From positions 64,001 through 128,000 of the IMG/VR virus record IMGVR_UViG_3300025168_000034: a stretch of 64,000 bases of DNA; one strand, 5' to 3'. Origin of the DNA: a virus. Positions 1-64,000 of this stretch are shown here, piece by piece. The first letter of the stretch is position 1. Every line of letters begins with the position of its first letter. The notes below the pieces were generated by a model. It did not search any database. It worked only from the letters and a program-made list of their open reading frames with translations, and was not told where the DNA came from. The position numbers were made by a program, and so were the translations under genes.

Positions 1-381
1 ATATAGAGTAAATGCTTGAAGGTCTTGATGTAATCTATACAACTTTCCTTTAATATCATCTTCTATTTCTGGATCAAGAGAACCATCGTCCAACTGAACA
101 CTAAGTGCTTTAACTGCTTTTAATCTGTCCTTGAAAACTTTTTCAACATCAGCAGCGGTTATTGAGTCTTTGTCTACTTCATTAATCACACTATGCTTAA
201 TCACATCCGATACTGGAGTCTTGCTTTTTACAAAGCTAGGCATCTCATTGATACCATTCTCTTTAAGTATCTCATGTAACACTTTTAATTCACTTGGTTC
301 AGTAAACTTGCCATCCTCCATTGTAGGATAACCTTTCTTGAGTCTATATGACCACTCTAGTAGTATGTCATTTATTTCCAT
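1..381 (-). CDS. Hypothetical phage protein, truncated at left window edge (MEINDILLEWSYRLKKGYPT...)
   Basis: Not in the ORF track. ATG at 381 overlaps the stop of the upstream gene (ATGGAAATAA), and the frame is open to position 1 by manual translation. Confidence 0.75.
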   Translation of the reverse strand, partial: MEINDILLEWSYRLKKGYPTMEDGKFTEPSELKVLHEILKENGINEMPSFVKSKTPVSDVIKHSVINEVDKDSITAADVEKVFKDRLKAVKALSVQLDDGSLDPEIEDDIKGKLYRLHQDLQAFTLY

Positions 382-385
382 AACT
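336..385. repeat. Direct repeat R, copy 1 (start of the MEINDILLEW gene)
   Basis: 47/50 identical to 1543-1592. Confidence 0.9.
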
Positions 386-1529
386 GTTTTTTAACTTTCG
401 TTAGTTGTTCAAAGATTGATTCGTTAAGACTATTTTTATACTCTGAGAAAAACTCTCCTAGATCGTCTGAATATTTTTTGTTGTTTATGATGTTAGAAAC
501 TATGTCATCCATGTCTAGGTCCATCGGATCTAAATTCATACCATCACCATAGTCTGCAATAAGATCTTCTCGAGTAGCTCCTCCCATCTCTAAGGTGTCA
601 ACTAACCATTTTTCAAACTCTCCTTTTAAGGTTGCATCCTTTTTAAGCTCCTTTGCTGCTTGTTTTCCATCTATGCTTACTGATTTTTGTTTACCTTTTG
701 GTGGAGTTTTGGCTAGGTGTTTAGCAAAATCATCACTCATAGCTAACTCTACCCACGCATCAAAAACCGCTTCATACGCTTTTAATAGCTCTGCTGCTGC
801 TTGGTCACCCTTTGCATCCATTAACTTTTTGAAGTCTGATACCCAACTCGTCTCATCGTCAAGCTTCCATGTTGAAGCCTCTGAACCTCCTTGTGAGTTT
901 ATTACATAAAGACATAAGAGATTGTAGTCGTCAATTCCGTACTTGGCACTTTTCACATCTCCCTTGAGTGTTTCGACAGTCCATTCTAAGTCACGATTTA
1001 ACTTCCTGTGGGACGGAACTTTTTTATTATAAACTTCTGATGATGCATCGGCATAGTTGTACCAAGGTTGCTTAAAAGGATCCATCATGCCGGCACTTGT
1101 TCCTATCTCAGAGCGATTATCAAGACCCTTCAAACCTGGACTACTGAAAGCTTGTGCTAATTGTTCTGCTGTTTTCCGGCCATACTGCTGAGAATTATAT
1201 CGGCTCACCCAAGCATAAATAGCAGACCCTCCAGGAGGAGTGTACATAAAAAACGTATTATATGCTATGGCGTTTGCAAACTCATCCTTACTCACTGCCA
1301 ACTCTCCAGAGATTTTAGAATTAGAAAGCTGGGATGCGGCTGCTTGCTTGAATGTCGATTCGTTCTTCTCAGCGTACTTTTTTATTATCTTTCTCAGATT
1401 GTCATTATCATAGTCATAAGGTTCGCCCAACTCTTCCATCCTCTCTACATAAGCTGAGTAATCAGTTGCTTCATTAAGCGGACTACGAAGTCCTGCGACT
1501 TCCATTAATCGTTTTCTATTCAGTTTCAT
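372..1529 (-). CDS. Hypothetical protein, putative capsid-internal protein (385 aa)
   Basis: N-terminal leader MKLNRKRLMEVAGL..LNE/A is shared with the neighbouring gene. A second LNES lies near the C-terminus. Confidence 0.6.
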   Translation of the reverse strand: MKLNRKRLMEVAGLRSPLNEATDYSAYVERMEELGEPYDYDNDNLRKIIKKYAEKNESTFKQAAASQLSNSKISGELAVSKDEFANAIAYNTFFMYTPPGGSAIYAWVSRYNSQQYGRKTAEQLAQAFSSPGLKGLDNRSEIGTSAGMMDPFKQPWYNYADASSEVYNKKVPSHRKLNRDLEWTVETLKGDVKSAKYGIDDYNLLCLYVINSQGGSEASTWKLDDETSWVSDFKKLMDAKGDQAAAELLKAYEAVFDAWVELAMSDDFAKHLAKTPPKGKQKSVSIDGKQAAKELKKDATLKGEFEKWLVDTLEMGGATREDLIADYGDGMNLDPMDLDMDDIVSNIINNKKYSDDLGEFFSEYKNSLNESIFEQLTKVKKQLWK

Positions 1530-1543
1530 TTTTTTCTATTTGT
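1491..1543. repeat. Direct repeat L, copy 1 (leader and upstream flank)
   Basis: 47/53 identical to 2149-2201. Confidence 0.9.
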
Positions 1544-1588
1544 CTTGATTCTATATGACCACTCTAGTAATATGTCATTTATCTCCAT
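1526..1588 (-). pseudogene. 20-codon truncated copy of the N-terminus of the 1..381 gene (MEINDILLEWSYRIKTNRKK*)
   Basis: Lies mostly in repeat R copy 2. Its TGA overlaps the ATG of 372..1529 (ATGA). Confidence 0.75.
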
Positions 1589-1592
1589 AACT
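1543..1592. repeat. Direct repeat R, copy 2
   Basis: 47/50 identical to 336-385. Abuts repeat L copy 1 at 1543. Confidence 0.9.
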
Positions 1593-2187
1593 ATCTTTTA
1601 TAAATACCTTTTCTGTGTTGGAAGTTTTTACCTTTTTGTTTCCATGTAGAATACGTATGCGCATCCTTATCTCCCATATTAATTGCATACCTTCTCCACT
1701 CATTCTCCTCGGATGTCTCGCCCTCTTGGTCTTTTCGTCCTCGTGTGAGAGGTGCATCCCTTCGATACTGAGCATTGAAAGGCGCTTCTGGTGGTCGATC
1801 ATATGTTTTCATGTACTCTGGGTGATTAGGATCTACACTTATATAGGCTTTACCGGGTGGTAAACCTGCTTGCTTAACTTCTACTGCTTTAGTAGCTTTT
1901 TTTATATTCAACGATGGGTCTTTAATTTTTAGATAAGCAATCAATTGATTAAACCACTGGTTCTCCTCCTCATCATTAGATGCCCAATCTTTAGCTTCTA
2001 AGCTCGCTATAACGTCAGCTGGTTGAGCTGATCCGTCTTCCATTGCTTTATCTGCTGCTTTTTCGTTAAACGCATCTGGATCAATGTCTAGTAGGTTCTC
2101 AATCACACCGTACCCTGCGTCTTTGTTTGCTGCTTCAGTTACTGGCAATCCTGCCATCTCCATTAATCTTTTTCTAGTTAGTTTCAT
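1591..2187 (-). CDS. Hypothetical protein, putative capsid-internal protein (198 aa)
   Basis: Leader MKLTRKRLMEMAGLPVTE/A. The body shows no visible similarity to 372..1529. Confidence 0.6.
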   Translation of the reverse strand: MKLTRKRLMEMAGLPVTEAANKDAGYGVIENLLDIDPDAFNEKAADKAMEDGSAQPADVIASLEAKDWASNDEEENQWFNQLIAYLKIKDPSLNIKKATKAVEVKQAGLPPGKAYISVDPNHPEYMKTYDRPPEAPFNAQYRRDAPLTRGRKDQEGETSEENEWRRYAINMGDKDAHTYSTWKQKGKNFQHRKGIYKR

Positions 2188-2201
2188 TTTTTTCTATTTG
2201 T
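2149..2201. repeat. Direct repeat L, copy 2
   Basis: 47/53 identical to 1491-1543. Confidence 0.9.
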
Positions 2202-2497
2202 GATGACTTAGGTGGCATCTTCTTTGGAGCTGGCTTTGATTTTGCAGCTTCTTTTTTATTTTTGATCGTTTCCCAATCTGGAGTGTCATGTACTTCTTTA
2301 AACATTACCTTTTTAGGTGGAAACAATGCATTGTATGTTTCGTCGTTTACTTCAGCAGTTTGGTGTAATCCATTCTGCTTTTGAAATTCCAACACCTTTC
2401 TTTGTGTTGCTGTATCCCATACTCCGGTGATCATTGCACCGACTCTTTCTTGTATTTGTCTTACGACAGCTCCTGATGATCCTCTTCTTATTAACAT
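2174..2497 (-). CDS. Peptidoglycan-binding domain protein (PG_binding_1-like)
   Basis: LIRRGSSGAVVRQIQ..G.WDTATQRKVLEFQKQNGL pattern. Start moved to ATG 2497, just after the upstream stop. Confidence 0.75.
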   Translation of the reverse strand: MLIRRGSSGAVVRQIQERVGAMITGVWDTATQRKVLEFQKQNGLHQTAEVNDETYNALFPPKKVMFKEVHDTPDWETIKNKKEAAKSKPAPKKMPPKSSQIEKNETN

Positions 2498-2498
2498 A

Positions 2499-3275
2499 TT
2501 AGTAACTATTAAGTTGTTTATAGCCAAGTATTCTAGTTGGCTTCATTATTATTTCATTCCATAATTGTGTTGCATCACCACTACAATCTTCTAGTGAGGT
2601 GCACAAATTGTCTTGCTCCCCTGGATACGCTAATCGTTCCATGCTTGCTGCTTTGTTGTTGTTGTCAGTTACGACACTCTTTACATCACTTCTAAATGCT
2701 GCAACTAGATCTCCTTCTAACTTCAATACCACATTGCTTGCTTTCTTGAAGAATGGCTTCCACTGCTTGGTAAAAGTACTCACATCATACGAATCACCTT
2801 CTTCAATACGTTGCTGAAGTCTTTGCATATTCTCTAATGTGGTAAATCTTTTTGTCACAACTTTATGTGTAGTAGATCCATATAGCGATTGTGTAAACTC
2901 TTCGTCTAACAGCACAAATGGCTCTATATCAAATCGCGAATAAAAGTACGCAATTTTAATCTGGTCAATGTTTGGAAAGTAAGGAGAAAACTCTTTTCGT
3001 AATCCCCACACCTTATGGTTTACAAAGTCTTCAATAAAGTCAAGAACATTTTTACGAGTCACTTGTGGTGCAAATCTCTTAACCTCTATGTTAAGCTGAA
3101 AGCTAAACCACTTCGATACGAGCATTGCAAGTCTTGGATCACTCTTAATCTGACCACCTCTTGTGTCTTGTCCTTTTTGTTGTAAGGCCAAAAACTCACG
3201 AGCAATATCTTCCCATTGCTGTATTGTTGCAAAGCAACTTTCGGGGTGCATATGTCCTTGTAATTGTAAAGCCAT
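2499..3275 (-). CDS. Hypothetical protein (258 aa)
   Basis: Long ORF preceded by the late motif at 3280-3287. Confidence 0.75.
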   Translation of the reverse strand: MALQLQGHMHPESCFATIQQWEDIAREFLALQQKGQDTRGGQIKSDPRLAMLVSKWFSFQLNIEVKRFAPQVTRKNVLDFIEDFVNHKVWGLRKEFSPYFPNIDQIKIAYFYSRFDIEPFVLLDEEFTQSLYGSTTHKVVTKRFTTLENMQRLQQRIEEGDSYDVSTFTKQWKPFFKKASNVVLKLEGDLVAAFRSDVKSVVTDNNNKAASMERLAYPGEQDNLCTSLEDCSGDATQLWNEIIMKPTRILGYKQLNSY

Positions 3276-3279
3276 TTAA

Positions 3280-3287
3280 TATAAATA
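3280..3287 (-). promoter_or_regulatory. Putative late promoter motif TATTTATA
   Basis: 4 nt upstream of ATG 3275 and just downstream of a terminator. Recurrent motif. Confidence 0.65.
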
Positions 3288-3300
3288 GTTCTCAGATAAT

Positions 3301-3325
3301 AAAAAGCAGGCCTAAATGGCCTGCT
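3301..3325 (-). terminator. Intrinsic terminator
   Basis: AGCAGGCC-N5-GGCCTGCT stem followed by a T-run on the minus strand. Confidence 0.75.
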
Positions 3326-3346
3326 CTTGTTGTTTTGGAATTTTTG

Positions 3347-3502
3347 TTACGCTTTAAAGGCTAGCATGAATTCTCTTGCTCCAATACCAAATGCAATACC
3401 TGCATAAAGTATCTCTCCCTTAATCAACAACGCAGCACCAACAGCTCCTGCAAGAGCAGCCTTGAACCACGATGAATTAACGATCGCTTTTACTTTTTCC
3501 AT
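3347..3502 (-). CDS. Small membrane protein (51 aa, two hydrophobic segments)
   Basis: WFKAALAGAVGAALLI and ILYAGIAFGIGA. Start placed at ATG 3502. Confidence 0.6.
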   Translation of the reverse strand: MEKVKAIVNSSWFKAALAGAVGAALLIKGEILYAGIAFGIGAREFMLAFKA

Positions 3503-3608
3503 TTTTCTGGGTTTTAGGCAGATTTTTTTGATCTGCACGGTTTATATTCTTCTTTGCTTTTGGTGTATGTTCTTTGACATATAAGTCGTATATCCAGTCT
3601 TTCATCAT
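3477..3608 (-). CDS. Small hypothetical protein (43 aa, MMKDWIYDLYVKEHTPK...)
   Basis: Below the track cutoff. ATGA overlap with the RNR stop, and it fills the gap to the next gene. Confidence 0.5.
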   Translation of the reverse strand: MMKDWIYDLYVKEHTPKAKKNINRADQKNLPKTQKNGKSKSDR

Positions 3609-5461
3609 TTTACTTCACATGCTCCGCCTGCGCAAGCAATCTCTCCTTTTAGATCTGTTTCATCATCCGACTCTACAACTTGAGTTAAGTCTATATCTGT
3701 CAATACAGCCATCATCTCATTATACTTTTCTTCAGTAATATCTTCAAAAGGTGCTTGAGTGTATGTTCCTCCATCATACGGAAGTACAGATAGGCCACTG
3801 TAGTGGTTTTTATTCTCCCACATCCATTCACCAGCTAATTCCCAATCCTCTTCTTTTAAAGAAACGGTAGCTGATACATTGTGTGCATTATTACCTCCTC
3901 TGTGTCCAGGCTTAATCCATTGCTGATGCACTTGTTTGATTCTTTCTAATAACTGGAACGGTGATTCTGTTCTTAGGATTGCTCCTTCTGGCGCCTTTTG
4001 CGGTACTGAAATTACAGCTGTATCATGAGGTCTGAAGTATTCATCTTCTACTAAAGCAGGACATGCTTTTACTAGATAGTTGTATATAGCTTCGTTCTTT
4101 CCAACTCTCATTCTTCTTACATAGAAGTCGTTGTGCCATGCGTGAATTCCTGAGGACGTTCCCAGTGTTAATGATGTTGTTCCTGCAGGCTTTACTGTTG
4201 TGCATCTTGCAGATTTTTTAATGTTGATCAACTCTGCTACTCTTTGATTTTCTTCTTTAACAAGTTTTGCTGCGGATTTCATATCATATCCCAATACAGT
4301 ACCAGATCCAATTCCTGTCATTGATACTCCTATCAAAGCATCTTTCTCAGTTGTTCTTTGCCATATTGGTCGTAGGTAATGAAATTCTGTATATCCAGCT
4401 TGTAGTGTGCCAATGAGTGCTGCAGCTTTTACTCTTGCTTCAAAATCCTCTTGATCTACAATATTGGATACATTCACTTCACATAGGTTGCAGAATTGAA
4501 ATGGTCTTAGTGCAATCTCACAACATGGATTAGTTCCCCAATCCTTATCGTTAGATAGATAGATTCCAGGCTCACCTGCTCCACTAAGCTTTGTACGCTC
4601 CCAAAGATCCATAAACACATCCTTAGTAATCTTATGTCTCATCAAGCATGCTGAGTTGTTTGCTCTACCTCTTTGAGGATTGGTTTCCCACCAGTTACCT
4701 GACTTACATCCCATCATAGCATTGTCGTCAGTGCTAAACAAGCTGATAAGAGCCGCTCTTCTAATACCACCTGCTAGTACCGCATCTGCAATATGACACA
4801 CAATATCATGTACTTCAATTGGTTGTAATTGATCTCCATTTTGTTTTGCATCTAAGATACCTCTAACCTTTATCAAACACTCTTTCAATGGTTGAGGTCC
4901 TGGAGCCTTTCCTCCTGACGTTACTAGTCTTGCTCCTTTTGGTCTAATATCAGAGAAGTCAAACTGTAATGTTGATCCGCTATTAAAATAGTTTTTCATA
5001 AGAACCTTTACTGCATCTGCCCATCCTTCAATTGAATCTGCAATTACAAACCTTCTTTTTCTGTCTGGATTTGGTTTGTGTATTTCTGGTAGCTTTTCTA
5101 TGTGGTGTTTTTGTACAGAGTATCCAACTCCGGTTCCTCCTAGTAATAGGAACATTGTTTCACCGAATGCCCTTACGTCATCGATTGGTAGATAGGCACA
5201 ATTGTAAACTCGGTTAGGAGATATCTCAATTGGCTTTCCTGCAAACTGCATAGAACGCATTGATGGTAGAATTTTTTTGTCATAAACAAACTTATACGCT
5301 GCATCAATGTCCTTTGTGAGGTCTGGATACTTTTTTAAATGCATTGCTTTGTTTCTGGTAACAAGCTCTTCCCACGTTTCACGTCTCTGCAACTCAGGAA
5401 GGTATTTGGCGTATTTTGTGAAGACAGTGATGTCACTCAAGATCTGATTAGATTTTGTCAT
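3605..5461 (-). CDS. nrdJ: Class II (adenosylcobalamin-dependent) ribonucleotide reductase
   Basis: NPCCEI catalytic motif, FCNLCEVN, TVKPAGTTS, C-terminal CAGGAC. No NrdB or NrdG gene nearby. Confidence 0.9.
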   Translation of the reverse strand: MTKSNQILSDITVFTKYAKYLPELQRRETWEELVTRNKAMHLKKYPDLTKDIDAAYKFVYDKKILPSMRSMQFAGKPIEISPNRVYNCAYLPIDDVRAFGETMFLLLGGTGVGYSVQKHHIEKLPEIHKPNPDRKRRFVIADSIEGWADAVKVLMKNYFNSGSTLQFDFSDIRPKGARLVTSGGKAPGPQPLKECLIKVRGILDAKQNGDQLQPIEVHDIVCHIADAVLAGGIRRAALISLFSTDDNAMMGCKSGNWWETNPQRGRANNSACLMRHKITKDVFMDLWERTKLSGAGEPGIYLSNDKDWGTNPCCEIALRPFQFCNLCEVNVSNIVDQEDFEARVKAAALIGTLQAGYTEFHYLRPIWQRTTEKDALIGVSMTGIGSGTVLGYDMKSAAKLVKEENQRVAELINIKKSARCTTVKPAGTTSLTLGTSSGIHAWHNDFYVRRMRVGKNEAIYNYLVKACPALVEDEYFRPHDTAVISVPQKAPEGAILRTESPFQLLERIKQVHQQWIKPGHRGGNNAHNVSATVSLKEEDWELAGEWMWENKNHYSGLSVLPYDGGTYTQAPFEDITEEKYNEMMAVLTDIDLTQVVESDDETDLKGEIACAGGACEVK

Positions 5462-5477
5462 GGTGTAAATTGATTTT

Positions 5478-5525
5478 TATAAATAATTAATAGTAGTTTG
5501 TAATCGGCCGCTATGGCTATAAATA
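5478..5525 (-). promoter_or_regulatory. Two TATTTATA motifs (5478-5485, 5518-5525) upstream of nrdJ
   Basis: Exact matches in the intergenic region. Confidence 0.5.
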
Positions 5526-5552
5526 GGCGTTTTGTCCATTGAAATCGTCGTT

Positions 5553-6923
5553 TTAGTCGATTAATTTGTTTAATTCTTCAAATTTATTTGCCAAAGCATT
5601 TCTGATTACTGTATCGTCATTGTTCATAACTTTTTTAGTAGCCTGTCCTAGTATTGTGTTCTCTTCATATATCTCAATACCACACACTGCCATGTTCATC
5701 TTACTTGGGAAAGTCAACCCATCGGGTCCAAACCGATTCTTTATTATATGCCATCTTCCAGTTCCACTAATCTTATCAGCAGTCTTTCTTGATAATGATA
5801 CAATAAAGTCAGCTACCATTACTTTAGTGTATGATTCAGCAATCTTATCTGCTTCTATCACTTCCATCTCAGCTGCACTTCTATTTGCTTGAGATGCTGT
5901 CCATAATGGTATCTTATGTAATCCAGCTAGCCCTCTCAACTCTTCATAGATACCTCCAAGTACCTGATCGTGTCTAGCGTTCTTATTCGATCCTGCGTCT
6001 CTTAGTAGATCGGCATAATCCAGGAACACTATATCTGGAACAGCTCCTTGTATTGCACACTTATCTAGGTGTGCTGCTATAGTATTTACAGTTGCAGTCT
6101 TAGTTGGATAGTATTTGATTATCAACTTACCCTTCAACTTTTCCATAGCAATCTCAACTTCTTCTTTATGATACTTCAAATCAGAAGTTGGGATGCCAGT
6201 GTAATAGCTGTCAAACCTTCCACCCACATAAGTGTCAGAAAGCTCTAATGTATAATACACAACATTCATTCCTTGCTTTGCACAATGCGCAGCTGCATTT
6301 ACTAAAGCCATTGATTTACCAATACCTGCAGGTGCTACAAATACTCCCATCTCACCTGGACCTAATCCACCATCGGTTATGTCATTAATGACTTCCCATG
6401 GAGTTGGTACAGTCTTTCTGCTATTCGCACTGAACCTTTCTTCTATGTGATCAATATACTCATGACCAATGTCTTTATCTGATCCAGCTTTCATAGCCTC
6501 ATCTACTGTGCTTTTAATTGCATCATACTTGCCTTGTTGAAGAAGTTGAACAGACTCTAGTATTGCAGCTTTTAGTTTCTGATTCTTACAAAAGTCGATT
6601 GTCTTGTCTTTTATGTAATCTGAATCTAAAGCATCTATATGTTTCATGACATCTTTTAGATTATCAATTACAGTAGTCTTTAGAACATCTTGTTCGATAC
6701 TATCAATCTCAACTTTCATCACCTCTAATGTCGGTGTTGTTTTGTATTCGTTAAAATACTTTGCAATAGTCTTTGCAATCCATTGTGATGATTCTGAAGA
6801 GAAGTATGTTGGATCAAGTATGTCGTGTATCTGTTGTAGGTATATTCGATCCTTAATTAGGACCGCTAACAGCTTACTTTGAAAACCAGCTCCGTATAAT
6901 TGAAAAGTATCTTGTGTTCCCAT
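5553..6923 (-). CDS. gp41: Replicative DnaB-family helicase (T4 gp41-like)
   Basis: Walker A APAGIGKS, YYTLE, VFLDYADLL, WTASQANR, IIKNRFG. Confidence 0.9.
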   Translation of the reverse strand: MGTQDTFQLYGAGFQSKLLAVLIKDRIYLQQIHDILDPTYFSSESSQWIAKTIAKYFNEYKTTPTLEVMKVEIDSIEQDVLKTTVIDNLKDVMKHIDALDSDYIKDKTIDFCKNQKLKAAILESVQLLQQGKYDAIKSTVDEAMKAGSDKDIGHEYIDHIEERFSANSRKTVPTPWEVINDITDGGLGPGEMGVFVAPAGIGKSMALVNAAAHCAKQGMNVVYYTLELSDTYVGGRFDSYYTGIPTSDLKYHKEEVEIAMEKLKGKLIIKYYPTKTATVNTIAAHLDKCAIQGAVPDIVFLDYADLLRDAGSNKNARHDQVLGGIYEELRGLAGLHKIPLWTASQANRSAAEMEVIEADKIAESYTKVMVADFIVSLSRKTADKISGTGRWHIIKNRFGPDGLTFPSKMNMAVCGIEIYEENTILGQATKKVMNNDDTVIRNALANKFEELNKLID

Positions 6924-6928
6924 GTGGA

Positions 6929-6959
6929 TGAATATACGGTTTATTAATGTAACTTACAA
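6929..6959 (-). promoter_or_regulatory. Bacteroidota-type promoter TTG-N20-TATATTCA
   Basis: Same 20-nt spacing as six other sites. 5 nt upstream of the helicase ATG. Confidence 0.65.
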
Positions 6960-7997
6960 CAAGTTTGTGTATTGATTTATTTTGGTGGTAACATCTCGTA
7001 ACCACATTTCTGGATTACGTATAGCGTTTGTCATTCCATCTTCGATTAGTAGTCTGTGAAATGTCATCTTTGCTAAGCTACGTCCTTCAGCATCCATAGT
7101 ATCATGTATGCGAAGTTGTGTAGTTGCGTTTAGTAGTGTTTCACCTAGCTGCATTATCTCATGATACAACTCTATATCTTTAACATTATTCTCCACAATG
7201 TTGTAGGCTTTAATTTTAGAGTCTTGCACCAGATCTTTATTGTAGCTGAAGAATTCTTTGAGATTGATTACTTCTTGTTCGGCCATCCGTGGCCATCTCT
7301 TCAATATTGTCTTTAGCTTTAGGCCGGGAGCTCCTGGAATATTATCCGAGGAGTCCCCTTCCAAAGCTCGATACACTGCGAAGTTTTGAGGAATGACTCC
7401 ATACTCACTATACACATCATCTTCATAATACAATTTCTTTTTCGTTGGGCTCCATACGTGTACGTTATTGGATACCAGTTGTAAGAAATCCTTATCGGAT
7501 GACATAATAAATGAGTGGGAGTCTTTCGGTGTAAGTATGTTATTTGCGATGTAAGCAATTACATCATCAGCTTCTGCTCCATCTAAAGTTATTACGGTGA
7601 TCGGTAAAGTCTCAAGATAGTCAATCAATCTAATTAATTGTTCTAGTTGATTATCTTCCTTGTCTACGGATTGTGCTCTGTTGAGCCTAATGCTGACTTT
7701 ACGTGTTGCTTTATATTCTGGATACAGCTTTCTTCTAGCAGCTGATCCATTTTTACCATCAAACACGACAATGACCCGAGTAGGGCTCATCGTCTTGATA
7801 GCGTGACCCATACTAGATAAGAATCCTGAGATCCCACCGCAATGCTCACCATTAGCGTTTAGGGTGGGTGTTGCTGAGTAAGCTCGTATAAATGTGTTTA
7901 ATCCGTCTATGATTAATACTCGGTCGTCTCTATGTTTAGATTCTTCTGTCTCACGCAACTTTAATTGATTGAGCAATTTAGCATACTTATTTTTCAT
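6954..7997 (-). CDS. 5'-3' exonuclease / flap endonuclease (Pol I N-terminal domain or T4 RNase H-like)
   Basis: LIIDGLN, VVFDG, YPEYKATR, EADDVIA, SSDKDFLQL, GDSSDNIPG. Confidence 0.9.
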   Translation of the reverse strand: MKNKYAKLLNQLKLRETEESKHRDDRVLIIDGLNTFIRAYSATPTLNANGEHCGGISGFLSSMGHAIKTMSPTRVIVVFDGKNGSAARRKLYPEYKATRKVSIRLNRAQSVDKEDNQLEQLIRLIDYLETLPITVITLDGAEADDVIAYIANNILTPKDSHSFIMSSDKDFLQLVSNNVHVWSPTKKKLYYEDDVYSEYGVIPQNFAVYRALEGDSSDNIPGAPGLKLKTILKRWPRMAEQEVINLKEFFSYNKDLVQDSKIKAYNIVENNVKDIELYHEIMQLGETLLNATTQLRIHDTMDAEGRSLAKMTFHRLLIEDGMTNAIRNPEMWLRDVTTKINQYTNLL

Positions 7998-9154
7998 TCC
8001 TCGTCTTGGTTTAGTGGTGTATCAATTCCTTCCATATTAGAGGTGTCAATTGTCAACTCATCCGGATCAATTTCCGTCTGTGTTTTGTAATGCGATATAC
8101 TATTCTGTTCAATAGCATTTTTGCAATACGCTCTAACCTCTGGTCTCTTGAGTATGTCTCTCCACTCTTTACTTTGGAATTTAACAACCTCTCCAGTATC
8201 CTCCATTATGAGGGTGTACCAAGATCCTCCCACTGTTATAACTTTATACTTCTTGAGTGTGTCTAACCAACTAGCGTCATCATCTATTCCAGAATCAAAG
8301 TATATACTAAACTTCGCTTTCTTAAAAGGAGGTCCATATCTATTCTTTACGACTGTGGCTTGTGTGTTTACGCCAATTATATCTCCATCACTATCCTTGA
8401 TCTTACCAACAGCTTGAAGTCTCACTCTACAGCTTGCATGGAATGGCAAAGCCTTTCCTCCACTTGTAGTGTATTTGTCTCCAAACATAGCGCCTAACTT
8501 TTCTCTCAACTGATTTGTAAACGCTAAGATTACTTTCTCTTTTCCAATAAGATTGGTTATCTTTCTTAACGCTTTCGACATAATAATAGCTTTGGATGTA
8601 GCCCATCCATCTTTATCATAGTCAGCATCTTGCTCTATCTTCGTGGTAGCTGCTGCTACTGAATCTACAACAATTGTAACAAGTCTGTCTTTACTAGTCT
8701 TACGAATATCAAGTATAAGATTCTCTATTGCTTCAAAGATGTCTTCAATTGTATCCATTGGTAGGTAAAGCATGTTCTTGACATCAACACCAATTGCAGT
8801 AAGAAACTCTTCACTTAGTGCATTCTCAGTATCAATGTAAACTGCTATACCACCTTTCTTCTGAGTATTAGCTAATAGGTGAGCTGCGATCAGAGATTTA
8901 CCGGACGCTTCAAGCCCGGTAAATTCTGCGATTCTTCCTACTGGTAATCCTCCGTTAGGTCGATTTGATATGGCAAGGTCTAGATCTGTTGATCCGGTTG
9001 ACACCCAATCCGAAAGATCGGTTTGTGTTTTCTCTTCTCCTAGGAAGTGAACAGCTTTGAAGTCTTTAAACTTCTTATTTAGACTTGATGCCAACTCTTG
9101 AGCTAGCTCGTCCCTTCCCGCTATTTCATCGGGTGTAACTTTTGCTTTTGCCAT
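7994..9154 (-). CDS. uvsX: RecA/UvsX recombinase
   Basis: STGSTDLD, GGLPVGRI, GLEASGKS, YIDTE, VVDSVAA, TNQLREK, TSGGKALPF. Confidence 0.92.
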   Translation of the reverse strand: MAKAKVTPDEIAGRDELAQELASSLNKKFKDFKAVHFLGEEKTQTDLSDWVSTGSTDLDLAISNRPNGGLPVGRIAEFTGLEASGKSLIAAHLLANTQKKGGIAVYIDTENALSEEFLTAIGVDVKNMLYLPMDTIEDIFEAIENLILDIRKTSKDRLVTIVVDSVAAATTKIEQDADYDKDGWATSKAIIMSKALRKITNLIGKEKVILAFTNQLREKLGAMFGDKYTTSGGKALPFHASCRVRLQAVGKIKDSDGDIIGVNTQATVVKNRYGPPFKKAKFSIYFDSGIDDDASWLDTLKKYKVITVGGSWYTLIMEDTGEVVKFQSKEWRDILKRPEVRAYCKNAIEQNSISHYKTQTEIDPDELTIDTSNMEGIDTPLNQDEE

Positions 9155-9159
9155 AACTG

Positions 9160-9924
9160 TTATGAATTAAATAAATCTCCGAATGCTGTTGAGATGTCTT
9201 CTGTTGTGTTTGCCGTCTTAGCTCCAGTAATTGGTGCCTTCGTAGTAGTAGCTTCGCCACCTTCACCAGGCTTCAACCAATCCTCTAATGCAACTTTCAT
9301 ATCGTCATACGATAGCTCAGTAAACATCTTTGTTAATTCTGGTTGCTTGTTAACAATCATTTCTGCAACATTCTTATCTTCTGTTGCTGGTGTTGTGTTA
9401 GGCTTAACTCTAACATTGTAAGATGGATAGCCACCCTCCTTGTCTGGAGCGATGTGTTCGATTGTTACGTCACGACCGTTTGTTAAGTCAGTGATATCTC
9501 CATAATCTGGATCTGTGATTACTCCTAATAACTCAGAGTATATCTTCTTACCAAAAGCATAGAACTTAACTCCTTCAGATTCTTGTCCTCTAACAATTAC
9601 GGGAGTGTAACATCTGAACTTTGGTTCCATCTTTCTTCCCATCTTCCAATCTTCTTTGTCTCCAGTGCTTTTAAGCTTCTCTGCAAATTCAAGTACAGGA
9701 TCAGGTCTTCCAAATGAGCTCGGAGAGATCATTGTTTTCTTTCCTATATCGTAATGAAAATAAAGTTCTTGAAAAGGGTTTGATTTGTCGAACGAATAAG
9801 GTACTATTCTTACTTGTGATTTTCCGACTGGTGGTTTCCAGAATACATCTGAGTTTCTGCTTCCACCGCTTGTTGTTTGAAGCTCTTGCAGCTTCGCTTT
9901 AATTGCATCTAAATCTAGTGCCAT
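9160..9924 (-). CDS. gp32: Single-stranded DNA-binding protein (T4 gp32-like)
   Basis: FWKP..G...VRIVP, FGKKIY, DITDLTNGRD, acidic C-terminus ending FGDLFNS. Adjacent to RecA. Confidence 0.8.
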   Translation of the reverse strand: MALDLDAIKAKLQELQTTSGGSRNSDVFWKPPVGKSQVRIVPYSFDKSNPFQELYFHYDIGKKTMISPSSFGRPDPVLEFAEKLKSTGDKEDWKMGRKMEPKFRCYTPVIVRGQESEGVKFYAFGKKIYSELLGVITDPDYGDITDLTNGRDVTIEHIAPDKEGGYPSYNVRVKPNTTPATEDKNVAEMIVNKQPELTKMFTELSYDDMKVALEDWLKPGEGGEATTTKAPITGAKTANTTEDISTAFGDLFNS

Positions 9925-10061
9925 TTTTTGTTTTGTTTTTATTGGTTTATATTTATATTTAACTGTCCTATTAAGTATCGGGTATCTTGTTGAGCTATTT
10001 CTTTTTATTTCTTTGTACTATATTTATGCTCTTATTGTACCGCTGACTTAATACATTAGAC

Positions 10062-10092
10062 TAACTATACTGCTTTTCTACCGTATTTGCAA
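10062..10092 (-). promoter_or_regulatory. Bacteroidota-type promoter TTG-N20-TATAGTTA
   Basis: Placed to drive the gp32-recA-exonuclease operon through a leader of about 130 nt. Confidence 0.65.
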
Positions 10093-10100
10093 CTTTTATT

Positions 10101-10475
10101 TCATTGTAAATGTTTTATTTCTACACTCCTAAAAGATCCATCTCGATTAGTAAGTAGTAGGCGATTAGTAAATTGGGTCCAATCAACACGATATGTTTTA
10201 TCTAACACACCATTGTTTTGCTCGCGTATTAATGCATTAAGGGCATTAATGCTATACAATGTTTCTGTATCTTTTTTGCGATTGATTGTAATTGTGTCTG
10301 ACATTCTGCTTTGCGTATTGAATGTATTGTATATGCAAACAACTGAAGAGTCTTCAGTATATTGATAGCATCTCATGTTTGAAACATTTTCAACTTGATA
10401 AGTTTTGTGAATGCGTGTAATGCAAGAGGGTAGCTCCGACACGGTCGTAAAGGTGCAAAGTAACTGAGATCTCAT
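10101..10475 (-). CDS. Hypothetical phage protein (124 aa)
   Basis: Tightly packed ORF between neighbours. LLCTFT and RKKDTETLYSINALN segments. Confidence 0.7.
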   Translation of the reverse strand: MRSQLLCTFTTVSELPSCITRIHKTYQVENVSNMRCYQYTEDSSVVCIYNTFNTQSRMSDTITINRKKDTETLYSINALNALIREQNNGVLDKTYRVDWTQFTNRLLLTNRDGSFRSVEIKHLQ

Positions 10476-10478
10476 TTA

Positions 10479-10739
10479 TTATCCTGAAGTTTCGTCGGGC
10501 TTCTCAGATGCTGCTTTACCTTGTGCTGTTTTTAAGACTGCTATTTGGTCCTGCAGAGCTTTGATTTGCTCCTCTTTTGTTTTAATTCTTTGGTCCATCT
10601 CCTTCTTCTCTGCGTCAATCTCTCCTTGAGTCTTTTCTGCTAAAATTTTTTTTGAATACTTAATATTGTTTTGCTGGAAATAGCTCTCCAATCTACGGCG
10701 AACTTTCTCCTTCAATACCTTTCTCTTATGATCCTTCAT
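10479..10739 (-). CDS. Coiled-coil hypothetical protein (86 aa)
   Basis: Start moved to ATG 10739, 3 nt after the TATTTATA motif. Contains LKE and LAE motifs. Confidence 0.6.
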   Translation of the reverse strand: MKDHKRKVLKEKVRRRLESYFQQNNIKYSKKILAEKTQGEIDAEKKEMDQRIKTKEEQIKALQDQIAVLKTAQGKAASEKPDETSG

Positions 10740-10742
10740 ACT

Positions 10743-10750
10743 TATAAATA
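10743..10750 (-). promoter_or_regulatory. Putative late promoter motif TATTTATA
   Basis: Lies in the 14-nt gap between the polymerase stop and ATG 10739. Confidence 0.6.
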
Positions 10751-10753
10751 GGA

Positions 10754-12079
10754 CTAAGTTGTGCAAAAATCTAAATTTGCGTAATTATTTCCTTGCTTTA
10801 CTTTGATAGGAAATTTATACAAATCTATTGATGCTGGTATGATTTTATTCATTAATAAATTCTTATGACGGTTGTGTACATCAAATAATACACTATCATA
10901 TGTGTAGAGTATTGGTTTACCTTTGATTCCAGATTGTACAAAATGCTCAGCCATTGTACTTAACATCTCTACATTATATTCAGTCTCCATCATCTGAATG
11001 TAGTAGTTGAAAAAGGTGTAAGGAGTAACATCTTTGTAGTTTTCCCAATACATCACTCTGTGTGATATCGGACTCTCTACACGATAGTTTTCTCTCTTTT
11101 CCCACAGATCCTTTACAAAGGCATCTGTTTTTGCAAAGAATGGTATATGTAAATAATCCTTACGTATTCCTCCATACAGTTGTCTGAATGTATCTTCTTT
11201 AGCTTTAGATATTTGATCTTGTGTAGGATTGTCTGTGTTGTGATAGTGCTTAGCTAAATGCTCGTAAACATTGTCTTCACCAAAATCGTAATCAATTAGT
11301 GTTGCAATAATTCTAGGATGGTATGAGTTAAAATCTAATTCTACTAAACACCCATCATCACCATACCTACTAACAAAGCATTCACGTGTCTCATCTTTAG
11401 GCAATGCTGCATAGTTTACTCCTCCAAAGCGATTACTAGGTCTTCCGGTAGTTGTGTAGTAGTTGTATTGCGTGTAGCATTTGTCACCAACTCGGCTAAA
11501 GGTTTTTCCAAATCGTTCTTTATACCTTTCCTTATCTACACGTAATCCACTCGACTCAATCCAATTAAACACTCCTCGAAGTTTGTTTGCATAAAAATCA
11601 TAACCGCTAGGAACATTAATATCTATGAATTGATTACATATACGATCTACTCGCTCTTGTAGTTTGAGTAATGATATAAGTGAGTTTGTTTTCTTACATC
11701 CTGACATGCTACGATTATATCGTGTAACCATCACACCTGATTCTTTTTCTAGCTTTTGTCTAGTTCTAAGATAGTGTATCATATCAAGGTCCATGAATGT
11801 TGGTTCTGATCCTAATTGAAACTCATAATTTTTAAAAAGATGAATATCTGTACAGAATAGTAGGTTAGAAAACTTACTCAACAAGGATAGTGACATATTA
11901 TAAACAGCCTCTGGATGATCTACTCCTACAATATAGGATGGACCTAAGTGGCCTTCTTTAATTGCTAATGCAATAATCTTATTCTGTGTAGAATGTACTC
12001 GATCGTCTTCTGGGATTGGCACTATGAATAGTGCTTTGTCTTGCAATTCTAGTAACTGCTGTTCGCTATCTATAACCAT
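10754..12079 (-). CDS. Compact family A DNA polymerase-like protein (441 aa)
   Basis: TTTGRPSN, motif A ELDFNSYHPR, motif B KEDTFRQLYG, NYYIQ, motif C LYTYDSVLFD. Confidence 0.8.
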   Translation of the reverse strand: MVIDSEQQLLELQDKALFIVPIPEDDRVHSTQNKIIALAIKEGHLGPSYIVGVDHPEAVYNMSLSLLSKFSNLLFCTDIHLFKNYEFQLGSEPTFMDLDMIHYLRTRQKLEKESGVMVTRYNRSMSGCKKTNSLISLLKLQERVDRICNQFIDINVPSGYDFYANKLRGVFNWIESSGLRVDKERYKERFGKTFSRVGDKCYTQYNYYTTTGRPSNRFGGVNYAALPKDETRECFVSRYGDDGCLVELDFNSYHPRIIATLIDYDFGEDNVYEHLAKHYHNTDNPTQDQISKAKEDTFRQLYGGIRKDYLHIPFFAKTDAFVKDLWEKRENYRVESPISHRVMYWENYKDVTPYTFFNYYIQMMETEYNVEMLSTMAEHFVQSGIKGKPILYTYDSVLFDVHNRHKNLLMNKIIPASIDLYKFPIKVKQGNNYANLDFCTT

Positions 12080-12083
12080 AATG

Positions 12084-12114
12084 TAACTATACGCTTTTTT
12101 TATCTAGGAGGCAA
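12084..12114 (-). promoter_or_regulatory. Bacteroidota-type promoter TTG-N20-TATAGTTA
   Basis: 4 nt upstream of the polymerase ATG. Confidence 0.65.
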
Positions 12115-12858
12115 TGGTTCGGGTGGAATAATTTTACCAGATTGCAAATCAAAAGTTCTTTTTAGGGTTGGTTTATTCCCACTTGTTAGCTTGTTGTTAG
12201 TTAATAATGCTTCTGGATTACCGAATTCTGTTTGAGCGGTAGGCACTGCAAATTGTATATAATTGCTAATAAGAGATGGCAAGTCGGCAACTGTTTGAGA
12301 TGCTATGCTTACGCGTTCTTTGTTAGTTTTTTCTATAAACTCAATGGTTCCAGTCAACTGCCACAACACATCTACATAATCGTAAATATTAGAATCAATT
12401 CCAAAATCACTACCAAACTTATCCCTTTGTGCTGAATCAATCTCTACTGCAAAATTGCCTGACCCTCGTCGTTGTACAAAAAACCTTGTGTCAAACCCTA
12501 ACTCATACATTCCATCAGAAGGTCTGACAAGGTATGTATATGGTATAGGGTCTACGTGATCTTTAAGAGGTGTTACGAATTTGTGTAATCTATCATAAAC
12601 AAAATTATCCATGTCGTCATAATATGGTAACAGTTGAATACCGTTGTCTATACGTCCTTGTGGTTTAGTAGGACCAGTATATGTTTTTCCATCGTTACGT
12701 CTATGATACTCTCCTATATATTCTTCACCCATTCTTGTAGTAAACTCCCCACCTTTAGTGTACTTATAAGATTGCTCACTCCTTATAATCTGTCCAGGTG
12801 TAGGTCTATTAAATCCTTTTGATTTTTTTCTATTACGTTTACTTCCTCTCTGTCCCAT
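12100..12858 (-). CDS. Hypothetical protein, probably baseplate-associated (252 aa)
   Basis: Last gene of the tail/baseplate block. Late motif 3 nt upstream. Confidence 0.6.
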   Translation of the reverse strand: MGQRGSKRNRKKSKGFNRPTPGQIIRSEQSYKYTKGGEFTTRMGEEYIGEYHRRNDGKTYTGPTKPQGRIDNGIQLLPYYDDMDNFVYDRLHKFVTPLKDHVDPIPYTYLVRPSDGMYELGFDTRFFVQRRGSGNFAVEIDSAQRDKFGSDFGIDSNIYDYVDVLWQLTGTIEFIEKTNKERVSIASQTVADLPSLISNYIQFAVPTAQTEFGNPEALLTNNKLTSGNKPTLKRTFDLQSGKIIPPEPLPPR

Positions 12859-12861
12859 GCT

Positions 12862-12869
12862 TATAAATA
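12862..12869 (-). promoter_or_regulatory. Putative late promoter motif TATTTATA
   Basis: Fills the 11-nt intergenic gap, 3 nt from the ATG. Confidence 0.65.
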
Positions 12870-14879
12870 TTACTGAGCTATACCGGGTTTTGGTGAAGTA
12901 CCAAATGGGTTAGTTCTACACACTGTTGATACTTTTGTTACCCAATCATTTACCGATACTTCATGTTCTACTTTGGTCACTTGCCATCTAAATGCATCAC
13001 GTACGCCTTTTGGTATTCTGTTAGCTGAAACCATTTGACCAAATTCAAATCCTCCAATACCATCTACTTCAAAACTAAAATCAAATGGTAGGGGAGTGCC
13101 GGCACACTTTTCTATATCAATGTCACCAACTACACCATCTACCCAAGTCTGCAACGCTCCTACTGTTTGTGCATTTACTTCATCTGACATATCATCAAAC
13201 AAGTCAGACTTGCTTGGTTCATCTGCTGCGTTGGAGCTGTCTTTACAACCTCCACAATCTGTTCCTAATGTACTCGGTTTTGGTTTAGCTTTGTTTACTG
13301 AGTCATTTGCTAAAAAAAGAGCATCGGCTGCAATGGGTTCACATCCACCGTCGCCAAATTTGCTAGTTCTTGTTTTTTGACTATTACCAGCATAAAGCGC
13401 TTGTGTTTTCATAGCACCAGTCATTTTCATGTTTAATGCAAAACTTCTCAAGGATGAGTCACCTATTGTGCTTGGAAGTAGGAATGGTTGTTGAGATTTC
13501 ATGGCTTGTCTTTCATCAAGTATTTGGATTACTGGTCCATCTTTATCATTGCAAGCTTCTTGTGATGCAATTGTTACAAATGTCCATGGACTTCCAGACA
13601 CTCTGTTTATTCCTCTCAACACATTATCTACTAAAGTTTTTAACTTTCCATCTCCTTCATATACAGATTTATATTCTTTCAAAAGGAATATTGTATTGCA
13701 CATAATTTTAGATAAACGTACTTTACTACCTTCAACACAATTTGGTATTCGATCTCCTCCCTCGTGATCAAAATCTAAATCACTTGTTACTGACAAATCT
13801 CCTCCTCCAAGAATACACACACGTGGATCAGCTGATAGTAACCATAAAGGTTTAGGAAGTAGTATGTCGTTACAATCTATTCGACCAAGCGGATACTTTG
13901 AACCTTTACTTGGTATGGACATTGCATTTAGCATATCTATAAACATTCCAAAACTCATCCAACTCTCTGTTGTTTCTTCTCCAAAAAATATACCATCCCA
14001 CCAACTTCCGTCTTTTTCGCCTCCATCTTCCGTTCGCTCAACACCCTCAAACTCATATGTAGAAACATAATGGTATTTCGTTGTCTTTGATTTGCTTCCA
14101 ACTTTTCTCTTAATCCTTCGACCATGCGATTGACCATTCTCATATATATCAGCAAGAGCTGCATATACTGGACCAAAATCTTTTACTGTTTCTCCTTGAT
14201 CTGTTTCTACTTCTCGAGGACATTGACAACTTGAATTGCTAACCTTACTGTCTGTGAATGGATCTGCTGCTGAAATGATCTCGATTTCACAATCCCAAAA
14301 GTTGTCTTTATTTAGGCTGTACTTGAAGTTACCTACAATTCCTTGAAACCCATCGTAGCTAGCGTATTGCTTTCGTCTTTGATTAATAGTGCAGGTGATT
14401 AGTTGAGCATCATCGCTTGGACTAATAAGTCGTGGAGGTGGTGGGTTGCCACCACAATCCTGACTCCATCCCCACTGCACTCTAACATCCATACCTGGAA
14501 TAAAAAAGCATTTTTGAAGTTCGAGTAAATCATCATCAGTATAGCATGCCATGTTAACGGTCGCCTTACGTGTTGTACCTAACGAACCTAAGGCTTTTAC
14601 TGATAATCCAGTTAGTGTTGGGTGTGGTAGTTTTGTAGATTTATTGTATGCTGAGAGTGATGGATTAGATCCAAATAGAGTTAATGCTTTTCCAGCTACA
14701 TCTGGATCGTTACCTAATTCATTGTACTTCTCACTACATCCTCCTCCAGCACAACTCAGTACATGGATCCATGGAAAGCGTTTTGCTGTCCACTTCATTA
14801 ATTTTGTACCGTCAGCCCGGTTTTGAAACTCCGTGTCAACAGAGCCTGGTACTTGTCTTGCTCTAAATGGATCTGCCAT
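12870..14879 (-). CDS. Putative baseplate hub protein (669 aa)
   Basis: Follows the LysM gene and tape measure. C-terminal FEVDGIGGFEFG...WQVTKVEHEVSVNDWVTKV resembles contractile-tail hub proteins. Confidence 0.5.
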   Translation of the reverse strand: MADPFRARQVPGSVDTEFQNRADGTKLMKWTAKRFPWIHVLSCAGGGCSEKYNELGNDPDVAGKALTLFGSNPSLSAYNKSTKLPHPTLTGLSVKALGSLGTTRKATVNMACYTDDDLLELQKCFFIPGMDVRVQWGWSQDCGGNPPPPRLISPSDDAQLITCTINQRRKQYASYDGFQGIVGNFKYSLNKDNFWDCEIEIISAADPFTDSKVSNSSCQCPREVETDQGETVKDFGPVYAALADIYENGQSHGRRIKRKVGSKSKTTKYHYVSTYEFEGVERTEDGGEKDGSWWDGIFFGEETTESWMSFGMFIDMLNAMSIPSKGSKYPLGRIDCNDILLPKPLWLLSADPRVCILGGGDLSVTSDLDFDHEGGDRIPNCVEGSKVRLSKIMCNTIFLLKEYKSVYEGDGKLKTLVDNVLRGINRVSGSPWTFVTIASQEACNDKDGPVIQILDERQAMKSQQPFLLPSTIGDSSLRSFALNMKMTGAMKTQALYAGNSQKTRTSKFGDGGCEPIAADALFLANDSVNKAKPKPSTLGTDCGGCKDSSNAADEPSKSDLFDDMSDEVNAQTVGALQTWVDGVVGDIDIEKCAGTPLPFDFSFEVDGIGGFEFGQMVSANRIPKGVRDAFRWQVTKVEHEVSVNDWVTKVSTVCRTNPFGTSPKPGIAQ

Positions 14880-14882
14880 AAC

Positions 14883-15197
14883 TTATACTTCTTGTTTGTT
14901 TAAATCTTCATAATCTCTCAAAATTGGATCTAACTGACTTGGGATTCGTAGTTGTAATCCAATAGGTAGTTGTTGTGTTTTTTTAGACACTTTCTCATTA
15001 GCTTCTCCTATAATCCAGTAATAGTTTACATCGCCGTAGTATTTTTCAGCTAATGCATACAGAGTATCTCCAACCGTTGTAATGACATACAAATCACTGT
15101 CGTGTCGTGCTATGGGTGGATACACAACCGATCTTACAATTCTTGTATTGTATGAATCTTTTCTTTGCGGTATGTCTTGATATCTCTTATATGCCAT
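14883..15197 (-). CDS. LysM-domain baseplate protein (gp53/gpX-like)
   Basis: VGDTLYALAEKYYGDVNYYWIIGEAN...GLQLRIP. Confidence 0.8.
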   Translation of the reverse strand: MAYKRYQDIPQRKDSYNTRIVRSVVYPPIARHDSDLYVITTVGDTLYALAEKYYGDVNYYWIIGEANEKVSKKTQQLPIGLQLRIPSQLDPILRDYEDLNKQEV

Positions 15198-15201
15198 CTG
15201 T

Positions 15202-17319
15202 CTAATATGCTTTACCGAAGTAGTTTCCTTTCGCTCCGTTTAATAACTTGTCATTACTATCTGCCAACACTGCAGCATCAAAACTAACCTTTAACATGTG
15301 AGGCATTTGCTCATCAACATCAAACGTAGATTCAGCTGGATCAAAATCCCACTTCATAGAAGAAAATGCACAATAAGCATCTATAAGATTTCCAATTTTT
15401 AATTTACATAAAGGTCCAGTAATATATCTGGAGCCACCACTAAATCCACCTACTACAGTCATTCCTGCAAGAAGGTTTAGTTTTTTCATATTTATATCAA
15501 TATCACCTTTACTAAACGAAGGTAGTAATACTGCAAATGAGACAGCCCTTGTAACTCCAGTAAATTGTTTTAATGTATCTTGTCTTCCAACATACTTAAC
15601 ATCATTCCAATTAGCAGTAATTCCATCCGAGAATGATGTTAGATAAGATTTTAATTTTAGAAACTTACCATCGTGTGTAAATTTAATGTCTACGAAATCT
15701 TTAAAGTTTCCTCTCTGAGCGCCTGGACTAACTCCTCCTACTGCTTTAAGGTTTGATTTATAAGTTTGTTTTTGGCCAAACTCAATATCACCTTCTATTT
15801 TTTTCTGAAAAGCTTCTCCTGCTAAACTTCCATAAAAAAGTGAATCATAATATCCTAAACTCCCTACATATCCAGTATTGTTGAGAGATGGCAAGTCGCC
15901 AGGATTAGTATTTCTTAATATACCATTACCGGTTGGATTACCATTGTTGTATTGATCTCCACCAACATCTCCAGTCTCTGAGGAAGATTCTAGATTTTTA
16001 TCACCCGGTGTTGAGGTTGGGGGTACTACAATGGTCGATGTTTGTGATTGTTTATCACCCGTATAATACTCTACAAACTCTATAGGTGATGTACCGTGAA
16101 ACTGAATTGGATCATTGACTGCCTTAGTACGATTTTCTAAAAATTGTTGTACGGCTAGTTCTGCAGTTCCGTGCTTTATTAGTGGGTTTTGTATAGCTTG
16201 TAAAGCGTCGGCATCAAATCGTGTTATTTCAATAGTTGCTGATCCATGTTTAATTTTTGGTGTTGCAAATGCAAGTAGTCTATCTGTTTGGTATGATAAA
16301 ATATTAAGCGTAGGTACTGGTACGTTTTCTAAGGTTATTGTTTTAAACTCATCTCTCTGTAATACACTACCCTGAATCAAACCGTTTTCTTCAAACATTC
16401 CTTGTAGTATAGCTATGTTAAGGTCATTTGAAGGTTGATTCTCTTCTGCCGTGATTCCTTGTTCGTTGACTGGACTCCATATAGGTAGCTCAATTGAACC
16501 TTGATTTACAACTACAATAGGTGTTGTTGTTTGTGTAAAGGAGAGGTATTGATTGTTTGTTAAGAAAGTTCCTTGCAACTGTAACATGCTAGTATCCTCA
16601 ATTCGATCTACTAGATTAGTTAGAGATTCAAATGAACCATTATTAAAAATTGTTCCTTGACTAAGAAGTGTACTTCCTTCGCCAATCATTGTTGTTAGTG
16701 ATGTATTAGGATCTTGTATTGCTAAAATAGCACCGGTACCAATTGGCTCTTGAGTTGTTGTTGTGTTTTGAGTAGCACCAATTGCTGCTGTTAATAATGG
16801 TGAAATTTGTAAGTATCCAGTATATAAATCTGATAAAAAATATTGAGCTAGATGTGTTGTTTTTGCTCCATTAGGTTGTGCTAATCTATCTGCAAGACTG
16901 ATGTTTGAAGCAAATTGTGTTCTTGATCTTGGCACATCAAAAGACTCTAATGACCTATATTTTATTGGTAACGGTATTGGTAGGTTTGCTTGCGGTGAGT
17001 CTAACAGTGTTTTTAATATTAGACTTTCTTTTTGTGGTAGCGGTGGTAATTTTTTTAATGAAGCTCCTTCCTTAGATGTATTTAGTTGTGACTTAGGTAA
17101 AACTATTTCATCACTATTCTTGTTTTGAGACGTTGGAATAGTATTAATTTCTGGAGATCCTTGTGGTTTGTTTTCTTTTGGAATAGTATTGACTTCAGGA
17201 GATCCTTGTGGATCTTTTTGTTTTGCAGTACTTTTAAAATCCTTATCATAGATAGACCCCTTCAACTTATCTACTAAGCTGATTGTTTTAAAAGGCTGAA
17301 TTGTTTTTCTTTCTTCCAT
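15202..17319 (-). CDS. Putative baseplate / tail-tube initiator protein with a long low-complexity N-terminal region
   Basis: Sits between the tape measure and LysM genes. C-terminal YLTSFSDGITANWNDVKYVGR..FTGVTRAVSF is a tube-initiator-like segment. Confidence 0.5.
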   Translation of the reverse strand: MEERKTIQPFKTISLVDKLKGSIYDKDFKSTAKQKDPQGSPEVNTIPKENKPQGSPEINTIPTSQNKNSDEIVLPKSQLNTSKEGASLKKLPPLPQKESLILKTLLDSPQANLPIPLPIKYRSLESFDVPRSRTQFASNISLADRLAQPNGAKTTHLAQYFLSDLYTGYLQISPLLTAAIGATQNTTTTQEPIGTGAILAIQDPNTSLTTMIGEGSTLLSQGTIFNNGSFESLTNLVDRIEDTSMLQLQGTFLTNNQYLSFTQTTTPIVVVNQGSIELPIWSPVNEQGITAEENQPSNDLNIAILQGMFEENGLIQGSVLQRDEFKTITLENVPVPTLNILSYQTDRLLAFATPKIKHGSATIEITRFDADALQAIQNPLIKHGTAELAVQQFLENRTKAVNDPIQFHGTSPIEFVEYYTGDKQSQTSTIVVPPTSTPGDKNLESSSETGDVGGDQYNNGNPTGNGILRNTNPGDLPSLNNTGYVGSLGYYDSLFYGSLAGEAFQKKIEGDIEFGQKQTYKSNLKAVGGVSPGAQRGNFKDFVDIKFTHDGKFLKLKSYLTSFSDGITANWNDVKYVGRQDTLKQFTGVTRAVSFAVLLPSFSKGDIDINMKKLNLLAGMTVVGGFSGGSRYITGPLCKLKIGNLIDAYCAFSSMKWDFDPAESTFDVDEQMPHMLKVSFDAAVLADSNDKLLNGAKGNYFGKAY
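17133..17211. repeat. Intragenic 45-bp-period duplication (PQGSPE[V/I]NTIP x2)
   Basis: 17133-17166 versus 17178-17211. Confidence 0.8.
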
Positions 17320-17320
17320 A

Positions 17321-20230
17321 CTACGCTATTCCTGATGTCGATACTGCTAACCCTATAACATCTCCCACCTTTTGACCATCCATATTTATTACACCTGGAG
17401 TTTGGAATGCTGCTTTTAAGCTTCTTATCTCTTCAATTAATGTATCCATCTTACTGTCTTCAGCTGAAGAATCCACACTCGATCCTCCACCCAAGTCAAA
17501 GTTGATTGAGTTTCCTAATGCTATCAATATTGGAGCAACTAATGACAATGCTATGAGACCCATAATCGTTGGTAATGTAAATACTCCTGCTACTGCAAAT
17601 GCTGCCAGTCCAGCAGCCATTCCGAATAAGGCTGTACCCATCATTAACATGGCTGGAAGTAAAGCTACAATAGATGTAATAGACGTTGCTACTCCTACGA
17701 ATGCTTGATCGATGGTTGGCATTATTCCAGCTATCAACTCTAATCCTACAGCTGCTAACATTACTCCTACTCCTAAAGCCATCATTCCTAAGCCCAATGC
17801 AACTAAGGCAGGTGCTCCAAATATTGCTGCTATTGCTAATATACCTAATGAAGCTGCAAACGCCAACATTCCAATTGCTGCTAATCCAAACGCTGGACCT
17901 AGTAGCATCAATCCTAATATAGCTTCTGGGGTTATGGCTGATAGCATAGTTACAAATCCATCAGCTATTGCTTGTATAATTGGTGGGACTGCTCCTAATA
18001 CTCCTATGATAATGTTTCCAAACGCCTCTACTAATGGTGTTAATAGTGATAGTGCAAATGTGAGTGGAATCAAAGCTACACCAAAAAGTGCGAGGACTGC
18101 TATTCCTTGTATCGCTCCTGCAGCTGATGCTCCCACTGCAGCTAATCCTTTTCCTAAACCACTTAAACCAATTCGTATTGCTGGTCCTGTCAATGCTATA
18201 AACGACAAGAATGGAATTGCTGCAATTGCTAATATGAAAGCAGGTCCTGCTAATGCAACTGCACCAATACCTTTAAATACTTTACTATTACCCATAGCTT
18301 TTAAACCTGCAGCTAATGATTTTAATCCTCCTCCACTTTTACTAGAACCCTCTGCTGCTTTAGGTCCCAGATCTTTTGTTTTATCTAATCCTGGCACATC
18401 TGACTTAGGTTCACCACCTTTAAGGGCACCTTTCAAACCTCCAGTTAATGCTTTTTTGGCACTAGCAAGCATCTCTTTTCGCTTGCTCTTATCAAACAAA
18501 AACTCTTTTGCTTTTTGTGCCATTCGTAGTAGGTGACCTTTGAGGTCCATTGCCATCTTACTTTTTCCAGTCATAAGATCCCACGCTGCCTTTGCTTTTG
18601 CTACAACAAAATCTTTAGCGGCTATTGCGCCTGATTTTATTTGAAGTAAGATTTTTTTAGCTATTGCTTTAACTTGTTTCAAGCTTTCGATACCAAACAT
18701 TTTCATGCTATCCTTAACACCTTCCATTGTACCTGATAATGTGCTAAATCCTTCTACTAGAGAAAATGCAGTTATACCAGTCTCTTTTAGCTTGTCAAAT
18801 AAGCCTCCTGCACCTGCTGCTAACTCATCCATAGTAACATCACCGGCTGCTAATGCTGCTTGTTGATCTTCTGTCAAGTCATTTAACTTGTCTTGGTTTT
18901 TAACCATCTTTTGCATCTCACCAACCGACACGCCATAAGAATCTGCTAACGCTTGTCTTTGAATAGCATTCATCTTATTGAATTCTACTTCTCCTCCTAC
19001 TTGATCCAACATTGCTTTCGTTGCTCCGGCTAAGTCACCCTCCAAAGCTAACTGTCTTGCTTTATCGAGATTAATTTCTCTACCCAACAACACACTTGCT
19101 TCCATTTGTTTTTCAATGGAGTTTTCAAAGTCAAGTAGATTTTCAGTCATCTGGACTAATGGCCCCATCTCCATTCCAATTTTCTTAGCAGCAACAGCCA
19201 TACTAGCCATATTCTTACCACCATCCTTACCATATTTAGCAATTGCTTCTTGGTTTTTGGACATGTCTTTTAACACCTCTCCTGGAGCTACGTGTGCAGC
19301 TTTTGCCATGTTAGCTGCAAATCGTGCTGTCTCATTAGCAGTCTCCATTGTAGCACCTGGCATCATACTTAGCTGAGCTGTTAGCTTTCCAGCCTCTTCG
19401 TTGCTAATACCAAATGATCTTGCTAACGATGCTGCTTCAAGTCTTGCATCTCGAGTGTGTCCTTCAAGAGTACCCATCTCTGCACGCATACCAGCCATCA
19501 CTTCCATTGAGTCTTTGGCACTTGTTCCAGTTAATGAGAACGAATCACTAATTGCTAATCCAGTTTCATGGAATGCTTGTGATACAGCCATTCCTTCATG
19601 ACGAGCATGATCGAATAGAGCTGTCATATTCTTCATGCCTTTTTGGACTTGGTTTAAGAATATACCAGCTGCTACTCTTCCGTCTGTAAATATGTCTTTG
19701 AATACTCCTTGGTATCCAGTAATCTCTTTAAGCTTATCTCTTAATGCTTCTGCATGCTTTTCGTTTTCTGCCGCTAACTCTTCAGCTGCTTCTTGTTTAG
19801 CAGCTTGAGCTTCCATCTCTCTCGTCTGATCTATCATCGTCATATATTGACCTTTGATAGTATCAAGCTGTTCTTTAGTGGCTCCTAGGGCTTTGGCTTG
19901 AGCTACGACTCTCATCTGTTCTTGTCGCAGAGTCATTACCATAATCGACTGTTGTGAGTTCATTGCCATCGACTGAGTCTTCATCTCTGCAGTTTGGGCT
20001 TTTTTTTCTCGTAAGATATCCTTTCCTAAATCGGCGGTATTTGTAAGTATCTCTTCTAAGGTCGAAGACTCCTTAGCTGTATTTTTAAACTCGTTAGTCA
20101 TAGATTTGGCAAAGTCAGCTCCCTTAGCGAAAACTTTCTCCATTTTTTCACTAACACTAGCAAGCGCTTGTGCAGCCTTTTGCAAATTTGCAGCTGCGTC
20201 TTTACCTATTTCTTTGTCTTCTTTAGCCAC
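17321..20230 (-). CDS. Tape measure protein (969 aa)
   Basis: Ala/Gly/Met-rich helical protein with a hydrophobic C-terminal third, located after the tube and chaperone genes. Confidence 0.8.
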   Translation of the reverse strand: MAKEDKEIGKDAAANLQKAAQALASVSEKMEKVFAKGADFAKSMTNEFKNTAKESSTLEEILTNTADLGKDILREKKAQTAEMKTQSMAMNSQQSIMVMTLRQEQMRVVAQAKALGATKEQLDTIKGQYMTMIDQTREMEAQAAKQEAAEELAAENEKHAEALRDKLKEITGYQGVFKDIFTDGRVAAGIFLNQVQKGMKNMTALFDHARHEGMAVSQAFHETGLAISDSFSLTGTSAKDSMEVMAGMRAEMGTLEGHTRDARLEAASLARSFGISNEEAGKLTAQLSMMPGATMETANETARFAANMAKAAHVAPGEVLKDMSKNQEAIAKYGKDGGKNMASMAVAAKKIGMEMGPLVQMTENLLDFENSIEKQMEASVLLGREINLDKARQLALEGDLAGATKAMLDQVGGEVEFNKMNAIQRQALADSYGVSVGEMQKMVKNQDKLNDLTEDQQAALAAGDVTMDELAAGAGGLFDKLKETGITAFSLVEGFSTLSGTMEGVKDSMKMFGIESLKQVKAIAKKILLQIKSGAIAAKDFVVAKAKAAWDLMTGKSKMAMDLKGHLLRMAQKAKEFLFDKSKRKEMLASAKKALTGGLKGALKGGEPKSDVPGLDKTKDLGPKAAEGSSKSGGGLKSLAAGLKAMGNSKVFKGIGAVALAGPAFILAIAAIPFLSFIALTGPAIRIGLSGLGKGLAAVGASAAGAIQGIAVLALFGVALIPLTFALSLLTPLVEAFGNIIIGVLGAVPPIIQAIADGFVTMLSAITPEAILGLMLLGPAFGLAAIGMLAFAASLGILAIAAIFGAPALVALGLGMMALGVGVMLAAVGLELIAGIMPTIDQAFVGVATSITSIVALLPAMLMMGTALFGMAAGLAAFAVAGVFTLPTIMGLIALSLVAPILIALGNSINFDLGGGSSVDSSAEDSKMDTLIEEIRSLKAAFQTPGVINMDGQKVGDVIGLAVSTSGIA

Positions 20231-20236
20231 AGACTA

Positions 20237-20581
20237 TTATCTTCTTAAACCGTGTTTCTTGAGTATGTTGTTGAGCCTTGAACTGCTTACTTGATTTCGC
20301 AATACTTTAGCAAAACCTTTTGGATCTTTTGCTAACCACCCTTTAGCTGTACGTTGCCAGTTTGCATCTGACATCTTAAACTTCTTAGCAAGACCTTTGA
20401 AGTCTTTGTGTTTGAGTAAGAAATCGTATTGGTAGTCGGCTTTTCTATTAGTAGCCCATTTCATACCACCTGCAATCTTATCAATCACCCATCCAGTTAA
20501 TCCACCTTCATCTAAGTGTTGTGGAGCTTGTTTTATGTATTCTCGAATTTTTTCGCGTAGTTCTTTCTCTCTTGGATCCAT
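20237..20581 (-). CDS. Hypothetical protein (114 aa)
   Basis: Leader ending LDE/G. Late motif at 20595-20602. Confidence 0.65.
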   Translation of the reverse strand: MDPREKELREKIREYIKQAPQHLDEGGLTGWVIDKIAGGMKWATNRKADYQYDFLLKHKDFKGLAKKFKMSDANWQRTAKGWLAKDPKGFAKVLRNQVSSSRLNNILKKHGLRR

Positions 20582-20594
20582 GTGTTTGCTTTCT

Positions 20595-20602
20595 TATAAA
20601 TA
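20595..20602 (-). promoter_or_regulatory. Putative late promoter motif TATTTATA
   Basis: Between the terminator and ATG 20581. Confidence 0.65.
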
Positions 20603-20614
20603 GTTTGGAATAAT

Positions 20615-20643
20615 AAAAAAAGCCACCCTAACTAGGATGGCTT
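20615..20643 (-). terminator. Intrinsic terminator
   Basis: AAGCCA(T)CCTA / TAGG(G)TGGCTT stem followed by a T-run on the minus strand. Confidence 0.7.
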
Positions 20644-20647
20644 CCCA

Positions 20648-20872
20648 CTATCTTCGTGATTGGCTTTTGATTTTATCAACCTCAGCTTGCTCTGCCTTAT
20701 TTTCTTTTTCCTTAATCTCAGCCAACTTACGGTAGTAGTAGCTTCGTATATGTACCGGCAATTGGTAGAGTTCTGTCCATGACCAGCCCATTTTTCCGTA
20801 GTACATAAGTTCGAAAAGCTGGTCGTATAGGCGGGCCTTATAGCTAGACCCCAGGCCAAAAAAACCCGACAT
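20648..20872 (-). CDS. gp51-like baseplate/tail assembly chaperone; possibly expressed as a frameshift extension of the upstream gene
   Basis: LFELMYYGKMGWSWTELYQLPVHIRSYY pattern. Overlaps the end of the gp26-like gene in the +1 frame. Confidence 0.6.
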   Translation of the reverse strand: MSGFFGLGSSYKARLYDQLFELMYYGKMGWSWTELYQLPVHIRSYYYRKLAEIKEKENKAEQAEVDKIKSQSRR

Positions 20873-21728
20873 CAATCGGTAACTGCATGTTAGCCGATTC
20901 GTGACCACAATGCGGACACTCAAAGTATATTGTAGTGTCTATGTCTGGAGTCACTACCTTTAGATGTTTTCTTAATGCTAATGAATCCCTCGACAACATA
21001 TTATCTACAGACTGATTAATATAAGCTCTTTCTTCATTACCATCAATAGCAACGATTACTTGCTTGAGTCTTGTTGTTAAATCTCTATCAATTCCCGATA
21101 CTTTAGATCGTTTTTTGTTTGCCTTTGCTGCTGCTTCAATAGCTTTTTCATCGCCATGTGTAAGCATCTTTAAAGTCAATTCGCTTTTTGAAGCTGGCAA
21201 GCTAAATTTGTGAGTTACTTCTCCTTCTGCAAAGATGTTCCAATCAATTTCTTTTTCTTGAAATTGCTGAAGATCTATAACATGTGTAGACTTTTCACCA
21301 CAATCCGGACAAGTGATTTCAACTTCATAATCTTCTCCATAGGCTAATATTCTAGCTGCAATAAAGATTGCGTTTTTGTCAACCGTAAGCAGGTCGTTGT
21401 AGTTGATCTTTGTTACAATAAGAGATTGTAACAACTTATCTATTACTACTCCTTGCTTAATTAAGTTTTGTGATGCTAGGATATCCTCCTCTTTAGCAGT
21501 CATGTATTTCATCTCAATCTGTCCTGATTTTAATGGATGACCTTCTGGGTAGAATAAACCTCTACTTGGCAATGCAATTGTTTCTGTGGGTACGTTTACT
21601 GTTTCACCTTTTGTGAATTCAGACGGAGCGCCAGTATTAACATGGTTACTCATAACCATCTCTTTTAACTCTTTATCGCTTAATTCAGGTTGATTCTTTG
21701 GATAATCGTCGTTTACAACTTTACTCAT
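20844..21728 (-). CDS. gp26-like baseplate hub / tail assembly chaperone
   Basis: LPSRGLFY, YMTAKEEDIL, RILAYG, two CxxC motifs (CPDC, CPHC). Follows the tail tube gene. Confidence 0.75.
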   Translation of the reverse strand: MSKVVNDDYPKNQPELSDKELKEMVMSNHVNTGAPSEFTKGETVNVPTETIALPSRGLFYPEGHPLKSGQIEMKYMTAKEEDILASQNLIKQGVVIDKLLQSLIVTKINYNDLLTVDKNAIFIAARILAYGEDYEVEITCPDCGEKSTHVIDLQQFQEKEIDWNIFAEGEVTHKFSLPASKSELTLKMLTHGDEKAIEAAAKANKKRSKVSGIDRDLTTRLKQVIVAIDGNEERAYINQSVDNMLSRDSLALRKHLKVVTPDIDTTIYFECPHCGHESANMQLPIDVGFFWPGV

Positions 21729-21760
21729 TTTATTTTAATTTAGTAACTAATGTCTTTACA

Positions 21761-21768
21761 TATAAATA
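21761..21768 (-). promoter_or_regulatory. Putative late promoter motif TATTTATA
   Basis: Immediately after the tube terminator, 32 nt from the ATG. Confidence 0.65.
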
Positions 21769-21778
21769 GGCACAAAAT

Positions 21779-21805
21779 AAAAAAAGCCAACTTTTTATAG
21801 TTGGC
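21779..21805 (-). terminator. Intrinsic terminator after the tail tube gene
   Basis: GCCAACT-N6-AGTTGGC followed by T7. Confidence 0.75.
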
Positions 21806-21836
21806 CTCTTTTATGGTGTTGGGTAAGGGTATTATT

Positions 21837-22325
21837 TTAAAATTCTAATACTGCGTAGTCAATTCCTAGTGTAAGTGCAATCTCAACTGGAGTTTCAGTA
21901 GACCAATCCATGTCTCCAAATTGAGCTGTCTTAATATAAGCACCCCAAATTTTCCAATTCTCAATCTTATCACCTACTGGACCTAATACGAATATATCAA
22001 AGTTCTTTTTGTAAAAGTCAGCGTATCCATCTCTACCAGTTACTGATTCGTGTGATGTACGAACCCACTCCATCACTGCTTGTGCTCCTGAAGGAACAAT
22101 TGAATCATACATAGTGATTGTGATGTCACCCCACTTACATTTACCTTTCATCTTTCTGATGATGTTAATGTGATCTAGTACAACCTCCCCACATTCTAAT
22201 TGAGGACGAGAGACTTTTTTACATAAGAAGGATGGAATACCATCGATTTCTAAGATAAATCTATTCTGTACCTTGGGCTCATAATTGGTATAGAATATTT
22301 TGTCGTTTTCTATTAAGTTTGCCAT
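21837..22325 (-). CDS. gp19: Tail tube protein (T4 gp19-like)
   Basis: EPKVQNRFILEI, WGDITITMYD, GDMDWS. Directly after the sheath gene. Confidence 0.85.
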   Translation of the reverse strand: MANLIENDKIFYTNYEPKVQNRFILEIDGIPSFLCKKVSRPQLECGEVVLDHINIIRKMKGKCKWGDITITMYDSIVPSGAQAVMEWVRTSHESVTGRDGYADFYKKNFDIFVLGPVGDKIENWKIWGAYIKTAQFGDMDWSTETPVEIALTLGIDYAVLEF

Positions 22326-22338
22326 AGTTGTTCTTTAT

Positions 22339-22346
22339 TATAAATA
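22339..22346 (-). promoter_or_regulatory. Putative late promoter motif TATTTATA
   Basis: 13 nt upstream of the tube ATG. Confidence 0.65.
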
Positions 22347-22361
22347 GTCTGTGTACTAATT

Positions 22362-24836
22362 TTATGCGTTATCAAATGTTGCTCCAGTTGGTAAAACATT
22401 GAAGTCAAGTACGATGAATTCTGCAGCCTTTGCTGGTTGAATGAATATCTGACCTACCATTTGGTTTCTATCTATAACGTCTGGAGTATTGTTTGTTTCA
22501 TCCATTACTACTCTGTAAGCAAATAATCCTTGTCTCGATTTTACTGTCTCTAAGTATGGAGTTACAATGTTTAAGAATCTCTGACGAGTTTCAGTTGTAT
22601 TGTTCTCGAATACTAAGAATCTTGAAGAGCTTGCAATGAATTTTTTCAATGCGATTAACAATCTTCTAACATTTACTCTATCAAGTGCACTTGGCTTAGC
22701 TTGTAGTGTTTTCTGACCCCATACACATACTCCTTGGTTAGGGAATGTTGCTATTGGATTAATTCTGTTATCATAAAGATCGTCTCTATCTGATTGTTGA
22801 AGTTTCTTTTCAATGTCTATTGCTTCACTAATTCCACCTCTATTCAATCCAGCTGGTGCAAACCACTCATATGCTACATTGTCAGAGTTAGCGTACACTC
22901 TTGGAAGTACTACTGATGGTGGAACCCACACTGGTTTGTTCTTGTCAGTGTCTAGGATCTTAACCCATGGCCAATAAACTCCAGCAAAGCTTGTGTCTAT
23001 TGATCCGTTAGCTACTGCAGAGACTGCAGCTCCTATTGTGTTTCCTTGTACTACACAATCAAGTAGTGTAAAACAATCTCCTCTATCTTCTGCTACTTCA
23101 ATCATCTTGTTAGTGATTGCTGAATGATCAGCTATAGTAGCTCCAGGTGCAACAATTAAGTTAACATCTAATTCGTCCGGATTGTTTACTGTGTTTAATG
23201 CTTTGATGTATGCTTTTGCTCCTTTTGCACTTGCAGATGAACAATCCATTCCAAATAGGTTAGTGTTTAGTATGTCTGCTCCAGTCTTCTTTTCTAATGC
23301 TGGATCGTCTCCATCAAATCCACCTTGTAATCCTACTGTGAATTTTAAGAAGTTTGAGATGTCAACTCCAGCAAATGTTGATCCTGTGATGCTTGTGTTT
23401 GCGCTAATAGATGAGTTAGCATCTACTGCTGACGCACTTGCGTGAATCAAACAATCATCAAGGTTAAAGTCGTTATTTGGTAATTGAATTGCACCATTTG
23501 TTAACGGTTTAAGTAATTGGTTTGCATCATTTGTTGAAGCAAAATTGTGACCGTAGAATGCTTTTTTGTTGTATGCTGCGTTAATCTCTGTGTCTTGAGT
23601 GATAAATGATGCAGTTGGTACTGTTACAGCGACGGTGTTGAGTTTTGCGGTTATTGGTGATACGTAAGCATCATATCCAAATGGCTTAACATTTGCTGTA
23701 ATAGCTTTGTTTTTAACATCATCAACTGGGTTTATGTAAACATATTGTGATATGTTATCGTAATCTCCATTTATGGTTACAAGTCCAGCATCCGATACTG
23801 ATTTATACTTATCTCCAATTCTTCGAGAAATAAAGTTTGGAGAATCTGGATCCAAGTTTAGATTAGCAAACGATTCCAATACTGATGGTCGTTTATCTGT
23901 ATCACCGAACTCTCTTACTAATAGTGTAAATGAACCGTAATCACTTGCTGGATTACCTCCAGGTAGTAGTGTGTTTATAATACTAACTTTTATAGAAGTG
24001 TTAGTGTCAGTTCCGTCTGCTATAGTTTTTACTTTGAAAAGATCCAACTTAGCTCCACCAATTGTTTGTGATGTAATGTATGGTGTACATGCTGGTTGTG
24101 GATCTCCTGCATCGGAGCTCGAATAATCTACTAAAGTGTCTATTGATGCAGTTGCAAAATATATTGCAGAACCAGTTGCGCCAGTTGAGGTTGCAGAAGC
24201 TGCATTAGCAACAGTTGTTGTGAATTGACTAACATCAGCTTTTAAGAAGTTATCAAAGTATTGAAATGTGTATGCTTTTTTAGCTCCTTGAGGAGACTCT
24301 CCAAGTACATTTTTAAGGCTACTTACATTGCTTGGGTTAGCAGATGCTGTGTATCCACCACTGATAAAGTCGATTCCAGATCCAGACAACATGAAGTTGA
24401 AAGAAGATGTAAGACTAACTGCTTGATCAGCTGTTGTTGGGAAGCTAGAAAGTGTGTAATCGTGGCCGGTTGATGCTCCGTCTGTTGTGTTTTTTGTTGG
24501 TAATAAAGTTCCTACTACTCTCAAACCCCAAGATCCGGATGCAAGAATATGCAGACCATTTGCACCATATCCACCTTCCTGCATTACTCTAACGACAGTG
24601 ACAGTCGAAGCTGCATTTAAGTAGCTCTTAACTGCATAAGGTACATAAGTGCTCTCACTTAATCCTCCAAACTTAGCAATAAATTCATCAAAATTTTCTA
24701 CAATTGTAGGTACAAAGGCTGGGCCTTTTCTCGTAGGTCCTACAATAGCTGCTCCAATGGCAGCGATACCTGCGGGTAAAAAGGAAAGATCCTTTTCGTT
24801 TGTAAATACTCCTGGGCTAACAATTTTCTCGGCCAT
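22362..24836 (-). CDS. gp18: Contractile tail sheath protein (T4 gp18-like)
   Basis: SPGVFTNEKD, YWPWV, WFAPAGLNRG, WGQKTLQ, DRVNVRRLL, FENN, DETNNTPDVID. Confidence 0.95.
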   Translation of the reverse strand: MAEKIVSPGVFTNEKDLSFLPAGIAAIGAAIVGPTRKGPAFVPTIVENFDEFIAKFGGLSESTYVPYAVKSYLNAASTVTVVRVMQEGGYGANGLHILASGSWGLRVVGTLLPTKNTTDGASTGHDYTLSSFPTTADQAVSLTSSFNFMLSGSGIDFISGGYTASANPSNVSSLKNVLGESPQGAKKAYTFQYFDNFLKADVSQFTTTVANAASATSTGATGSAIYFATASIDTLVDYSSSDAGDPQPACTPYITSQTIGGAKLDLFKVKTIADGTDTNTSIKVSIINTLLPGGNPASDYGSFTLLVREFGDTDKRPSVLESFANLNLDPDSPNFISRRIGDKYKSVSDAGLVTINGDYDNISQYVYINPVDDVKNKAITANVKPFGYDAYVSPITAKLNTVAVTVPTASFITQDTEINAAYNKKAFYGHNFASTNDANQLLKPLTNGAIQLPNNDFNLDDCLIHASASAVDANSSISANTSITGSTFAGVDISNFLKFTVGLQGGFDGDDPALEKKTGADILNTNLFGMDCSSASAKGAKAYIKALNTVNNPDELDVNLIVAPGATIADHSAITNKMIEVAEDRGDCFTLLDCVVQGNTIGAAVSAVANGSIDTSFAGVYWPWVKILDTDKNKPVWVPPSVVLPRVYANSDNVAYEWFAPAGLNRGGISEAIDIEKKLQQSDRDDLYDNRINPIATFPNQGVCVWGQKTLQAKPSALDRVNVRRLLIALKKFIASSSRFLVFENNTTETRQRFLNIVTPYLETVKSRQGLFAYRVVMDETNNTPDVIDRNQMVGQIFIQPAKAAEFIVLDFNVLPTGATFDNA

Positions 24837-24867
24837 AGTGATATTATATTATAATTTTCTTGTTATT

Positions 24868-24875
24868 AATAAATA
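24868..24875 (-). promoter_or_regulatory. Putative late promoter variant TATTTATT
   Basis: 31 nt upstream of the sheath ATG. Confidence 0.5.
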
Positions 24876-24909
24876 TGTCAACTATAACCCAGAACCTAGT
24901 TTTTAGATG

Positions 24910-25170
24910 TTAATTTGGTGTAAATTCACCAGTAGTCATATCTAAAGAACCTACTCCATATTTTTCATTCAAATCATCAGCCAATTTCTTTTCTCTCTTA
25001 TTAATCTCTTGAATACCATTGGTGAGTGTTTCTTCTTGTTCGTTTAGCTTTTTTAAATACTCTTCGCTAGAGTTTTTTGCTAGCTTTAATTGAACAAACT
25101 GAACGCCTACTTGTGTGTATTCTTCTTGAATGGTCTTGATGCTTTGCATCTCTTCATCTGTAATCTTCAT
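24910..25170 (-). CDS. Coiled-coil hypothetical protein (86 aa)
   Basis: Heptad pattern, ends KYGVGSLDMTTGEFTPN. Late motif at 25186-25193. Confidence 0.7.
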   Translation of the reverse strand: MKITDEEMQSIKTIQEEYTQVGVQFVQLKLAKNSSEEYLKKLNEQEETLTNGIQEINKREKKLADDLNEKYGVGSLDMTTGEFTPN

Positions 25171-25185
25171 AACATTTTCCTTTAT

Positions 25186-25193
25186 TATAAATA
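25186..25193 (-). promoter_or_regulatory. Putative late promoter motif TATTTATA
   Basis: 15 nt upstream of ATG 25170. Confidence 0.6.
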
Positions 25194-25211
25194 TGTTGAT
25201 TTTTTTGAAAG

Positions 25212-26663
25212 TTACAATTCTATAAGAGTTGTGTCATTAGGATTGATAAGAATATTACCTTTGTTGGTGGTGTATATTTTTTTAGATGTTCCACCGCCAC
25301 TTGTAGCAGGCACTGTTACAGAAGTAGAAGTAACAAAACTACTAGTTGTTAGGTGGTGTTGATTTTTAGACTGAATTTTGTAATTATAAGTACCATCTGG
25401 TAATTCTAGATCTGCAAATACCGTTGGAACGAAACTACCAAAAGAAGCAGTATTTGCAGCAGATGGTGAAGAGCCAGATAGAGTTGCTATGTGAGTATAA
25501 CCACTTCCATCATCACGTTGTATATTATACATGATATCTTCGAGCCTATTATCTGATCCTGAGTTTTGAGCCCATGATAGAAATACGTTATTGGTTACAG
25601 CTGAAGCAGTAACGGCAGTAGGTAAGGGAGGTGTATCAACTGAAACTAATTCATACATCCAGGCATGATAACTTAACAAGTTTACAGTGTTCCCATCTCC
25701 CTCTTCATTTAATACTATTCTTAAATATTGTGTTTTTATTGGAGTACAAAAATCTAAAGTATAATAAGTATGAGACACATGTTGCTGTGTATTCTCATGA
25801 TCTACTGAAGCAACTAATGTCCAGTCATTGTAATTTCCGGTATCAGATTTCCATACTTGAAATGATCCTGGGTAGTAGGTAGCGTTACTGTATCCGGACA
25901 TTAGCATAGATCTGAATAATTTTGGTCCATCACCAAAACTTAAATCTAAACTACCAATATCAGCATTTGCATACCAACCATAATTTTCTCTTTGAGGAGA
26001 AGTTAATTTAGTTAAACTGGTGTTACTTCCTCCCTCAAAACTTCCGGTGACATTTGTTGTGCTTGGATCTAATAGATTAACATTCTTTATGTATTGGGAA
26101 GAATCCCATGCTGCGAACCCTGCTAATCCTCTATATCCACTCCCTGCAGATCCAGTTACAATTAAAAGTCTATAGTATCTGTAATAATCGTTATTTACAC
26201 ATGTCGCATCAGTGTCGTGTTGAATATTACTACCTTTATCTAGTGCAACTAATCCTGTCCAATTAGTAGCATCGTTTGAGGCACTAATTTGATATCCTGT
26301 ACCACAGAAATTATTATTTGATGCATCGGTAAATATAAAACTATCTAAACTAGCTGTATAACCTATCCCATTGTCAAGATCAAAATTAAGACCAATTGGA
26401 TCACCTACAGGGTTTGTATCTCCTAAATAAGCTTGTCCGGTGGTGGCATTCCATCTATAATGATTATCAAAAAACCCTAAGTCTTTAGCGTATTGTTTGC
26501 CGTTTAAAGTGCTTGAACCTTTTCTGACCCATTCAGGTCCATAATTAGCAGTACTACTGAATTGAGGACCGGTTGCTGTAACCGAAGATGAATATATTGC
26601 ATTTACCTGTTCATGTAAAGGCCAATGTGGAGTAGATTCATGTTTGAATAATGCTATAGACAT
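25212..26663 (-). CDS. Virion surface protein with two discoidin (F5/8 type C)-like domains and an FN3-like domain
   Basis: YQISASNDATNWT..YYRYYRLLI and FQVWKSD..DWT..TQYLRIVL; VFLSW..YNIQR..GTYNYKIQS. Confidence 0.6.
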   Translation of the reverse strand: MSIALFKHESTPHWPLHEQVNAIYSSSVTATGPQFSSTANYGPEWVRKGSSTLNGKQYAKDLGFFDNHYRWNATTGQAYLGDTNPVGDPIGLNFDLDNGIGYTASLDSFIFTDASNNNFCGTGYQISASNDATNWTGLVALDKGSNIQHDTDATCVNNDYYRYYRLLIVTGSAGSGYRGLAGFAAWDSSQYIKNVNLLDPSTTNVTGSFEGGSNTSLTKLTSPQRENYGWYANADIGSLDLSFGDGPKLFRSMLMSGYSNATYYPGSFQVWKSDTGNYNDWTLVASVDHENTQQHVSHTYYTLDFCTPIKTQYLRIVLNEEGDGNTVNLLSYHAWMYELVSVDTPPLPTAVTASAVTNNVFLSWAQNSGSDNRLEDIMYNIQRDDGSGYTHIATLSGSSPSAANTASFGSFVPTVFADLELPDGTYNYKIQSKNQHHLTTSSFVTSTSVTVPATSGGGTSKKIYTTNKGNILINPNDTTLIEL

Positions 26664-26666
26664 ATG

Positions 26667-27926
26667 TTAACTTTGTGTTATTTGCGATATTACGCTTGCA
26701 CTATAAGTGAGCGTGTATAGTTTGTTTATTCCATCTGATCCAGTAACTGACACACTTATTGGATTGCCGTCTTCAAAATTAGATGCTGAGTATATTATAT
26801 TGGTTATTTGTTGTGTTGCACCAAAGCTTTGAGTTACTTGTGTAACACTACTACCGCTATAAACCATACTTGCTGTTGTGTAAAGAATACGCGTTGTTCC
26901 AGCAGTTTCTAATCCTGATGATTGTACTACTCCGCTTGTGCTTATGTTACCCGATGCTGATATATGGTAATCTGTTACTATCGATCCTGATTCGTGTTGT
27001 ATTGTAAAATGGTCTTCCGCACTAGAATTATAGAATGTAACAAACTTATCTGCAGATACTTTTACGAAGTTATCTCCATCAATAGCAATTTGGTTATCAA
27101 CTCCTGAGATAAATTGATCTGACCCGTCCTGCGAACTATCAAAAGATATTTTGCCGGCGCCTGCTAGGAACACATTTTCAGCTAATATATTACCACTTGC
27201 ACTTATATTACCTGAGGCTGTTATATGTCCTACAAAATTTGAGTCACCAGTTTGATTAAATGGTCCTATATTTGTTAATGTGTTACTACCAGATATTGTT
27301 AAAGATCCAGTTATTGTAGTGCTGCCTGATACCGTTAGTGATCCAGTTATAGATTGATTGCCGCTAAAATTATTAGATCCAGATGTTGCAAATGATCCAG
27401 TTTGAGAATTTGTTGCAAATGATCCAGTTTGAGAATTATTTACAAATGATCCGGTTTGATTACTTGTAGTTACACCACTTCCATTAACCACAATACTACC
27501 TGATATAAATAAACTACCAGTATTGGTAAACGATCCAGTATTGTTAAAAGGACCGGTATTGCTAAAAGAACCGGTATTGTTAAATGATCCTGAATATTGT
27601 ATTGAAGATGTAGGGTTTGAAAAAGTAAAGGTTTCACCAAACTTTACAACTGTAGGTGCAGGCCCACTAACAGTTAATGCTGATGCTGATATGCTTGGAT
27701 TGCCAAATAAATTTGCAGCAATAGATGCTGTTTGTGCATATGATGAAGAAATCTCGTGTGTAATTTCGTGAGATGCTGATACTGCAAACGAAGCTGTTTG
27801 GGCATAGGATGCAGATGTTGCTGTACCAGTTATTGTTCCGGTAATGTTACCAGCAAACGATCCACTAAACGATCCGCTTAGACTATATGATCCTGTTGCT
27901 AATTGTCCTGGATTAATTATTGGCAT
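26667..27926 (-). CDS. Ser/Gly/Thr-rich fibre-like virion protein (419 aa)
   Basis: SASYA, NTGSF and SASGNI repeats. Lies in the neck/tail block. Confidence 0.6.
   Translation of the reverse strand: MPIINPGQLATGSYSLSGSFSGSFAGNITGTITGTATSASYAQTASFAVSASHEITHEISSSYAQTASIAANLFGNPSISASALTVSGPAPTVVKFGETFTFSNPTSSIQYSGSFNNTGSFSNTGPFNNTGSFTNTGSLFISGSIVVNGSGVTTSNQTGSFVNNSQTGSFATNSQTGSFATSGSNNFSGNQSITGSLTVSGSTTITGSLTISGSNTLTNIGPFNQTGDSNFVGHITASGNISASGNILAENVFLAGAGKISFDSSQDGSDQFISGVDNQIAIDGDNFVKVSADKFVTFYNSSAEDHFTIQHESGSIVTDYHISASGNISTSGVVQSSGLETAGTTRILYTTASMVYSGSSVTQVTQSFGATQQITNIIYSASNFEDGNPISVSVTGSDGINKLYTLTYSASVISQITQS
27384..27464. repeat. Three 27-bp tandem units (NSQTGSFAT-like)
   Basis: The first two units are identical (tgttgcaaatgatccagtttgagaatt). 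An 18-bp NTG[S/P]F array lies at about 27511-27590. Confidence 0.85.
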
Positions 27927-27928
27927 AT

Positions 27929-29131
27929 CTACGTGTTAAACTTTCCGGTTCCTACTACTTCATCAGTTGCAGCTATTGTGAATCCTAATTCAGAAGTGTT
28001 GAAGGTAACAGTACATGTGTTGTTTCCATTATCAACAAAGTTTGATATTGCTGCTGGTTCACAGTTTACGCCATTAACAAAGAATATAAAGTCGTTTTTG
28101 CTAGTTGCAGGTAATCCGCTTGGAGCTGTCAAGAAGCTACCTGGGAATGTTGCTGTATCTGAAGTTTGGCTTGTAGCAAGTACACTTACGTTGGTTCCTA
28201 AGAATGCTAATGTTGCTGCTGGGATTTCGGTACTTATTGGTACTGGAGAAGACTCTGTCTGTACGCTGTCTGTTGTATCAATACTTGCTCCAACTCCTTC
28301 AGATTGTATTTCTGTAAATATAGAGCTATCTGCATCTACAGTAAGTTCTGTGTTGAGTTGTTGTACTGATCTAGTTTTGTCAGAAAGTTTTTTGCTTAGG
28401 TGTTTTACTAAAACATCCGGTACAATATATCCAAACAACGTTAATGAAAATGACGTTCTAATAACCCTATCTGCATCAGCCATCTGATCAGTAGTGTTTT
28501 GAAAATCGTCTATCTTTGTTCTAAACTTAAATCGTTCTGGTTCTCCCCAGTATGCACCTTCTGAATAGATTACAGATTCAACGATGCTGTTCATATGTTC
28601 TATAAAATCTGACCAAATTACTATTTCGTATGTTAAATCTACGTATTCGGGAATTACAGTGTTGACAAAACTTCGTGCTGGTTTAAGGTTTGTGAGTGTG
28701 CTAAATTGATCGTATCTGTTTCTAGAATTATACTTTACTTCTTGAGCTTTGTATAGCTGTGGAAAGTTAGCATCTATCTTGTTTCCAAGATTTCTATTTT
28801 TTACAATGTTTGTTCTTCTGTATGAAATAATAGGTTTTAGTATCTTTCCTCCAACATCTCTGAGATATCCATCTTCTTGTATTTGCTTCCACTTTTCTCC
28901 GCCACCGTAGACGACTGGTACTTCTGCCACTCGTCCAAAATCATCTACACGAGGCTTAATGGTGTTATCAAAGTACCACTTTATACAATAATCTAAATCA
29001 TACAAGCCTATCTGAAGATCCTTAATCTTATCATCATCTCTACGTGTATCGTTAGAGCGTCCAAATGCTTTATTCTCAACGCCTTTAGATAATTCGTATT
29101 GTGATGTAGGTAGGTTTTTTTTTGTATACAT
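27929..29131 (-). CDS. Tail terminator / sheath stabiliser (gp15-like) with C-terminal extension
   Basis: VPVVYGGGEKW, PIISYRR, PEYVDLTYEI. Follows the neck genes. Confidence 0.65.
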   Translation of the reverse strand: MYTKKNLPTSQYELSKGVENKAFGRSNDTRRDDDKIKDLQIGLYDLDYCIKWYFDNTIKPRVDDFGRVAEVPVVYGGGEKWKQIQEDGYLRDVGGKILKPIISYRRTNIVKNRNLGNKIDANFPQLYKAQEVKYNSRNRYDQFSTLTNLKPARSFVNTVIPEYVDLTYEIVIWSDFIEHMNSIVESVIYSEGAYWGEPERFKFRTKIDDFQNTTDQMADADRVIRTSFSLTLFGYIVPDVLVKHLSKKLSDKTRSVQQLNTELTVDADSSIFTEIQSEGVGASIDTTDSVQTESSPVPISTEIPAATLAFLGTNVSVLATSQTSDTATFPGSFLTAPSGLPATSKNDFIFFVNGVNCEPAAISNFVDNGNNTCTVTFNTSELGFTIAATDEVVGTGKFNT

Positions 29132-29634
29132 TATAATCTTGCTTTAGCGATTTGTAATCTTTGTTGGTTTGTTTGGTGTGTAACAGCTAAGATTGAAATA
29201 CTTCTACCAAAATCGGTGCCAACACTCTTTGGATGGTTTTTATCTTTACCTAAAATAAACTGACCTTCGTTGATATCATCCACTTCAAAGTATTTGTTTC
29301 TGTATTCTATAATATCACCTAACTCCATTACTAGGTTCATAGGCGTTAAATCATCTCGCAAGAATGCAAAAGTTACTGGTCTGTTAAAATCCAAAAACTG
29401 GTCATCTTGTATTGGGCTATCTGGTTCATATGTTACTAAGCTGTTTAGTCTAACTGGACGATGCCATGTTTTTTGAGCTGAAGCTTCTCCATACAAGTTA
29501 GCAGTGTCTTTGGACTTTGTGTCAGGTAGGTATGGTTTATAGAAATCTACTTGCTGCTCAATTACGTCGTTGAGTAGTTCTCGGTTAATTCCGACTAACA
29601 TATCGATATCTCTCTGTCTTCCAAATAAAGCCAT
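29131..29634 (-). CDS. Neck / head-completion protein (gp14-like)
   Basis: NLYGEA, GDIIEY..YFEV. Synteny gp13-gp14-gp15. Confidence 0.65.
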   Translation of the reverse strand: MALFGRQRDIDMLVGINRELLNDVIEQQVDFYKPYLPDTKSKDTANLYGEASAQKTWHRPVRLNSLVTYEPDSPIQDDQFLDFNRPVTFAFLRDDLTPMNLVMELGDIIEYRNKYFEVDDINEGQFILGKDKNHPKSVGTDFGRSISILAVTHQTNQQRLQIAKARL

Positions 29635-29635
29635 A

Positions 29636-30817
29636 TTATTTTATGTAAATGTGATTTGGAACCTTTGCCAATGTAGTTGACATTGCTGTAGCAATTGTTG
29701 CTTCTGCTTGCATCGAAGTCTCACGACCCATTGCTAATAGTATTTCTTTTAAATCTGTTATAAGTTGTGTTTTTCTTTCCGTTCCTTGTGATATTAAATC
29801 AGCTCCATTAAGTGTTGTTTCAGATCCTGGAATTGGTACAGTTGTATATTTTCCTCTAACCAATCCCAAAGTAGTCAAAGAAGAGCCTAAAGTATACTCA
29901 TATATCCATTGAACCCCTACATCTCTTATATCGCCAAATCGTATTCGATTGTAAGGTACATTTGCTAGATCACTAACCGACCCTGTAGGCTCTTTTAGCG
30001 GATTGTTTCTATCTTCAACTAAGACATAATCAAAAAACAATGTATATGTTGATTCTGGAATTGGGAATATTTTAAGTTTGTTGTTTTGTATTTCAAATGA
30101 ATATCCGGATTTTCTAATTTGATCATTCATCTCAATTGCTTGCATTCGCAATAAATCGGCATATATAGGCATCACTAAAAAAGATACAGCTGGTGAGTAT
30201 GACCCCCAACCAAAGCCATCTAACATAGTTTGCGATCCAGCTCCGGTATCAGTTTGTGGATCAAAGTATCTTGTGATTGCTGGAGGTGGATTATGAAAGA
30301 CTCTCTTGATTTCTATTTTTTTTCCAGACTCACTCACATCTGCATACAGTGCATTTAGATCATAACTCTGTGATGCTGCTGTAACCTCTATATGTCCACG
30401 CTTCCAATCTACATCACCACCTGATCCAATCTCTGAACCATAAGTTTTAGCCATTGCAATTGTACGTCCGAGGTTAGGTGTTACAGTTCTGCTGCTAGCA
30501 TTAGATGCTGTTGATGTGCCTTGTAGAGTTAGTATGTAATCTTTAGCATTATACATATTAACCATTGAGCTAAACTTTGTTATAGATTCTTCAAAGGCTG
30601 CAAAGAAGTTAAGGTCTTGAAGTTCAACATCCATAATAGGATATCCAAGACTCTTAGCACAGTAATCTGCTACACCATCTGCTTGTGTTTTAAATGTTGG
30701 ATCGTTATCGTAGAAACCAAAGGGAGTTGGTTTTGGTCCTACTGATGGACTGTCATAATAAGATGCTGAGACTGTTGTAAACGAGCTCGATCCGGGCCAT
30801 ATTGGTACACTACTCAT
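29636..30817 (-). CDS. Neck protein (gp13-like)
   Basis: LGYPIMDVEL, LGLVRGKY..PIPG..TLNG. Confidence 0.75.
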   Translation of the reverse strand: MSSVPIWPGSSSFTTVSASYYDSPSVGPKPTPFGFYDNDPTFKTQADGVADYCAKSLGYPIMDVELQDLNFFAAFEESITKFSSMVNMYNAKDYILTLQGTSTASNASSRTVTPNLGRTIAMAKTYGSEIGSGGDVDWKRGHIEVTAASQSYDLNALYADVSESGKKIEIKRVFHNPPPAITRYFDPQTDTGAGSQTMLDGFGWGSYSPAVSFLVMPIYADLLRMQAIEMNDQIRKSGYSFEIQNNKLKIFPIPESTYTLFFDYVLVEDRNNPLKEPTGSVSDLANVPYNRIRFGDIRDVGVQWIYEYTLGSSLTTLGLVRGKYTTVPIPGSETTLNGADLISQGTERKTQLITDLKEILLAMGRETSMQAEATIATAMSTTLAKVPNHIYIK

Positions 30818-30835
30818 AAGTTACTAGCTTTTACC

Positions 30836-30843
30836 TATAAATA
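30836..30843 (-). promoter_or_regulatory. Putative late promoter motif TATTTATA
   Basis: 18 nt upstream of the neck gene ATG. Confidence 0.65.
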
Positions 30844-30867
30844 GTTACGAATTTGGTTTGAGGTATG

Positions 30868-31566
30868 TTAACTGCGGAAGTTTTTATAGACGTCAATAAT
30901 CGAGTCTACAATTCCATGTCTATGGCTTTTTAGTAGTTGTATCACATTAAAGCTTTTAATATTAACAAGGTGTTTACACATAAAGTCAAATCCTGAGGTT
31001 TTCTTTTCTCGAAGATCAATTTGAGCATTATCTCCACAAAAGATCACTTTACTTCCTGAGCATATTCTCGTTAGTATTAACTCAGTTTGTGTGTCTGTAA
31101 GGTTTTGTGATTCATCTGCAACTACTAAGCAATTAGTAAAATTACGACCTCGCATAAAGTTTACTGGAAGTATTTCAATCTTTCCATCTTCTACACACTT
31201 TTCGATTGCTTCTTTTTTATACAGTCTATACATGTTTTCGTAAACTGGTGCTGTAAAGGGTGCTAATTTTTGATTGATGTCTCCTGGAAGAAATCCTATA
31301 TCAGGACCTGCGCCTACGGGTGGTCTTGTTATAATGACCTTCTCTACTTCTTTTCTAAACAAAAGATCTAAAGCTACGTTGGCAGCTAATAACGACTTTC
31401 CAGATCCTGCTCTACCTTTAAGTACAGTCACGGTGTTGTTAAAAATGCTATCCTTAGCTAGTTTTTGCTCTTCGTTTAGTTGGATGTTGAACTTGATTGG
31501 GTTCTTTGGTTTACGCTTTGCTTTAAAAGTCTCTTGTGCTTCGTTTGTGCGATTATAATCTGTCAT
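30868..31566 (-). CDS. phoH: PhoH-family ATPase
   Basis: GRAGSGKS, IITRP, IGFLPG, FMRGRNF, DESQN, GDNAQIDL. Confidence 0.93.
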   Translation of the reverse strand: MTDYNRTNEAQETFKAKRKPKNPIKFNIQLNEEQKLAKDSIFNNTVTVLKGRAGSGKSLLAANVALDLLFRKEVEKVIITRPPVGAGPDIGFLPGDINQKLAPFTAPVYENMYRLYKKEAIEKCVEDGKIEILPVNFMRGRNFTNCLVVADESQNLTDTQTELILTRICSGSKVIFCGDNAQIDLREKKTSGFDFMCKHLVNIKSFNVIQLLKSHRHGIVDSIIDVYKNFRS

Positions 31567-31586
31567 GGTGTAACATTGTTGTTTTA

Positions 31587-31594
31587 TATAAATA
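31587..31594 (-). promoter_or_regulatory. Putative late promoter motif TATTTATA
   Basis: Between the terminator and the phoH ATG. Confidence 0.65.
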
Positions 31595-31606
31595 GTTGTG
31601 GGATAT

Positions 31607-31629
31607 AAAAAAACCCTCCGAAGAGGGTT
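31607..31629 (-). terminator. Intrinsic terminator with a UUCG tetraloop
   Basis: AACCCTC-TTCG-GAGGGTT followed by a T-run. Confidence 0.88.
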
Positions 31630-31649
31630 ATCTTATAAAGAATGGGTGT

Positions 31650-31976
31650 TTACTTCATTTCGATCATTTGTAATGGAACATTCCAACCTTGATCAAATCG
31701 ACCAGCTCCTTCTGCTTTTACAACTCCACGAGTCTTGTTGATCTTGGTTAAGATAAGATCGTGTCTGTAGCTTAGTTTTGGATGGTTAACATTACACGGA
31801 GAGCCTTCTACTAACTCTTGTTTAACTTCTGCAATTTTAGATGCTTTTCGAGTTTTTAAGATTCCAACAACATACTTGTTGATTCTCCTCAATTCTTCTG
31901 ACGACATTGCTTGTAATGCCTTTCTTGTTTCGTAGTCGTTAATGTCGACTGTTTTGTTACTGATATTCTTGTTCAT
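31650..31976 (-). CDS. Small early-type hypothetical protein (108 aa)
   Basis: Downstream of promoter repeat copy 1. Confidence 0.7.
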   Translation of the reverse strand: MNKNISNKTVDINDYETRKALQAMSSEELRRINKYVVGILKTRKASKIAEVKQELVEGSPCNVNHPKLSYRHDLILTKINKTRGVVKAEGAGRFDQGWNVPLQMIEMK

Positions 31977-31993
31977 ATTGTGATTATTTGTTA

Positions 31994-32053
31994 TTAATTA
32001 TCTTTCTCTTTACATAGTAAAGATCAGGACTTTATTCCAGGATTGCAACTTTT
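31994..32053 (-). promoter_or_regulatory. Early promoter repeat, copy 1 (TTG-N20-GATCTTTA plus palindrome 32007-32023)
   Basis: 53/60 identical to 32572-32631. Confidence 0.8.
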
Positions 32054-32286
32054 TATGGAAAAACATTCTGATTTTTCAATGTATGAAAATACTCACGAAG
32101 CTTAGCAAGTCTTCTAGTAGCTGAGATATACTCCCATTCGTACTTATCCATGTTATACTCCATACATTCATCTCTCATGAAACCTTGGATGTTCTCTGCT
32201 GCACCTCTGGTAGTAGTACCCCACTCTTTTTCTATGTAATCTCTAACTCTATTAAATAGATGGTATATTCTATCTTCTTGTGTCAT
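32053..32286 (-). CDS. Small early-type hypothetical protein (77 aa)
   Basis: ORF in the promoter-repeat island. Confidence 0.65.
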   Translation of the reverse strand: MTQEDRIYHLFNRVRDYIEKEWGTTTRGAAENIQGFMRDECMEYNMDKYEWEYISATRRLAKLREYFHTLKNQNVFP

Positions 32287-32291
32287 ATCTC

Positions 32292-32561
32292 TTATCTTAA
32301 AGTTTGATTCTTTCTTGCGTATCTCTTAGCTCTCATATAAGCCTCTCTAGTCTCATAAGTAAAGTAATTACGACCTATGTCTGTAAACTCTCTACAATCA
32401 TGCTTGGCCCAATATCTTTGATAGAATTCTGGACCGTTACCATAATCACGATATTCCACCATCTCATCAAAGTGGATCTTCCCACCCGATAAGCCTTTGT
32501 ATTCGATAGTCTCTCGACCTTTCATCTCTTTTGTGATTGTGTATTTTGGTTTGTTTTGCAT
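32292..32561 (-). CDS. Small early-type hypothetical protein (89 aa)
   Basis: Downstream of promoter repeat copy 2. Confidence 0.65.
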   Translation of the reverse strand: MQNKPKYTITKEMKGRETIEYKGLSGGKIHFDEMVEYRDYGNGPEFYQRYWAKHDCREFTDIGRNYFTYETREAYMRAKRYARKNQTLR

Positions 32562-32571
32562 ATCTTTTGTT

Positions 32572-32631
32572 TTAATTATCTTTCCCTTTACATAGTAAAG
32601 GTCAGGACTTTATTTCGTAATTGCAACCTTT
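32572..32631 (-). promoter_or_regulatory. Early promoter repeat, copy 2 (TTG-N20-GACCTTTA plus palindrome 32585-32601)
   Basis: 53/60 identical to copy 1. Confidence 0.8.
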
Positions 32632-32632
32632 T

Positions 32633-32824
32633 TTACGAAAATTTCCATAATTTTTTTTCTAATTGGTTAACTAATCCGATTGCGTCTTGAAATGCAAATC
32701 GAGCTGAGTCACTGTTTCGATTAGCTTTTGAGTGTTTACGTTTTTTTTCCATAAACTGTTTTGCAAGCTCTAACTGTTTGAGCAATGCTCGATGTTGGTT
32801 TCCTAATTCTGCGTGGTGGTTCAT
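32633..32824 (-). CDS. Small early-type hypothetical protein (63 aa)
   Basis: ATGA-coupled to the upstream ORF. Confidence 0.6.
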   Translation of the reverse strand: MNHHAELGNQHRALLKQLELAKQFMEKKRKHSKANRNSDSARFAFQDAIGLVNQLEKKLWKFS

Positions 32825-33045
32825 CTTTCTAATATTACAAAGGTTCCAAAATGTTTATCAAATACTTGAATAAGATTTTCATAATCTCCTTCCATCATTT
32901 CTAATGCAATCTCATCTACCTGAAACTCATCTAATCCTATTTTTCTAGCCAATCTTTTTGCAGTTGCTATTAAGGAGAATGCATTACCATCCGGTCCGGT
33001 TAGATCAATTATAATTTCTTTTTGTTCTTGTTTCTTTCTAATCAT
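32821..33045 (-). CDS. Small phage hypothetical protein (IDLTGPDGNAF motif)
   Basis: Downstream of promoter repeat copy 3. GPDGNAF..GDYENL pattern recalled from phage hypothetical proteins. Confidence 0.75.
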   Translation of the reverse strand: MIRKKQEQKEIIIDLTGPDGNAFSLIATAKRLARKIGLDEFQVDEIALEMMEGDYENLIQVFDKHFGTFVILER

Positions 33046-33058
33046 ATCTTTTTCTCTT

Positions 33059-33101
33059 TCTTTACATTGTAAAGATCAGGACAAAGATCCGAATATGCAA
33101 C
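33059..33101 (-). promoter_or_regulatory. Early promoter repeat, copy 3 (TTG-N20-GATCTTTA plus palindrome 33059-33075)
   Basis: Shares GTTGCA...GTCCTGATCTTTAC with copy 1 (copy 2 reads GACCTTTAC). Confidence 0.75.
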
Positions 33102-33121
33102 AGTTTACCTAATTATTTTCC

Positions 33122-33148
33122 AAAAAAAAGCCCCTCCGAAGAGGGGCT
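33122..33148 (-). terminator. Intrinsic terminator after the major capsid gene (UUCG tetraloop)
   Basis: AGCCCCTC-TTCG-GAGGGGCT followed by a T-run. Confidence 0.9.
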
Positions 33149-33171
33149 AATTAATTATGCGGTTATGCTTC

Positions 33172-34803
33172 TTACAGCACGTTTAGATCTGCAACGTTAA
33201 TCTTACCGTAGAATTCTGGTCTAGTAACAAGTTTTGCATATCTTGTCATTACACCTCTTCTTGGAGTAAAATTCTTTGGATCGTAAACAAGAGGAGTAAG
33301 CATTAATGGCACGTATGGTGCGTATACTGCTCCAGTCTCTAAGAACTGGCTTCCTCTGAATCCCATCAAGATGGTATTCTCTTGCATGTAAGGGTTTTTG
33401 TAAACATCATAAGCGTTATTAATAGCACCTACTTGTCTTACACCCATTGCATATTTCATCTTGCCTGTTCCGTCAGTCGCAGCATATCCAGGAATTGACT
33501 CAAGGATAGTTGAGATTTTTGGAGAACAAACTAAGAAGTTAGCTCCACCTCTCAGAGTCTTAGCATGGATCTCGTTAGATACTTTCTGTACTTTAGTACC
33601 TAAAGTAGCAAACCAAGTACCTTGGATATATGCTTGACCACTAAATTGTGATGCCTCGAATAGATTAGTAGCAGAGTTAAACTCTTGACCTACTTTAGCA
33701 GACCAGAAGTCTGTAGAAGCAGCTGATGAAATCAACATGTCTAAGATCTCTAAGTCAATCTCCATAGAGACATACTCAGATAACATAGAAGTCAACTCAC
33801 CTTCAGCATCTACTGAATGGTATGCGTTAAGGTCTTGAGCGAACTCAGGAGTCCAGCTTGCTTTCAACTTACGAGTCTTAGCAGTTACCGGAATACTTCT
33901 CATTTGCAATTCAATGCTTGGGATATTCAAGTCTGTATCCAAGTCTCTGTTTGTAGCAGATACTGGTTTAGCCTCGAAGTCACCTCTATCATCATTCGTA
34001 GGTTGTACTGAGAATGAAATTGCTGCACGGAAAGGACTAAGTGTCACATGTGTAGCTGGTGCTAATGATTCAGATGCTACAACGAATTGTACGTTTCCAC
34101 CAACGATTTGAGTAAACTTTTCAATGACGTCTAACTCAACTGAACCAGATAGTAGTTGGAATGATCTAACTGCTTCTTTGTCTAATCCAGTTCCGTTAGA
34201 AGAGGAAAGAGATGCAGTAGGAACAATTACTGTATGGTAATTAGCAATTGATGCTGTAAAATCACCATCGTAAAGTACAGTGTCAACACCTACAGATCCA
34301 GTGTGGATTGTATGTCCAGTTGTTGCAATTTGGTTGTTAATTGAATATCCAAATCGACCTGCTCCGTAAAGTCCATCAGATGGATCAGCAGTAGTGTCAG
34401 TGACACCTTGTAGTGTACCAGTTTGGTTTTTCTCCGTTGGAGCGAATCCAAATGGATTTTTATCGTTAGCGTATTTGAAATCTAGGTAGAATACTAGTCC
34501 TGATGGTAAGTTCATTGGTTGAACGCTGACAAATTCCTTTGCTGCGATCTCCGCATAAACTCTCCTGATCAAAGGAAGAGCTACTCCTGTCCACTGCTCA
34601 TATCCGGCACCTGCAGTACCAGCTGTTGTAGCAGACCCCTCTTTCAAAAGCTGTTTTGCTTGGTTCTCTAAAAGAACAGACACTGTTGCCTCTTCTTGTT
34701 TGTCACCAAGTCCTTCTAATAGGCCCGTTCTGGACCATTTGGAGATTAAAGCCTTATTTTCGTGGCTTCTGTTTGTTTCTCCCATTCCTTCAAATAAATT
34801 CAT
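33172..34803 (-). CDS. gp23: Major capsid protein (T4 gp23-like)
   Basis: LLENQ, VSVQPMNLPSGLVFYLDF, AKTRKLKASWTPEFAQDLNAYH, YAPYVPL, FTPRRGVMTRY. Confidence 0.97.
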   Translation of the reverse strand: MNLFEGMGETNRSHENKALISKWSRTGLLEGLGDKQEEATVSVLLENQAKQLLKEGSATTAGTAGAGYEQWTGVALPLIRRVYAEIAAKEFVSVQPMNLPSGLVFYLDFKYANDKNPFGFAPTEKNQTGTLQGVTDTTADPSDGLYGAGRFGYSINNQIATTGHTIHTGSVGVDTVLYDGDFTASIANYHTVIVPTASLSSSNGTGLDKEAVRSFQLLSGSVELDVIEKFTQIVGGNVQFVVASESLAPATHVTLSPFRAAISFSVQPTNDDRGDFEAKPVSATNRDLDTDLNIPSIELQMRSIPVTAKTRKLKASWTPEFAQDLNAYHSVDAEGELTSMLSEYVSMEIDLEILDMLISSAASTDFWSAKVGQEFNSATNLFEASQFSGQAYIQGTWFATLGTKVQKVSNEIHAKTLRGGANFLVCSPKISTILESIPGYAATDGTGKMKYAMGVRQVGAINNAYDVYKNPYMQENTILMGFRGSQFLETGAVYAPYVPLMLTPLVYDPKNFTPRRGVMTRYAKLVTRPEFYGKINVADLNVL

Positions 34804-34831
34804 AGTTTGAATAATTTTTGCTTTTTTTAGG

Positions 34832-35881
34832 TTACTTGTTGTAGTTAATTAATTCTGTAAAACGGTTATAAACTCCGTTACTGTCAGCAATCACTTTTTT
34901 CGTTCCTTTTGAACGAGATGATGCGATACCTTCAGTTAGGTTTTTTGCTTTTCTTTTAGGAGCAGCTTTTCTGACAGGTCTTGCAGTCATTGATTCGGCT
35001 AATGTAGCATACACTAATTTAGCTTCTCTAACTGTTTTAACTCTGTCAAAAGTTTCGATGATTTTTATTTTCTTAGTCTCAGTCAATTCACCTTTCTTGA
35101 ATAGCTTGTTTACATAAAGTAATTTAGCGTTAAGTAGATTCACTTCGTTTAACTTAGAACGTAAGAATTTGATAACATTGTAAGCTTCTTCCAACTCATC
35201 TTCATCCTTTTCTTCATCCATGGATTCTTTATCATCTTCTTCCTCTTCTCTAAGAGCTTTAATGATTTCTTCTAGGTCGATATCTTCATCGTCACCTTCT
35301 TCCATGTCCTCTTTTTCAGAATGATCTTCTTCTTTGTAAAGACCTTTCTTCATTTTTTCTTTAGACGACATTTTTTCATCCATTTCTTCTTTGTCAGAAT
35401 GATCGCCTTCTTCCATTTCATCGGTTTCAGCGTGAGCTTCTTCTTCCATATCTTCTTCAGAATAATCTCCTTCAGCCATTTCATCTTCTTCTCCTTCTAA
35501 CTCTCTTAGAATCTCTTCTAACTCGTCATCAGTCATTTCAGCTTCTTCGGCTTCAGCAGATGCTTCTTCTTCAGATCCTTCATCAGAAACTTCTGGTTCT
35601 GCCTCAACTTCAACTTCTACTTCATCCTCTACTTCAGGTTCTCCACCTTCGCCTTCGGATTGCATTTCGTCTTCGTCGTGAGACATCTCCATTGTCATTT
35701 CTTCTTCATCTTCCATCTCCTCCATTGGCTCTTCCTCTTCCATCTCTTCTTTAATTTTATGAGACAGCATAGATTGCAGCTTAGGAGCAAAGGCTTCTTC
35801 TAAAGCAAGTTTTGCGTTTGCTAATGCAGTTTCGCGAACAGCTTTTGCGTCTGCGATTGCATCTTTTAATAATTTGTTCAT
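34832..35881 (-). CDS. Prohead core scaffold protein (gp22-like)
   Basis: Highly acidic, directly upstream of the capsid gene, many L-x-E sites. Confidence 0.8.
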   Translation of the reverse strand: MNKLLKDAIADAKAVRETALANAKLALEEAFAPKLQSMLSHKIKEEMEEEEPMEEMEDEEEMTMEMSHDEDEMQSEGEGGEPEVEDEVEVEVEAEPEVSDEGSEEEASAEAEEAEMTDDELEEILRELEGEEDEMAEGDYSEEDMEEEAHAETDEMEEGDHSDKEEMDEKMSSKEKMKKGLYKEEDHSEKEDMEEGDDEDIDLEEIIKALREEEEDDKESMDEEKDEDELEEAYNVIKFLRSKLNEVNLLNAKLLYVNKLFKKGELTETKKIKIIETFDRVKTVREAKLVYATLAESMTARPVRKAAPKRKAKNLTEGIASSRSKGTKKVIADSNGVYNRFTELINYNK

Positions 35882-36017
35882 GATATATGTTTTATGAACG
35901 TCCTACAACTATTGGAGTTGCAATTTGAATAATTTATTTAGGACGCCATATCAGGATAGCGTATTTAACCATATATAGTATGGTCAAAACTCAAAACGTG
36001 TTTTAGTGTTGTATTAT

Positions 36018-36851
36018 TTACGCCATTGCTGGGGCTGGTGCATCTCCACCAGCTTGCAGTTTTGCCTTGAGCTCTTTATTGTCTGCTATTGCTTTTTTTA
36101 TGTACTTAAATAATTCCTTTCCAAGCACTACAAGCTCAAACCCTTTACCAATCATTGAAGTTATTGATATTATAATACCAAACACACTTGCTCCTGCAAG
36201 AGGAAAGTGCGAAACTCCAAGTGCAAATAAAGCTACTACACCGATAAACTTTACGCTATAAGCTCCTATCTTTTGAGCATTAGGTCCACCACCCATTTGC
36301 CCTATGATCCACTCAATAGCTTGTCCAATTTTTTTCATTACCCAGCCGGCAAGGCCTTTAATGCTGGCATCGAATTTTCCTAGTTTTGTTTTGACTATCT
36401 TTGGATCCATCTTTTTCCCCGTTATCTTTTCAATAGCCGCACAGATAGCTTCGATAAATGCCATGTTTCCTAGAACAAGTGATACGACTGTAAGGATGGA
36501 ATCCAAAAGTCCTCCACCGCTTTCATTTACTGACTGACGTCTTTCATCAACTGTAGGTAATTCTTTTTCAACATCGGATGCTTTAACTTTTGAGATATCA
36601 CCACCCTTTTCAAGGGCAGCCATCATCATTGCTGCTTGCACCTCTTCGTCATCCATATCCTCCCCATCCTTTTCTACCTCTTTAGACACTTTTAAGATGC
36701 CTTGATCGATACCTGATGGTATTCCAGCCTCCTTAAGCATTTTAGATGACGATTTCATAGCTACTGTAATTTCAGCTATCATCTTATTGAATTTACGCTC
36801 TCGCAAAATTCTGTATGTTATTTCAGATAAACTTAATGTTGGCTTATTCAT
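36018..36851 (-). CDS. Hypothetical protein with hydrophobic helices (277 aa)
   Basis: Lies in the head gene cluster. LKE/A and VNE/S sites precede the hydrophobic segments. Confidence 0.65.
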   Translation of the reverse strand: MNKPTLSLSEITYRILRERKFNKMIAEITVAMKSSSKMLKEAGIPSGIDQGILKVSKEVEKDGEDMDDEEVQAAMMMAALEKGGDISKVKASDVEKELPTVDERRQSVNESGGGLLDSILTVVSLVLGNMAFIEAICAAIEKITGKKMDPKIVKTKLGKFDASIKGLAGWVMKKIGQAIEWIIGQMGGGPNAQKIGAYSVKFIGVVALFALGVSHFPLAGASVFGIIISITSMIGKGFELVVLGKELFKYIKKAIADNKELKAKLQAGGDAPAPAMA

Positions 36852-37219
36852 TTCTTTTTGTTTTCAGTAAGGTCACTAAAATTTACTTGAATTGTGTATC
36901 CATCAACATCTACTTCTAAACCTTTTTTTGTTATTGCTTTTACTTCACCCTCTCCAGCTCTCCAATCAGTATTGGTGTTATATTTTTTGACTGCAGATGG
37001 ATCGAAGAACACTTTTAATGCTTTTTCACCACTACCCTTTTTGTCGTCTTTTTTTTCTTCTTCACCTTTGTCACCGCCTTCTTCACCTTTGTCACCACCA
37101 GCATCTCCACCACCCTCTTTTTCAGCAGCAGCAGCGAATGGATTCTCAAGCAACCTATACTCAAGCATTAACTCACCTAATATATCAACAAGTGTGTTTT
37201 TGTTAGTGACCAACTTCAT
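36848..37219 (-). CDS. Hypothetical head-cluster protein (123 aa)
   Basis: Overlapping start/stop with both neighbours. G/E/K-rich linker. Confidence 0.65.
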   Translation of the reverse strand: MKLVTNKNTLVDILGELMLEYRLLENPFAAAAEKEGGGDAGGDKGEEGGDKGEEEKKDDKKGSGEKALKVFFDPSAVKKYNTNTDWRAGEGEVKAITKKGLEVDVDGYTIQVNFSDLTENKKK

Positions 37220-37586
37220 AGTAGCGAGATAGATTGTTACCCATTTCTTCGTACAAAGACTCTAAGCGTTGCTGTAGTTTAGATACTTCAGCTACTGTTT
37301 TAGTGAATTCTTTATTGTTGTTGTTAAGCTCTTTCATGTTTCTCTTCACGGTCACTTCATCAAACCACTCTTCGGTTTCTTGTAAAGCAACGCGTTCTGC
37401 TTTTTCTACAATTTCAGAGATTCTGTTAGCAGCTTCTTTTAATCCTTTGCTACGATAGATTGCTTCTTCAAAGTTTCCGTACTCTTTAATTTCTTCAAGC
37501 ACTTGAGCTTTTTCATTAAGCTTCATTTTTGAGGCGCCGGCATTATCCATTGCTTCGCTAAGTTGTTTTAGTATATTTGTCTTCAT
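37203..37586 (-). CDS. Hypothetical coiled-coil head-cluster protein (127 aa)
   Basis: Coupled to the protease stop. Ends LESLYEEMGNNLSRYYE. Confidence 0.7.
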   Translation of the reverse strand: MKTNILKQLSEAMDNAGASKMKLNEKAQVLEEIKEYGNFEEAIYRSKGLKEAANRISEIVEKAERVALQETEEWFDEVTVKRNMKELNNNNKEFTKTVAEVSKLQQRLESLYEEMGNNLSRYYEVGH

Positions 37587-38200
37587 TACATTACTGATAT
37601 TATCTCACTTATTAGTGAATGGATTCTAGTGTGTTTGTTGTTGTTATTTGAATTGGTGTTTTCGTTTAAAGATGAATTCATAAAAGCACCTTGTGTAGAT
37701 GGATTACTGACCAAATCCCAACATACGATTTCAAAGTCGTCTTGTACTTCTACCTTTCCCTCTCCTAACTCCTTAACAGATCCCATTCCTCTTGAGCTGA
37801 TGCCTAATCTGATTCCAGATTTCATTAACTCCTTTGCAATGTTTCCTGAGGGTGTAGATAATATCTCAATCTTTCCCATTAAGTCAGTCCCTTGCCACCA
37901 CAAATCAAGTACATTGTGAGACACGTTTGATAGGTTTACCACTTGAGAATCTGGATGATCTAATTCGCCTAACGCTCTACGCTCCTTTACAAAAGTGTTT
38001 TTGTAAGTTTCACATTCTTTTTTCAAAATAGGTAAAGGATAGCTCCTTCCATTTTGGTTAAAGTTTTCATCATCGCCAGTACTGGCTCTCTGCATAATTC
38101 CTGACACGATTAGCTTTCCATTGTTTTTGTTCATGGATTCGTTGATCTGTGTAGGTGTTACTTGGATTGATCCTATATAATCTACTAATACTCTTTTCAT
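37586..38200 (-). CDS. gp21: Prohead core protease (T4 gp21-like)
   Basis: NQNGRSYP, ALGELDHP, VSH, GISSRGMGSV, DLVSNPST. Confidence 0.93.
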   Translation of the reverse strand: MKRVLVDYIGSIQVTPTQINESMNKNNGKLIVSGIMQRASTGDDENFNQNGRSYPLPILKKECETYKNTFVKERRALGELDHPDSQVVNLSNVSHNVLDLWWQGTDLMGKIEILSTPSGNIAKELMKSGIRLGISSRGMGSVKELGEGKVEVQDDFEIVCWDLVSNPSTQGAFMNSSLNENTNSNNNNKHTRIHSLISEIISVM

Positions 38201-38952
38201 GATATCATGTGTTTTTGTATGTTAGCAATGACTTCTTCAGGATTATCGATGTTTCCTAATGGTATTTCTTCACTGTAATCTTGGTACGTTAAGTTTCCTT
38301 TATCCCAATCAATAGCGACTGGTTCTCCGTTAAGCATAACGTCAAATTCGAAATGATCAGCACCTATAGGGTTGTGGTCTATGTCGGTAGATCGTATAGC
38401 GTCAAACTGCGGATCACCAACACTATTAAGTAGTGATAGTAGATCTCCTTGAGCTTGCTGTGCAGTCGCTTCTGTTAAGTTATATAGTTGGTTAGCTTTT
38501 TCAGATAATACCGATATGCGTTGATGCATTTTAGCTAAAGCTTCGTTTGTACGTTTCCAATGGATATTGTTATCCATCTTAGATTCATTTTTTAACTTAA
38601 TGCTGTGTTGAAGCATTCTTGCTAACTCTCTAATATTCTTGTTTACTTCTAAGATGTTTGCGTTTACCTTTTGTACTGTCGATCGTGATTCGTCTCGTTT
38701 AAAAGCTTTATATGATACTTCGTTTAATTTTACCGAATATTTAGGATTCCGTTTTTTTGGTCCTTTGATTGAGTATGCATATTCTGGATCAGTTAAATCA
38801 ACCGATTGTGTTCCGTCATCATCCTCATCGCCAGTAAACGCGTTTGGTGTATCGTAGGAGCCAACATTTGCTGTTGTGTTTTCTTTCATCTGAGCAGCCT
38901 GCTCTTTGATGTACTTCTTTAACTCTTCCTTTTCTTCTAAGCTCAATCCCAT
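38197..38952 (-). CDS. Hypothetical head-cluster protein (251 aa)
   Basis: Between portal and protease. MKE, LNE and LTE/A sites. Confidence 0.7.
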   Translation of the reverse strand: MGLSLEEKEELKKYIKEQAAQMKENTTANVGSYDTPNAFTGDEDDDGTQSVDLTDPEYAYSIKGPKKRNPKYSVKLNEVSYKAFKRDESRSTVQKVNANILEVNKNIRELARMLQHSIKLKNESKMDNNIHWKRTNEALAKMHQRISVLSEKANQLYNLTEATAQQAQGDLLSLLNSVGDPQFDAIRSTDIDHNPIGADHFEFDVMLNGEPVAIDWDKGNLTYQDYSEEIPLGNIDNPEEVIANIQKHMIS

Positions 38953-38953
38953 G

Positions 38954-39784
38954 TTATAGTTCTTTAAGAAGTTCGTGATACAACAATAATGAATGAACGT
39001 GATCTTCTTTAACGCGTTTTATTCTTTTGTTGTTGTCGAGTAGCGACATTACCTCTGTCAGTTTAATAGATATAACTTGGTCTTTAACTTTTGAAAGTTT
39101 TTTTGATAATTGAGATTGCAGGTTAATGCTTTCTTTTATTACAAAGTCGCGAAGATTAGTTGTGTTGCTGATATTGTTTATATACTCTCGTAAAACTATC
39201 TGCTGGCTTTCGGATAATTTAGCATACTTAGTGTTAAACTTTTCTAACATTAATTTGTATGCTAACACTCTGACTTCTTCATCTTCCTTAAGAAATTCAA
39301 CTTTCTTTGCTACCGGTCTTTCAGTTGTTTTGGTTATGTGTTCTGTAATAGCAACTCTACTTCTAACTACGTCAGCAGCTTGTGCTATTGATGCACCTTC
39401 AAATACTCTGTAAACAGAAGCGTATATTTTGTAGTTGCTTATTGTTGACTTAAAAAAATCTTTTAGATCGTACTTGTTTTTGATCTCTTTGATTAAGTTG
39501 TATTTTGAATCATTAAGAGATTTTTCGTTTAGCTTTCTGCGCATCTTAATTGTCGTGTTCAGAAGCATAGTAGCTTTTTGAGGCTCTTTAAACTGTTCGT
39601 TTAGCAGTGTTTGATATAATACCAATTCCTTCGCTAAAGCTGTTTTTGCTGCGAAATATTCCTTTATTATCTTGAGTGCGGGAGAGTTTTTTACGCCAGT
39701 CATTGTGTCTGCTGTAATTTGTCTCGTTAGCAACTCAAAAAGAATTCCGGTGTTCTTTATCTTCGAGTGTGTCGACTTCTTCAT
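38954..39784 (-). CDS. Hypothetical head-cluster protein (HSKIKNTGILFELL motif, 276 aa)
   Basis: Directly downstream of the portal. Late motif variant at 39803-39810. Confidence 0.7.
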   Translation of the reverse strand: MKKSTHSKIKNTGILFELLTRQITADTMTGVKNSPALKIIKEYFAAKTALAKELVLYQTLLNEQFKEPQKATMLLNTTIKMRRKLNEKSLNDSKYNLIKEIKNKYDLKDFFKSTISNYKIYASVYRVFEGASIAQAADVVRSRVAITEHITKTTERPVAKKVEFLKEDEEVRVLAYKLMLEKFNTKYAKLSESQQIVLREYINNISNTTNLRDFVIKESINLQSQLSKKLSKVKDQVISIKLTEVMSLLDNNKRIKRVKEDHVHSLLLYHELLKEL

Positions 39785-39802
39785 ATAATGTAATTACCTA
39801 AT

Positions 39803-39810
39803 AATAAATA
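39803..39810 (-). promoter_or_regulatory. Putative late promoter variant TATTTATT
   Basis: 18 nt upstream of ATG 39784. Confidence 0.5.
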
Positions 39811-39828
39811 TGGCGGTTTTTTTTATTA

Positions 39829-41670
39829 CTACTCATCTAACAGGTTTTCTTCGTTGAGAAGACCAGGTTTTTTCTTATCTTTACTGTATGTGCTTTGTAA
39901 TGCAGCAGCTTTGTTAAGATTGTCTTTTAATCCTTTGTAATTGCCAAGGTTTTGTGCTTCATACATTACACGACCTGCAGATTTGTTTTGTTTGTGACCT
40001 GCTGGATCCCACCCTAATGGATGTGTGTGTTTGCCAAATGTGCCAGGTTCTTTAGGTCTTCCTGCTCCAGGCCATCCACCCTCAGGTACTTCTTTTTCAT
40101 CATATCCTTTTGGCACTCCCTCATCTCCTTTATACAAGCTGGCTATGTCGTGTGGTGTACCAAATGACTGACCACTCTCTTTTGGATCATTACCTTCAGT
40201 CTTGATCTGTTCTAATCGGAAGAATTCTTTTGAATCAGCTGCAATACGATCTTGCTCTTCCATCCACTGTTCTGGTTGCATGTTGAATAAGTGTTCGTAA
40301 CACCAAAATCTACTGAATAGTTTCTTTTCAACTAGATCTCCTGCTAACGTAGATTTAGATGTCCACAACTCTAACTTTTCTCTTTCGTAATACGTAGACG
40401 GTGGTGTTAGTTTTAATGAAAAATCGACAATCTCTTCATCAGTAAATCCTTGAGAATATAAGTGTACAATTGCAATCTTAGTAAGCTCGCTTACAATAAT
40501 TTTTTGTACTCTTTCAATTGTTCTTGCAAATCTGAAATCTTGTGATGCTAATGAGGCTTTTCCAGTAGTATCTTCTAAATATCCTAAATATGCTTTTGGA
40601 ATTTTTAACGCACCTAACATTCTATTCTGCAAATACTCAATGTCAGGAATTGAATCCATTTGTAGTCCAGGAGTGGTTTCAATCATTGTTCCGCTTTCTG
40701 CACCACGAACTGGTAAGTAGAAGTCTTCAAGAATATTTTGCATGTTGTACTTGAGGTTGTAATCTCCCGTACTCTCATCTATAAATGGAACCTTTTTCAT
40801 TTTGTTAATCATACCTTCCATAAAAGCGTCAACTTCGTTTGGTGGTATGTTACCAATATCTATTTTAAAAATTCGTTTGTCTGGAGCTCTCATGATACGA
40901 TGAATTAACATTGCATCTTCCATTAGTGTGAGTTGTTTCCATACCTTTCTTGCTGGCTCTAATAAAGATCTACCGTATGGTAAAAAGTTAGTATCATTTA
41001 ATAATCTAAAGTGAGCAATCTCATAATTATCATATTCTTCGGTTGAGTTACGATGTATTGTAGTTGTAGCAATCCCTGACATCATGTCTCTTTTAAAAGT
41101 GACTTTGTTTGGATTTTGTGGATCCATACCCTCTTCTCGTACCATCTCATAAGCTGAGATTGGTTCCACGTTTGTGATTCCATACTTCTCGGTGATGTTT
41201 AGGTGTAGGTAAAAATCACCATATTTCAACGTACTACGTACCCATGGCCATAAATTAAATTCAACATTAAGAATGTCGTAAAATAGATTGTGAAGTACTT
41301 TGTGAATCTTATCATTGTTTGTCATGATAGTAAGTGTATCTTCAAATTCATCTTTAGCGGTACACTCGTCTGAATAAATATCTAATGCTGAAGATATGAT
41401 ACTATCAGAGTCCATTGCTTCATAATCTTTGAATAACTCAATTCTAGTAGCTTGTAATATTTCACCTTGATTGTATGCGGTAGTAATACCAGTTCCATAC
41501 ATTCGATTGAATCGATCAATACGACTATTATTCTGTAAGTTTCCTACAGATTGAAGATTGTCGGTGTCAACCACTTTAAGTTGTTTTCCACCAACATTAC
41601 GAATAATTACATCAGTACTAAATAATTTTCGTAGTCTGCCAAATAAGTTAGGTTTTTTCTCTTCTGCCAT
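39829..41670 (-). CDS. gp20: Portal protein (T4 gp20-like)
   Basis: LMEDAMLIHRIMRAPDKRIFKIDIGNIP, LEDFYLPVRG, ALKIPK. Confidence 0.95.
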   Translation of the reverse strand: MAEEKKPNLFGRLRKLFSTDVIIRNVGGKQLKVVDTDNLQSVGNLQNNSRIDRFNRMYGTGITTAYNQGEILQATRIELFKDYEAMDSDSIISSALDIYSDECTAKDEFEDTLTIMTNNDKIHKVLHNLFYDILNVEFNLWPWVRSTLKYGDFYLHLNITEKYGITNVEPISAYEMVREEGMDPQNPNKVTFKRDMMSGIATTTIHRNSTEEYDNYEIAHFRLLNDTNFLPYGRSLLEPARKVWKQLTLMEDAMLIHRIMRAPDKRIFKIDIGNIPPNEVDAFMEGMINKMKKVPFIDESTGDYNLKYNMQNILEDFYLPVRGAESGTMIETTPGLQMDSIPDIEYLQNRMLGALKIPKAYLGYLEDTTGKASLASQDFRFARTIERVQKIIVSELTKIAIVHLYSQGFTDEEIVDFSLKLTPPSTYYEREKLELWTSKSTLAGDLVEKKLFSRFWCYEHLFNMQPEQWMEEQDRIAADSKEFFRLEQIKTEGNDPKESGQSFGTPHDIASLYKGDEGVPKGYDEKEVPEGGWPGAGRPKEPGTFGKHTHPLGWDPAGHKQNKSAGRVMYEAQNLGNYKGLKDNLNKAAALQSTYSKDKKKPGLLNEENLLDE

Positions 41671-41684
41671 TCTTGTTTATTTTA

Positions 41685-41692
41685 TATAAATA
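41685..41692 (-). promoter_or_regulatory. Putative late promoter motif TATTTATA
   Basis: 14 nt upstream of the portal ATG. Confidence 0.65.
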
Positions 41693-41694
41693 GG

Positions 41695-43257
41695 CTACAA
41701 TAACCAATTTAAGTCTTCGTCTTTGCCTTTTACATCCATTTTCCATGAATCAGTTTTGTGAGATGTTCTATACACTGCGGTTGATTTTGCATGATCTAAA
41801 GCTCTCTTTGTTAGCTCGATTCCTGCTTGACGTAGCTTTAATGCTGTGTCTCTTACCCACAATGCCATACACCAACTCATTACCAAATCATCATTGTATC
41901 CTAATTGTGCTTCAGGTCTTGCGTTTCTCCATATGAAAACGCCAAGTTCATCAAGAAGCCTTCTACTCCTTATTATACAACTTTTTTCCCTCATATACAA
42001 CTCCATCTTGGAAATAATTAATGGTCGTACTTTTGAAGACATTGTAAAGCCAGCTACCTGATCTTTGGTACGTTGTACATCTGTTGCTCGAGCTAGATAT
42101 CTATCTGAATCTAATCCTATATCTTTTGGTGTGTAATATAGGTTTTTATATGAACGATCAATTACTTGTTGTATAGTTGCCCATCCTATATTTGCATTTT
42201 CAATAACAAGCAGTGCATCATTATACTCTGTAGCAATAGACACCAGCATGTTGCCATAATCCTTTGTTGTTACTTGCCCTTTATATTCAGCTACTTGTGT
42301 TGCCTCTTCTAAATCAAACACGTGGAATGCTGAGTAATCTGTTCCATCTCCACGAGCAACATCAGCTACTACCACATAATCCTTTGTATAATTTGGGATC
42401 TCCCACACATGTAAATTACTATCAAATCCTCGTTTTTCAATTGGATCTTGCATGTAGGTTTGTCTGTAGAAGTTTAACATGTCTGGATGTACAACAGTAT
42501 TACCTGATGTACTGAAATCGCAATCACACTCTTGTGCAGCTAGCCTAGCTCCTAACTCATCATCTTGCCTATCTCTCCACTCCTGATCTCTTTCTGGATG
42601 TACTTGCCATGGAAGTCTTTTGGTAAAAAATTGATTCTCTCCTTCTTCTGATTTCATCCATATCTTATGAAAGAAGTTACCGGTACCGTTTGGTGTACTT
42701 AATATAACGCCTCTACCTCCAGTTGCTAAGGTTTGTTGTAGGGATGCCCACAACTCTTCTGCATTATCAACGAATGCTGCCTCATCAATTATTACTAATG
42801 ATAATGCTTCTGAACGTCCTGATGTTCCTGAGCTGGCAACAGCTTTGATTTGTGATCCGTTTGTTAATCGTAGTGACAGTTTATTTTTTTCTGTTGTCTT
42901 TAATCGCAGCCAACTTGGTAAGTTTTCAAACATTACACTAACCTTTGTTACAAGGTTTTTAGATGTGTTTTGGTCAATTGCAACAACAAGAATGTTTTTA
43001 TCGCTATGAAATAACATTGTCCACAAAGAGTATCCTGCAGATAATGTTGATATTCCTAGCTGACGTGACTTGAGTATGATAACCCTGTCATTGTCTTGCA
43101 TGTCATTGGTAAGCTCTTCTTGGTAGGGATACAACTTAAATGGTATCTTTCCTTTTGATGGATGCTGGATTAGACAGTATTTTTTCATAAAGTATACTGG
43201 ATCCTTAGCACATTTTACGTACTCAGTCCTTATTAGCTTTTTTAAATCTACACTCAT
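41695..43257 (-). CDS. gp17: Terminase large subunit (T4 gp17-like)
   Basis: KSRQLGIST, IIDEAAF, LSTPNG, ADVARGDGTDYSAF, NDDLVMS. Confidence 0.96.
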   Translation of the reverse strand: MSVDLKKLIRTEYVKCAKDPVYFMKKYCLIQHPSKGKIPFKLYPYQEELTNDMQDNDRVIILKSRQLGISTLSAGYSLWTMLFHSDKNILVVAIDQNTSKNLVTKVSVMFENLPSWLRLKTTEKNKLSLRLTNGSQIKAVASSGTSGRSEALSLVIIDEAAFVDNAEELWASLQQTLATGGRGVILSTPNGTGNFFHKIWMKSEEGENQFFTKRLPWQVHPERDQEWRDRQDDELGARLAAQECDCDFSTSGNTVVHPDMLNFYRQTYMQDPIEKRGFDSNLHVWEIPNYTKDYVVVADVARGDGTDYSAFHVFDLEEATQVAEYKGQVTTKDYGNMLVSIATEYNDALLVIENANIGWATIQQVIDRSYKNLYYTPKDIGLDSDRYLARATDVQRTKDQVAGFTMSSKVRPLIISKMELYMREKSCIIRSRRLLDELGVFIWRNARPEAQLGYNDDLVMSWCMALWVRDTALKLRQAGIELTKRALDHAKSTAVYRTSHKTDSWKMDVKGKDEDLNWLL

Positions 43258-43680
43258 CTATTTTATAAATAGTACTAGAATAGTTGTTAAAATTGCTGCT
43301 CCACAACCTGCTCCTAACCAACGCTGATTGCGTTTAAGTTTTTCATTTTGTCTTTGCAAATCTTCTAGTCCAGTAACATATATGTTGATTTGTTGAGATT
43401 GAGCATTAACCTGCTTTCTGCATAATATTGATTTTTCTGTGCTATGTTGTATTAGACTATCCTGCTTTGCTATTTTTTCATTAGCTAGCTCTAAAAGCAA
43501 GTAAGTGTAGTCAAACATTTCAACACACTGATCATACTTAATTAGATCTTCTGCTATTTGTTGTGCTGTACTGTATGGTAAAACTACGACAGAATCTTCG
43601 TTATTTTGGGTATCGGTCTGCGAAAAACTGGTCAAGGTCAGTGACAGTAAAACGCTCAATATCATTAAGCTCTTCTTCAT
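43258..43680 (-). CDS. Exported coiled-coil protein with a C-terminal hydrophobic anchor (o-spanin position)
   Basis: Signal peptide MKKSLMILSVLLSLTLTSFS/Q, coiled coil, WLGAGCGAAILTTILVLFIK. Overlaps the upstream gene by 80 nt. Confidence 0.55.
   Translation of the reverse strand: MKKSLMILSVLLSLTLTSFSQTDTQNNEDSVVVLPYSTAQQIAEDLIKYDQCVEMFDYTYLLLELANEKIAKQDSLIQHSTEKSILCRKQVNAQSQQINIYVTGLEDLQRQNEKLKRNQRWLGAGCGAAILTTILVLFIK
43264..43271 (-). promoter_or_regulatory. Putative late promoter motif TATTTATA embedded in the upstream CDS
   Basis: 6 nt upstream of the terminase ATG. Confidence 0.6.
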
Positions 43681-43957
43681 GTTGTTTTTGTATTTGTATG
43701 ATTTGAGTTTCAGTAGCATTTATCTCCACGTCAAGTAAAGATATGTCTTGCTGGAAGCTTGTTATTAGGCTATCTTTTTCAAATTGTTGATATTCTAAAA
43801 CAGAAATTGCATTTGAAAGACTGTCTACAAGTTGCTGATTTTCTTTTGTTAATCCGGTGTTGCTTGTAGGTTGCGGTTTGACAAAATACCATACGGCAAA
43901 TACCACAACGACTGTGTATAGTGCCAGGAAGATAAGGTGGAATCTATTTAGAGTCAT
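43601..43957 (-). CDS. i-spanin-like protein (N-terminal TM helix plus coiled coil)
   Basis: LIFLALYTVVVVFAVWYFV followed by heptad repeats. Confidence 0.55.
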   Translation of the reverse strand: MTLNRFHLIFLALYTVVVVFAVWYFVKPQPTSNTGLTKENQQLVDSLSNAISVLEYQQFEKDSLITSFQQDISLLDVEINATETQIIQIQKQHEEELNDIERFTVTDLDQFFADRYPK

Positions 43958-43971
43958 AACTTGTTTTATTT

Positions 43972-45000
43972 CTACTCGCCTTTGGCTTTGTAGTTTTTGT
44001 CAACGTAGTTGAAGAATTCTTTCTTCTTCTTATCACTCAAACCTTTTGGTGATTTTACGCCAAACTTGTCCATTGCCGATTTGAAAAACTTTTGGTATTC
44101 GGTATCTTCTTTTAATCGGTTTACGATTGATTCTGTTTTTGTGTTCATGTCGTTTTCTTTAAGATTTTTCAAAAGTCTGTCGTCTAAAAAGTCAATTTTA
44201 TCCGCCATCTGTCCTACTAATCCATATACTTTACTCCAGATTTCTTCTGGTACTTTTGGTGGTTTGTTTGCTCCTAAAATTCTATCAAGCTCATTAACAT
44301 GTTTATATACTTGATCGTAAAATGTTTTGTATTTTGGATCTATTGCTTCGTTCATAGTGCCTCCTAGATGATTCATTATTTCTTTTTTAAATTCTTCTAA
44401 TTCTTGATCGTTAAGATTTCTATATACTTTTTCTCGTAAATTTTTAATGAGTTTAGATGCTTCGGTTAAACCTTTACCCTCGTTGAGAGACTCACTAATT
44501 CTCTTTCCCAACATTCCTAATCTGTCTAAGTCTTTTAAATCTTTTATATACTCATCCGTTGCTGCAAGAATCACTCCCATCTTATCCTTTTGATTTTCGC
44601 CACTATAAAAGTTAAGCTCAGTCACTCTTGGATTGAATTTTTCTCCTCCTGGCTTATCCTTGAAGTTAGAGTTGTAATATTGAGTTTGATGTACTGCGAA
44701 TGTTTGTCCAGAAGTTTCCGTAAATGTGTGATATTGAACATGTACAAACATTGGAGCATATTGTCCCATTCTTTTTTTGATAGGACTTGCATCAGAAGCT
44801 TTCAAATTCGCTTCAGCTTTTGACATGCTCTTTACAGCGTTTGGAAAATATTTTGTAATAAACTCCATATCTTCGCTGTCAGGCTTCTTCTGCATAGCAT
44901 CTGCTATGACCTTTGCTCCGGAGAAGTCATCGTCTGTATATTCTTTTAGAGGTGTCATTGCTTTGACTGTGCTTTCTATTAGTTTGTCCAGTTTTTTCAT
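43972..45000 (-). CDS. Multi-module hypothetical protein, putative capsid-internal (342 aa)
   Basis: Modules separated by LKE, LNE, LTE, MNE, LKE and LKE. Ends with a YQKFFKSAMDKFGVKSP..KKKEFFNYVDKNY module. Confidence 0.7.
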   Translation of the reverse strand: MKKLDKLIESTVKAMTPLKEYTDDDFSGAKVIADAMQKKPDSEDMEFITKYFPNAVKSMSKAEANLKASDASPIKKRMGQYAPMFVHVQYHTFTETSGQTFAVHQTQYYNSNFKDKPGGEKFNPRVTELNFYSGENQKDKMGVILAATDEYIKDLKDLDRLGMLGKRISESLNEGKGLTEASKLIKNLREKVYRNLNDQELEEFKKEIMNHLGGTMNEAIDPKYKTFYDQVYKHVNELDRILGANKPPKVPEEIWSKVYGLVGQMADKIDFLDDRLLKNLKENDMNTKTESIVNRLKEDTEYQKFFKSAMDKFGVKSPKGLSDKKKKEFFNYVDKNYKAKGE

Positions 45001-45401
45001 CGTAAGCTGTCTTCTTTTATTCTTTGTAGGATTGTTAGCTTGTCCTGGTTTCCGTAACCAAAACTCTCTAACATGTCAACCACTATTGCAATTATGTCAG
45101 TTTGATCCACTTCAGCAGTGGCGTCTTTGAGTTTCTTAATATAAAGATCAGTAAGATTTTGTAGTTCCTCATCAAGACCTGGCTCTTCCTCTTCTTCCGG
45201 CTCTTCGGTCGGTTCCTCAGTCGGTTCCTCAGTCGGTTCTTCAGGTTTAGCATCCGGCTCATCAGAAACGTCAGCTGCTGCTTCTTCCTCTTCCTCTTCG
45301 GGTGGTGCACCGCCTGCTCCTTCCATAAGAGCTTTGTGCAATTCTCGTTTTACGAGCTCTCTAATTAAGGCTTGTTGTAGTTGTTTTTTTGTACGCTTCA
45401 T
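44997..45401 (-). CDS. Acidic hypothetical protein (134 aa) with EEPT repeats (12 bp x3 at 45208-45243)
   Basis: ATGA-coupled on both sides. LME/G after a basic leader. Confidence 0.7.
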   Translation of the reverse strand: MKRTKKQLQQALIRELVKRELHKALMEGAGGAPPEEEEEEAAADVSDEPDAKPEEPTEEPTEEPTEEPEEEEEPGLDEELQNLTDLYIKKLKDATAEVDQTDIIAIVVDMLESFGYGNQDKLTILQRIKEDSLR

Positions 45402-45805
45402 TTAATTACGTTTTTAAATTTAACATCATCTCCTGAGAAGTTCTTTTTGTCTTCTGAGTCGAACATTATGCCTTCAAGAGTGGCGTGTCCATCTTTTTCT
45501 TTTCGCTTAATCTTACAGATTGTTGCATCTAGCTTTTCTAATCCATTAAGAACATACACTAATCCAAACATGCACTGCTTCTTAGAACATTTAGCAACAA
45601 TATATGCTTTAGATACTACCAAGCTCATATCTCCAAAATTGGTAAGATCGGCTGTGTATATTTTTACATCATCCTTTACACCAACATAATCAAATAGTAC
45701 GTCGTATCCGTCACTAAGTTCGCCAAACTTACGAACATAATCTAACCACTCTGTTCCGTCGTTTTCATTAATTTGTTGTAAGGGCATTAAATCTCTAAGC
45801 TTCAT
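45398..45805 (-). CDS. Hypothetical protein (135 aa)
   Basis: Leader MKLRDLMPLQQINE/N. Confidence 0.7.
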   Translation of the reverse strand: MKLRDLMPLQQINENDGTEWLDYVRKFGELSDGYDVLFDYVGVKDDVKIYTADLTNFGDMSLVVSKAYIVAKCSKKQCMFGLVYVLNGLEKLDATICKIKRKEKDGHATLEGIMFDSEDKKNFSGDDVKFKNVIK

Positions 45806-45808
45806 ATT

Positions 45809-46699
45809 TTATTTTTTAATTCCAGCTCTATGTTGGAATGTTTCTTTTAAGTGTGATTCTACATCTTTACTGTAGGGTGGAAGAACATCTGCTGTTCCTT
45901 TTTCTAAATATTTTACAACCGCATTCACCTTTTCTGCATCAATAACCGGCATATCCTTTCTTTCTGGAGCACCTTGCATTTTTTGTTTTACAAGTTTTCC
46001 GGCATTGTCTGCCATAATAGCCATTCCTTTTTCCGAATCTCCATCAGCTCCTGGAACCTTTCCTAATGCTACTTTTACTTCTTCCGATGACAGATGAGGC
46101 CATTGTTTTAAACCTTGTTCTGTACCATCTTTCAAAGCATACTTAATTGCATTTTGTACTTTATCTCCAGTAAAGTTTGCTACGTCACCTTTTCCTTTGT
46201 TTCCTACATCAATACCCAACTTACCCTTCGTCATTGCGTTGAGTGCTGTTATAAGTTGTTGGCCTGGTAAGTCTAACTTTGTTATAGCTACTTTAGCTCC
46301 TGGATAAAGAAGAGTTGCTGCTGCCCATCTATGGTGTCCATCCATAATAAAATCGTCATTAGAAACTATAGCTTCCATATTTGCTAAGTCAGGAGCGCCG
46401 TTTTTTGCCTTTGCTTCTTTAAAGTCATTAAACGCATATCCTAAAGCAAATGCTACTGCTTTTGAAACAATTACTTCCTTTTGTGCAGGCTTGAGCTGGC
46501 TTACTGGGACTGCATCTGGACCACCATTAATAATATCATCCTCTTTGTCGCCATCCTCTAATCCACCTCCAACTGCATCTCCTGCTAGATCTTTATCCAT
46601 CTTACTTAGCCCAACTGCTTTTGGATTGTTGAATACATCCGCTTCAGATAAAATATCTTTACGCATGTTATTGATAGTATTGCCTAACGACTTCTTCAT
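45809..46699 (-). CDS. ParB/Sulfiredoxin-like domain protein
   Basis: VPVSQLKPAQ..IVSNDDFIMDGHHRWAA. Start moved to ATG 46699, 3 nt after the late motif. Confidence 0.7.
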   Translation of the reverse strand: MKKSLGNTINNMRKDILSEADVFNNPKAVGLSKMDKDLAGDAVGGGLEDGDKEDDIINGGPDAVPVSQLKPAQKEVIVSKAVAFALGYAFNDFKEAKAKNGAPDLANMEAIVSNDDFIMDGHHRWAAATLLYPGAKVAITKLDLPGQQLITALNAMTKGKLGIDVGNKGKGDVANFTGDKVQNAIKYALKDGTEQGLKQWPHLSSEEVKVALGKVPGADGDSEKGMAIMADNAGKLVKQKMQGAPERKDMPVIDAEKVNAVVKYLEKGTADVLPPYSKDVESHLKETFQHRAGIKK

Positions 46700-46702
46700 A
46701 CT

Positions 46703-46710
46703 TATAAATA
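46703..46710 (-). promoter_or_regulatory. Putative late promoter motif TATTTATA
   Basis: Fills the 11-nt gap between the upstream stop and ATG 46699. Confidence 0.65.
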
Positions 46711-47184
46711 TTACCATTTTCTGCAAGACCAATATCTTGCTTTAGTTTTTGGTCCTGGATTATCACAATTATGTCTTGCTCTGAACGATTTACGTCTTGC
46801 GGGATTACTCTTTTTTATCTTCATTCCTTTTTGACCAAAATTTACTTTTTTTGCTTTTATAGTACCGTCTGCATTCTTTTTTCCAGAATTTACATGTACT
46901 TTAAATTTCTTAACATCGCCACGCATTATTTTGTTAAGCTTAACAGTACGTCCATTATACTTAGCTTCTTGAAATAATACTGGTTCTGAGTGTTCTATTA
47001 TTTCAAGTCTCAAACCTTCATTTCGGTAAACAACGGATTCTTTGGCATTAATCTTCTTGCCAGCTTTGACTGCAGCCTTATACGCTTTAGAGCCTTTAGG
47101 AGATGATTTTCCTCCTCTAGCTTTTTTAGCTCTAATGTTAGCCCACAATCCTTTATTCTCCTTTAGGTTGTTCTTTTTGTTCAT
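46711..47184 (-). CDS. Basic phage protein (GLWANIRAKK and SFRARHNC..ARYWSC modules)
   Basis: Very K/R-rich. Modules recalled from aquatic myophage hypothetical proteins. Confidence 0.7.
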   Translation of the reverse strand: MNKKNNLKENKGLWANIRAKKARGGKSSPKGSKAYKAAVKAGKKINAKESVVYRNEGLRLEIIEHSEPVLFQEAKYNGRTVKLNKIMRGDVKKFKVHVNSGKKNADGTIKAKKVNFGQKGMKIKKSNPARRKSFRARHNCDNPGPKTKARYWSCRKW

Positions 47185-47686
47185 TAATTTTATCCTTTAA
47201 CTCACCGACAACACCTTCTAACTTTTCGATTTCTTTATCTATCATGTCGCTAATTAGTGCGTTGTCTGGGTTAGCCCATTTTTCAATTTTTCCTTTTTCT
47301 GAAACATGTGTGTTCTCAGCTGAGCTTTCTTTAAACTCTTGCAAGCCGGCTTTAACATCTCTCAAATACGATTTAGCATTTTCATACTTTTTCATCGCAT
47401 TAAATTCTTTTTTTAACCCTTTTGCTCTCAACTTATGTTGTTCATCAACAACACAATTAAAACACTTTCGATCAGTTTTCCAAAATTTGGCATCTAATCG
47501 ATTGTTCATCTTCTTACCACAACATGGACATGCTAACGGGACTAAAAAGTCTTTTCTAGCTTTATCCATTCTTGTAACTGTTTTTTTTATGCCGTTTTTG
47601 ATTGTCCACGTTTTACCGCTTTCCTCCCAAACATCACCCTCATGACGCTCGACATATTTGTTTCTCGTAACCTTAATTTTTTTCAT
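47153..47686 (-). CDS. Zinc-finger hypothetical protein (177 aa)
   Basis: CPCC..CFNC. Confidence 0.7.
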   Translation of the reverse strand: MKKIKVTRNKYVERHEGDVWEESGKTWTIKNGIKKTVTRMDKARKDFLVPLACPCCGKKMNNRLDAKFWKTDRKCFNCVVDEQHKLRAKGLKKEFNAMKKYENAKSYLRDVKAGLQEFKESSAENTHVSEKGKIEKWANPDNALISDMIDKEIEKLEGVVGELKDKINEQKEQPKGE

Positions 47687-47985
47687 TATCGTGCTTTTAC
47701 ATTAAATTTTTCTAACACCGCCTCTACTCTCTTGTCAAACTTTCTCAAAGCTCTACGTAGTTCTAATTTCATAGCTTCTGCAAGTTTCTTTTCTTCGTCC
47801 TTATTAGCTACTGTTCTGTAAAACTCTTTACCACCGACTGACGACATTGTTACGTCAAATGAGAATTCTGGTTTTCCATCCTCTCCTACTTCAGTGAACT
47901 GTGGGTCGTAGTGTAACGTCATATTTGTGTTTGGTGACGTTGCGATTGCTTCTTTCTTTTCGCTTAAAAGTTTTTTTAATTCCAT
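47686..47985 (-). CDS. Hypothetical protein (99 aa)
   Basis: TAATG-coupled on both sides. Leader MELKKLLSE. Confidence 0.7.
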   Translation of the reverse strand: MELKKLLSEKKEAIATSPNTNMTLHYDPQFTEVGEDGKPEFSFDVTMSSVGGKEFYRTVANKDEEKKLAEAMKLELRRALRKFDKRVEAVLEKFNVKAR

Positions 47986-50258
47986 TATCTTCCGAATTTT
48001 ATGTATCCTATAATTTGATTGACTGGTGCAAAGGCTCCAGTTAATTTGTATAATTTTCCTTTGTGTTTAAACACTATACCTTCTGATGGTACTATTGCAT
48101 CGAATCCTCCAATCTTATCCAAGCGTTTAAGTTGTGCTTTGAGAAATCTCAAAGGTGCATCATCGTCTTGAAGTTTATCATTGTTTGCTTTTGCCTTTAA
48201 TTGTTCGATAGAGCTTGCCAACTCTCTTTTCATTTTTGAAATAGAATCGTTAGGGTTGATTGCTACTAATCCTTCTAAACTTTTCAATACAAAAACTCCT
48301 AATTTTAGAAAGATGTCTTCTACCGGTTCGACAGCTATCTTTTTTTGATCTCTAACACCACTTCCCTTATCCATAGTAGTAAACCACTCTAAGAATTCTG
48401 GATTGTCTATTGATTTTTTTAACTCTCGTAGATTTGGTTGTTTTTGACCAAAAGCCCATCTGTTAATGATATTCTGCAATACGTCGTCAGGCACTGCGTA
48501 TTTGTAGGTTTTAGCATTATTTTTTATAAAAGCAGACCAAAAATTTTGAAAGTATAATCCTAACTTACTTTCCTTAGTTAGCTGGTACTTGCCTCTAACA
48601 TTACCAAGATCTTTAAGTAGTTCTTGCTTTTGTTTTTCGTAATCTTTAGTTTGTTTAAGATCCACTAAGTCAGTGGCTCTTATTTCATACGTATCTTGTT
48701 TAGAAGCTTCTACTCGATCTAAGGCTTGTTGTATTTTAGTAGGTGCTTCACTATCACTTCCTATGACGTTTCCATTCTCATCATACTCCTGCACGTTGTG
48801 CATTCTTAGTTGAGTTACTCCGTAAGCAGCTACATTTTCACTGGAAGGATGTAAGAGTTCCATGTTTATAAACTTGGTACCGTTTCCAAAAAACTCTTCT
48901 TTTTCGGTTGGATTAAGTTTGGATATCGCATCCGTCATATCTTGCATTGCATCAAGAAATGCATTACGAACATTATCTGGTAAGTGCTGCATTGACTTTT
49001 CCATATCATTCTTAGTCATTGCTTTTTCAGCTGCATTCTTCAGTTGTCCTTTGTTTCTTGCTGAAAGCACTTTGCCGTCTTTATATGTTACCATAAGATT
49101 CTGTCCATCTAACTTCTCTTGAGCATACTCCACTTTTCCGGTTAAAGCTGCATCAATCATATCTTCGATATCATCAAAAGTCATATCCATATCTTCATAC
49201 GGATGAGCCATGTGTCCAGCTGCTCCTCCCTCTTTTAAAAGATTGCGACCCTCACTGACAGCCATAAATTCTGCTGGAGTCTCTATATCTAGAAATGCTG
49301 AGGGTGTTAGTGTTTTTTTTAGTATTGGCAGACGAGCTAAGAGTAGGTAGATTACTCCTCCAGGTAACACAGATGCTGCTGTAAATCCAGCTAATTTCAA
49401 AACATCTTTCATTTGATCGCCAATCTCTTTTCTTTCGTGATTTGGTAACTTTTGACCTTTCTTTACCGCGGAATACAGCTTTATAAATGCGTCTTTAGTT
49501 TCTTGCTTTTCAACCTTTAGTTTGTCAATAAAAGCTCCAAACTTACTTTTTAATTGTTCAAATTGTTTACGTAAGACAGCAGGAATTTCTATCTCATCCA
49601 AAGTAGATTGGGAGAGGTCCTCCTTGATCTTTTTTTTTGATAATAGATCGAATATGTCTCTAAGCTGTTGATCAGATTTTATGCTTGGATAATTTGTTTT
49701 AAAATTTTCAAAATCCTGAGCTGCTAAGTCAGATCGTAGCTGCGACGCTGAGGTTGGCTTACCGTTTTGATCATCAGTTCTATTTTTGTAGAATAATGGT
49801 TTTGATTTATCAAGTGGCAACTCAACAACACTCACACCATCTTTATAATATTTTCCATCATTTTGGTGTTGATCTACAAAGCCACGAATACGATCGTAAT
49901 CACTACCTTTGCTGCTTGACCCTAAAGCATACGATTCTCCTGATTGAGCTTTCTCTTCAATATATTTGTATGCAGTGAGTAGTGGACTTGGGTATCTTGA
50001 TCTCTCTACTCTAATCTTTTTGGTTCCAGCTAGTAGTTTTTCCCATATTTTTTCGCTATCTTCAAGAGTAATACCATCACGTTCTTTTGGTCCTATTAGA
50101 ATAACAACTTCTTTTACTTGTGGCATATCTTCATAACCCTTTGCAAGCATTAAGTGTCCTTCGTGTGGAGGTTTAAATCCACCAGGCAACATTACTGTAA
50201 TTCCCTCTTCAACTTCGTTGAGAATACTATCAACTAGAAATTTTGATAAATCGTTCAT
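47985..50258 (-). CDS. Multidomain protein: HxGH cytidylyltransferase-like + LETM1-like helical segment + KxDG ligase-like domain
   Basis: PGGFKPPHEGH..SASQLR; DVLK..VLPGG..LTPSAF; GGAAGHMAHPYED..EKLDGQNL..ARNKG..EGIVF..YKLTG. Confidence 0.65.
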   Translation of the reverse strand: MNDLSKFLVDSILNEVEEGITVMLPGGFKPPHEGHLMLAKGYEDMPQVKEVVILIGPKERDGITLEDSEKIWEKLLAGTKKIRVERSRYPSPLLTAYKYIEEKAQSGESYALGSSSKGSDYDRIRGFVDQHQNDGKYYKDGVSVVELPLDKSKPLFYKNRTDDQNGKPTSASQLRSDLAAQDFENFKTNYPSIKSDQQLRDIFDLLSKKKIKEDLSQSTLDEIEIPAVLRKQFEQLKSKFGAFIDKLKVEKQETKDAFIKLYSAVKKGQKLPNHERKEIGDQMKDVLKLAGFTAASVLPGGVIYLLLARLPILKKTLTPSAFLDIETPAEFMAVSEGRNLLKEGGAAGHMAHPYEDMDMTFDDIEDMIDAALTGKVEYAQEKLDGQNLMVTYKDGKVLSARNKGQLKNAAEKAMTKNDMEKSMQHLPDNVRNAFLDAMQDMTDAISKLNPTEKEEFFGNGTKFINMELLHPSSENVAAYGVTQLRMHNVQEYDENGNVIGSDSEAPTKIQQALDRVEASKQDTYEIRATDLVDLKQTKDYEKQKQELLKDLGNVRGKYQLTKESKLGLYFQNFWSAFIKNNAKTYKYAVPDDVLQNIINRWAFGQKQPNLRELKKSIDNPEFLEWFTTMDKGSGVRDQKKIAVEPVEDIFLKLGVFVLKSLEGLVAINPNDSISKMKRELASSIEQLKAKANNDKLQDDDAPLRFLKAQLKRLDKIGGFDAIVPSEGIVFKHKGKLYKLTGAFAPVNQIIGYIKFGR

Positions 50259-50798
50259 TTATAAAGAGTCTTTTGTATAAATAGGCTGCGTTTTCACTTT
50301 AGCCTTTAATTGTGCAACTTCTTTTGTGAGCTGATCAACTCTATCTAGCAGTTTTGTAATCACACTAGATAATGACTTGTGTTTTAAATTTTCATTCTTA
50401 TATAAGTAAAGGTCTTCTAGGACTGCACTTCCGTTTACAATTAACTTACACTGATCATACTCACCCTCTATTGTAGATTGTCCGACATAGAATTTTTCCA
50501 TAACTCGTCTGGATATTATATCTCTGTTTTCAAGATCTTGTGTGATTGGATTGTAAGCGAGGTAGTGTGAAATAAAGTATATGTTGTCGGATTGAAGTTT
50601 AGCATCTGTGTTAGGTGTGCCTATTCTTACTAGATAGGGATTAGTGTTATGCTTTGCTTTTATGTCAGACACACTCTCTCCATTCCAACTTGTATAAATA
50701 TTCTTTAAGCGAATCTTACCCAAAGTTTCTCCAGTTGCTAATCCTTCAATTGGTTTGAAAGGTGTTGTTGTGTTTCTTACTTTATTATTATTTATCAT
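50259..50798 (-). CDS. Hypothetical protein with a C-terminal coiled coil (179 aa)
   Basis: ATGA-coupled to the upstream structural gene. Confidence 0.65.
   Translation of the reverse strand: MINNNKVRNTTTPFKPIEGLATGETLGKIRLKNIYTSWNGESVSDIKAKHNTNPYLVRIGTPNTDAKLQSDNIYFISHYLAYNPITQDLENRDIISRRVMEKFYVGQSTIEGEYDQCKLIVNGSAVLEDLYLYKNENLKHKSLSSVITKLLDRVDQLTKEVAQLKAKVKTQPIYTKDSL
50276..50283 (-). promoter_or_regulatory. Putative late promoter motif TATTTATA embedded in the upstream CDS
   Basis: 17 nt upstream of ATG 50258. Confidence 0.55.
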
Positions 50799-52261
50799 GA
50801 TCTGTCTGCTGGAAATGCCACTTCATTTGTAATATTACCTCCAATCGTTGTCGGTGCTAGTAAGGATGGATCAGTTGCTACACCTACTTGGCAAAATTCA
50901 ATATCATCAATAATACATCCAAAGTAAGAATCAGAATCTAAACTACCACTAGCTTCAAACACTATTTGAGCATCTAATCCATACTGCACAACGTTGATAT
51001 TGAAAGATTCTAATTGGAATCCTGTCGCAGGGTTTATAAAAGACATTGCTGGATTAACGTTTTTTATTCTCACAATATTATTATCAGGTGGATAAAATCC
51101 CGCTGTTCCTGCTACTCGCTCATTTATAAGACCAACATTTGGTTGAATATTAAAAATGTAAATTAACAATTCACTACCTGCGCCTGTGTCAGGATACATA
51201 TCTATATTAAGGTTTCTTTTTAGATTGAACTTAACATTAAAAATTCCTCCATTTGTATTAAAAATACCTCCAGTACTTTGAATTGGATTTGGAAGTGGAT
51301 ACATGTCGCTACAAAACCAATTCACTCCTGAGGACGGATCAGCAGTAATCGAATCATCTCTCGTTGCTGTTACAGTGGGGAAAAATAATCGTCGTCGTTT
51401 TAATTCGTTTGACAGGTTTATTTGAACAGCAGACGTTTGTAGATGGGATTGTGAAGCATATCCAGCTAAGGATGCACTCACATCTTGTCTTGAAATTCCA
51501 ATACCTCCTGCAAGATCGTAGAACCTTCCATCAAACGATCCAGTTGAAGCATCTCCAAATGTTATCATGCCTGGATTAGTTCCGTTTGCTAATGGAACAC
51601 CTCCTCCTAGAGTTACACCTCCTACTTCAGTGTATTTAGGAATACCTGCACTAAACGCTGATGGTTGAGCGTAAACGTCCGAGGGTGTTGGTTTGTTAAT
51701 AGTAGCTGGATATTCTACGGTTCCACCTCCAACACTACTAGCAAATGTTTTATATATCATATTTGAAGCTGTCATTAAAGGCTCTACAGCTTTCCAGCTT
51801 GAAGTTATTGGATATTTTACAAAGCCATAATCACCTCGTAAGTCACCTCTAAAAAAACTAGCACTGTTATAGGTAAAAGTAAAAATCATAGTATTGTTAA
51901 AACTACCACCACCTCTGGCTGTTGAGTCAATACTAAATCCAGATTGAGTTGGTACAAGACAATTCCATAAATAATCTGCTGCAGGAGATCCCCACGGCAA
52001 TGCTCCTGCACTACCAGATATAATTGCAGGTTCTCGTGTAAGAGCTGTGAGAGTGTCAAAGTCGAGCGAGGTGGCAATGGCGTTGTTGTAATAAGCATTT
52101 GATATACTTCGATTTTGTCCATCCCAATCTTCGTTTACATTTGCCATGTTATTAGGCCATCCTCCAACTATTTTGTTGCTGCCAGTAGGACACCACTTAT
52201 AATAAAAATCAAATGCATGACTATATGTCACTCTTTTATTTTTTAAATCTGTAAAACTCAT
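50795..52261 (-). CDS. Putative virion structural protein (488 aa)
   Basis: G/S/T/N-rich, beta-type composition, late operon. Confidence 0.55.
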   Translation of the reverse strand: MSFTDLKNKRVTYSHAFDFYYKWCPTGSNKIVGGWPNNMANVNEDWDGQNRSISNAYYNNAIATSLDFDTLTALTREPAIISGSAGALPWGSPAADYLWNCLVPTQSGFSIDSTARGGGSFNNTMIFTFTYNSASFFRGDLRGDYGFVKYPITSSWKAVEPLMTASNMIYKTFASSVGGGTVEYPATINKPTPSDVYAQPSAFSAGIPKYTEVGGVTLGGGVPLANGTNPGMITFGDASTGSFDGRFYDLAGGIGISRQDVSASLAGYASQSHLQTSAVQINLSNELKRRRLFFPTVTATRDDSITADPSSGVNWFCSDMYPLPNPIQSTGGIFNTNGGIFNVKFNLKRNLNIDMYPDTGAGSELLIYIFNIQPNVGLINERVAGTAGFYPPDNNIVRIKNVNPAMSFINPATGFQLESFNINVVQYGLDAQIVFEASGSLDSDSYFGCIIDDIEFCQVGVATDPSLLAPTTIGGNITNEVAFPADRS

Positions 52262-52273
52262 ATTTTATATTTA

Positions 52274-54400
52274 TTAAAACGATCCACTCTCTATGGACTT
52301 AAAAGATTGGAATATAAAGTGGTTAGTTTGACAAGTGTTTGATGGTATTTCAGCTTTCACATTAACCGATAGATCATTTAAAAACGTTGTATATTCTGAT
52401 TGCTCTCCTGTAAAGTTAAAGTACTCTATTTTAAAATCAAGGGACTGTGATATAGAAAGTATGTCGCCAATCTCTGTATTCATTGGAATTTGAAATTGTA
52501 CTAAGTTTGGTGAAAATCCATTTATAGCTAAGGGTTTTATGCTAATCTCACTGCAATAAGCACTTCCAGTCACATTAACAAAATCTATAGGTTTAACTCT
52601 AAAGACTGGTCCTCCTAATCCAGACGAGTCTGTTTTAAAATCAAACTCAACTCTACCATAACCTTTCTTAACATCTCTATTGTTTTGCACCCTTCCAACA
52701 AACTTTCCAAAACGATTAACTCCTCCTCCGTATCTATCCTTCTCAAGATTGATATCTTTTAGAAATGCTTTAGGAGATGCGTTTGGAATTGCTGTGTTTG
52801 TGTTTAAAGGATCACTATTCATATACACTTCAAGTTCTGTATTAGGTTCTAAGGTTAGGTTAAAACCTAATGTATATAATTGTTCTAAATTATAGTTTTG
52901 ATCAAATTGTGTTGTAAACAAACCAGAGTGTGTAAAATCAGCTTCTATCTGTACACTCTCGTGCAACGATGAGCTGTTAATTGATGGAATTGTTCCTTGA
53001 TATATAGCGTTTGGTGTTTCTACAAGATAGGACCAATAACTATCTGCAATTTGCTGAGATGTGAAGTGACCTATTAGTCTAAAGTCTGAATCCCTTTTTG
53101 CATATGTAGTTTGGTTTGGGAATGCTGCATCTGTCAAGTATTCGACAGGCTTAATTATAGAGTCATATATCACCTTAAAATCTCCAGTAGAAGTTCCTTT
53201 TCGATAGGATGTTTTAATTCTATAAACATCTCCACCTATAGGCTTCATATCAGAAAACGTAGTCTCTAAATAATTCATGTTTACAGTTGAGCTAGTTACA
53301 AACTCTTGATCAGACGGTAAATACGCAATGCTTGCAGTAAATTTGCTTGTTTCACGAATTCGTTGAATTGTTGTTGATCCACCACTTAAAGCATTAGCGT
53401 TAAGTACAACCAACTCAATTGGTTTGCTAATTCTCATTTCTGTGTCAGTCATTATTTCTACAATGTTGGCTGTGAACAGTGTTAATTGATCTGATGTGCT
53501 GCCTGATATAGCAAAGTGGGATGGTAGTGTTGGTTTAAATTCTGCAGGTGTACTGGCGGCATCAAAAAATTGAAATGTGCCTCCTAGAAAATCTTTTTGT
53601 ATAGACTTATTTGCAGACTTAACCGTCGTACTAAATCTAGTTGTCAAATCTCTACGATATCCGTTTTGGATTTCAGAAATTTCTGATCGTAGTGAAGAGT
53701 TCACACTATTAACTGTTCGTGGTTTTTGTAGTGGGTTGAGTAATATTCTTTGAAGATTAACATCTAAAATCTCTTCGCTTGATTGGAAATCTAAGTCGTA
53801 TCCTTTAAAATTAGGTGTCAGTATTGTAAAATCATCTGCACTAGACGTGTATTGTAAAAACTGACTACCACTCAAAGCCGCAGCGTTTGTAAACTCTCTT
53901 TCTGGTGTTTGTACTTGTACAATGTCAATTAATGGTGGGTCGTTAAACACCAACTTAGAAGTGTTTCTTTCCATCGGAACAATATTAACAGCTCTTGACC
54001 ATCTAACATTGTAATCTCTGTTGACTGTTTTTGGGATTGGATTACCTTCCAAATCAACCACAGCTTCACCTACCAAATACACAACTGCTAGACCTTTTGC
54101 AGTAATATCGTACACTTCGATAGTTATGTAATAATCGTTAAAACGATCTACATAATTTGTAACTTCTGCAAACATATTATCACCATTTGCATCAATCACC
54201 TCTATATCGATATCACTATCTGCTCGAAGGTTTAGACCGTTTCCTTTTAATCTCATTATGTAGCGACCACCACCTAAAGTGTCAGAAAACTCTGTGATCT
54301 GAAAGTAGTTAGGTGAGTCAGGACTCGTATCTTCTATAAGATAATCTCTCGTTGAGTATCCTCTCGGTTGTGGTTTTTTATAAAAAGAAACAAAGCTCAT
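52274..54400 (-). CDS. Putative virion structural (baseplate/tail) protein (708 aa)
   Basis: Beta-rich, late motif variant upstream, several SGS/TGS/TAS motifs. Confidence 0.55.
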   Translation of the reverse strand: MSFVSFYKKPQPRGYSTRDYLIEDTSPDSPNYFQITEFSDTLGGGRYIMRLKGNGLNLRADSDIDIEVIDANGDNMFAEVTNYVDRFNDYYITIEVYDITAKGLAVVYLVGEAVVDLEGNPIPKTVNRDYNVRWSRAVNIVPMERNTSKLVFNDPPLIDIVQVQTPEREFTNAAALSGSQFLQYTSSADDFTILTPNFKGYDLDFQSSEEILDVNLQRILLNPLQKPRTVNSVNSSLRSEISEIQNGYRRDLTTRFSTTVKSANKSIQKDFLGGTFQFFDAASTPAEFKPTLPSHFAISGSTSDQLTLFTANIVEIMTDTEMRISKPIELVVLNANALSGGSTTIQRIRETSKFTASIAYLPSDQEFVTSSTVNMNYLETTFSDMKPIGGDVYRIKTSYRKGTSTGDFKVIYDSIIKPVEYLTDAAFPNQTTYAKRDSDFRLIGHFTSQQIADSYWSYLVETPNAIYQGTIPSINSSSLHESVQIEADFTHSGLFTTQFDQNYNLEQLYTLGFNLTLEPNTELEVYMNSDPLNTNTAIPNASPKAFLKDINLEKDRYGGGVNRFGKFVGRVQNNRDVKKGYGRVEFDFKTDSSGLGGPVFRVKPIDFVNVTGSAYCSEISIKPLAINGFSPNLVQFQIPMNTEIGDILSISQSLDFKIEYFNFTGEQSEYTTFLNDLSVNVKAEIPSNTCQTNHFIFQSFKSIESGSF

Positions 54401-54405
54401 ATACT

Positions 54406-54413
54406 AATAAATA
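54406..54413 (-). promoter_or_regulatory. Putative late promoter variant TATTTATT
   Basis: 5 nt upstream of ATG 54400. Confidence 0.55.
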
Positions 54414-54419
54414 GTATTG

Positions 54420-57400
54420 TTAACAGTTTATATACGACAATTCGTTTTTTCTGTCTATTGTTATAATATTGTCAACCATATCTCTTACTACATCAATGTG
54501 TGAGATAACTAAACTAAACCTGAAAGTGTCCTTCATATTAGTAAATAGTGTGTGCATTGAGTTTAGATTGGTGCTATCTAAAACACCTAATCCCTCATCA
54601 ATAGCAATAAAATCAGGCTTCGGTAGGTTTGTGATCTTAATTAATGCTATACGCAAAGCTATAGAAGATAAGAATTTTTCCATCCCAGAACTCAACTCTA
54701 ACGGCCACTTTTCGTCTTCATAACATATGAATCCATTTATATTCTTGCCATCTGTTTCTAATGCAATCTCAAAATCAATTATCTGATTTAGTATAGTGTT
54801 GGCGTGTTGCTCTATGAATGGAACAGCCTTTGATATAAGCTGAAATGGTATGCCATCCTTATACATAGCTTTGCAGTAGATATCATATATTGCTTGATCT
54901 TCTACTAACTGAGTCATGTGTTGGATTGTTTTTGTACTCTCTTCAATTGTCTCCTCAGCTACACACTTTTTACCATAGAAATCACGTACAGACTTGTTAG
55001 TTTTCTGTACGACTATAGTTTGTTTATTTTTTTCTATGTTCAACTTACTTAACTTGTCATTCGTTTTATTGTTACGTTCTATGACTTTTACAGCCTTGTT
55101 GTATTGTTTGATTTGCGATTCGGTTTCTGCAATATTGACTTCGCATGCTGCTATGTCTTTATTAAGACGTTCATACTCAGACTCAGCATCACCTTTATCA
55201 GCTCGTGCGCTATTATAGTCAGTTGCAATGTCTCTTATGTAGTCCGCTTGTGCTTGTATTTCTTTATTGTTTTCGATAAAATCAACGATTCGCATACGCT
55301 TTTGTAAAAAGTCAGCTACTGTTGTTTTATCTTCCTCAAGCTCTAGTTTCGTCTTCATTGCATCTTGTACAAACACATTTGACACGCAGTGCTTGCAGTT
55401 CGGATCATACTCATGTTTATTAAGTTTTTCAAGTTTTGACAACTTGTTTTTGATTGTAATCTTTAACTCTCCCAACTCCGTATCTAGCTCAATCTTTTCT
55501 AGTACCTTTGCTTTGTGGGTAGTGTATAGATCCTGATCAAAGCTGTTCAATGCACGCTCCTTATCATACTCTAATCCAGTTAATCTCTTCTTAGACTCCT
55601 CCCACTTCTTTGTCGATACTTTTTTGTCTTCTTGCAAAGATGTCAATTCTTGTTCGTATTCTTCAAGTGATTCTGATACATCAGAAATATCTATACTATC
55701 TTCTTCACACGGCTCCAATTGCTCAGATAACACTAACATTTTATCGATCTGATCATCAAGTATAGCTTTCTCTTTTTTATGCACCGCTATAGCATCGTCA
55801 TGCTTTATAGTGTATTCATCTAAAGACTTTTCTGCATCACCTAGTTTAGTTTCAAAGTCTTGCTTTTGGTACTCTTCTAGTATAATTGATGCATTTCTAT
55901 TGCTTCTATTGGCAAGGTCATGGAGTTGATCAAATATAGTAACATCTAAGAAGTTGGCTAGCAGATCCTTTCTTTCGCTCTGAGTCTTGTCAATAAAGTT
56001 GGAGTTGTTCTGTTGCAGTGATAATGCAGTTAGGATAAAGTCATCAAACGTACCTACATAGGATTGTATGATCTTACCAGTGTCACGTCTCATCTCACCA
56101 TTCAGTGACACCTTGTTTCCATCCTCGTTGATGTACCAAAAGTCAATCTCCACACGCAATCTACCCTTTAACGCACCACTACGGTACTTGAAGGCTTTTT
56201 TGTGAATGAAATAGTCCAATCCTTCGAGCTCAAAGTTGAAGGTACACTCGAATGATTCTTTCTTGCGATTAAGTACTTGGTCAGCTTTACTAGCTCTGAA
56301 CGAGTGATCGAAGAGGCAGAAGCATAGAGCGTCTAATATGGCAGACTTGCCGGCATGGTTAGGTGCAAATATACCACAAGTACCCATCTTAGTGCTGAAG
56401 TCAATGGTGTTGTCCTCTCCATAGCTGAACATGTTGCTAAACTCGAACTTCTTAGGTTTCCAGATTACACTGCGAGCTACCTCAGGCTGCTGCAACTCAC
56501 CATTAAGCTTCTTATTGATTTCTAAAACTTTGGCAATCGAGTCTTCATCTACACCTTCATCGGTTAGGTATTCTGTTAGTAGTTGGTTCTGGTATTGTAT
56601 GTTACGTACGTCTCCTTGGTCTAGTTGTGTACCTAGATGTTCATCACCGTTCCGGCCACCTTTGTCGAGTTTGATAACTATTGCATCTCGGTTTTTGTAC
56701 TTCTTACGTATCGTTGCAAGAACACGCTTCATCTGAGCCGCATCTGTTTTCATTGTCTTGATGCGTAGTCTTGTGTGCTTTGTGATAGGTAGATTGTCTG
56801 GCAATACACCATCAGTAATCTCTAACGTATAATACCCGTATTCGTTAGGTAAATCGTGAAACTCACATTTGATATCTTTTCGGTCTCGTACATCAATGAT
56901 ACCATATCCATGTCCTTCATACGCTTCTCCAAAGTTTTGTTGTACAGTTGAGCCTGGATAGAACATCAACGGATTTGCTGTAGATAATGTTTGACGTTTA
57001 TGTATATCTCCTAGTGGTGCTACATCAAAACCAGCAAACGTATCCCAGCTCAATCCATGTTCAATATTCATACCACTATCCACTTTACTATTGGCAACTG
57101 TGCCATGATACAAAGCCATTAGTAAATCGTATTGGTCTGGATTATCTATCTTATCGTATGTGATATATTTGTCAGTTTCACCTAATAAAGAAAATACACT
57201 GAGTCCTATTTTCTGATCTGGTGTGTATATATCATACAATCCTGAGTCTCTTAGGTACCAAAGGTTTCGATGTTTCAGTCCTTGAACGATTGGAGTTAAT
57301 GCATCTAATCTGTGTGGATTATTTAGGTTTGCATCGTGGTTTCCTGTGATCACAAATGTGGGTCTTCTATCTGCCAATCTTTTGAATAGGTAGGATACCA

Positions 57401-57611
57401 TGCTGATAAGCTCTGGACTCATCTCTGTTTTAGCATGCACAATATCACCTCCAACTGTTACGATGGTGTTAGGAGAACACTTGTCTAATTCCTCAAACAT
57501 TCTGTCAAACACCTGCTTAAACTCTTTGTGCCGTTTCCAGTTCCTAATGTGTACATCAGCGATGTGAAAGATGTAATCAACATTGTTGGGTAGTGTAATT
57601 CCTTGGCTCAT
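54420..57611 (-). CDS. Fused SbcD/Mre11 nuclease - SbcC/Rad50 ATPase (gp47-gp46-like)
   Basis: HIADVH, GGDIVH, GNHD, LGDIH; then APNHAGKS, zinc hook CKHC, LSSGME, IAIDEG, ISH. Confidence 0.9.
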   Translation of the reverse strand: MSQGITLPNNVDYIFHIADVHIRNWKRHKEFKQVFDRMFEELDKCSPNTIVTVGGDIVHAKTEMSPELISMVSYLFKRLADRRPTFVITGNHDANLNNPHRLDALTPIVQGLKHRNLWYLRDSGLYDIYTPDQKIGLSVFSLLGETDKYITYDKIDNPDQYDLLMALYHGTVANSKVDSGMNIEHGLSWDTFAGFDVAPLGDIHKRQTLSTANPLMFYPGSTVQQNFGEAYEGHGYGIIDVRDRKDIKCEFHDLPNEYGYYTLEITDGVLPDNLPITKHTRLRIKTMKTDAAQMKRVLATIRKKYKNRDAIVIKLDKGGRNGDEHLGTQLDQGDVRNIQYQNQLLTEYLTDEGVDEDSIAKVLEINKKLNGELQQPEVARSVIWKPKKFEFSNMFSYGEDNTIDFSTKMGTCGIFAPNHAGKSAILDALCFCLFDHSFRASKADQVLNRKKESFECTFNFELEGLDYFIHKKAFKYRSGALKGRLRVEIDFWYINEDGNKVSLNGEMRRDTGKIIQSYVGTFDDFILTALSLQQNNSNFIDKTQSERKDLLANFLDVTIFDQLHDLANRSNRNASIILEEYQKQDFETKLGDAEKSLDEYTIKHDDAIAVHKKEKAILDDQIDKMLVLSEQLEPCEEDSIDISDVSESLEEYEQELTSLQEDKKVSTKKWEESKKRLTGLEYDKERALNSFDQDLYTTHKAKVLEKIELDTELGELKITIKNKLSKLEKLNKHEYDPNCKHCVSNVFVQDAMKTKLELEEDKTTVADFLQKRMRIVDFIENNKEIQAQADYIRDIATDYNSARADKGDAESEYERLNKDIAACEVNIAETESQIKQYNKAVKVIERNNKTNDKLSKLNIEKNKQTIVVQKTNKSVRDFYGKKCVAEETIEESTKTIQHMTQLVEDQAIYDIYCKAMYKDGIPFQLISKAVPFIEQHANTILNQIIDFEIALETDGKNINGFICYEDEKWPLELSSGMEKFLSSIALRIALIKITNLPKPDFIAIDEGLGVLDSTNLNSMHTLFTNMKDTFRFSLVISHIDVVRDMVDNIITIDRKNELSYINC

Positions 57612-58531
57612 ATGTTCATTTTATATTTTATCAAATCAAAAAAGCTAAGCTGTTGAGCTTGCTCTAACATGCTTAGCATGCCTTTGTGTCCAGTTTCATT
57701 TGGATCTTTATCTTTCAAGTCTGTGTAGTACACCTCTATGCCATTGTTGATGAAGTACTCTATCTCTTCCAGACTATCCTTATATGCGTCTGGATCCAAG
57801 GCTAGGTAAAGCTTAGGAGGTCGCTCACTTAAAATACGTGATCTTAGTGTTGGAAGTATCTTTTTACCAAACAATGGAATCACGTTACGCTTTGTTGATA
57901 TTGCATCGAATGCACCCTCCACTATTACAATAGGCTCTTTCCAGTTTATATGGCTACCAAATCCAATAACATCCTTTGATACTGGAGGATTCTTGTGTTT
58001 ATGGTCTGTATCATAGAAGCTTCTACCAGCATAGTAGTTTAGGAATCCATCTTCATCAAAGCTAGGCACTACTAACATGCCTCCATAAGGGCCATCTTCA
58101 CAATATCCTATCTCATACTTGACTATATCAATAGGAGAAAGCCCTCTCTTATGTACTGCATAATGTATAGCGTTTCTATAGTGTGGAGTGTTCCTTTGGT
58201 TGTGTAGTGGTTTGTATTGCTCTGGCAAAGAGTATAGTTTGTTGGATTTCTTCTTTTGTGTTGTAACCTTTACATCACCATAGACTTCTCGTATTTTAGG
58301 GAAAACATACTCAGGAGCTTTGCTTTTCTTTAGAAGTGAGTTCACAGTCTGACCACGCGCATTGCATACCCAACAATGCCATTTTTGCGTCAAGACATTA
58401 ACTTGCAGCTTCTTTTTGTGATGATTACAGAATGGACAGTGAAAGCTCTTTTCTCCATTTTTATGTGGCGTAGATCTTCCTAAATGTCCATGTAGTACCT
58501 TCATCACAACCTCAGTTTGTGATACATTCAT
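57608..58531 (-). CDS. DNA primase (zinc finger plus TOPRIM)
   Basis: CPFCNH..WHCWVC, IVEGAFDA, LALDPDA, KDPNE. Confidence 0.88.
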   Translation of the reverse strand: MNVSQTEVVMKVLHGHLGRSTPHKNGEKSFHCPFCNHHKKKLQVNVLTQKWHCWVCNARGQTVNSLLKKSKAPEYVFPKIREVYGDVKVTTQKKKSNKLYSLPEQYKPLHNQRNTPHYRNAIHYAVHKRGLSPIDIVKYEIGYCEDGPYGGMLVVPSFDEDGFLNYYAGRSFYDTDHKHKNPPVSKDVIGFGSHINWKEPIVIVEGAFDAISTKRNVIPLFGKKILPTLRSRILSERPPKLYLALDPDAYKDSLEEIEYFINNGIEVYYTDLKDKDPNETGHKGMLSMLEQAQQLSFFDLIKYKMNI

Positions 58532-58535
58532 AGAC

Positions 58536-58566
58536 TAAATATACGGAAAACTATTCGTTTAACCAA
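58536..58566 (-). promoter_or_regulatory. Bacteroidota-type promoter TTG-N20-TATATTTA
   Basis: 4 nt upstream of the primase ATG. Confidence 0.65.
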
Positions 58567-58958
58567 CTATTTGGTATCTCTTTGTTACTGTAAATAAAGT
58601 TGTTTTTTACACACCAATCTGCGTATGTGGTTTTTGACCCTTTTCTAATCTTGTTGTTTGCATTTTGAAACACAAACCTTATATCTAACTCAGGATGCTG
58701 ACTTTTTATTAAGACATGCTTCTGCCTATCTGCTAATACAAATCTACCCTTTGTCTCAATAAAAATTCCATTTGGAAGTTTGAAGTCGGGAGTGTATGTG
58801 TGGTTGGTAGCTGGTTTTGAGTATGATATTTTGTGTTGTTCATACTCACCACTGACACCACGACTCTTGAGTGATTTATCTATATCCTCCTCTAAGCCAC
58901 TCCTAAACCCATGCTTCTTAGCTATTGCTCTTTTGCTTGATTTTTTTCTTCTGGCCAT
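58551..58958 (-). CDS. T7 endonuclease I-like Holliday junction resolvase
   Basis: FRSGLEE, YTPDFKLPNGIFIETKGRF..DRQKH..HPELDIRFVF..SKTTYADWC. Confidence 0.92.
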   Translation of the reverse strand: MARRKKSSKRAIAKKHGFRSGLEEDIDKSLKSRGVSGEYEQHKISYSKPATNHTYTPDFKLPNGIFIETKGRFVLADRQKHVLIKSQHPELDIRFVFQNANNKIRKGSKTTYADWCVKNNFIYSNKEIPNSWLNE

Positions 58959-59317
58959 AACTGTTTTATTTTGTAGTTTCGATCGAATAACTTAGCTGAT
59001 GTTTCTTTCATTCCGTACAGACTGATTACCAAATCTATACTATCCTTCTCGAAGGTCTTGCATGAATAAATATCTAGTTGATAGTCCAAACTATCGTCCC
59101 ACGTATGTATAGCAATGTGTGATGTTGTAATGATACCAACTCCAGATACTCCTGGATATTCGTTGGGTTCGTATCCTACAACTGGATTCATAGGCATTCC
59201 TTCTACATAACGCATATCAAGAGCTATTACCAATTTATCAATCAAATCCTTCACTTGATCTGTTGTAAGCTTTTCGCTAAGCGTTCCCTTGGATATGAGG
59301 TGTTTGTGGTCTAACAT
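58922..59317 (-). CDS. speD: Pyruvoyl-dependent S-adenosylmethionine decarboxylase-like proenzyme
   Basis: HKHLI, GVSGVGIITTSHIAIHTW, LDIYSCK. Confidence 0.75.
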   Translation of the reverse strand: MLDHKHLISKGTLSEKLTTDQVKDLIDKLVIALDMRYVEGMPMNPVVGYEPNEYPGVSGVGIITTSHIAIHTWDDSLDYQLDIYSCKTFEKDSIDLVISLYGMKETSAKLFDRNYKIKQLWPEEKNQAKEQ

Positions 59318-59318
59318 G

Positions 59319-59981
59319 TTAGTAAACTTTTAAAAATGATAGCATTTTAGGTTCGTGCAAATATTCTAAGTGATCAATTCCAAAGTACTTTGCTTTAGTC
59401 TTGGACTGCTCATACTCGTCAAAACTGTCTTCCGCAATGAGTGGTTTGAGATCTGCATATACCTGCTCCCAATCTTGGTTAAGAATTAGATCTTCTAAAA
59501 AGACAACATGTTGCTTGTATAACTCAAAATCGTGAAAGTCGTGTTCGATGTGCATTAATTCAAAAACCTTGCCATCTTCTATCCAATCGATACAAAAGTC
59601 AGCCATATACTTAGGTTTAATGTTAACTAACTTTTGGAGACGTTTGTTGTGTTTTGCAAACTCTTTAAGTTGTTCTAAAGCTTCGCCAGCGTATCCGTAT
59701 CTGGTGTTTAGGTGGCAGTGGTCTAAGAAGATGTGTGCGTGTGGCACGTCTTGAGACATCCAGTCTTGAAAACATGCTGAGGCGTCTGTTGGACGTCCAG
59801 GTACGAGTATGTGTCCAGGAATGTTTGACTGTTTGTGATACTCTCCCTCTACGTAAGTTAGCTCATAGCCAATACGATCGAAAAAGTCTGGAATAATCAT
59901 TTTATCAAAGACGGTTTCATCTTCTAAAGGTTTTGTAATATATGGATAATCGACTAGTTTGTAATTAAGTTTATTTATCAT
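59319..59981 (-). CDS. Hypothetical protein (220 aa)
   Basis: Long ORF overlapping the upstream stop. Confidence 0.7.
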   Translation of the reverse strand: MINKLNYKLVDYPYITKPLEDETVFDKMIIPDFFDRIGYELTYVEGEYHKQSNIPGHILVPGRPTDASACFQDWMSQDVPHAHIFLDHCHLNTRYGYAGEALEQLKEFAKHNKRLQKLVNIKPKYMADFCIDWIEDGKVFELMHIEHDFHDFELYKQHVVFLEDLILNQDWEQVYADLKPLIAEDSFDEYEQSKTKAKYFGIDHLEYLHEPKMLSFLKVY

Positions 59982-62907
59982 ATCTGACTATAAAGGTTGT
60001 ATCTACGTTACTTGGTAATTTTAATGGGAATCCTAGTTTTGCAACTGCTAACATTTCTCCATACTCATTATATAATCCAATTGCTGTTACGTATGGTTTG
60101 AAGTCTGATCCAGTTGTGAATGGTCTAAACTCGTATTGGTTTGATGCAGGATTGTATTCTTGTACTGTTGGATTATTACTTCGATTAAACTCTCCTGCCC
60201 CAACTGTGCATGCTATTTCTTTTTCATAAATTGTATGAGTTCCTCTTGCTACGACTTCTTTTATGTCCATGTATCTTGATATAATTGATCCAAGTACCAT
60301 TTGTCCGTGATTATAAAACACATTGCCTACAATTGTTGTAGCTCGTCCTAGTGTATGGTAAGATAAAAATCTATCGTTACTACTCATTAATCCAGCATAC
60401 ATTTTAATATTGTCAATTAACCCATCAAATCCTTGGTCCGCTGACACACTGTTACCTATGTGTATATCAGACTTATTAGAGCATGCAGCTCCATCTATAA
60501 CATCAGGTGAGGTTGTTTGTAGTACGTTATCAATATACATCATCAACGTAGAAGAGCTTAGTTGGCATGTTACGTGATGCAGTTGATTCAATGTTAAGCT
60601 ACCAGAAACTTGGGCTTGTTCAAATAAATTATCGCGCTTAAAACGTAACATCGTACTTCCAGAATCCATAGTAATAGCATATGGTGTTCGATTGTCGCTT
60701 TTGTATGTGAAGACATTACCATTTATATCTACTCCATGATTTTCAGAGGTGCCTTGTTTGTTTAAGATAGCAGACCCTGAAGGATGTATTGAGTGAGCGG
60801 TAGGTCTTATCATGAAAGTGATTGTAAAATCGTTATTCTCAAAATTGTAAGACTGTCTATAGTTTTGTACAGTTGAAGGTTGTATGTGTATGCTTGATGA
60901 TAAGCTGCTACTAAACGTAGGAACAACTCCTAGTAAGTCAATAGGTTGAGGTATTGGTATAGTGGCTCCAGCAATATCTGTGAATTTTATATTTTTGTAA
61001 TGAGTTTCCATTACCCAATTACCGCGATTAAAGCTGCTAGTTAAGTTAATTGCACCTTTACCGTTGTATTTGTACAAATCTCGAGTAGGCCACTCTCCTA
61101 CACTATTAATCGATAACGACTCGCTCACCCTTGTAGATGGAGATATTGGTGAAATTAATCCTCCAGACACAAAAAGATTACCACTTAGGTCGTCTTTTAT
61201 TTCTATGGATTCATTATTACTACCACTTATATTGTAATTTGCTTTAATTGACAAAGAGGATTGCTGAATACCCTCTCCAAACTTTGTTTGTGCAAGATTA
61301 ACAATATATGCTTGATCTTCTAAATCTCTAATTTGAGTGTTTATATTCCCATTACCAAATGCTGCTTTTGTGTTGCTATAAAAATCTTCATAAAATAAAT
61401 GGTTTACAGATTTGTGTACAACACGTTGAAATTTTTTATTAACTGTAACGGGTTCGTAGTATTGGAAGTGTGGATTGCCTTGGTCGAATAGTGTGTTAAG
61501 GGGGTTGTAGCTTGGATGTGATGGTGTTGGATTGTAATCTGCTTTATACACAGAAAAGGTTGGTTCTGAGTTTACATCAAATTGAATAAACCTTTCGCTA
61601 TATGATGAGCTAAATCCTATAAAAATATCTGAACTTGATGCATTAGTTTTTAATGTGGTTCCAATTTGCAAATCTCCTTTTGTAGCTCCAAAATGATCTG
61701 GGTCAGATATTGCATATGTGTCGGGGTTAATTGTGAAAAACACAGACTCTTTCAAGCTGTTAGTAGATCCAGCAAATATTCCTATTGTTGCTGGTGTTTG
61801 ATTGGTTTGGATTGTGGCTTTGACTTTGGGCTTTAATGCTACCCACTGTCTTGCATCAATTACTTTATCAAATGACGCTACATTGTACGGTGTATCTACA
61901 GCATATAAATCAATACCAACTTGTCCATCATTATATACAACATGCACTTTACTCTCTTGTAAAGTTGACGATCCAGAAATAAAGTTAGTTTTATCTATTA
62001 AAATGTCTGCAACGTTGGATGTTATTAGTTGAGATATTGCGGTGTCCTTAACACAAAACAATTTTCCGTCCTCAAACAATGCAAAATATCTATTCTGGGT
62101 TCCACAATATAAAAAGGTTTTGAGAGCTGTTGGTGTTGTAGCTCCATAAACACTTGCTCCATATACAGCGTATCCAAACGCACTACCTGGACTTACTGAT
62201 GAGCTAAAGCTAGCTGTTAGAGCTTGTGGAAGTGATCCAGTAAATGATACGGCATAAGCTCCTAATGATCCGGAAGCTGCTATTGCTAACACTTTGTCGT
62301 TTATAGTTTTACCTTCTGCATTTACAGCACTAAACGACGCTGTTAAGCCTGCATCAATAGACGAAGGCATAATTAACCCTTCAACACCTCCAAAGTTTCC
62401 TGTGCTAACAGCAAAAGTCTTTGATGTTACACCTAGAGTTCCAGCAACAAAAACAGTATCTTTTGCTCCGCTGGATAACTCGCACACGGATATACTCTTT
62501 ACGTCTGTTACCTTTGAGCTTGTGTATGGTGTTCCTTTTACAAGTAGATTGTTGTATGGATCTACTGCTCCAAAACCATTTGCAGTTGCTGCTGCATGTA
62601 TATATTGCTGTGTGTGCCCTATACCATAAGCAGTTACTCCGTTTGGATTTGGTGTTATTACATCGTTTAGAATTTCATAACCGTCATCCTGGTTTAGACG
62701 TAATAATCTGCTACTACTAACATCAGTGACGTAAAGTCCTCTAACTCCAGCCTTACTTGATCCTTCTAATGATCCAACACTAACTGGGCTAGCCTGAACA
62801 TTTGAGTAATAGGTTTTATAGCAAACAGTGCTAAACCATTTCTTATGTGCTCGAAAAGGCGTAAGCCTTATATCGGATGCGTCTAAATTTTTAAAAACTC
62901 CTGCCAT
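59971..62907 (-). CDS. Virion structural protein with a LamG/concanavalin A-like domain (978 aa)
   Basis: FTITFMIRP..LHHVTC..MYIDNV..IGN..FDGLIDNIKMY; C-terminal YVTAIGLYNEYGEMLAVAKL. Confidence 0.7.
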   Translation of the reverse strand: MAGVFKNLDASDIRLTPFRAHKKWFSTVCYKTYYSNVQASPVSVGSLEGSSKAGVRGLYVTDVSSSRLLRLNQDDGYEILNDVITPNPNGVTAYGIGHTQQYIHAAATANGFGAVDPYNNLLVKGTPYTSSKVTDVKSISVCELSSGAKDTVFVAGTLGVTSKTFAVSTGNFGGVEGLIMPSSIDAGLTASFSAVNAEGKTINDKVLAIAASGSLGAYAVSFTGSLPQALTASFSSSVSPGSAFGYAVYGASVYGATTPTALKTFLYCGTQNRYFALFEDGKLFCVKDTAISQLITSNVADILIDKTNFISGSSTLQESKVHVVYNDGQVGIDLYAVDTPYNVASFDKVIDARQWVALKPKVKATIQTNQTPATIGIFAGSTNSLKESVFFTINPDTYAISDPDHFGATKGDLQIGTTLKTNASSSDIFIGFSSSYSERFIQFDVNSEPTFSVYKADYNPTPSHPSYNPLNTLFDQGNPHFQYYEPVTVNKKFQRVVHKSVNHLFYEDFYSNTKAAFGNGNINTQIRDLEDQAYIVNLAQTKFGEGIQQSSLSIKANYNISGSNNESIEIKDDLSGNLFVSGGLISPISPSTRVSESLSINSVGEWPTRDLYKYNGKGAINLTSSFNRGNWVMETHYKNIKFTDIAGATIPIPQPIDLLGVVPTFSSSLSSSIHIQPSTVQNYRQSYNFENNDFTITFMIRPTAHSIHPSGSAILNKQGTSENHGVDINGNVFTYKSDNRTPYAITMDSGSTMLRFKRDNLFEQAQVSGSLTLNQLHHVTCQLSSSTLMMYIDNVLQTTSPDVIDGAACSNKSDIHIGNSVSADQGFDGLIDNIKMYAGLMSSNDRFLSYHTLGRATTIVGNVFYNHGQMVLGSIISRYMDIKEVVARGTHTIYEKEIACTVGAGEFNRSNNPTVQEYNPASNQYEFRPFTTGSDFKPYVTAIGLYNEYGEMLAVAKLGFPLKLPSNVDTTFIVRYDK

Positions 62908-62911
62908 TACA

Positions 62912-62919
62912 TATAAATA
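62912..62919 (-). promoter_or_regulatory. Putative late promoter motif TATTTATA
   Basis: 4 nt upstream of ATG 62907. Confidence 0.65.
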
Positions 62920-62932
62920 TGTCGATAAAGCA

Positions 62933-62960
62933 AATCCCTTCCATTATGTTGAAAGGGATT
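62933..62960 (-). terminator. Hairpin, possible weak terminator
   Basis: AATCCCTT...AAGGGATT stem with a poor T-tail. Confidence 0.4.
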
Positions 62961-62984
62961 ATTGGCTAGTTTGATTATGTGATT

Positions 62985-64000
62985 TTAGTAGTCTAGCTTA
63001 ACCTTCACTAACGCCTCTCTGTTAAAGCTTTTTAGTAATGGTTTGCTTAATTTAGCTACAGCTACCAGTCTATTATTGTCATCGTACATTCCGATTGTTG
63101 TAACATATACACTTGGATTTCTCAACATGCTTGCATGTTTAAATTGGCCAGTGCTTCCAGATACAAAGGTTGGATTGTTTGAAAAATTAAAATTCTTATT
63201 CGTTACACGGACAAAGTAGTGTGTAGACGTTATTTTCTCTTCGCTTCTTGCGGCAAAGTATGTAGATGCTGAGATGTACATTGAAGCAGTTACAGAGTTT
63301 TTAGGTTGTGTTCCAGCTGCTGATAATGTTGTTGCATTACCAGTATTAAAGTCCATCCCTGTCTCTGTTTTTAGTCTTGTTGCGTTAAACACTAACACAC
63401 CATGATCTGGATAAAATAATCCATACTGAGTATTAGATGCTGTTACAGCTCCGGAGCCACTAAAAATACCAACTACACGTCCAGCTTCGTTTACTGTAGG
63501 TGTTTCTTCTTCTCCACTATTATCAATAAATGTTAGGTATGAGTTGATTCCATTAAAAGCAGTTAAGGCTTCTGATGCAGATGCTATTCTTAACTCCCAG
63601 TTTCCTGGATCAATTTTTTGTCTGAATCTAGCTCTAGCAACATTAATTACTAAAATATCGTCAGGTGTATCACTTCCAAAAGTAAATGCAGTATCTGTGG
63701 GTGGTAAGAGTTGGTTTCGGTATTGTGAGTATATTGCTCTGGTAGGAGTATCGTTTGCGTTTTGTCCTACAGTATTAGGATCTCCAAAAGACCCGCTTCC
63801 TAGTCTGTTTCCATAAGCTACAGCAAACTGGACAGCTGCAGTAGCTGACTCATTCGTGTCTTGTGGATTTCTGTGAAATGTATTTACATAATAATCACCA
63901 GACTGCGACACCTGTGCTGATGATGTAAAGAACCCTATTCCATAGGATCCACCGTAAGACTGTGAATATGGATTCATATTTTCAGACCATACTGGTTGTG
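62985..64000 (-). CDS. Virion structural protein, probably 5'-truncated at the right window edge
   Basis: The frame stays open upstream of ATG 63977 (QPVWSEN). C-terminal YVTTIGMYDDNNRLVAVAKL is paralogous to the next gene. Confidence 0.7.
   Translation of the reverse strand, partial: QPVWSENMNPYSQSYGGSYGIGFFTSSAQVSQSGDYYVNTFHRNPQDTNESATAAVQFAVAYGNRLGSGSFGDPNTVGQNANDTPTRAIYSQYRNQLLPPTDTAFTFGSDTPDDILVINVARARFRQKIDPGNWELRIASASEALTAFNGINSYLTFIDNSGEEETPTVNEAGRVVGIFSGSGAVTASNTQYGLFYPDHGVLVFNATRLKTETGMDFNTGNATTLSAAGTQPKNSVTASMYISASTYFAARSEEKITSTHYFVRVTNKNFNFSNNPTFVSGSTGQFKHASMLRNPSVYVTTIGMYDDNNRLVAVAKLSKPLLKSFNREALVKVKLDY

Follow-up and report, generated by a model that had tools for sequence, protein, structure and literature searches.

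A tripeptide enriched on the outward-facing virion proteins of a T4-like phage clade is probably a sugar-attachment site

Why does one short tripeptide recur on so many unrelated proteins of a single phage particle? The question is raised by a stretch of 64,000 nucleotides (hereafter the window), positions 64,001 to 128,000 of the virus record IMGVR_UViG_3300025168_000034, which belongs to a 166-kb T4-like phage. The initial annotation of this stretch pointed to the tripeptide [S/T]-[G/A/S]-S in exterior virion proteins and proposed that it is the site of a post-translational modification such as Ser O-glycosylation. On recounting, the motif is about fourfold over chance on the outward-facing virion proteins of this phage and of thousands of its uncultured relatives. 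The main count was made with the form [ST][GA]S, while matches in individual ORFs (Table 1) were counted with the original form, [ST][GAS]S.

The counts first given for the window were reproduced, with no match in the portal, tube or tape measure, two in the ribonucleotide reductase (RNR), one each in the helicase and the RecA-like protein, and many in the ORFs starting at 25212, 26667, 50795, 52274, 59971 and 62985; the neck, originally credited with three, has three with G or A in the middle and four in all. ORF 62985 has orthologues with four matches in phage immuto and seven in phage Mel-JY01. The 483-aa and 978-aa proteins are probably a fibre or receptor-binding protein and a baseplate or fibre protein, respectively. 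The view that the motif is common to unrelated folds, mainly on their exposed parts, is borne out at the level of domains, the motif being confined to outward-facing virion proteins and to the variable outer domains of these.

Table 1. Coordinates and motif matches ([ST][GAS]S) of the virion features in the window, and position of the candidate initiating enzyme in the genome.
Feature	Coordinates	Strand	Matches	Expected	Remark
Tail sheath, 824 aa	22362..24836	-	12		9 with G/A in the middle
F5/8 type C (discoidin) carbohydrate-binding domain protein, 483 aa	25212..26663	-	10	3-4	
Fibre-like protein, 419 aa	26667..27926	-	32	about 9	
Neck / head-tail adaptor, gp13-like, 393 aa	29636..30817	-	4		3 with G or A in the middle
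Major capsid protein, gp23-type, 543 aa	33172..34803	-	5		residues 168-221 (nt 34141-34302)
Portal protein	39829..41670	-	0		
Virion-module protein, no known family, 488 aa	50795..52261	-	8	about 2	
Virion-module protein, no known family, 708 aa	52274..54400	-	8	about 2.6	
LamG/ConA-like lectin domain protein, 978 aa	59971..62907	-	19	5-7	
Virion protein, 359 aa full length	62985..64000 in the window	-	8	about 2	ORF extends to 64064
210-aa GT2	genome 39402-40034				PF00535 at 1.6e-12

For the 13 virion ORFs, local shuffling in blocks of 20 residues predicts 29.7 motifs, and 127 were observed (z 16.8), while the remaining 185 ORFs contain 29 versus 44 expected. Similarly, a set of nine ORFs contains 106 motifs versus 33-37 expected from shuffling in blocks of 40, 20 and 10 residues, and the excess also holds when entire proteins are shuffled; none of 2000 shuffles gave as many as were observed. 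The enrichment thus persists in the shuffling check that had been suggested at the outset, a threefold excess being left with blocks as short as 10 residues, and, taken one by one, all of the nine ORFs but the neck are significant. One might suspect an artefact, arising from composition, from low complexity, from repeat proteins or from a DNA-level word, as the motif-rich proteins are rich in Ser, Thr and Gly, one fibre supplies a quarter of the counts and Gly-Ser is often encoded by GGATC. However, this explanation is contradicted by the shuffles, by codon usage and by tests with permuted words, and is highly improbable. Indeed, the codons used at the motif match the background for both Ser codon families, which places the signal at the protein level, and GATC and GGATC show no enrichment in the sequence, their counts matching the Markov expectation. 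Furthermore, Ser/Thr-rich proteins that are not part of the virion carry the motif at or below expectation, and permuted words of the same composition show no enrichment, nor do TGT, TAT, GSS, SSG, GST and TSG.

An unbiased scan of all tripeptides led to the same words. SGS, GSF, TGS and TAS rank at the top in the whole proteome of the query phage, as do SGS, GSF and TGS in the Flavobacterium phage immuto, while SGS and TGS are within the top four in the Rhodothermus phage RM378. In Mel-JY01, SGS (89 versus 43) ranks below words contributed by one repeat protein. The scan of the T4 proteome revealed no enrichment of SGS-type words, and the motif signal is absent from T4 and about 48 T4-like relatives.

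The motif is order-specific and position-specific and is not a matter of composition alone. TGS was observed 40 times versus 18 expected, as opposed to 11 versus 18 for SGT; likewise, TAS was found 34 times versus 17, and SAT 19 times versus 17.5. At position 3, Ser alone is enriched, while at position 2 Gly is preferred over Ala and Ser is just weakly enriched. Hydrophobic residues occupy the two flanking positions in 62% and 65% of the virion motifs versus 41% and 31% of the chance motifs in other ORFs (background 39%), and K, R, D and P are avoided. The refined form is hydrophobic-[Ser/Thr]-[Gly/Ala]-Ser-hydrophobic, with an obligatory Ser at position 3. RM378 is less restrictive for the middle residue, TLS, TIS and TFS being enriched.

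Such flanks suggest a β-strand context, and they could limit the access of an enzyme once the protein is folded. They could also reflect a lineage-specific habit of structure or surface chemistry in exposed β-strands and fibre repeats, in which two hydroxyls lie on one face and the small residue packs inward; the motif would then be unmodified and the glycosyltransferases described below would serve another purpose. The hydrophobic flanks and the i/i+2 pattern suit a β-strand, the large middle residues accepted in RM378 fit this explanation, and the 26667 fibre uses the motif with a period of 6. In this protein, the motif doubles as a piece of a six-residue structural repeat (types T-G-S-F-x-N and S-G-S-L-T-I), and the spacing of matches is mostly 6. 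However, β propensity favors Thr at position 3 and symmetry predicts that SGT should equal TGS, neither of which is seen. A tight turn would not account for the motif either, since a middle Ala is ill-suited to it and the N, D and T predicted at position 3 from turn propensity are not enriched.

The distribution of the motif within proteins bears further on this structural explanation. The initial annotation placed all five capsid matches within residues ~166-246, and they indeed start at residues 168, 183, 196, 200 and 219, with none in the rest of the protein. All five belong to the variable insertion, which spans residues 120-285 or so. Across 84 sequences of the capsid family, this insertion contains 347 motifs versus 84 expected, while the conserved remainder has 10 versus 56, a depletion inflated by the shared ancestry of the sequences. 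The motifs, 97% of them inside the insertion, are spread over 50 columns of the alignment. Sites are all-or-none, partial forms with two of the three residues being found 85 times versus 251 expected, and homologous sites have either the complete motif or an unrelated tripeptide (QIT, NIV or EGV, for instance), which argues that the fold does not need the small middle residue. In the capsid model, the motifs are located at strand ends, as the structural explanation would have it, in a low-confidence prediction (pLDDT 50.7).

Similarly, residues 100-536 of the sheath hold 11 of its 12 matches (about 12 had been counted, nearly all between residues ~100 and 540). This region excludes the conserved C-terminal core (609-823), which can be aligned with residues 439-653 of T4 gp18. 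Eight sheath relatives contain 52 motifs versus 17 expected, and 52 relatives of the neck contain 157 versus 43. In the Tevenvirinae, the corresponding figures are 24 versus 27.6 for gp23 and 40 versus 65 for gp18. The capsid and sheath of RM378 have one motif each. Depletion was seen in the capsid core, the portal and the terminase; among 44 portal relatives, 2 motifs were found versus 21.8 expected, a deficit likewise inflated by common descent. A structural habit leaves these depletions unexplained, and the orthologues of T4-like phages and of phage LR756508 fold without the motif. We regard it as an unlikely explanation.

While the window, as first noted, contains no candidate modifying enzyme, the same does not hold for the genome. 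A search of the remaining sequence, which had been recommended, revealed a 22-kb cluster of sugar and glycosyltransferase genes at genome positions 21142-43624. This cluster encodes three clade-conserved soluble glycosyltransferases, a 210-aa GT2, a 444-aa GT4 and a 499-aa GT4. The phage also has lineage-specific transferases, namely a GT2-GT10 fusion, a GT29-like protein and a further GT2, and its own GDP-, CMP- and amino-sugar genes.

Among solved structures, the best match of the 210-aa GT2 is GmaR (PDB 22ao; 1.8e-6 by phmmer and 6.1e-11 by profile), the flagellin O-GlcNAc transferase of Listeria monocytogenes, whose N-terminal GT2 domain comprises about 180 residues (PMC9638930). The alignment covers profile positions 3-180 of 210. 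The DxD motif of its GT-A catalytic domain corresponds to DADE (D93, A94, D95, E96). This sequence and H171-E172 of HEQL do not vary among 24 homologues of the phage protein, and they align with the DADE and HEQL of GmaR. The next-best solved relatives are GalT1 of the Fap1 pathway and the peptide glycosyltransferases ThuS and SunS. The homologues (205-217 aa) contain PF00535 only and, unlike GmaR, the 210-aa GT2 has no C-terminal TPR or antirepressor domain; it is thus a relative of the GmaR catalytic domain rather than a GmaR orthologue. The 499-aa and 444-aa proteins are assigned as GT4 retaining glycosyltransferases, the two-Rossmann GT-B fold being predicted from the model of the 499-aa protein. 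In the latter, the EX7E motif (residues 331-339) is invariant in homologues, the model (pLDDT 83) finds GT4 enzymes as best folds, and 3oy2 is the best match by both sequence (1.7e-8, 17% identity) and fold (Foldseek E 2.7e-15, TM 0.59/0.74). The 444-aa protein has an EX7E motif at residues 300-308, also invariant in homologues, and its assignment comes from a weak PF00534 match and its Atlas neighbours.

In a comparison across phages of the kind that the initial annotation had suggested, motif and glycosyltransferase occur together. Among 50,697 GenBank phage records, the 210-aa GT2 was found only in immuto, Mel-JY01 and RM378, and all three relatives with a completeness of 90% or more carry it. 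The query phage, immuto, Mel-JY01 and RM378 have both this enzyme and the motif; LR756508 and T4 have neither. All three glycosyltransferases are kept in immuto and Mel-JY01, none is present in T4, and RM378 has clear homologues of the 499-aa GT4 and the 210-aa GT2 and a weak (E 5e-4) but syntenic match to the 444-aa protein. LR756508, sister to the group formed by the query phage, immuto and Mel-JY01, lacks the 210-aa GT2 and the 444-aa GT4. Its sheath, also of 824 aa and 40% identical, has one motif versus 9 in the query, and its capsid one versus 4, so that the apparent loss of the two enzymes coincides with that of the motif. This link is correlative and comes from a single clade, in which there are no more than two independent transitions, a basal gain and the loss in LR756508. 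The records give hosts of three phyla, across which the motif tracks the phage lineage. DNA is not the glycosylation target in immuto, whose DNA contains only dA, dC, dT and fdPreQ1 (bioRxiv 10.1101/2023.04.13.536721), and the query genome has no member of the thymidylate-synthase or dCMP-hydroxymethylase families.

The pattern being all-or-none, ordered and flank-dependent, it demands some reader, without naming which one. A kinase, an assembly chaperone or a transferase of acyl or phosphoglycerol groups, for instance, might play this part, with the glycosyltransferases acting instead on host envelope glycans or small molecules. In line with this possibility, the acceptors of GT2 and GT4 enzymes are mostly other than protein, usually lipid-linked or small. 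However, the query phage and RM378 share just four BLAST-detectable genes upstream of the virion module, the 499-aa GT4, the 210-aa GT2, RNR and the helicase, with no further candidate modifying enzyme among them. Given also that the nearest relatives of the 210-aa GT2 are glycosyltransferases of proteins and peptides and that its loss, with that of the 444-aa GT4, parallels motif loss in LR756508, a reader of another kind is unlikely.

Several known systems are reminiscent of the proposed protein glycosylation by these phage enzymes. GmaR and the 210-aa GT2 are homologous in their catalytic domains and both soluble cytoplasmic enzymes, the activity of the latter on protein being predicted; GmaR modifies Ser/Thr of a protein which later surfaces an extracellular filament, paralleling the proposed phage role. 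In contrast to the 210-aa GT2, GmaR possesses a TPR domain thought to recognize its substrate, and it has a single substrate, whereas the phage motif spans at least 13 proteins. No GmaR sequon was found in the papers examined here. Mycobacteriophage virions are reportedly O-glycosylated by phage-encoded glycosyltransferases, the glycans being said to reside on C-terminal extensions of siphovirus capsid and tail-tube subunits. In both cases, the sugars would be added to capsid and tail proteins inside the host cell, in the cytoplasm and ahead of lysis, by enzymes that the phage encodes. The enzyme families differ, though, and in the query phage, a T4-like myovirus, a short internal putative sequon is spread over at least 13 proteins and is absent from the tube.

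The 499-aa GT4 best matches the B736L-type GT4 (3oy2) of chloroviruses (PBCV-1/NY2A), which also combine their own sugar-nucleotide genes with transferases for a capsid glycan, putative in the query phage. Chloroviruses, however, are viruses of eukaryotes, and their glycans are N-linked, at atypical sequons, to a capsid protein with a double jelly-roll fold. GtfA/GtfB, acting on serine-rich repeat adhesins, and the heptosyltransferases TibC/Aah, acting on the β-helix repeats of AIDA-I/TibA, are soluble enzymes that modify many Ser residues before export, and their S-x-S-type or β-helical repeat targets resemble the 26667 fibre and the [ST]-x-S core. The query substrates are instead mostly non-repetitive globular domains, the fold search with the 499-aa protein gave generic GT4 enzymes and not GtfA, and no heptosyltransferase (GT9) signature was seen. 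Finally, the Bacteroidota sequon D-(S/T)-(A/I/L/V/M/T) is also a three-residue O-glycosylation site on many proteins, and one relative has a cultured Flavobacterium host. General O-glycosylation in Bacteroidota is periplasmic and concerns exported proteins, while virion proteins fold in the cytoplasm. This sequon was rejected, in agreement with the initial annotation: the query motif has G/A in the middle, an obligatory Ser at position 3 and a hydrophobic residue rather than Asp at position -1, where Asp was found 0 times versus 1.1 expected in immuto and 0 times in RM378, charged residues amounting to 5% in the query set.

The enrichment of the motif on outer proteins, together with the conservation of a GmaR-related transferase in the same phages, suggests that the tripeptide is probably a sugar-attachment site. 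The modification first proposed is thus supported in part, by an ordered motif on outer proteins and by co-occurring glycosyltransferases, while we infer the modification itself, the action of the enzymes on the motif, the residue modified and the sugar used. The specific reading, to which we assign a probability of about 0.5, is that the motif is a putative sequon for phage-encoded cytoplasmic O-glycosylation of surface virion proteins. The targets would be the capsid insertion domain, the outer sheath domains, the neck, the baseplate periphery and the fibres. The soluble 210-aa GT2 would place the first sugar on the motif Ser or Thr, after which the two soluble GT4 enzymes would lengthen the glycan. 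The GT2-GT10 fusion, the GT29-like protein and the additional GT2 would add more sugars, these lineage-specific transferases being fed by the phage GDP-, CMP- and amino-sugar genes. The outcome would be a variable sugar coat on the virion.

All motif counts of the initial annotation were reproduced, and the excess of its form of the motif, [ST][GAS]S, survives composition-preserving shuffling, both of whole proteins and within local blocks. In nine motif-rich virion ORFs of the window (sheath, capsid, the neck at 29636, the fibre at 26667, and the ORFs at 25212, 50795, 52274, 59971 and 62985), the motif reaches three to four times the expectation from whole-protein shuffles. When residues were shuffled inside blocks of 40, 20 or 10, which keeps the local composition, 33–37 instances were expected and 106 are observed, a total reached by none of 2000 shuffles. 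When every tripeptide of these ORFs was counted, SGS (28 observed, 6 expected), GSF (16 and 3), TGS (21 and 4.7) and TAS (19 and 4.3) came out as top words, and the same four words head a scan of the whole proteome, for which no proteins were chosen beforehand. The tripeptides LNE (34 vs 16) and LKE (46 vs 26) are likewise over-represented in this proteome.

The window (bases 64001–128000), whose long ORFs are all on the minus strand, belongs to one virus contig of 165,609 bp that is 98% complete. Across this genome, the excess is limited to 13 ORFs, all from virion modules, which contain 127 [ST][GA]S tripeptides for 29.7 expected (z 16.8); in the remaining 185 ORFs, there are 29 where 44.2 are expected. 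Three motif-rich ORFs lie past the end of the window (table), and two non-virion ORFs inside it, at 54420 (SbcC-like) and 57608 (primase), have no motif.

The motif is ordered and is a feature of the protein level. TGS occurs 40 times for 18 expected and its reversal SGT 11 times for 18, while TAS occurs 34 times for 17 and SAT 19 times for 17.5. The permuted words TGT, TAT, GSS, SSG, GST, TSG, AST and TSA show no enrichment, and such same-composition words, together with the local shuffles, rule out composition or low complexity as the cause. A cause at the DNA level is ruled out as well, because codons at the three motif positions follow background usage, with both serine codon families in background proportions, and because GATC and GGATC are not over-represented, their counts matching Markov expectation. 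Position 1 is S or T, position 2 is G, then A and weakly S, and position 3 is S only, preferences which are partly circular because the protein set behind them was picked by motif count. A tight beta-turn (type II') would also favour N, D or T at position 3 and exclude Ala at position 2; neither is seen, which rules out this explanation.

The motif is preceded by a hydrophobic residue (V, I, L, F, A) and followed by another (F, L, V, I, Y), with K, R, D and P avoided at the flanks. Among virion instances, hydrophobic residues account for 62% of the preceding and 65% of the following positions, for a background of 39%; in 29 chance instances from non-virion ORFs, which provide an internal control, the corresponding values are 41% and 31%. 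Such flanks suggest a strand context and are compatible with a rival explanation, namely that a purely structural habit of strands lies behind the motif.

In the query capsid protein, which is of gp23 type, all sites are located at residues 168–221. An alignment of 84 family members contains 357 motifs distributed over 50 columns: 347 are in the variable insertion (query residues 120–285), where 84 are expected, and 10 are outside it, where 56 are expected. At nine semi-conserved sites, the motif is either complete, with SGS, SAS, TGS and TAS interchangeable, or absent, with unrelated tripeptides, including QIT, NIV, EGV and RDT, in its place. Matches to two of the three positions number 85 at these sites, for 251 expected under independent positions, a contrast inflated by shared ancestry and clear in its direction. 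In an AlphaFold2 capsid model based on 31 sequences, the motifs seem to lie at strand ends, a placement which is unreliable at a pLDDT of 50.7, and the model is therefore too poor for exposure mapping. In the sheath, 11 of the 12 sites are at residues 100–536, outside the C-terminal core (609–823) which aligns with residues 439–653 of T4 gp18. Summed over IMG/VR relatives, the capsid family has 345 motifs for 140 expected, the sheath family 52 for 17 and the neck family 157 for 43; the portal family has 2 for 21.8, the large terminase family 4 for 25, and the family of ORF 30868 a single one for 8.6.

Discoidin, LamG or Ig domains occur in several unannotated motif-rich proteins, as would suit fibres and the baseplate periphery. 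The two ORFs with domains of carbohydrate-binding type (table) are likely receptor-binding parts. The ORF at 26667, which has no PHROGs or Pfam match, is presumably a beta-structured fibre; in Flavobacterium phage immuto, a protein of 1053 aa that carries 53 motifs may be its nearest analogue. In this fibre the motif coincides with the six-residue repeat, and this double role also speaks for the structural explanation.

The closest cultured relatives by capsid identity are immuto (52%), Microcystis phage Mel-JY01 (52%) and Rhodothermus phage RM378 (39.5%), and an uncultured 484-kb phage, LR756508, has 51%; the T4 capsid can be aligned over the conserved C-terminal half only. IMG/VR contains at least 598 capsid relatives, and the clade consists of abundant, mainly marine and freshwater T4-like phages. 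In a tree of capsid, terminase, sheath and helicase, LR756508 is the sister of the group formed by the query, immuto and Mel-JY01, with RM378 outside.

The motif is a trait of this lineage and not of its folds. Genome totals of [ST][GA]S amount to 156 for 73 expected in the query, 179 for 93 in immuto, 175 for 102 in Mel-JY01 and 81 for 38 in RM378; T4 has 46 for 59. The sheath, capsid and long fibres of T4, including gp34 and gp37, show no excess, and among about 48 T4-like relatives (Tevenvirinae) there is no enrichment in gp23 (24 observed, 27.6 expected), gp18 (40 and 65) or terminase (38 and 38). These counts rule out that the motif belongs to T4-type structural folds, or to their fibres, in general. 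The most informative case is LR756508, whose structural genes are syntenic with those of the query and alignable to them. Its sheath, which has 824 residues like that of the query and is 40% identical to it, contains one motif versus nine; the capsid contains one versus four, the neck none versus three, and a large baseplate or fibre protein four versus 24. No LR756508 protein was flagged for motif excess.

The RM378 proteome is enriched in TLS, TIS, TFS and TTS as well as in SGS and TGS. In this phage, the core seems to be [ST]-x-S, the middle position being more tolerant, and this relaxation again fits a structural habit of strands. Its capsid and sheath have one motif each, which limits the reading as a surface tag. 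An 805-aa protein of Mel-JY01 made mostly of S-G-T/T-S-G low-complexity repeats (table) dominates the tripeptide statistics of that phage and was excluded from the word comparison.

Coordinates of features in the query genome and in relatives
Feature	Sequence	Position	Strand	Remark
Motif-rich ORF	window	25212-26663	minus	F5/8 type C domain (1e-8), carbohydrate-binding type
Motif-rich ORF, 419 aa	window	26667-27926	minus	six-residue repeats of T-G-S-F-x-N and S-G-S-L-T-I types
Motif-rich ORF	window	59971-62907	minus	LamG/ConA-like domain (2e-12), carbohydrate-binding type
Motif-rich ORF	genome	128876-133537		past window end
Motif-rich ORF	genome	136052-139384		past window end
Motif-rich ORF	genome	154857-156173		past window end
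Sugar-nucleotide/glycosyltransferase cluster	genome	21142-43624	minus	window coordinates -42858 to -20376
CTATTTATA copy	window	22340		tube
CTATTTATA copy	window	30837		neck
CTATTTATA copy	window	41686		portal
CTATTTATA copy	genome	44507		precedes first gene of conserved-glycosyltransferase operon
GT-499	Mel-JY01	83435-84929		in two ORFs
GT-499	IMG/VR record G004	62711-64209		in two ORFs, break at TGA
GT-499	IMG/VR record G005	51117-52484		one in-frame TGA
Repeat protein, 805 aa	Mel-JY01	635-3052		S-G-T/T-S-G repeats

The initial annotation had found no modifying enzyme, which holds for the window and does not hold for the genome, where a packed 22-kb cluster of sugar-nucleotide and glycosyltransferase genes is located (table). 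It encodes a GDP-mannose 4,6-dehydratase (9e-120), several epimerase/reductases, two DegT aminotransferases and a class III aminotransferase, a split TPP enzyme, a DHQS-like cyclase, an SDR, a CMP-type cytidylyltransferase-cupin fusion, a GT29-like protein, a GT2-GT10 fusion and a GT2. Cluster content and sugar pathways vary among relatives, and three transferases alone are conserved: a GT4 of 499 aa (GT-499; 49% identity in immuto, 39–43% in Mel-JY01, 29% in RM378), a GT4-like enzyme of 444 aa (GT-444; 48%, 44% and a weak syntenic match) and a GT2 of 210 aa (GT2-210; 45%, 36% and 30%). Each has from about 6000 to at least 8000 homologues in the protein collection (E <= 0.001 or 1e-5), the best 120 of which are 56–96% identical, and no membrane segment was found in any of the three.

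EX7E is invariant in GT-499 and GT-444. The GT-499 model adopts a GT-B fold (pLDDT 83), with a chlorovirus glycosyltransferase (3oy2) as best match. A GtfA/GtfB-like pair, suggested by the 499- and 444-aa sizes, was rejected, as sequence and fold searches with GT-499 return generic GT4 enzymes, the best being the chlorovirus enzyme, MshA and HepE. Interrupted versions of GT-499 in Mel-JY01 and in two IMG/VR records (table) could be split functional GT-B halves, decay or sequencing errors.

By its sequence relatives, GT2-210 is the most telling candidate enzyme. Its best match among solved structures is the glycosyltransferase domain of GmaR, the Listeria flagellin O-GlcNAc transferase (1.8e-6 with a single sequence, 6.1e-11 with a 24-homologue profile), and DADE and HEQL motifs are common to both. 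Next in rank are GalT1, which belongs to the pathway of the Fap1 adhesin, and two peptide glycosyltransferases, ThuS (7msk) and SunS, followed by TarS (5tz8) and ArnC. In contrast to GmaR, GT2-210 has no TPR domain. The N-terminal domain of GmaR acts in the cytoplasm, where it transfers GlcNAc to flagellin (PMC9638930). Among 50,697 GenBank phage records, GT2-210 occurs in immuto, Mel-JY01 and RM378 only, and each of the three relatives with a completeness of at least 90% has it. It is missing from LR756508 and T4, and GT-444 is also missing from LR756508. Enzyme and motif are linked by correlation, which includes one clear case of joint loss.

Over the whole genome, CTATTTATA has 32 copies on the coding (minus) strand and 2 on the other. 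Most often it is found 15–20 nt upstream of structural gene starts, and it therefore probably serves as a promoter element of late type. One copy precedes the conserved transferase operon (table). This copy does not establish late expression of the operon, since RNR and further genes for non-structural proteins have the element upstream as well.

As for the substrate of the transferases, host envelope glycans could be their target. DNA glycosylation is unlikely, because digested immuto DNA yields only dA, dC, dT and fdPreQ1, the latter replacing dG (bioRxiv 10.1101/2023.04.13.536721), and no thymidylate-synthase-family hydroxymethylase was found in the query genome.

The proposal of a surface-glycosylation sequon is therefore supported in part: the motif is real, ordered and confined to the virion, and transferases co-occur with it. 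The most economical account of these sequence data would be that the motif is a sequon at which virion proteins facing outward are O-glycosylated in the cytoplasm, and we give this account a probability of about 0.5. The GmaR-like GT2-210 would start the glycan, GT-499 and GT-444 would extend it, and the variable sugar modules would elaborate it, with the motif selected for on exposed domains and against elsewhere. A broader formulation is tentative, at slightly under even odds: the clade may coat capsid, sheath, neck, baseplate and fibres with O-glycans through a hydrophobic-[ST]-[GA]-S-hydrophobic code, which a minimal GmaR-like GT2 would read and which GT4s and lineage-variable modules would extend, under selection favouring exposed regions and disfavouring buried or interface ones.

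A full-text literature search returned no earlier description of such a sequon for a tailed phage, nor of virion glycosylation in this clade. To our knowledge, mycobacteriophages are the only phages known to glycosylate their virions with enzymes of their own; the counterparts infecting eukaryotes are the chloroviruses and giant viruses. If the sequon reading is true, phage-encoded virion glycosylation, itself known, would here involve a sequon and a set of enzymes that have not been described. It would represent the first sequence-readable 'glycosylation code' of phage particles, and glycosylated surfaces would therefore be predictable from metagenomes. The reading is directly testable, since immuto is in culture, with Flavobacterium sp. 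LMO8 as its host. It would also provide a minimal protein O-glycosyltransferase that recognises three residues and could serve glycoengineering, and the view of adsorption, particle stickiness, resistance to proteases and grazing, and antigenicity would have to be revised for very abundant aquatic phages.
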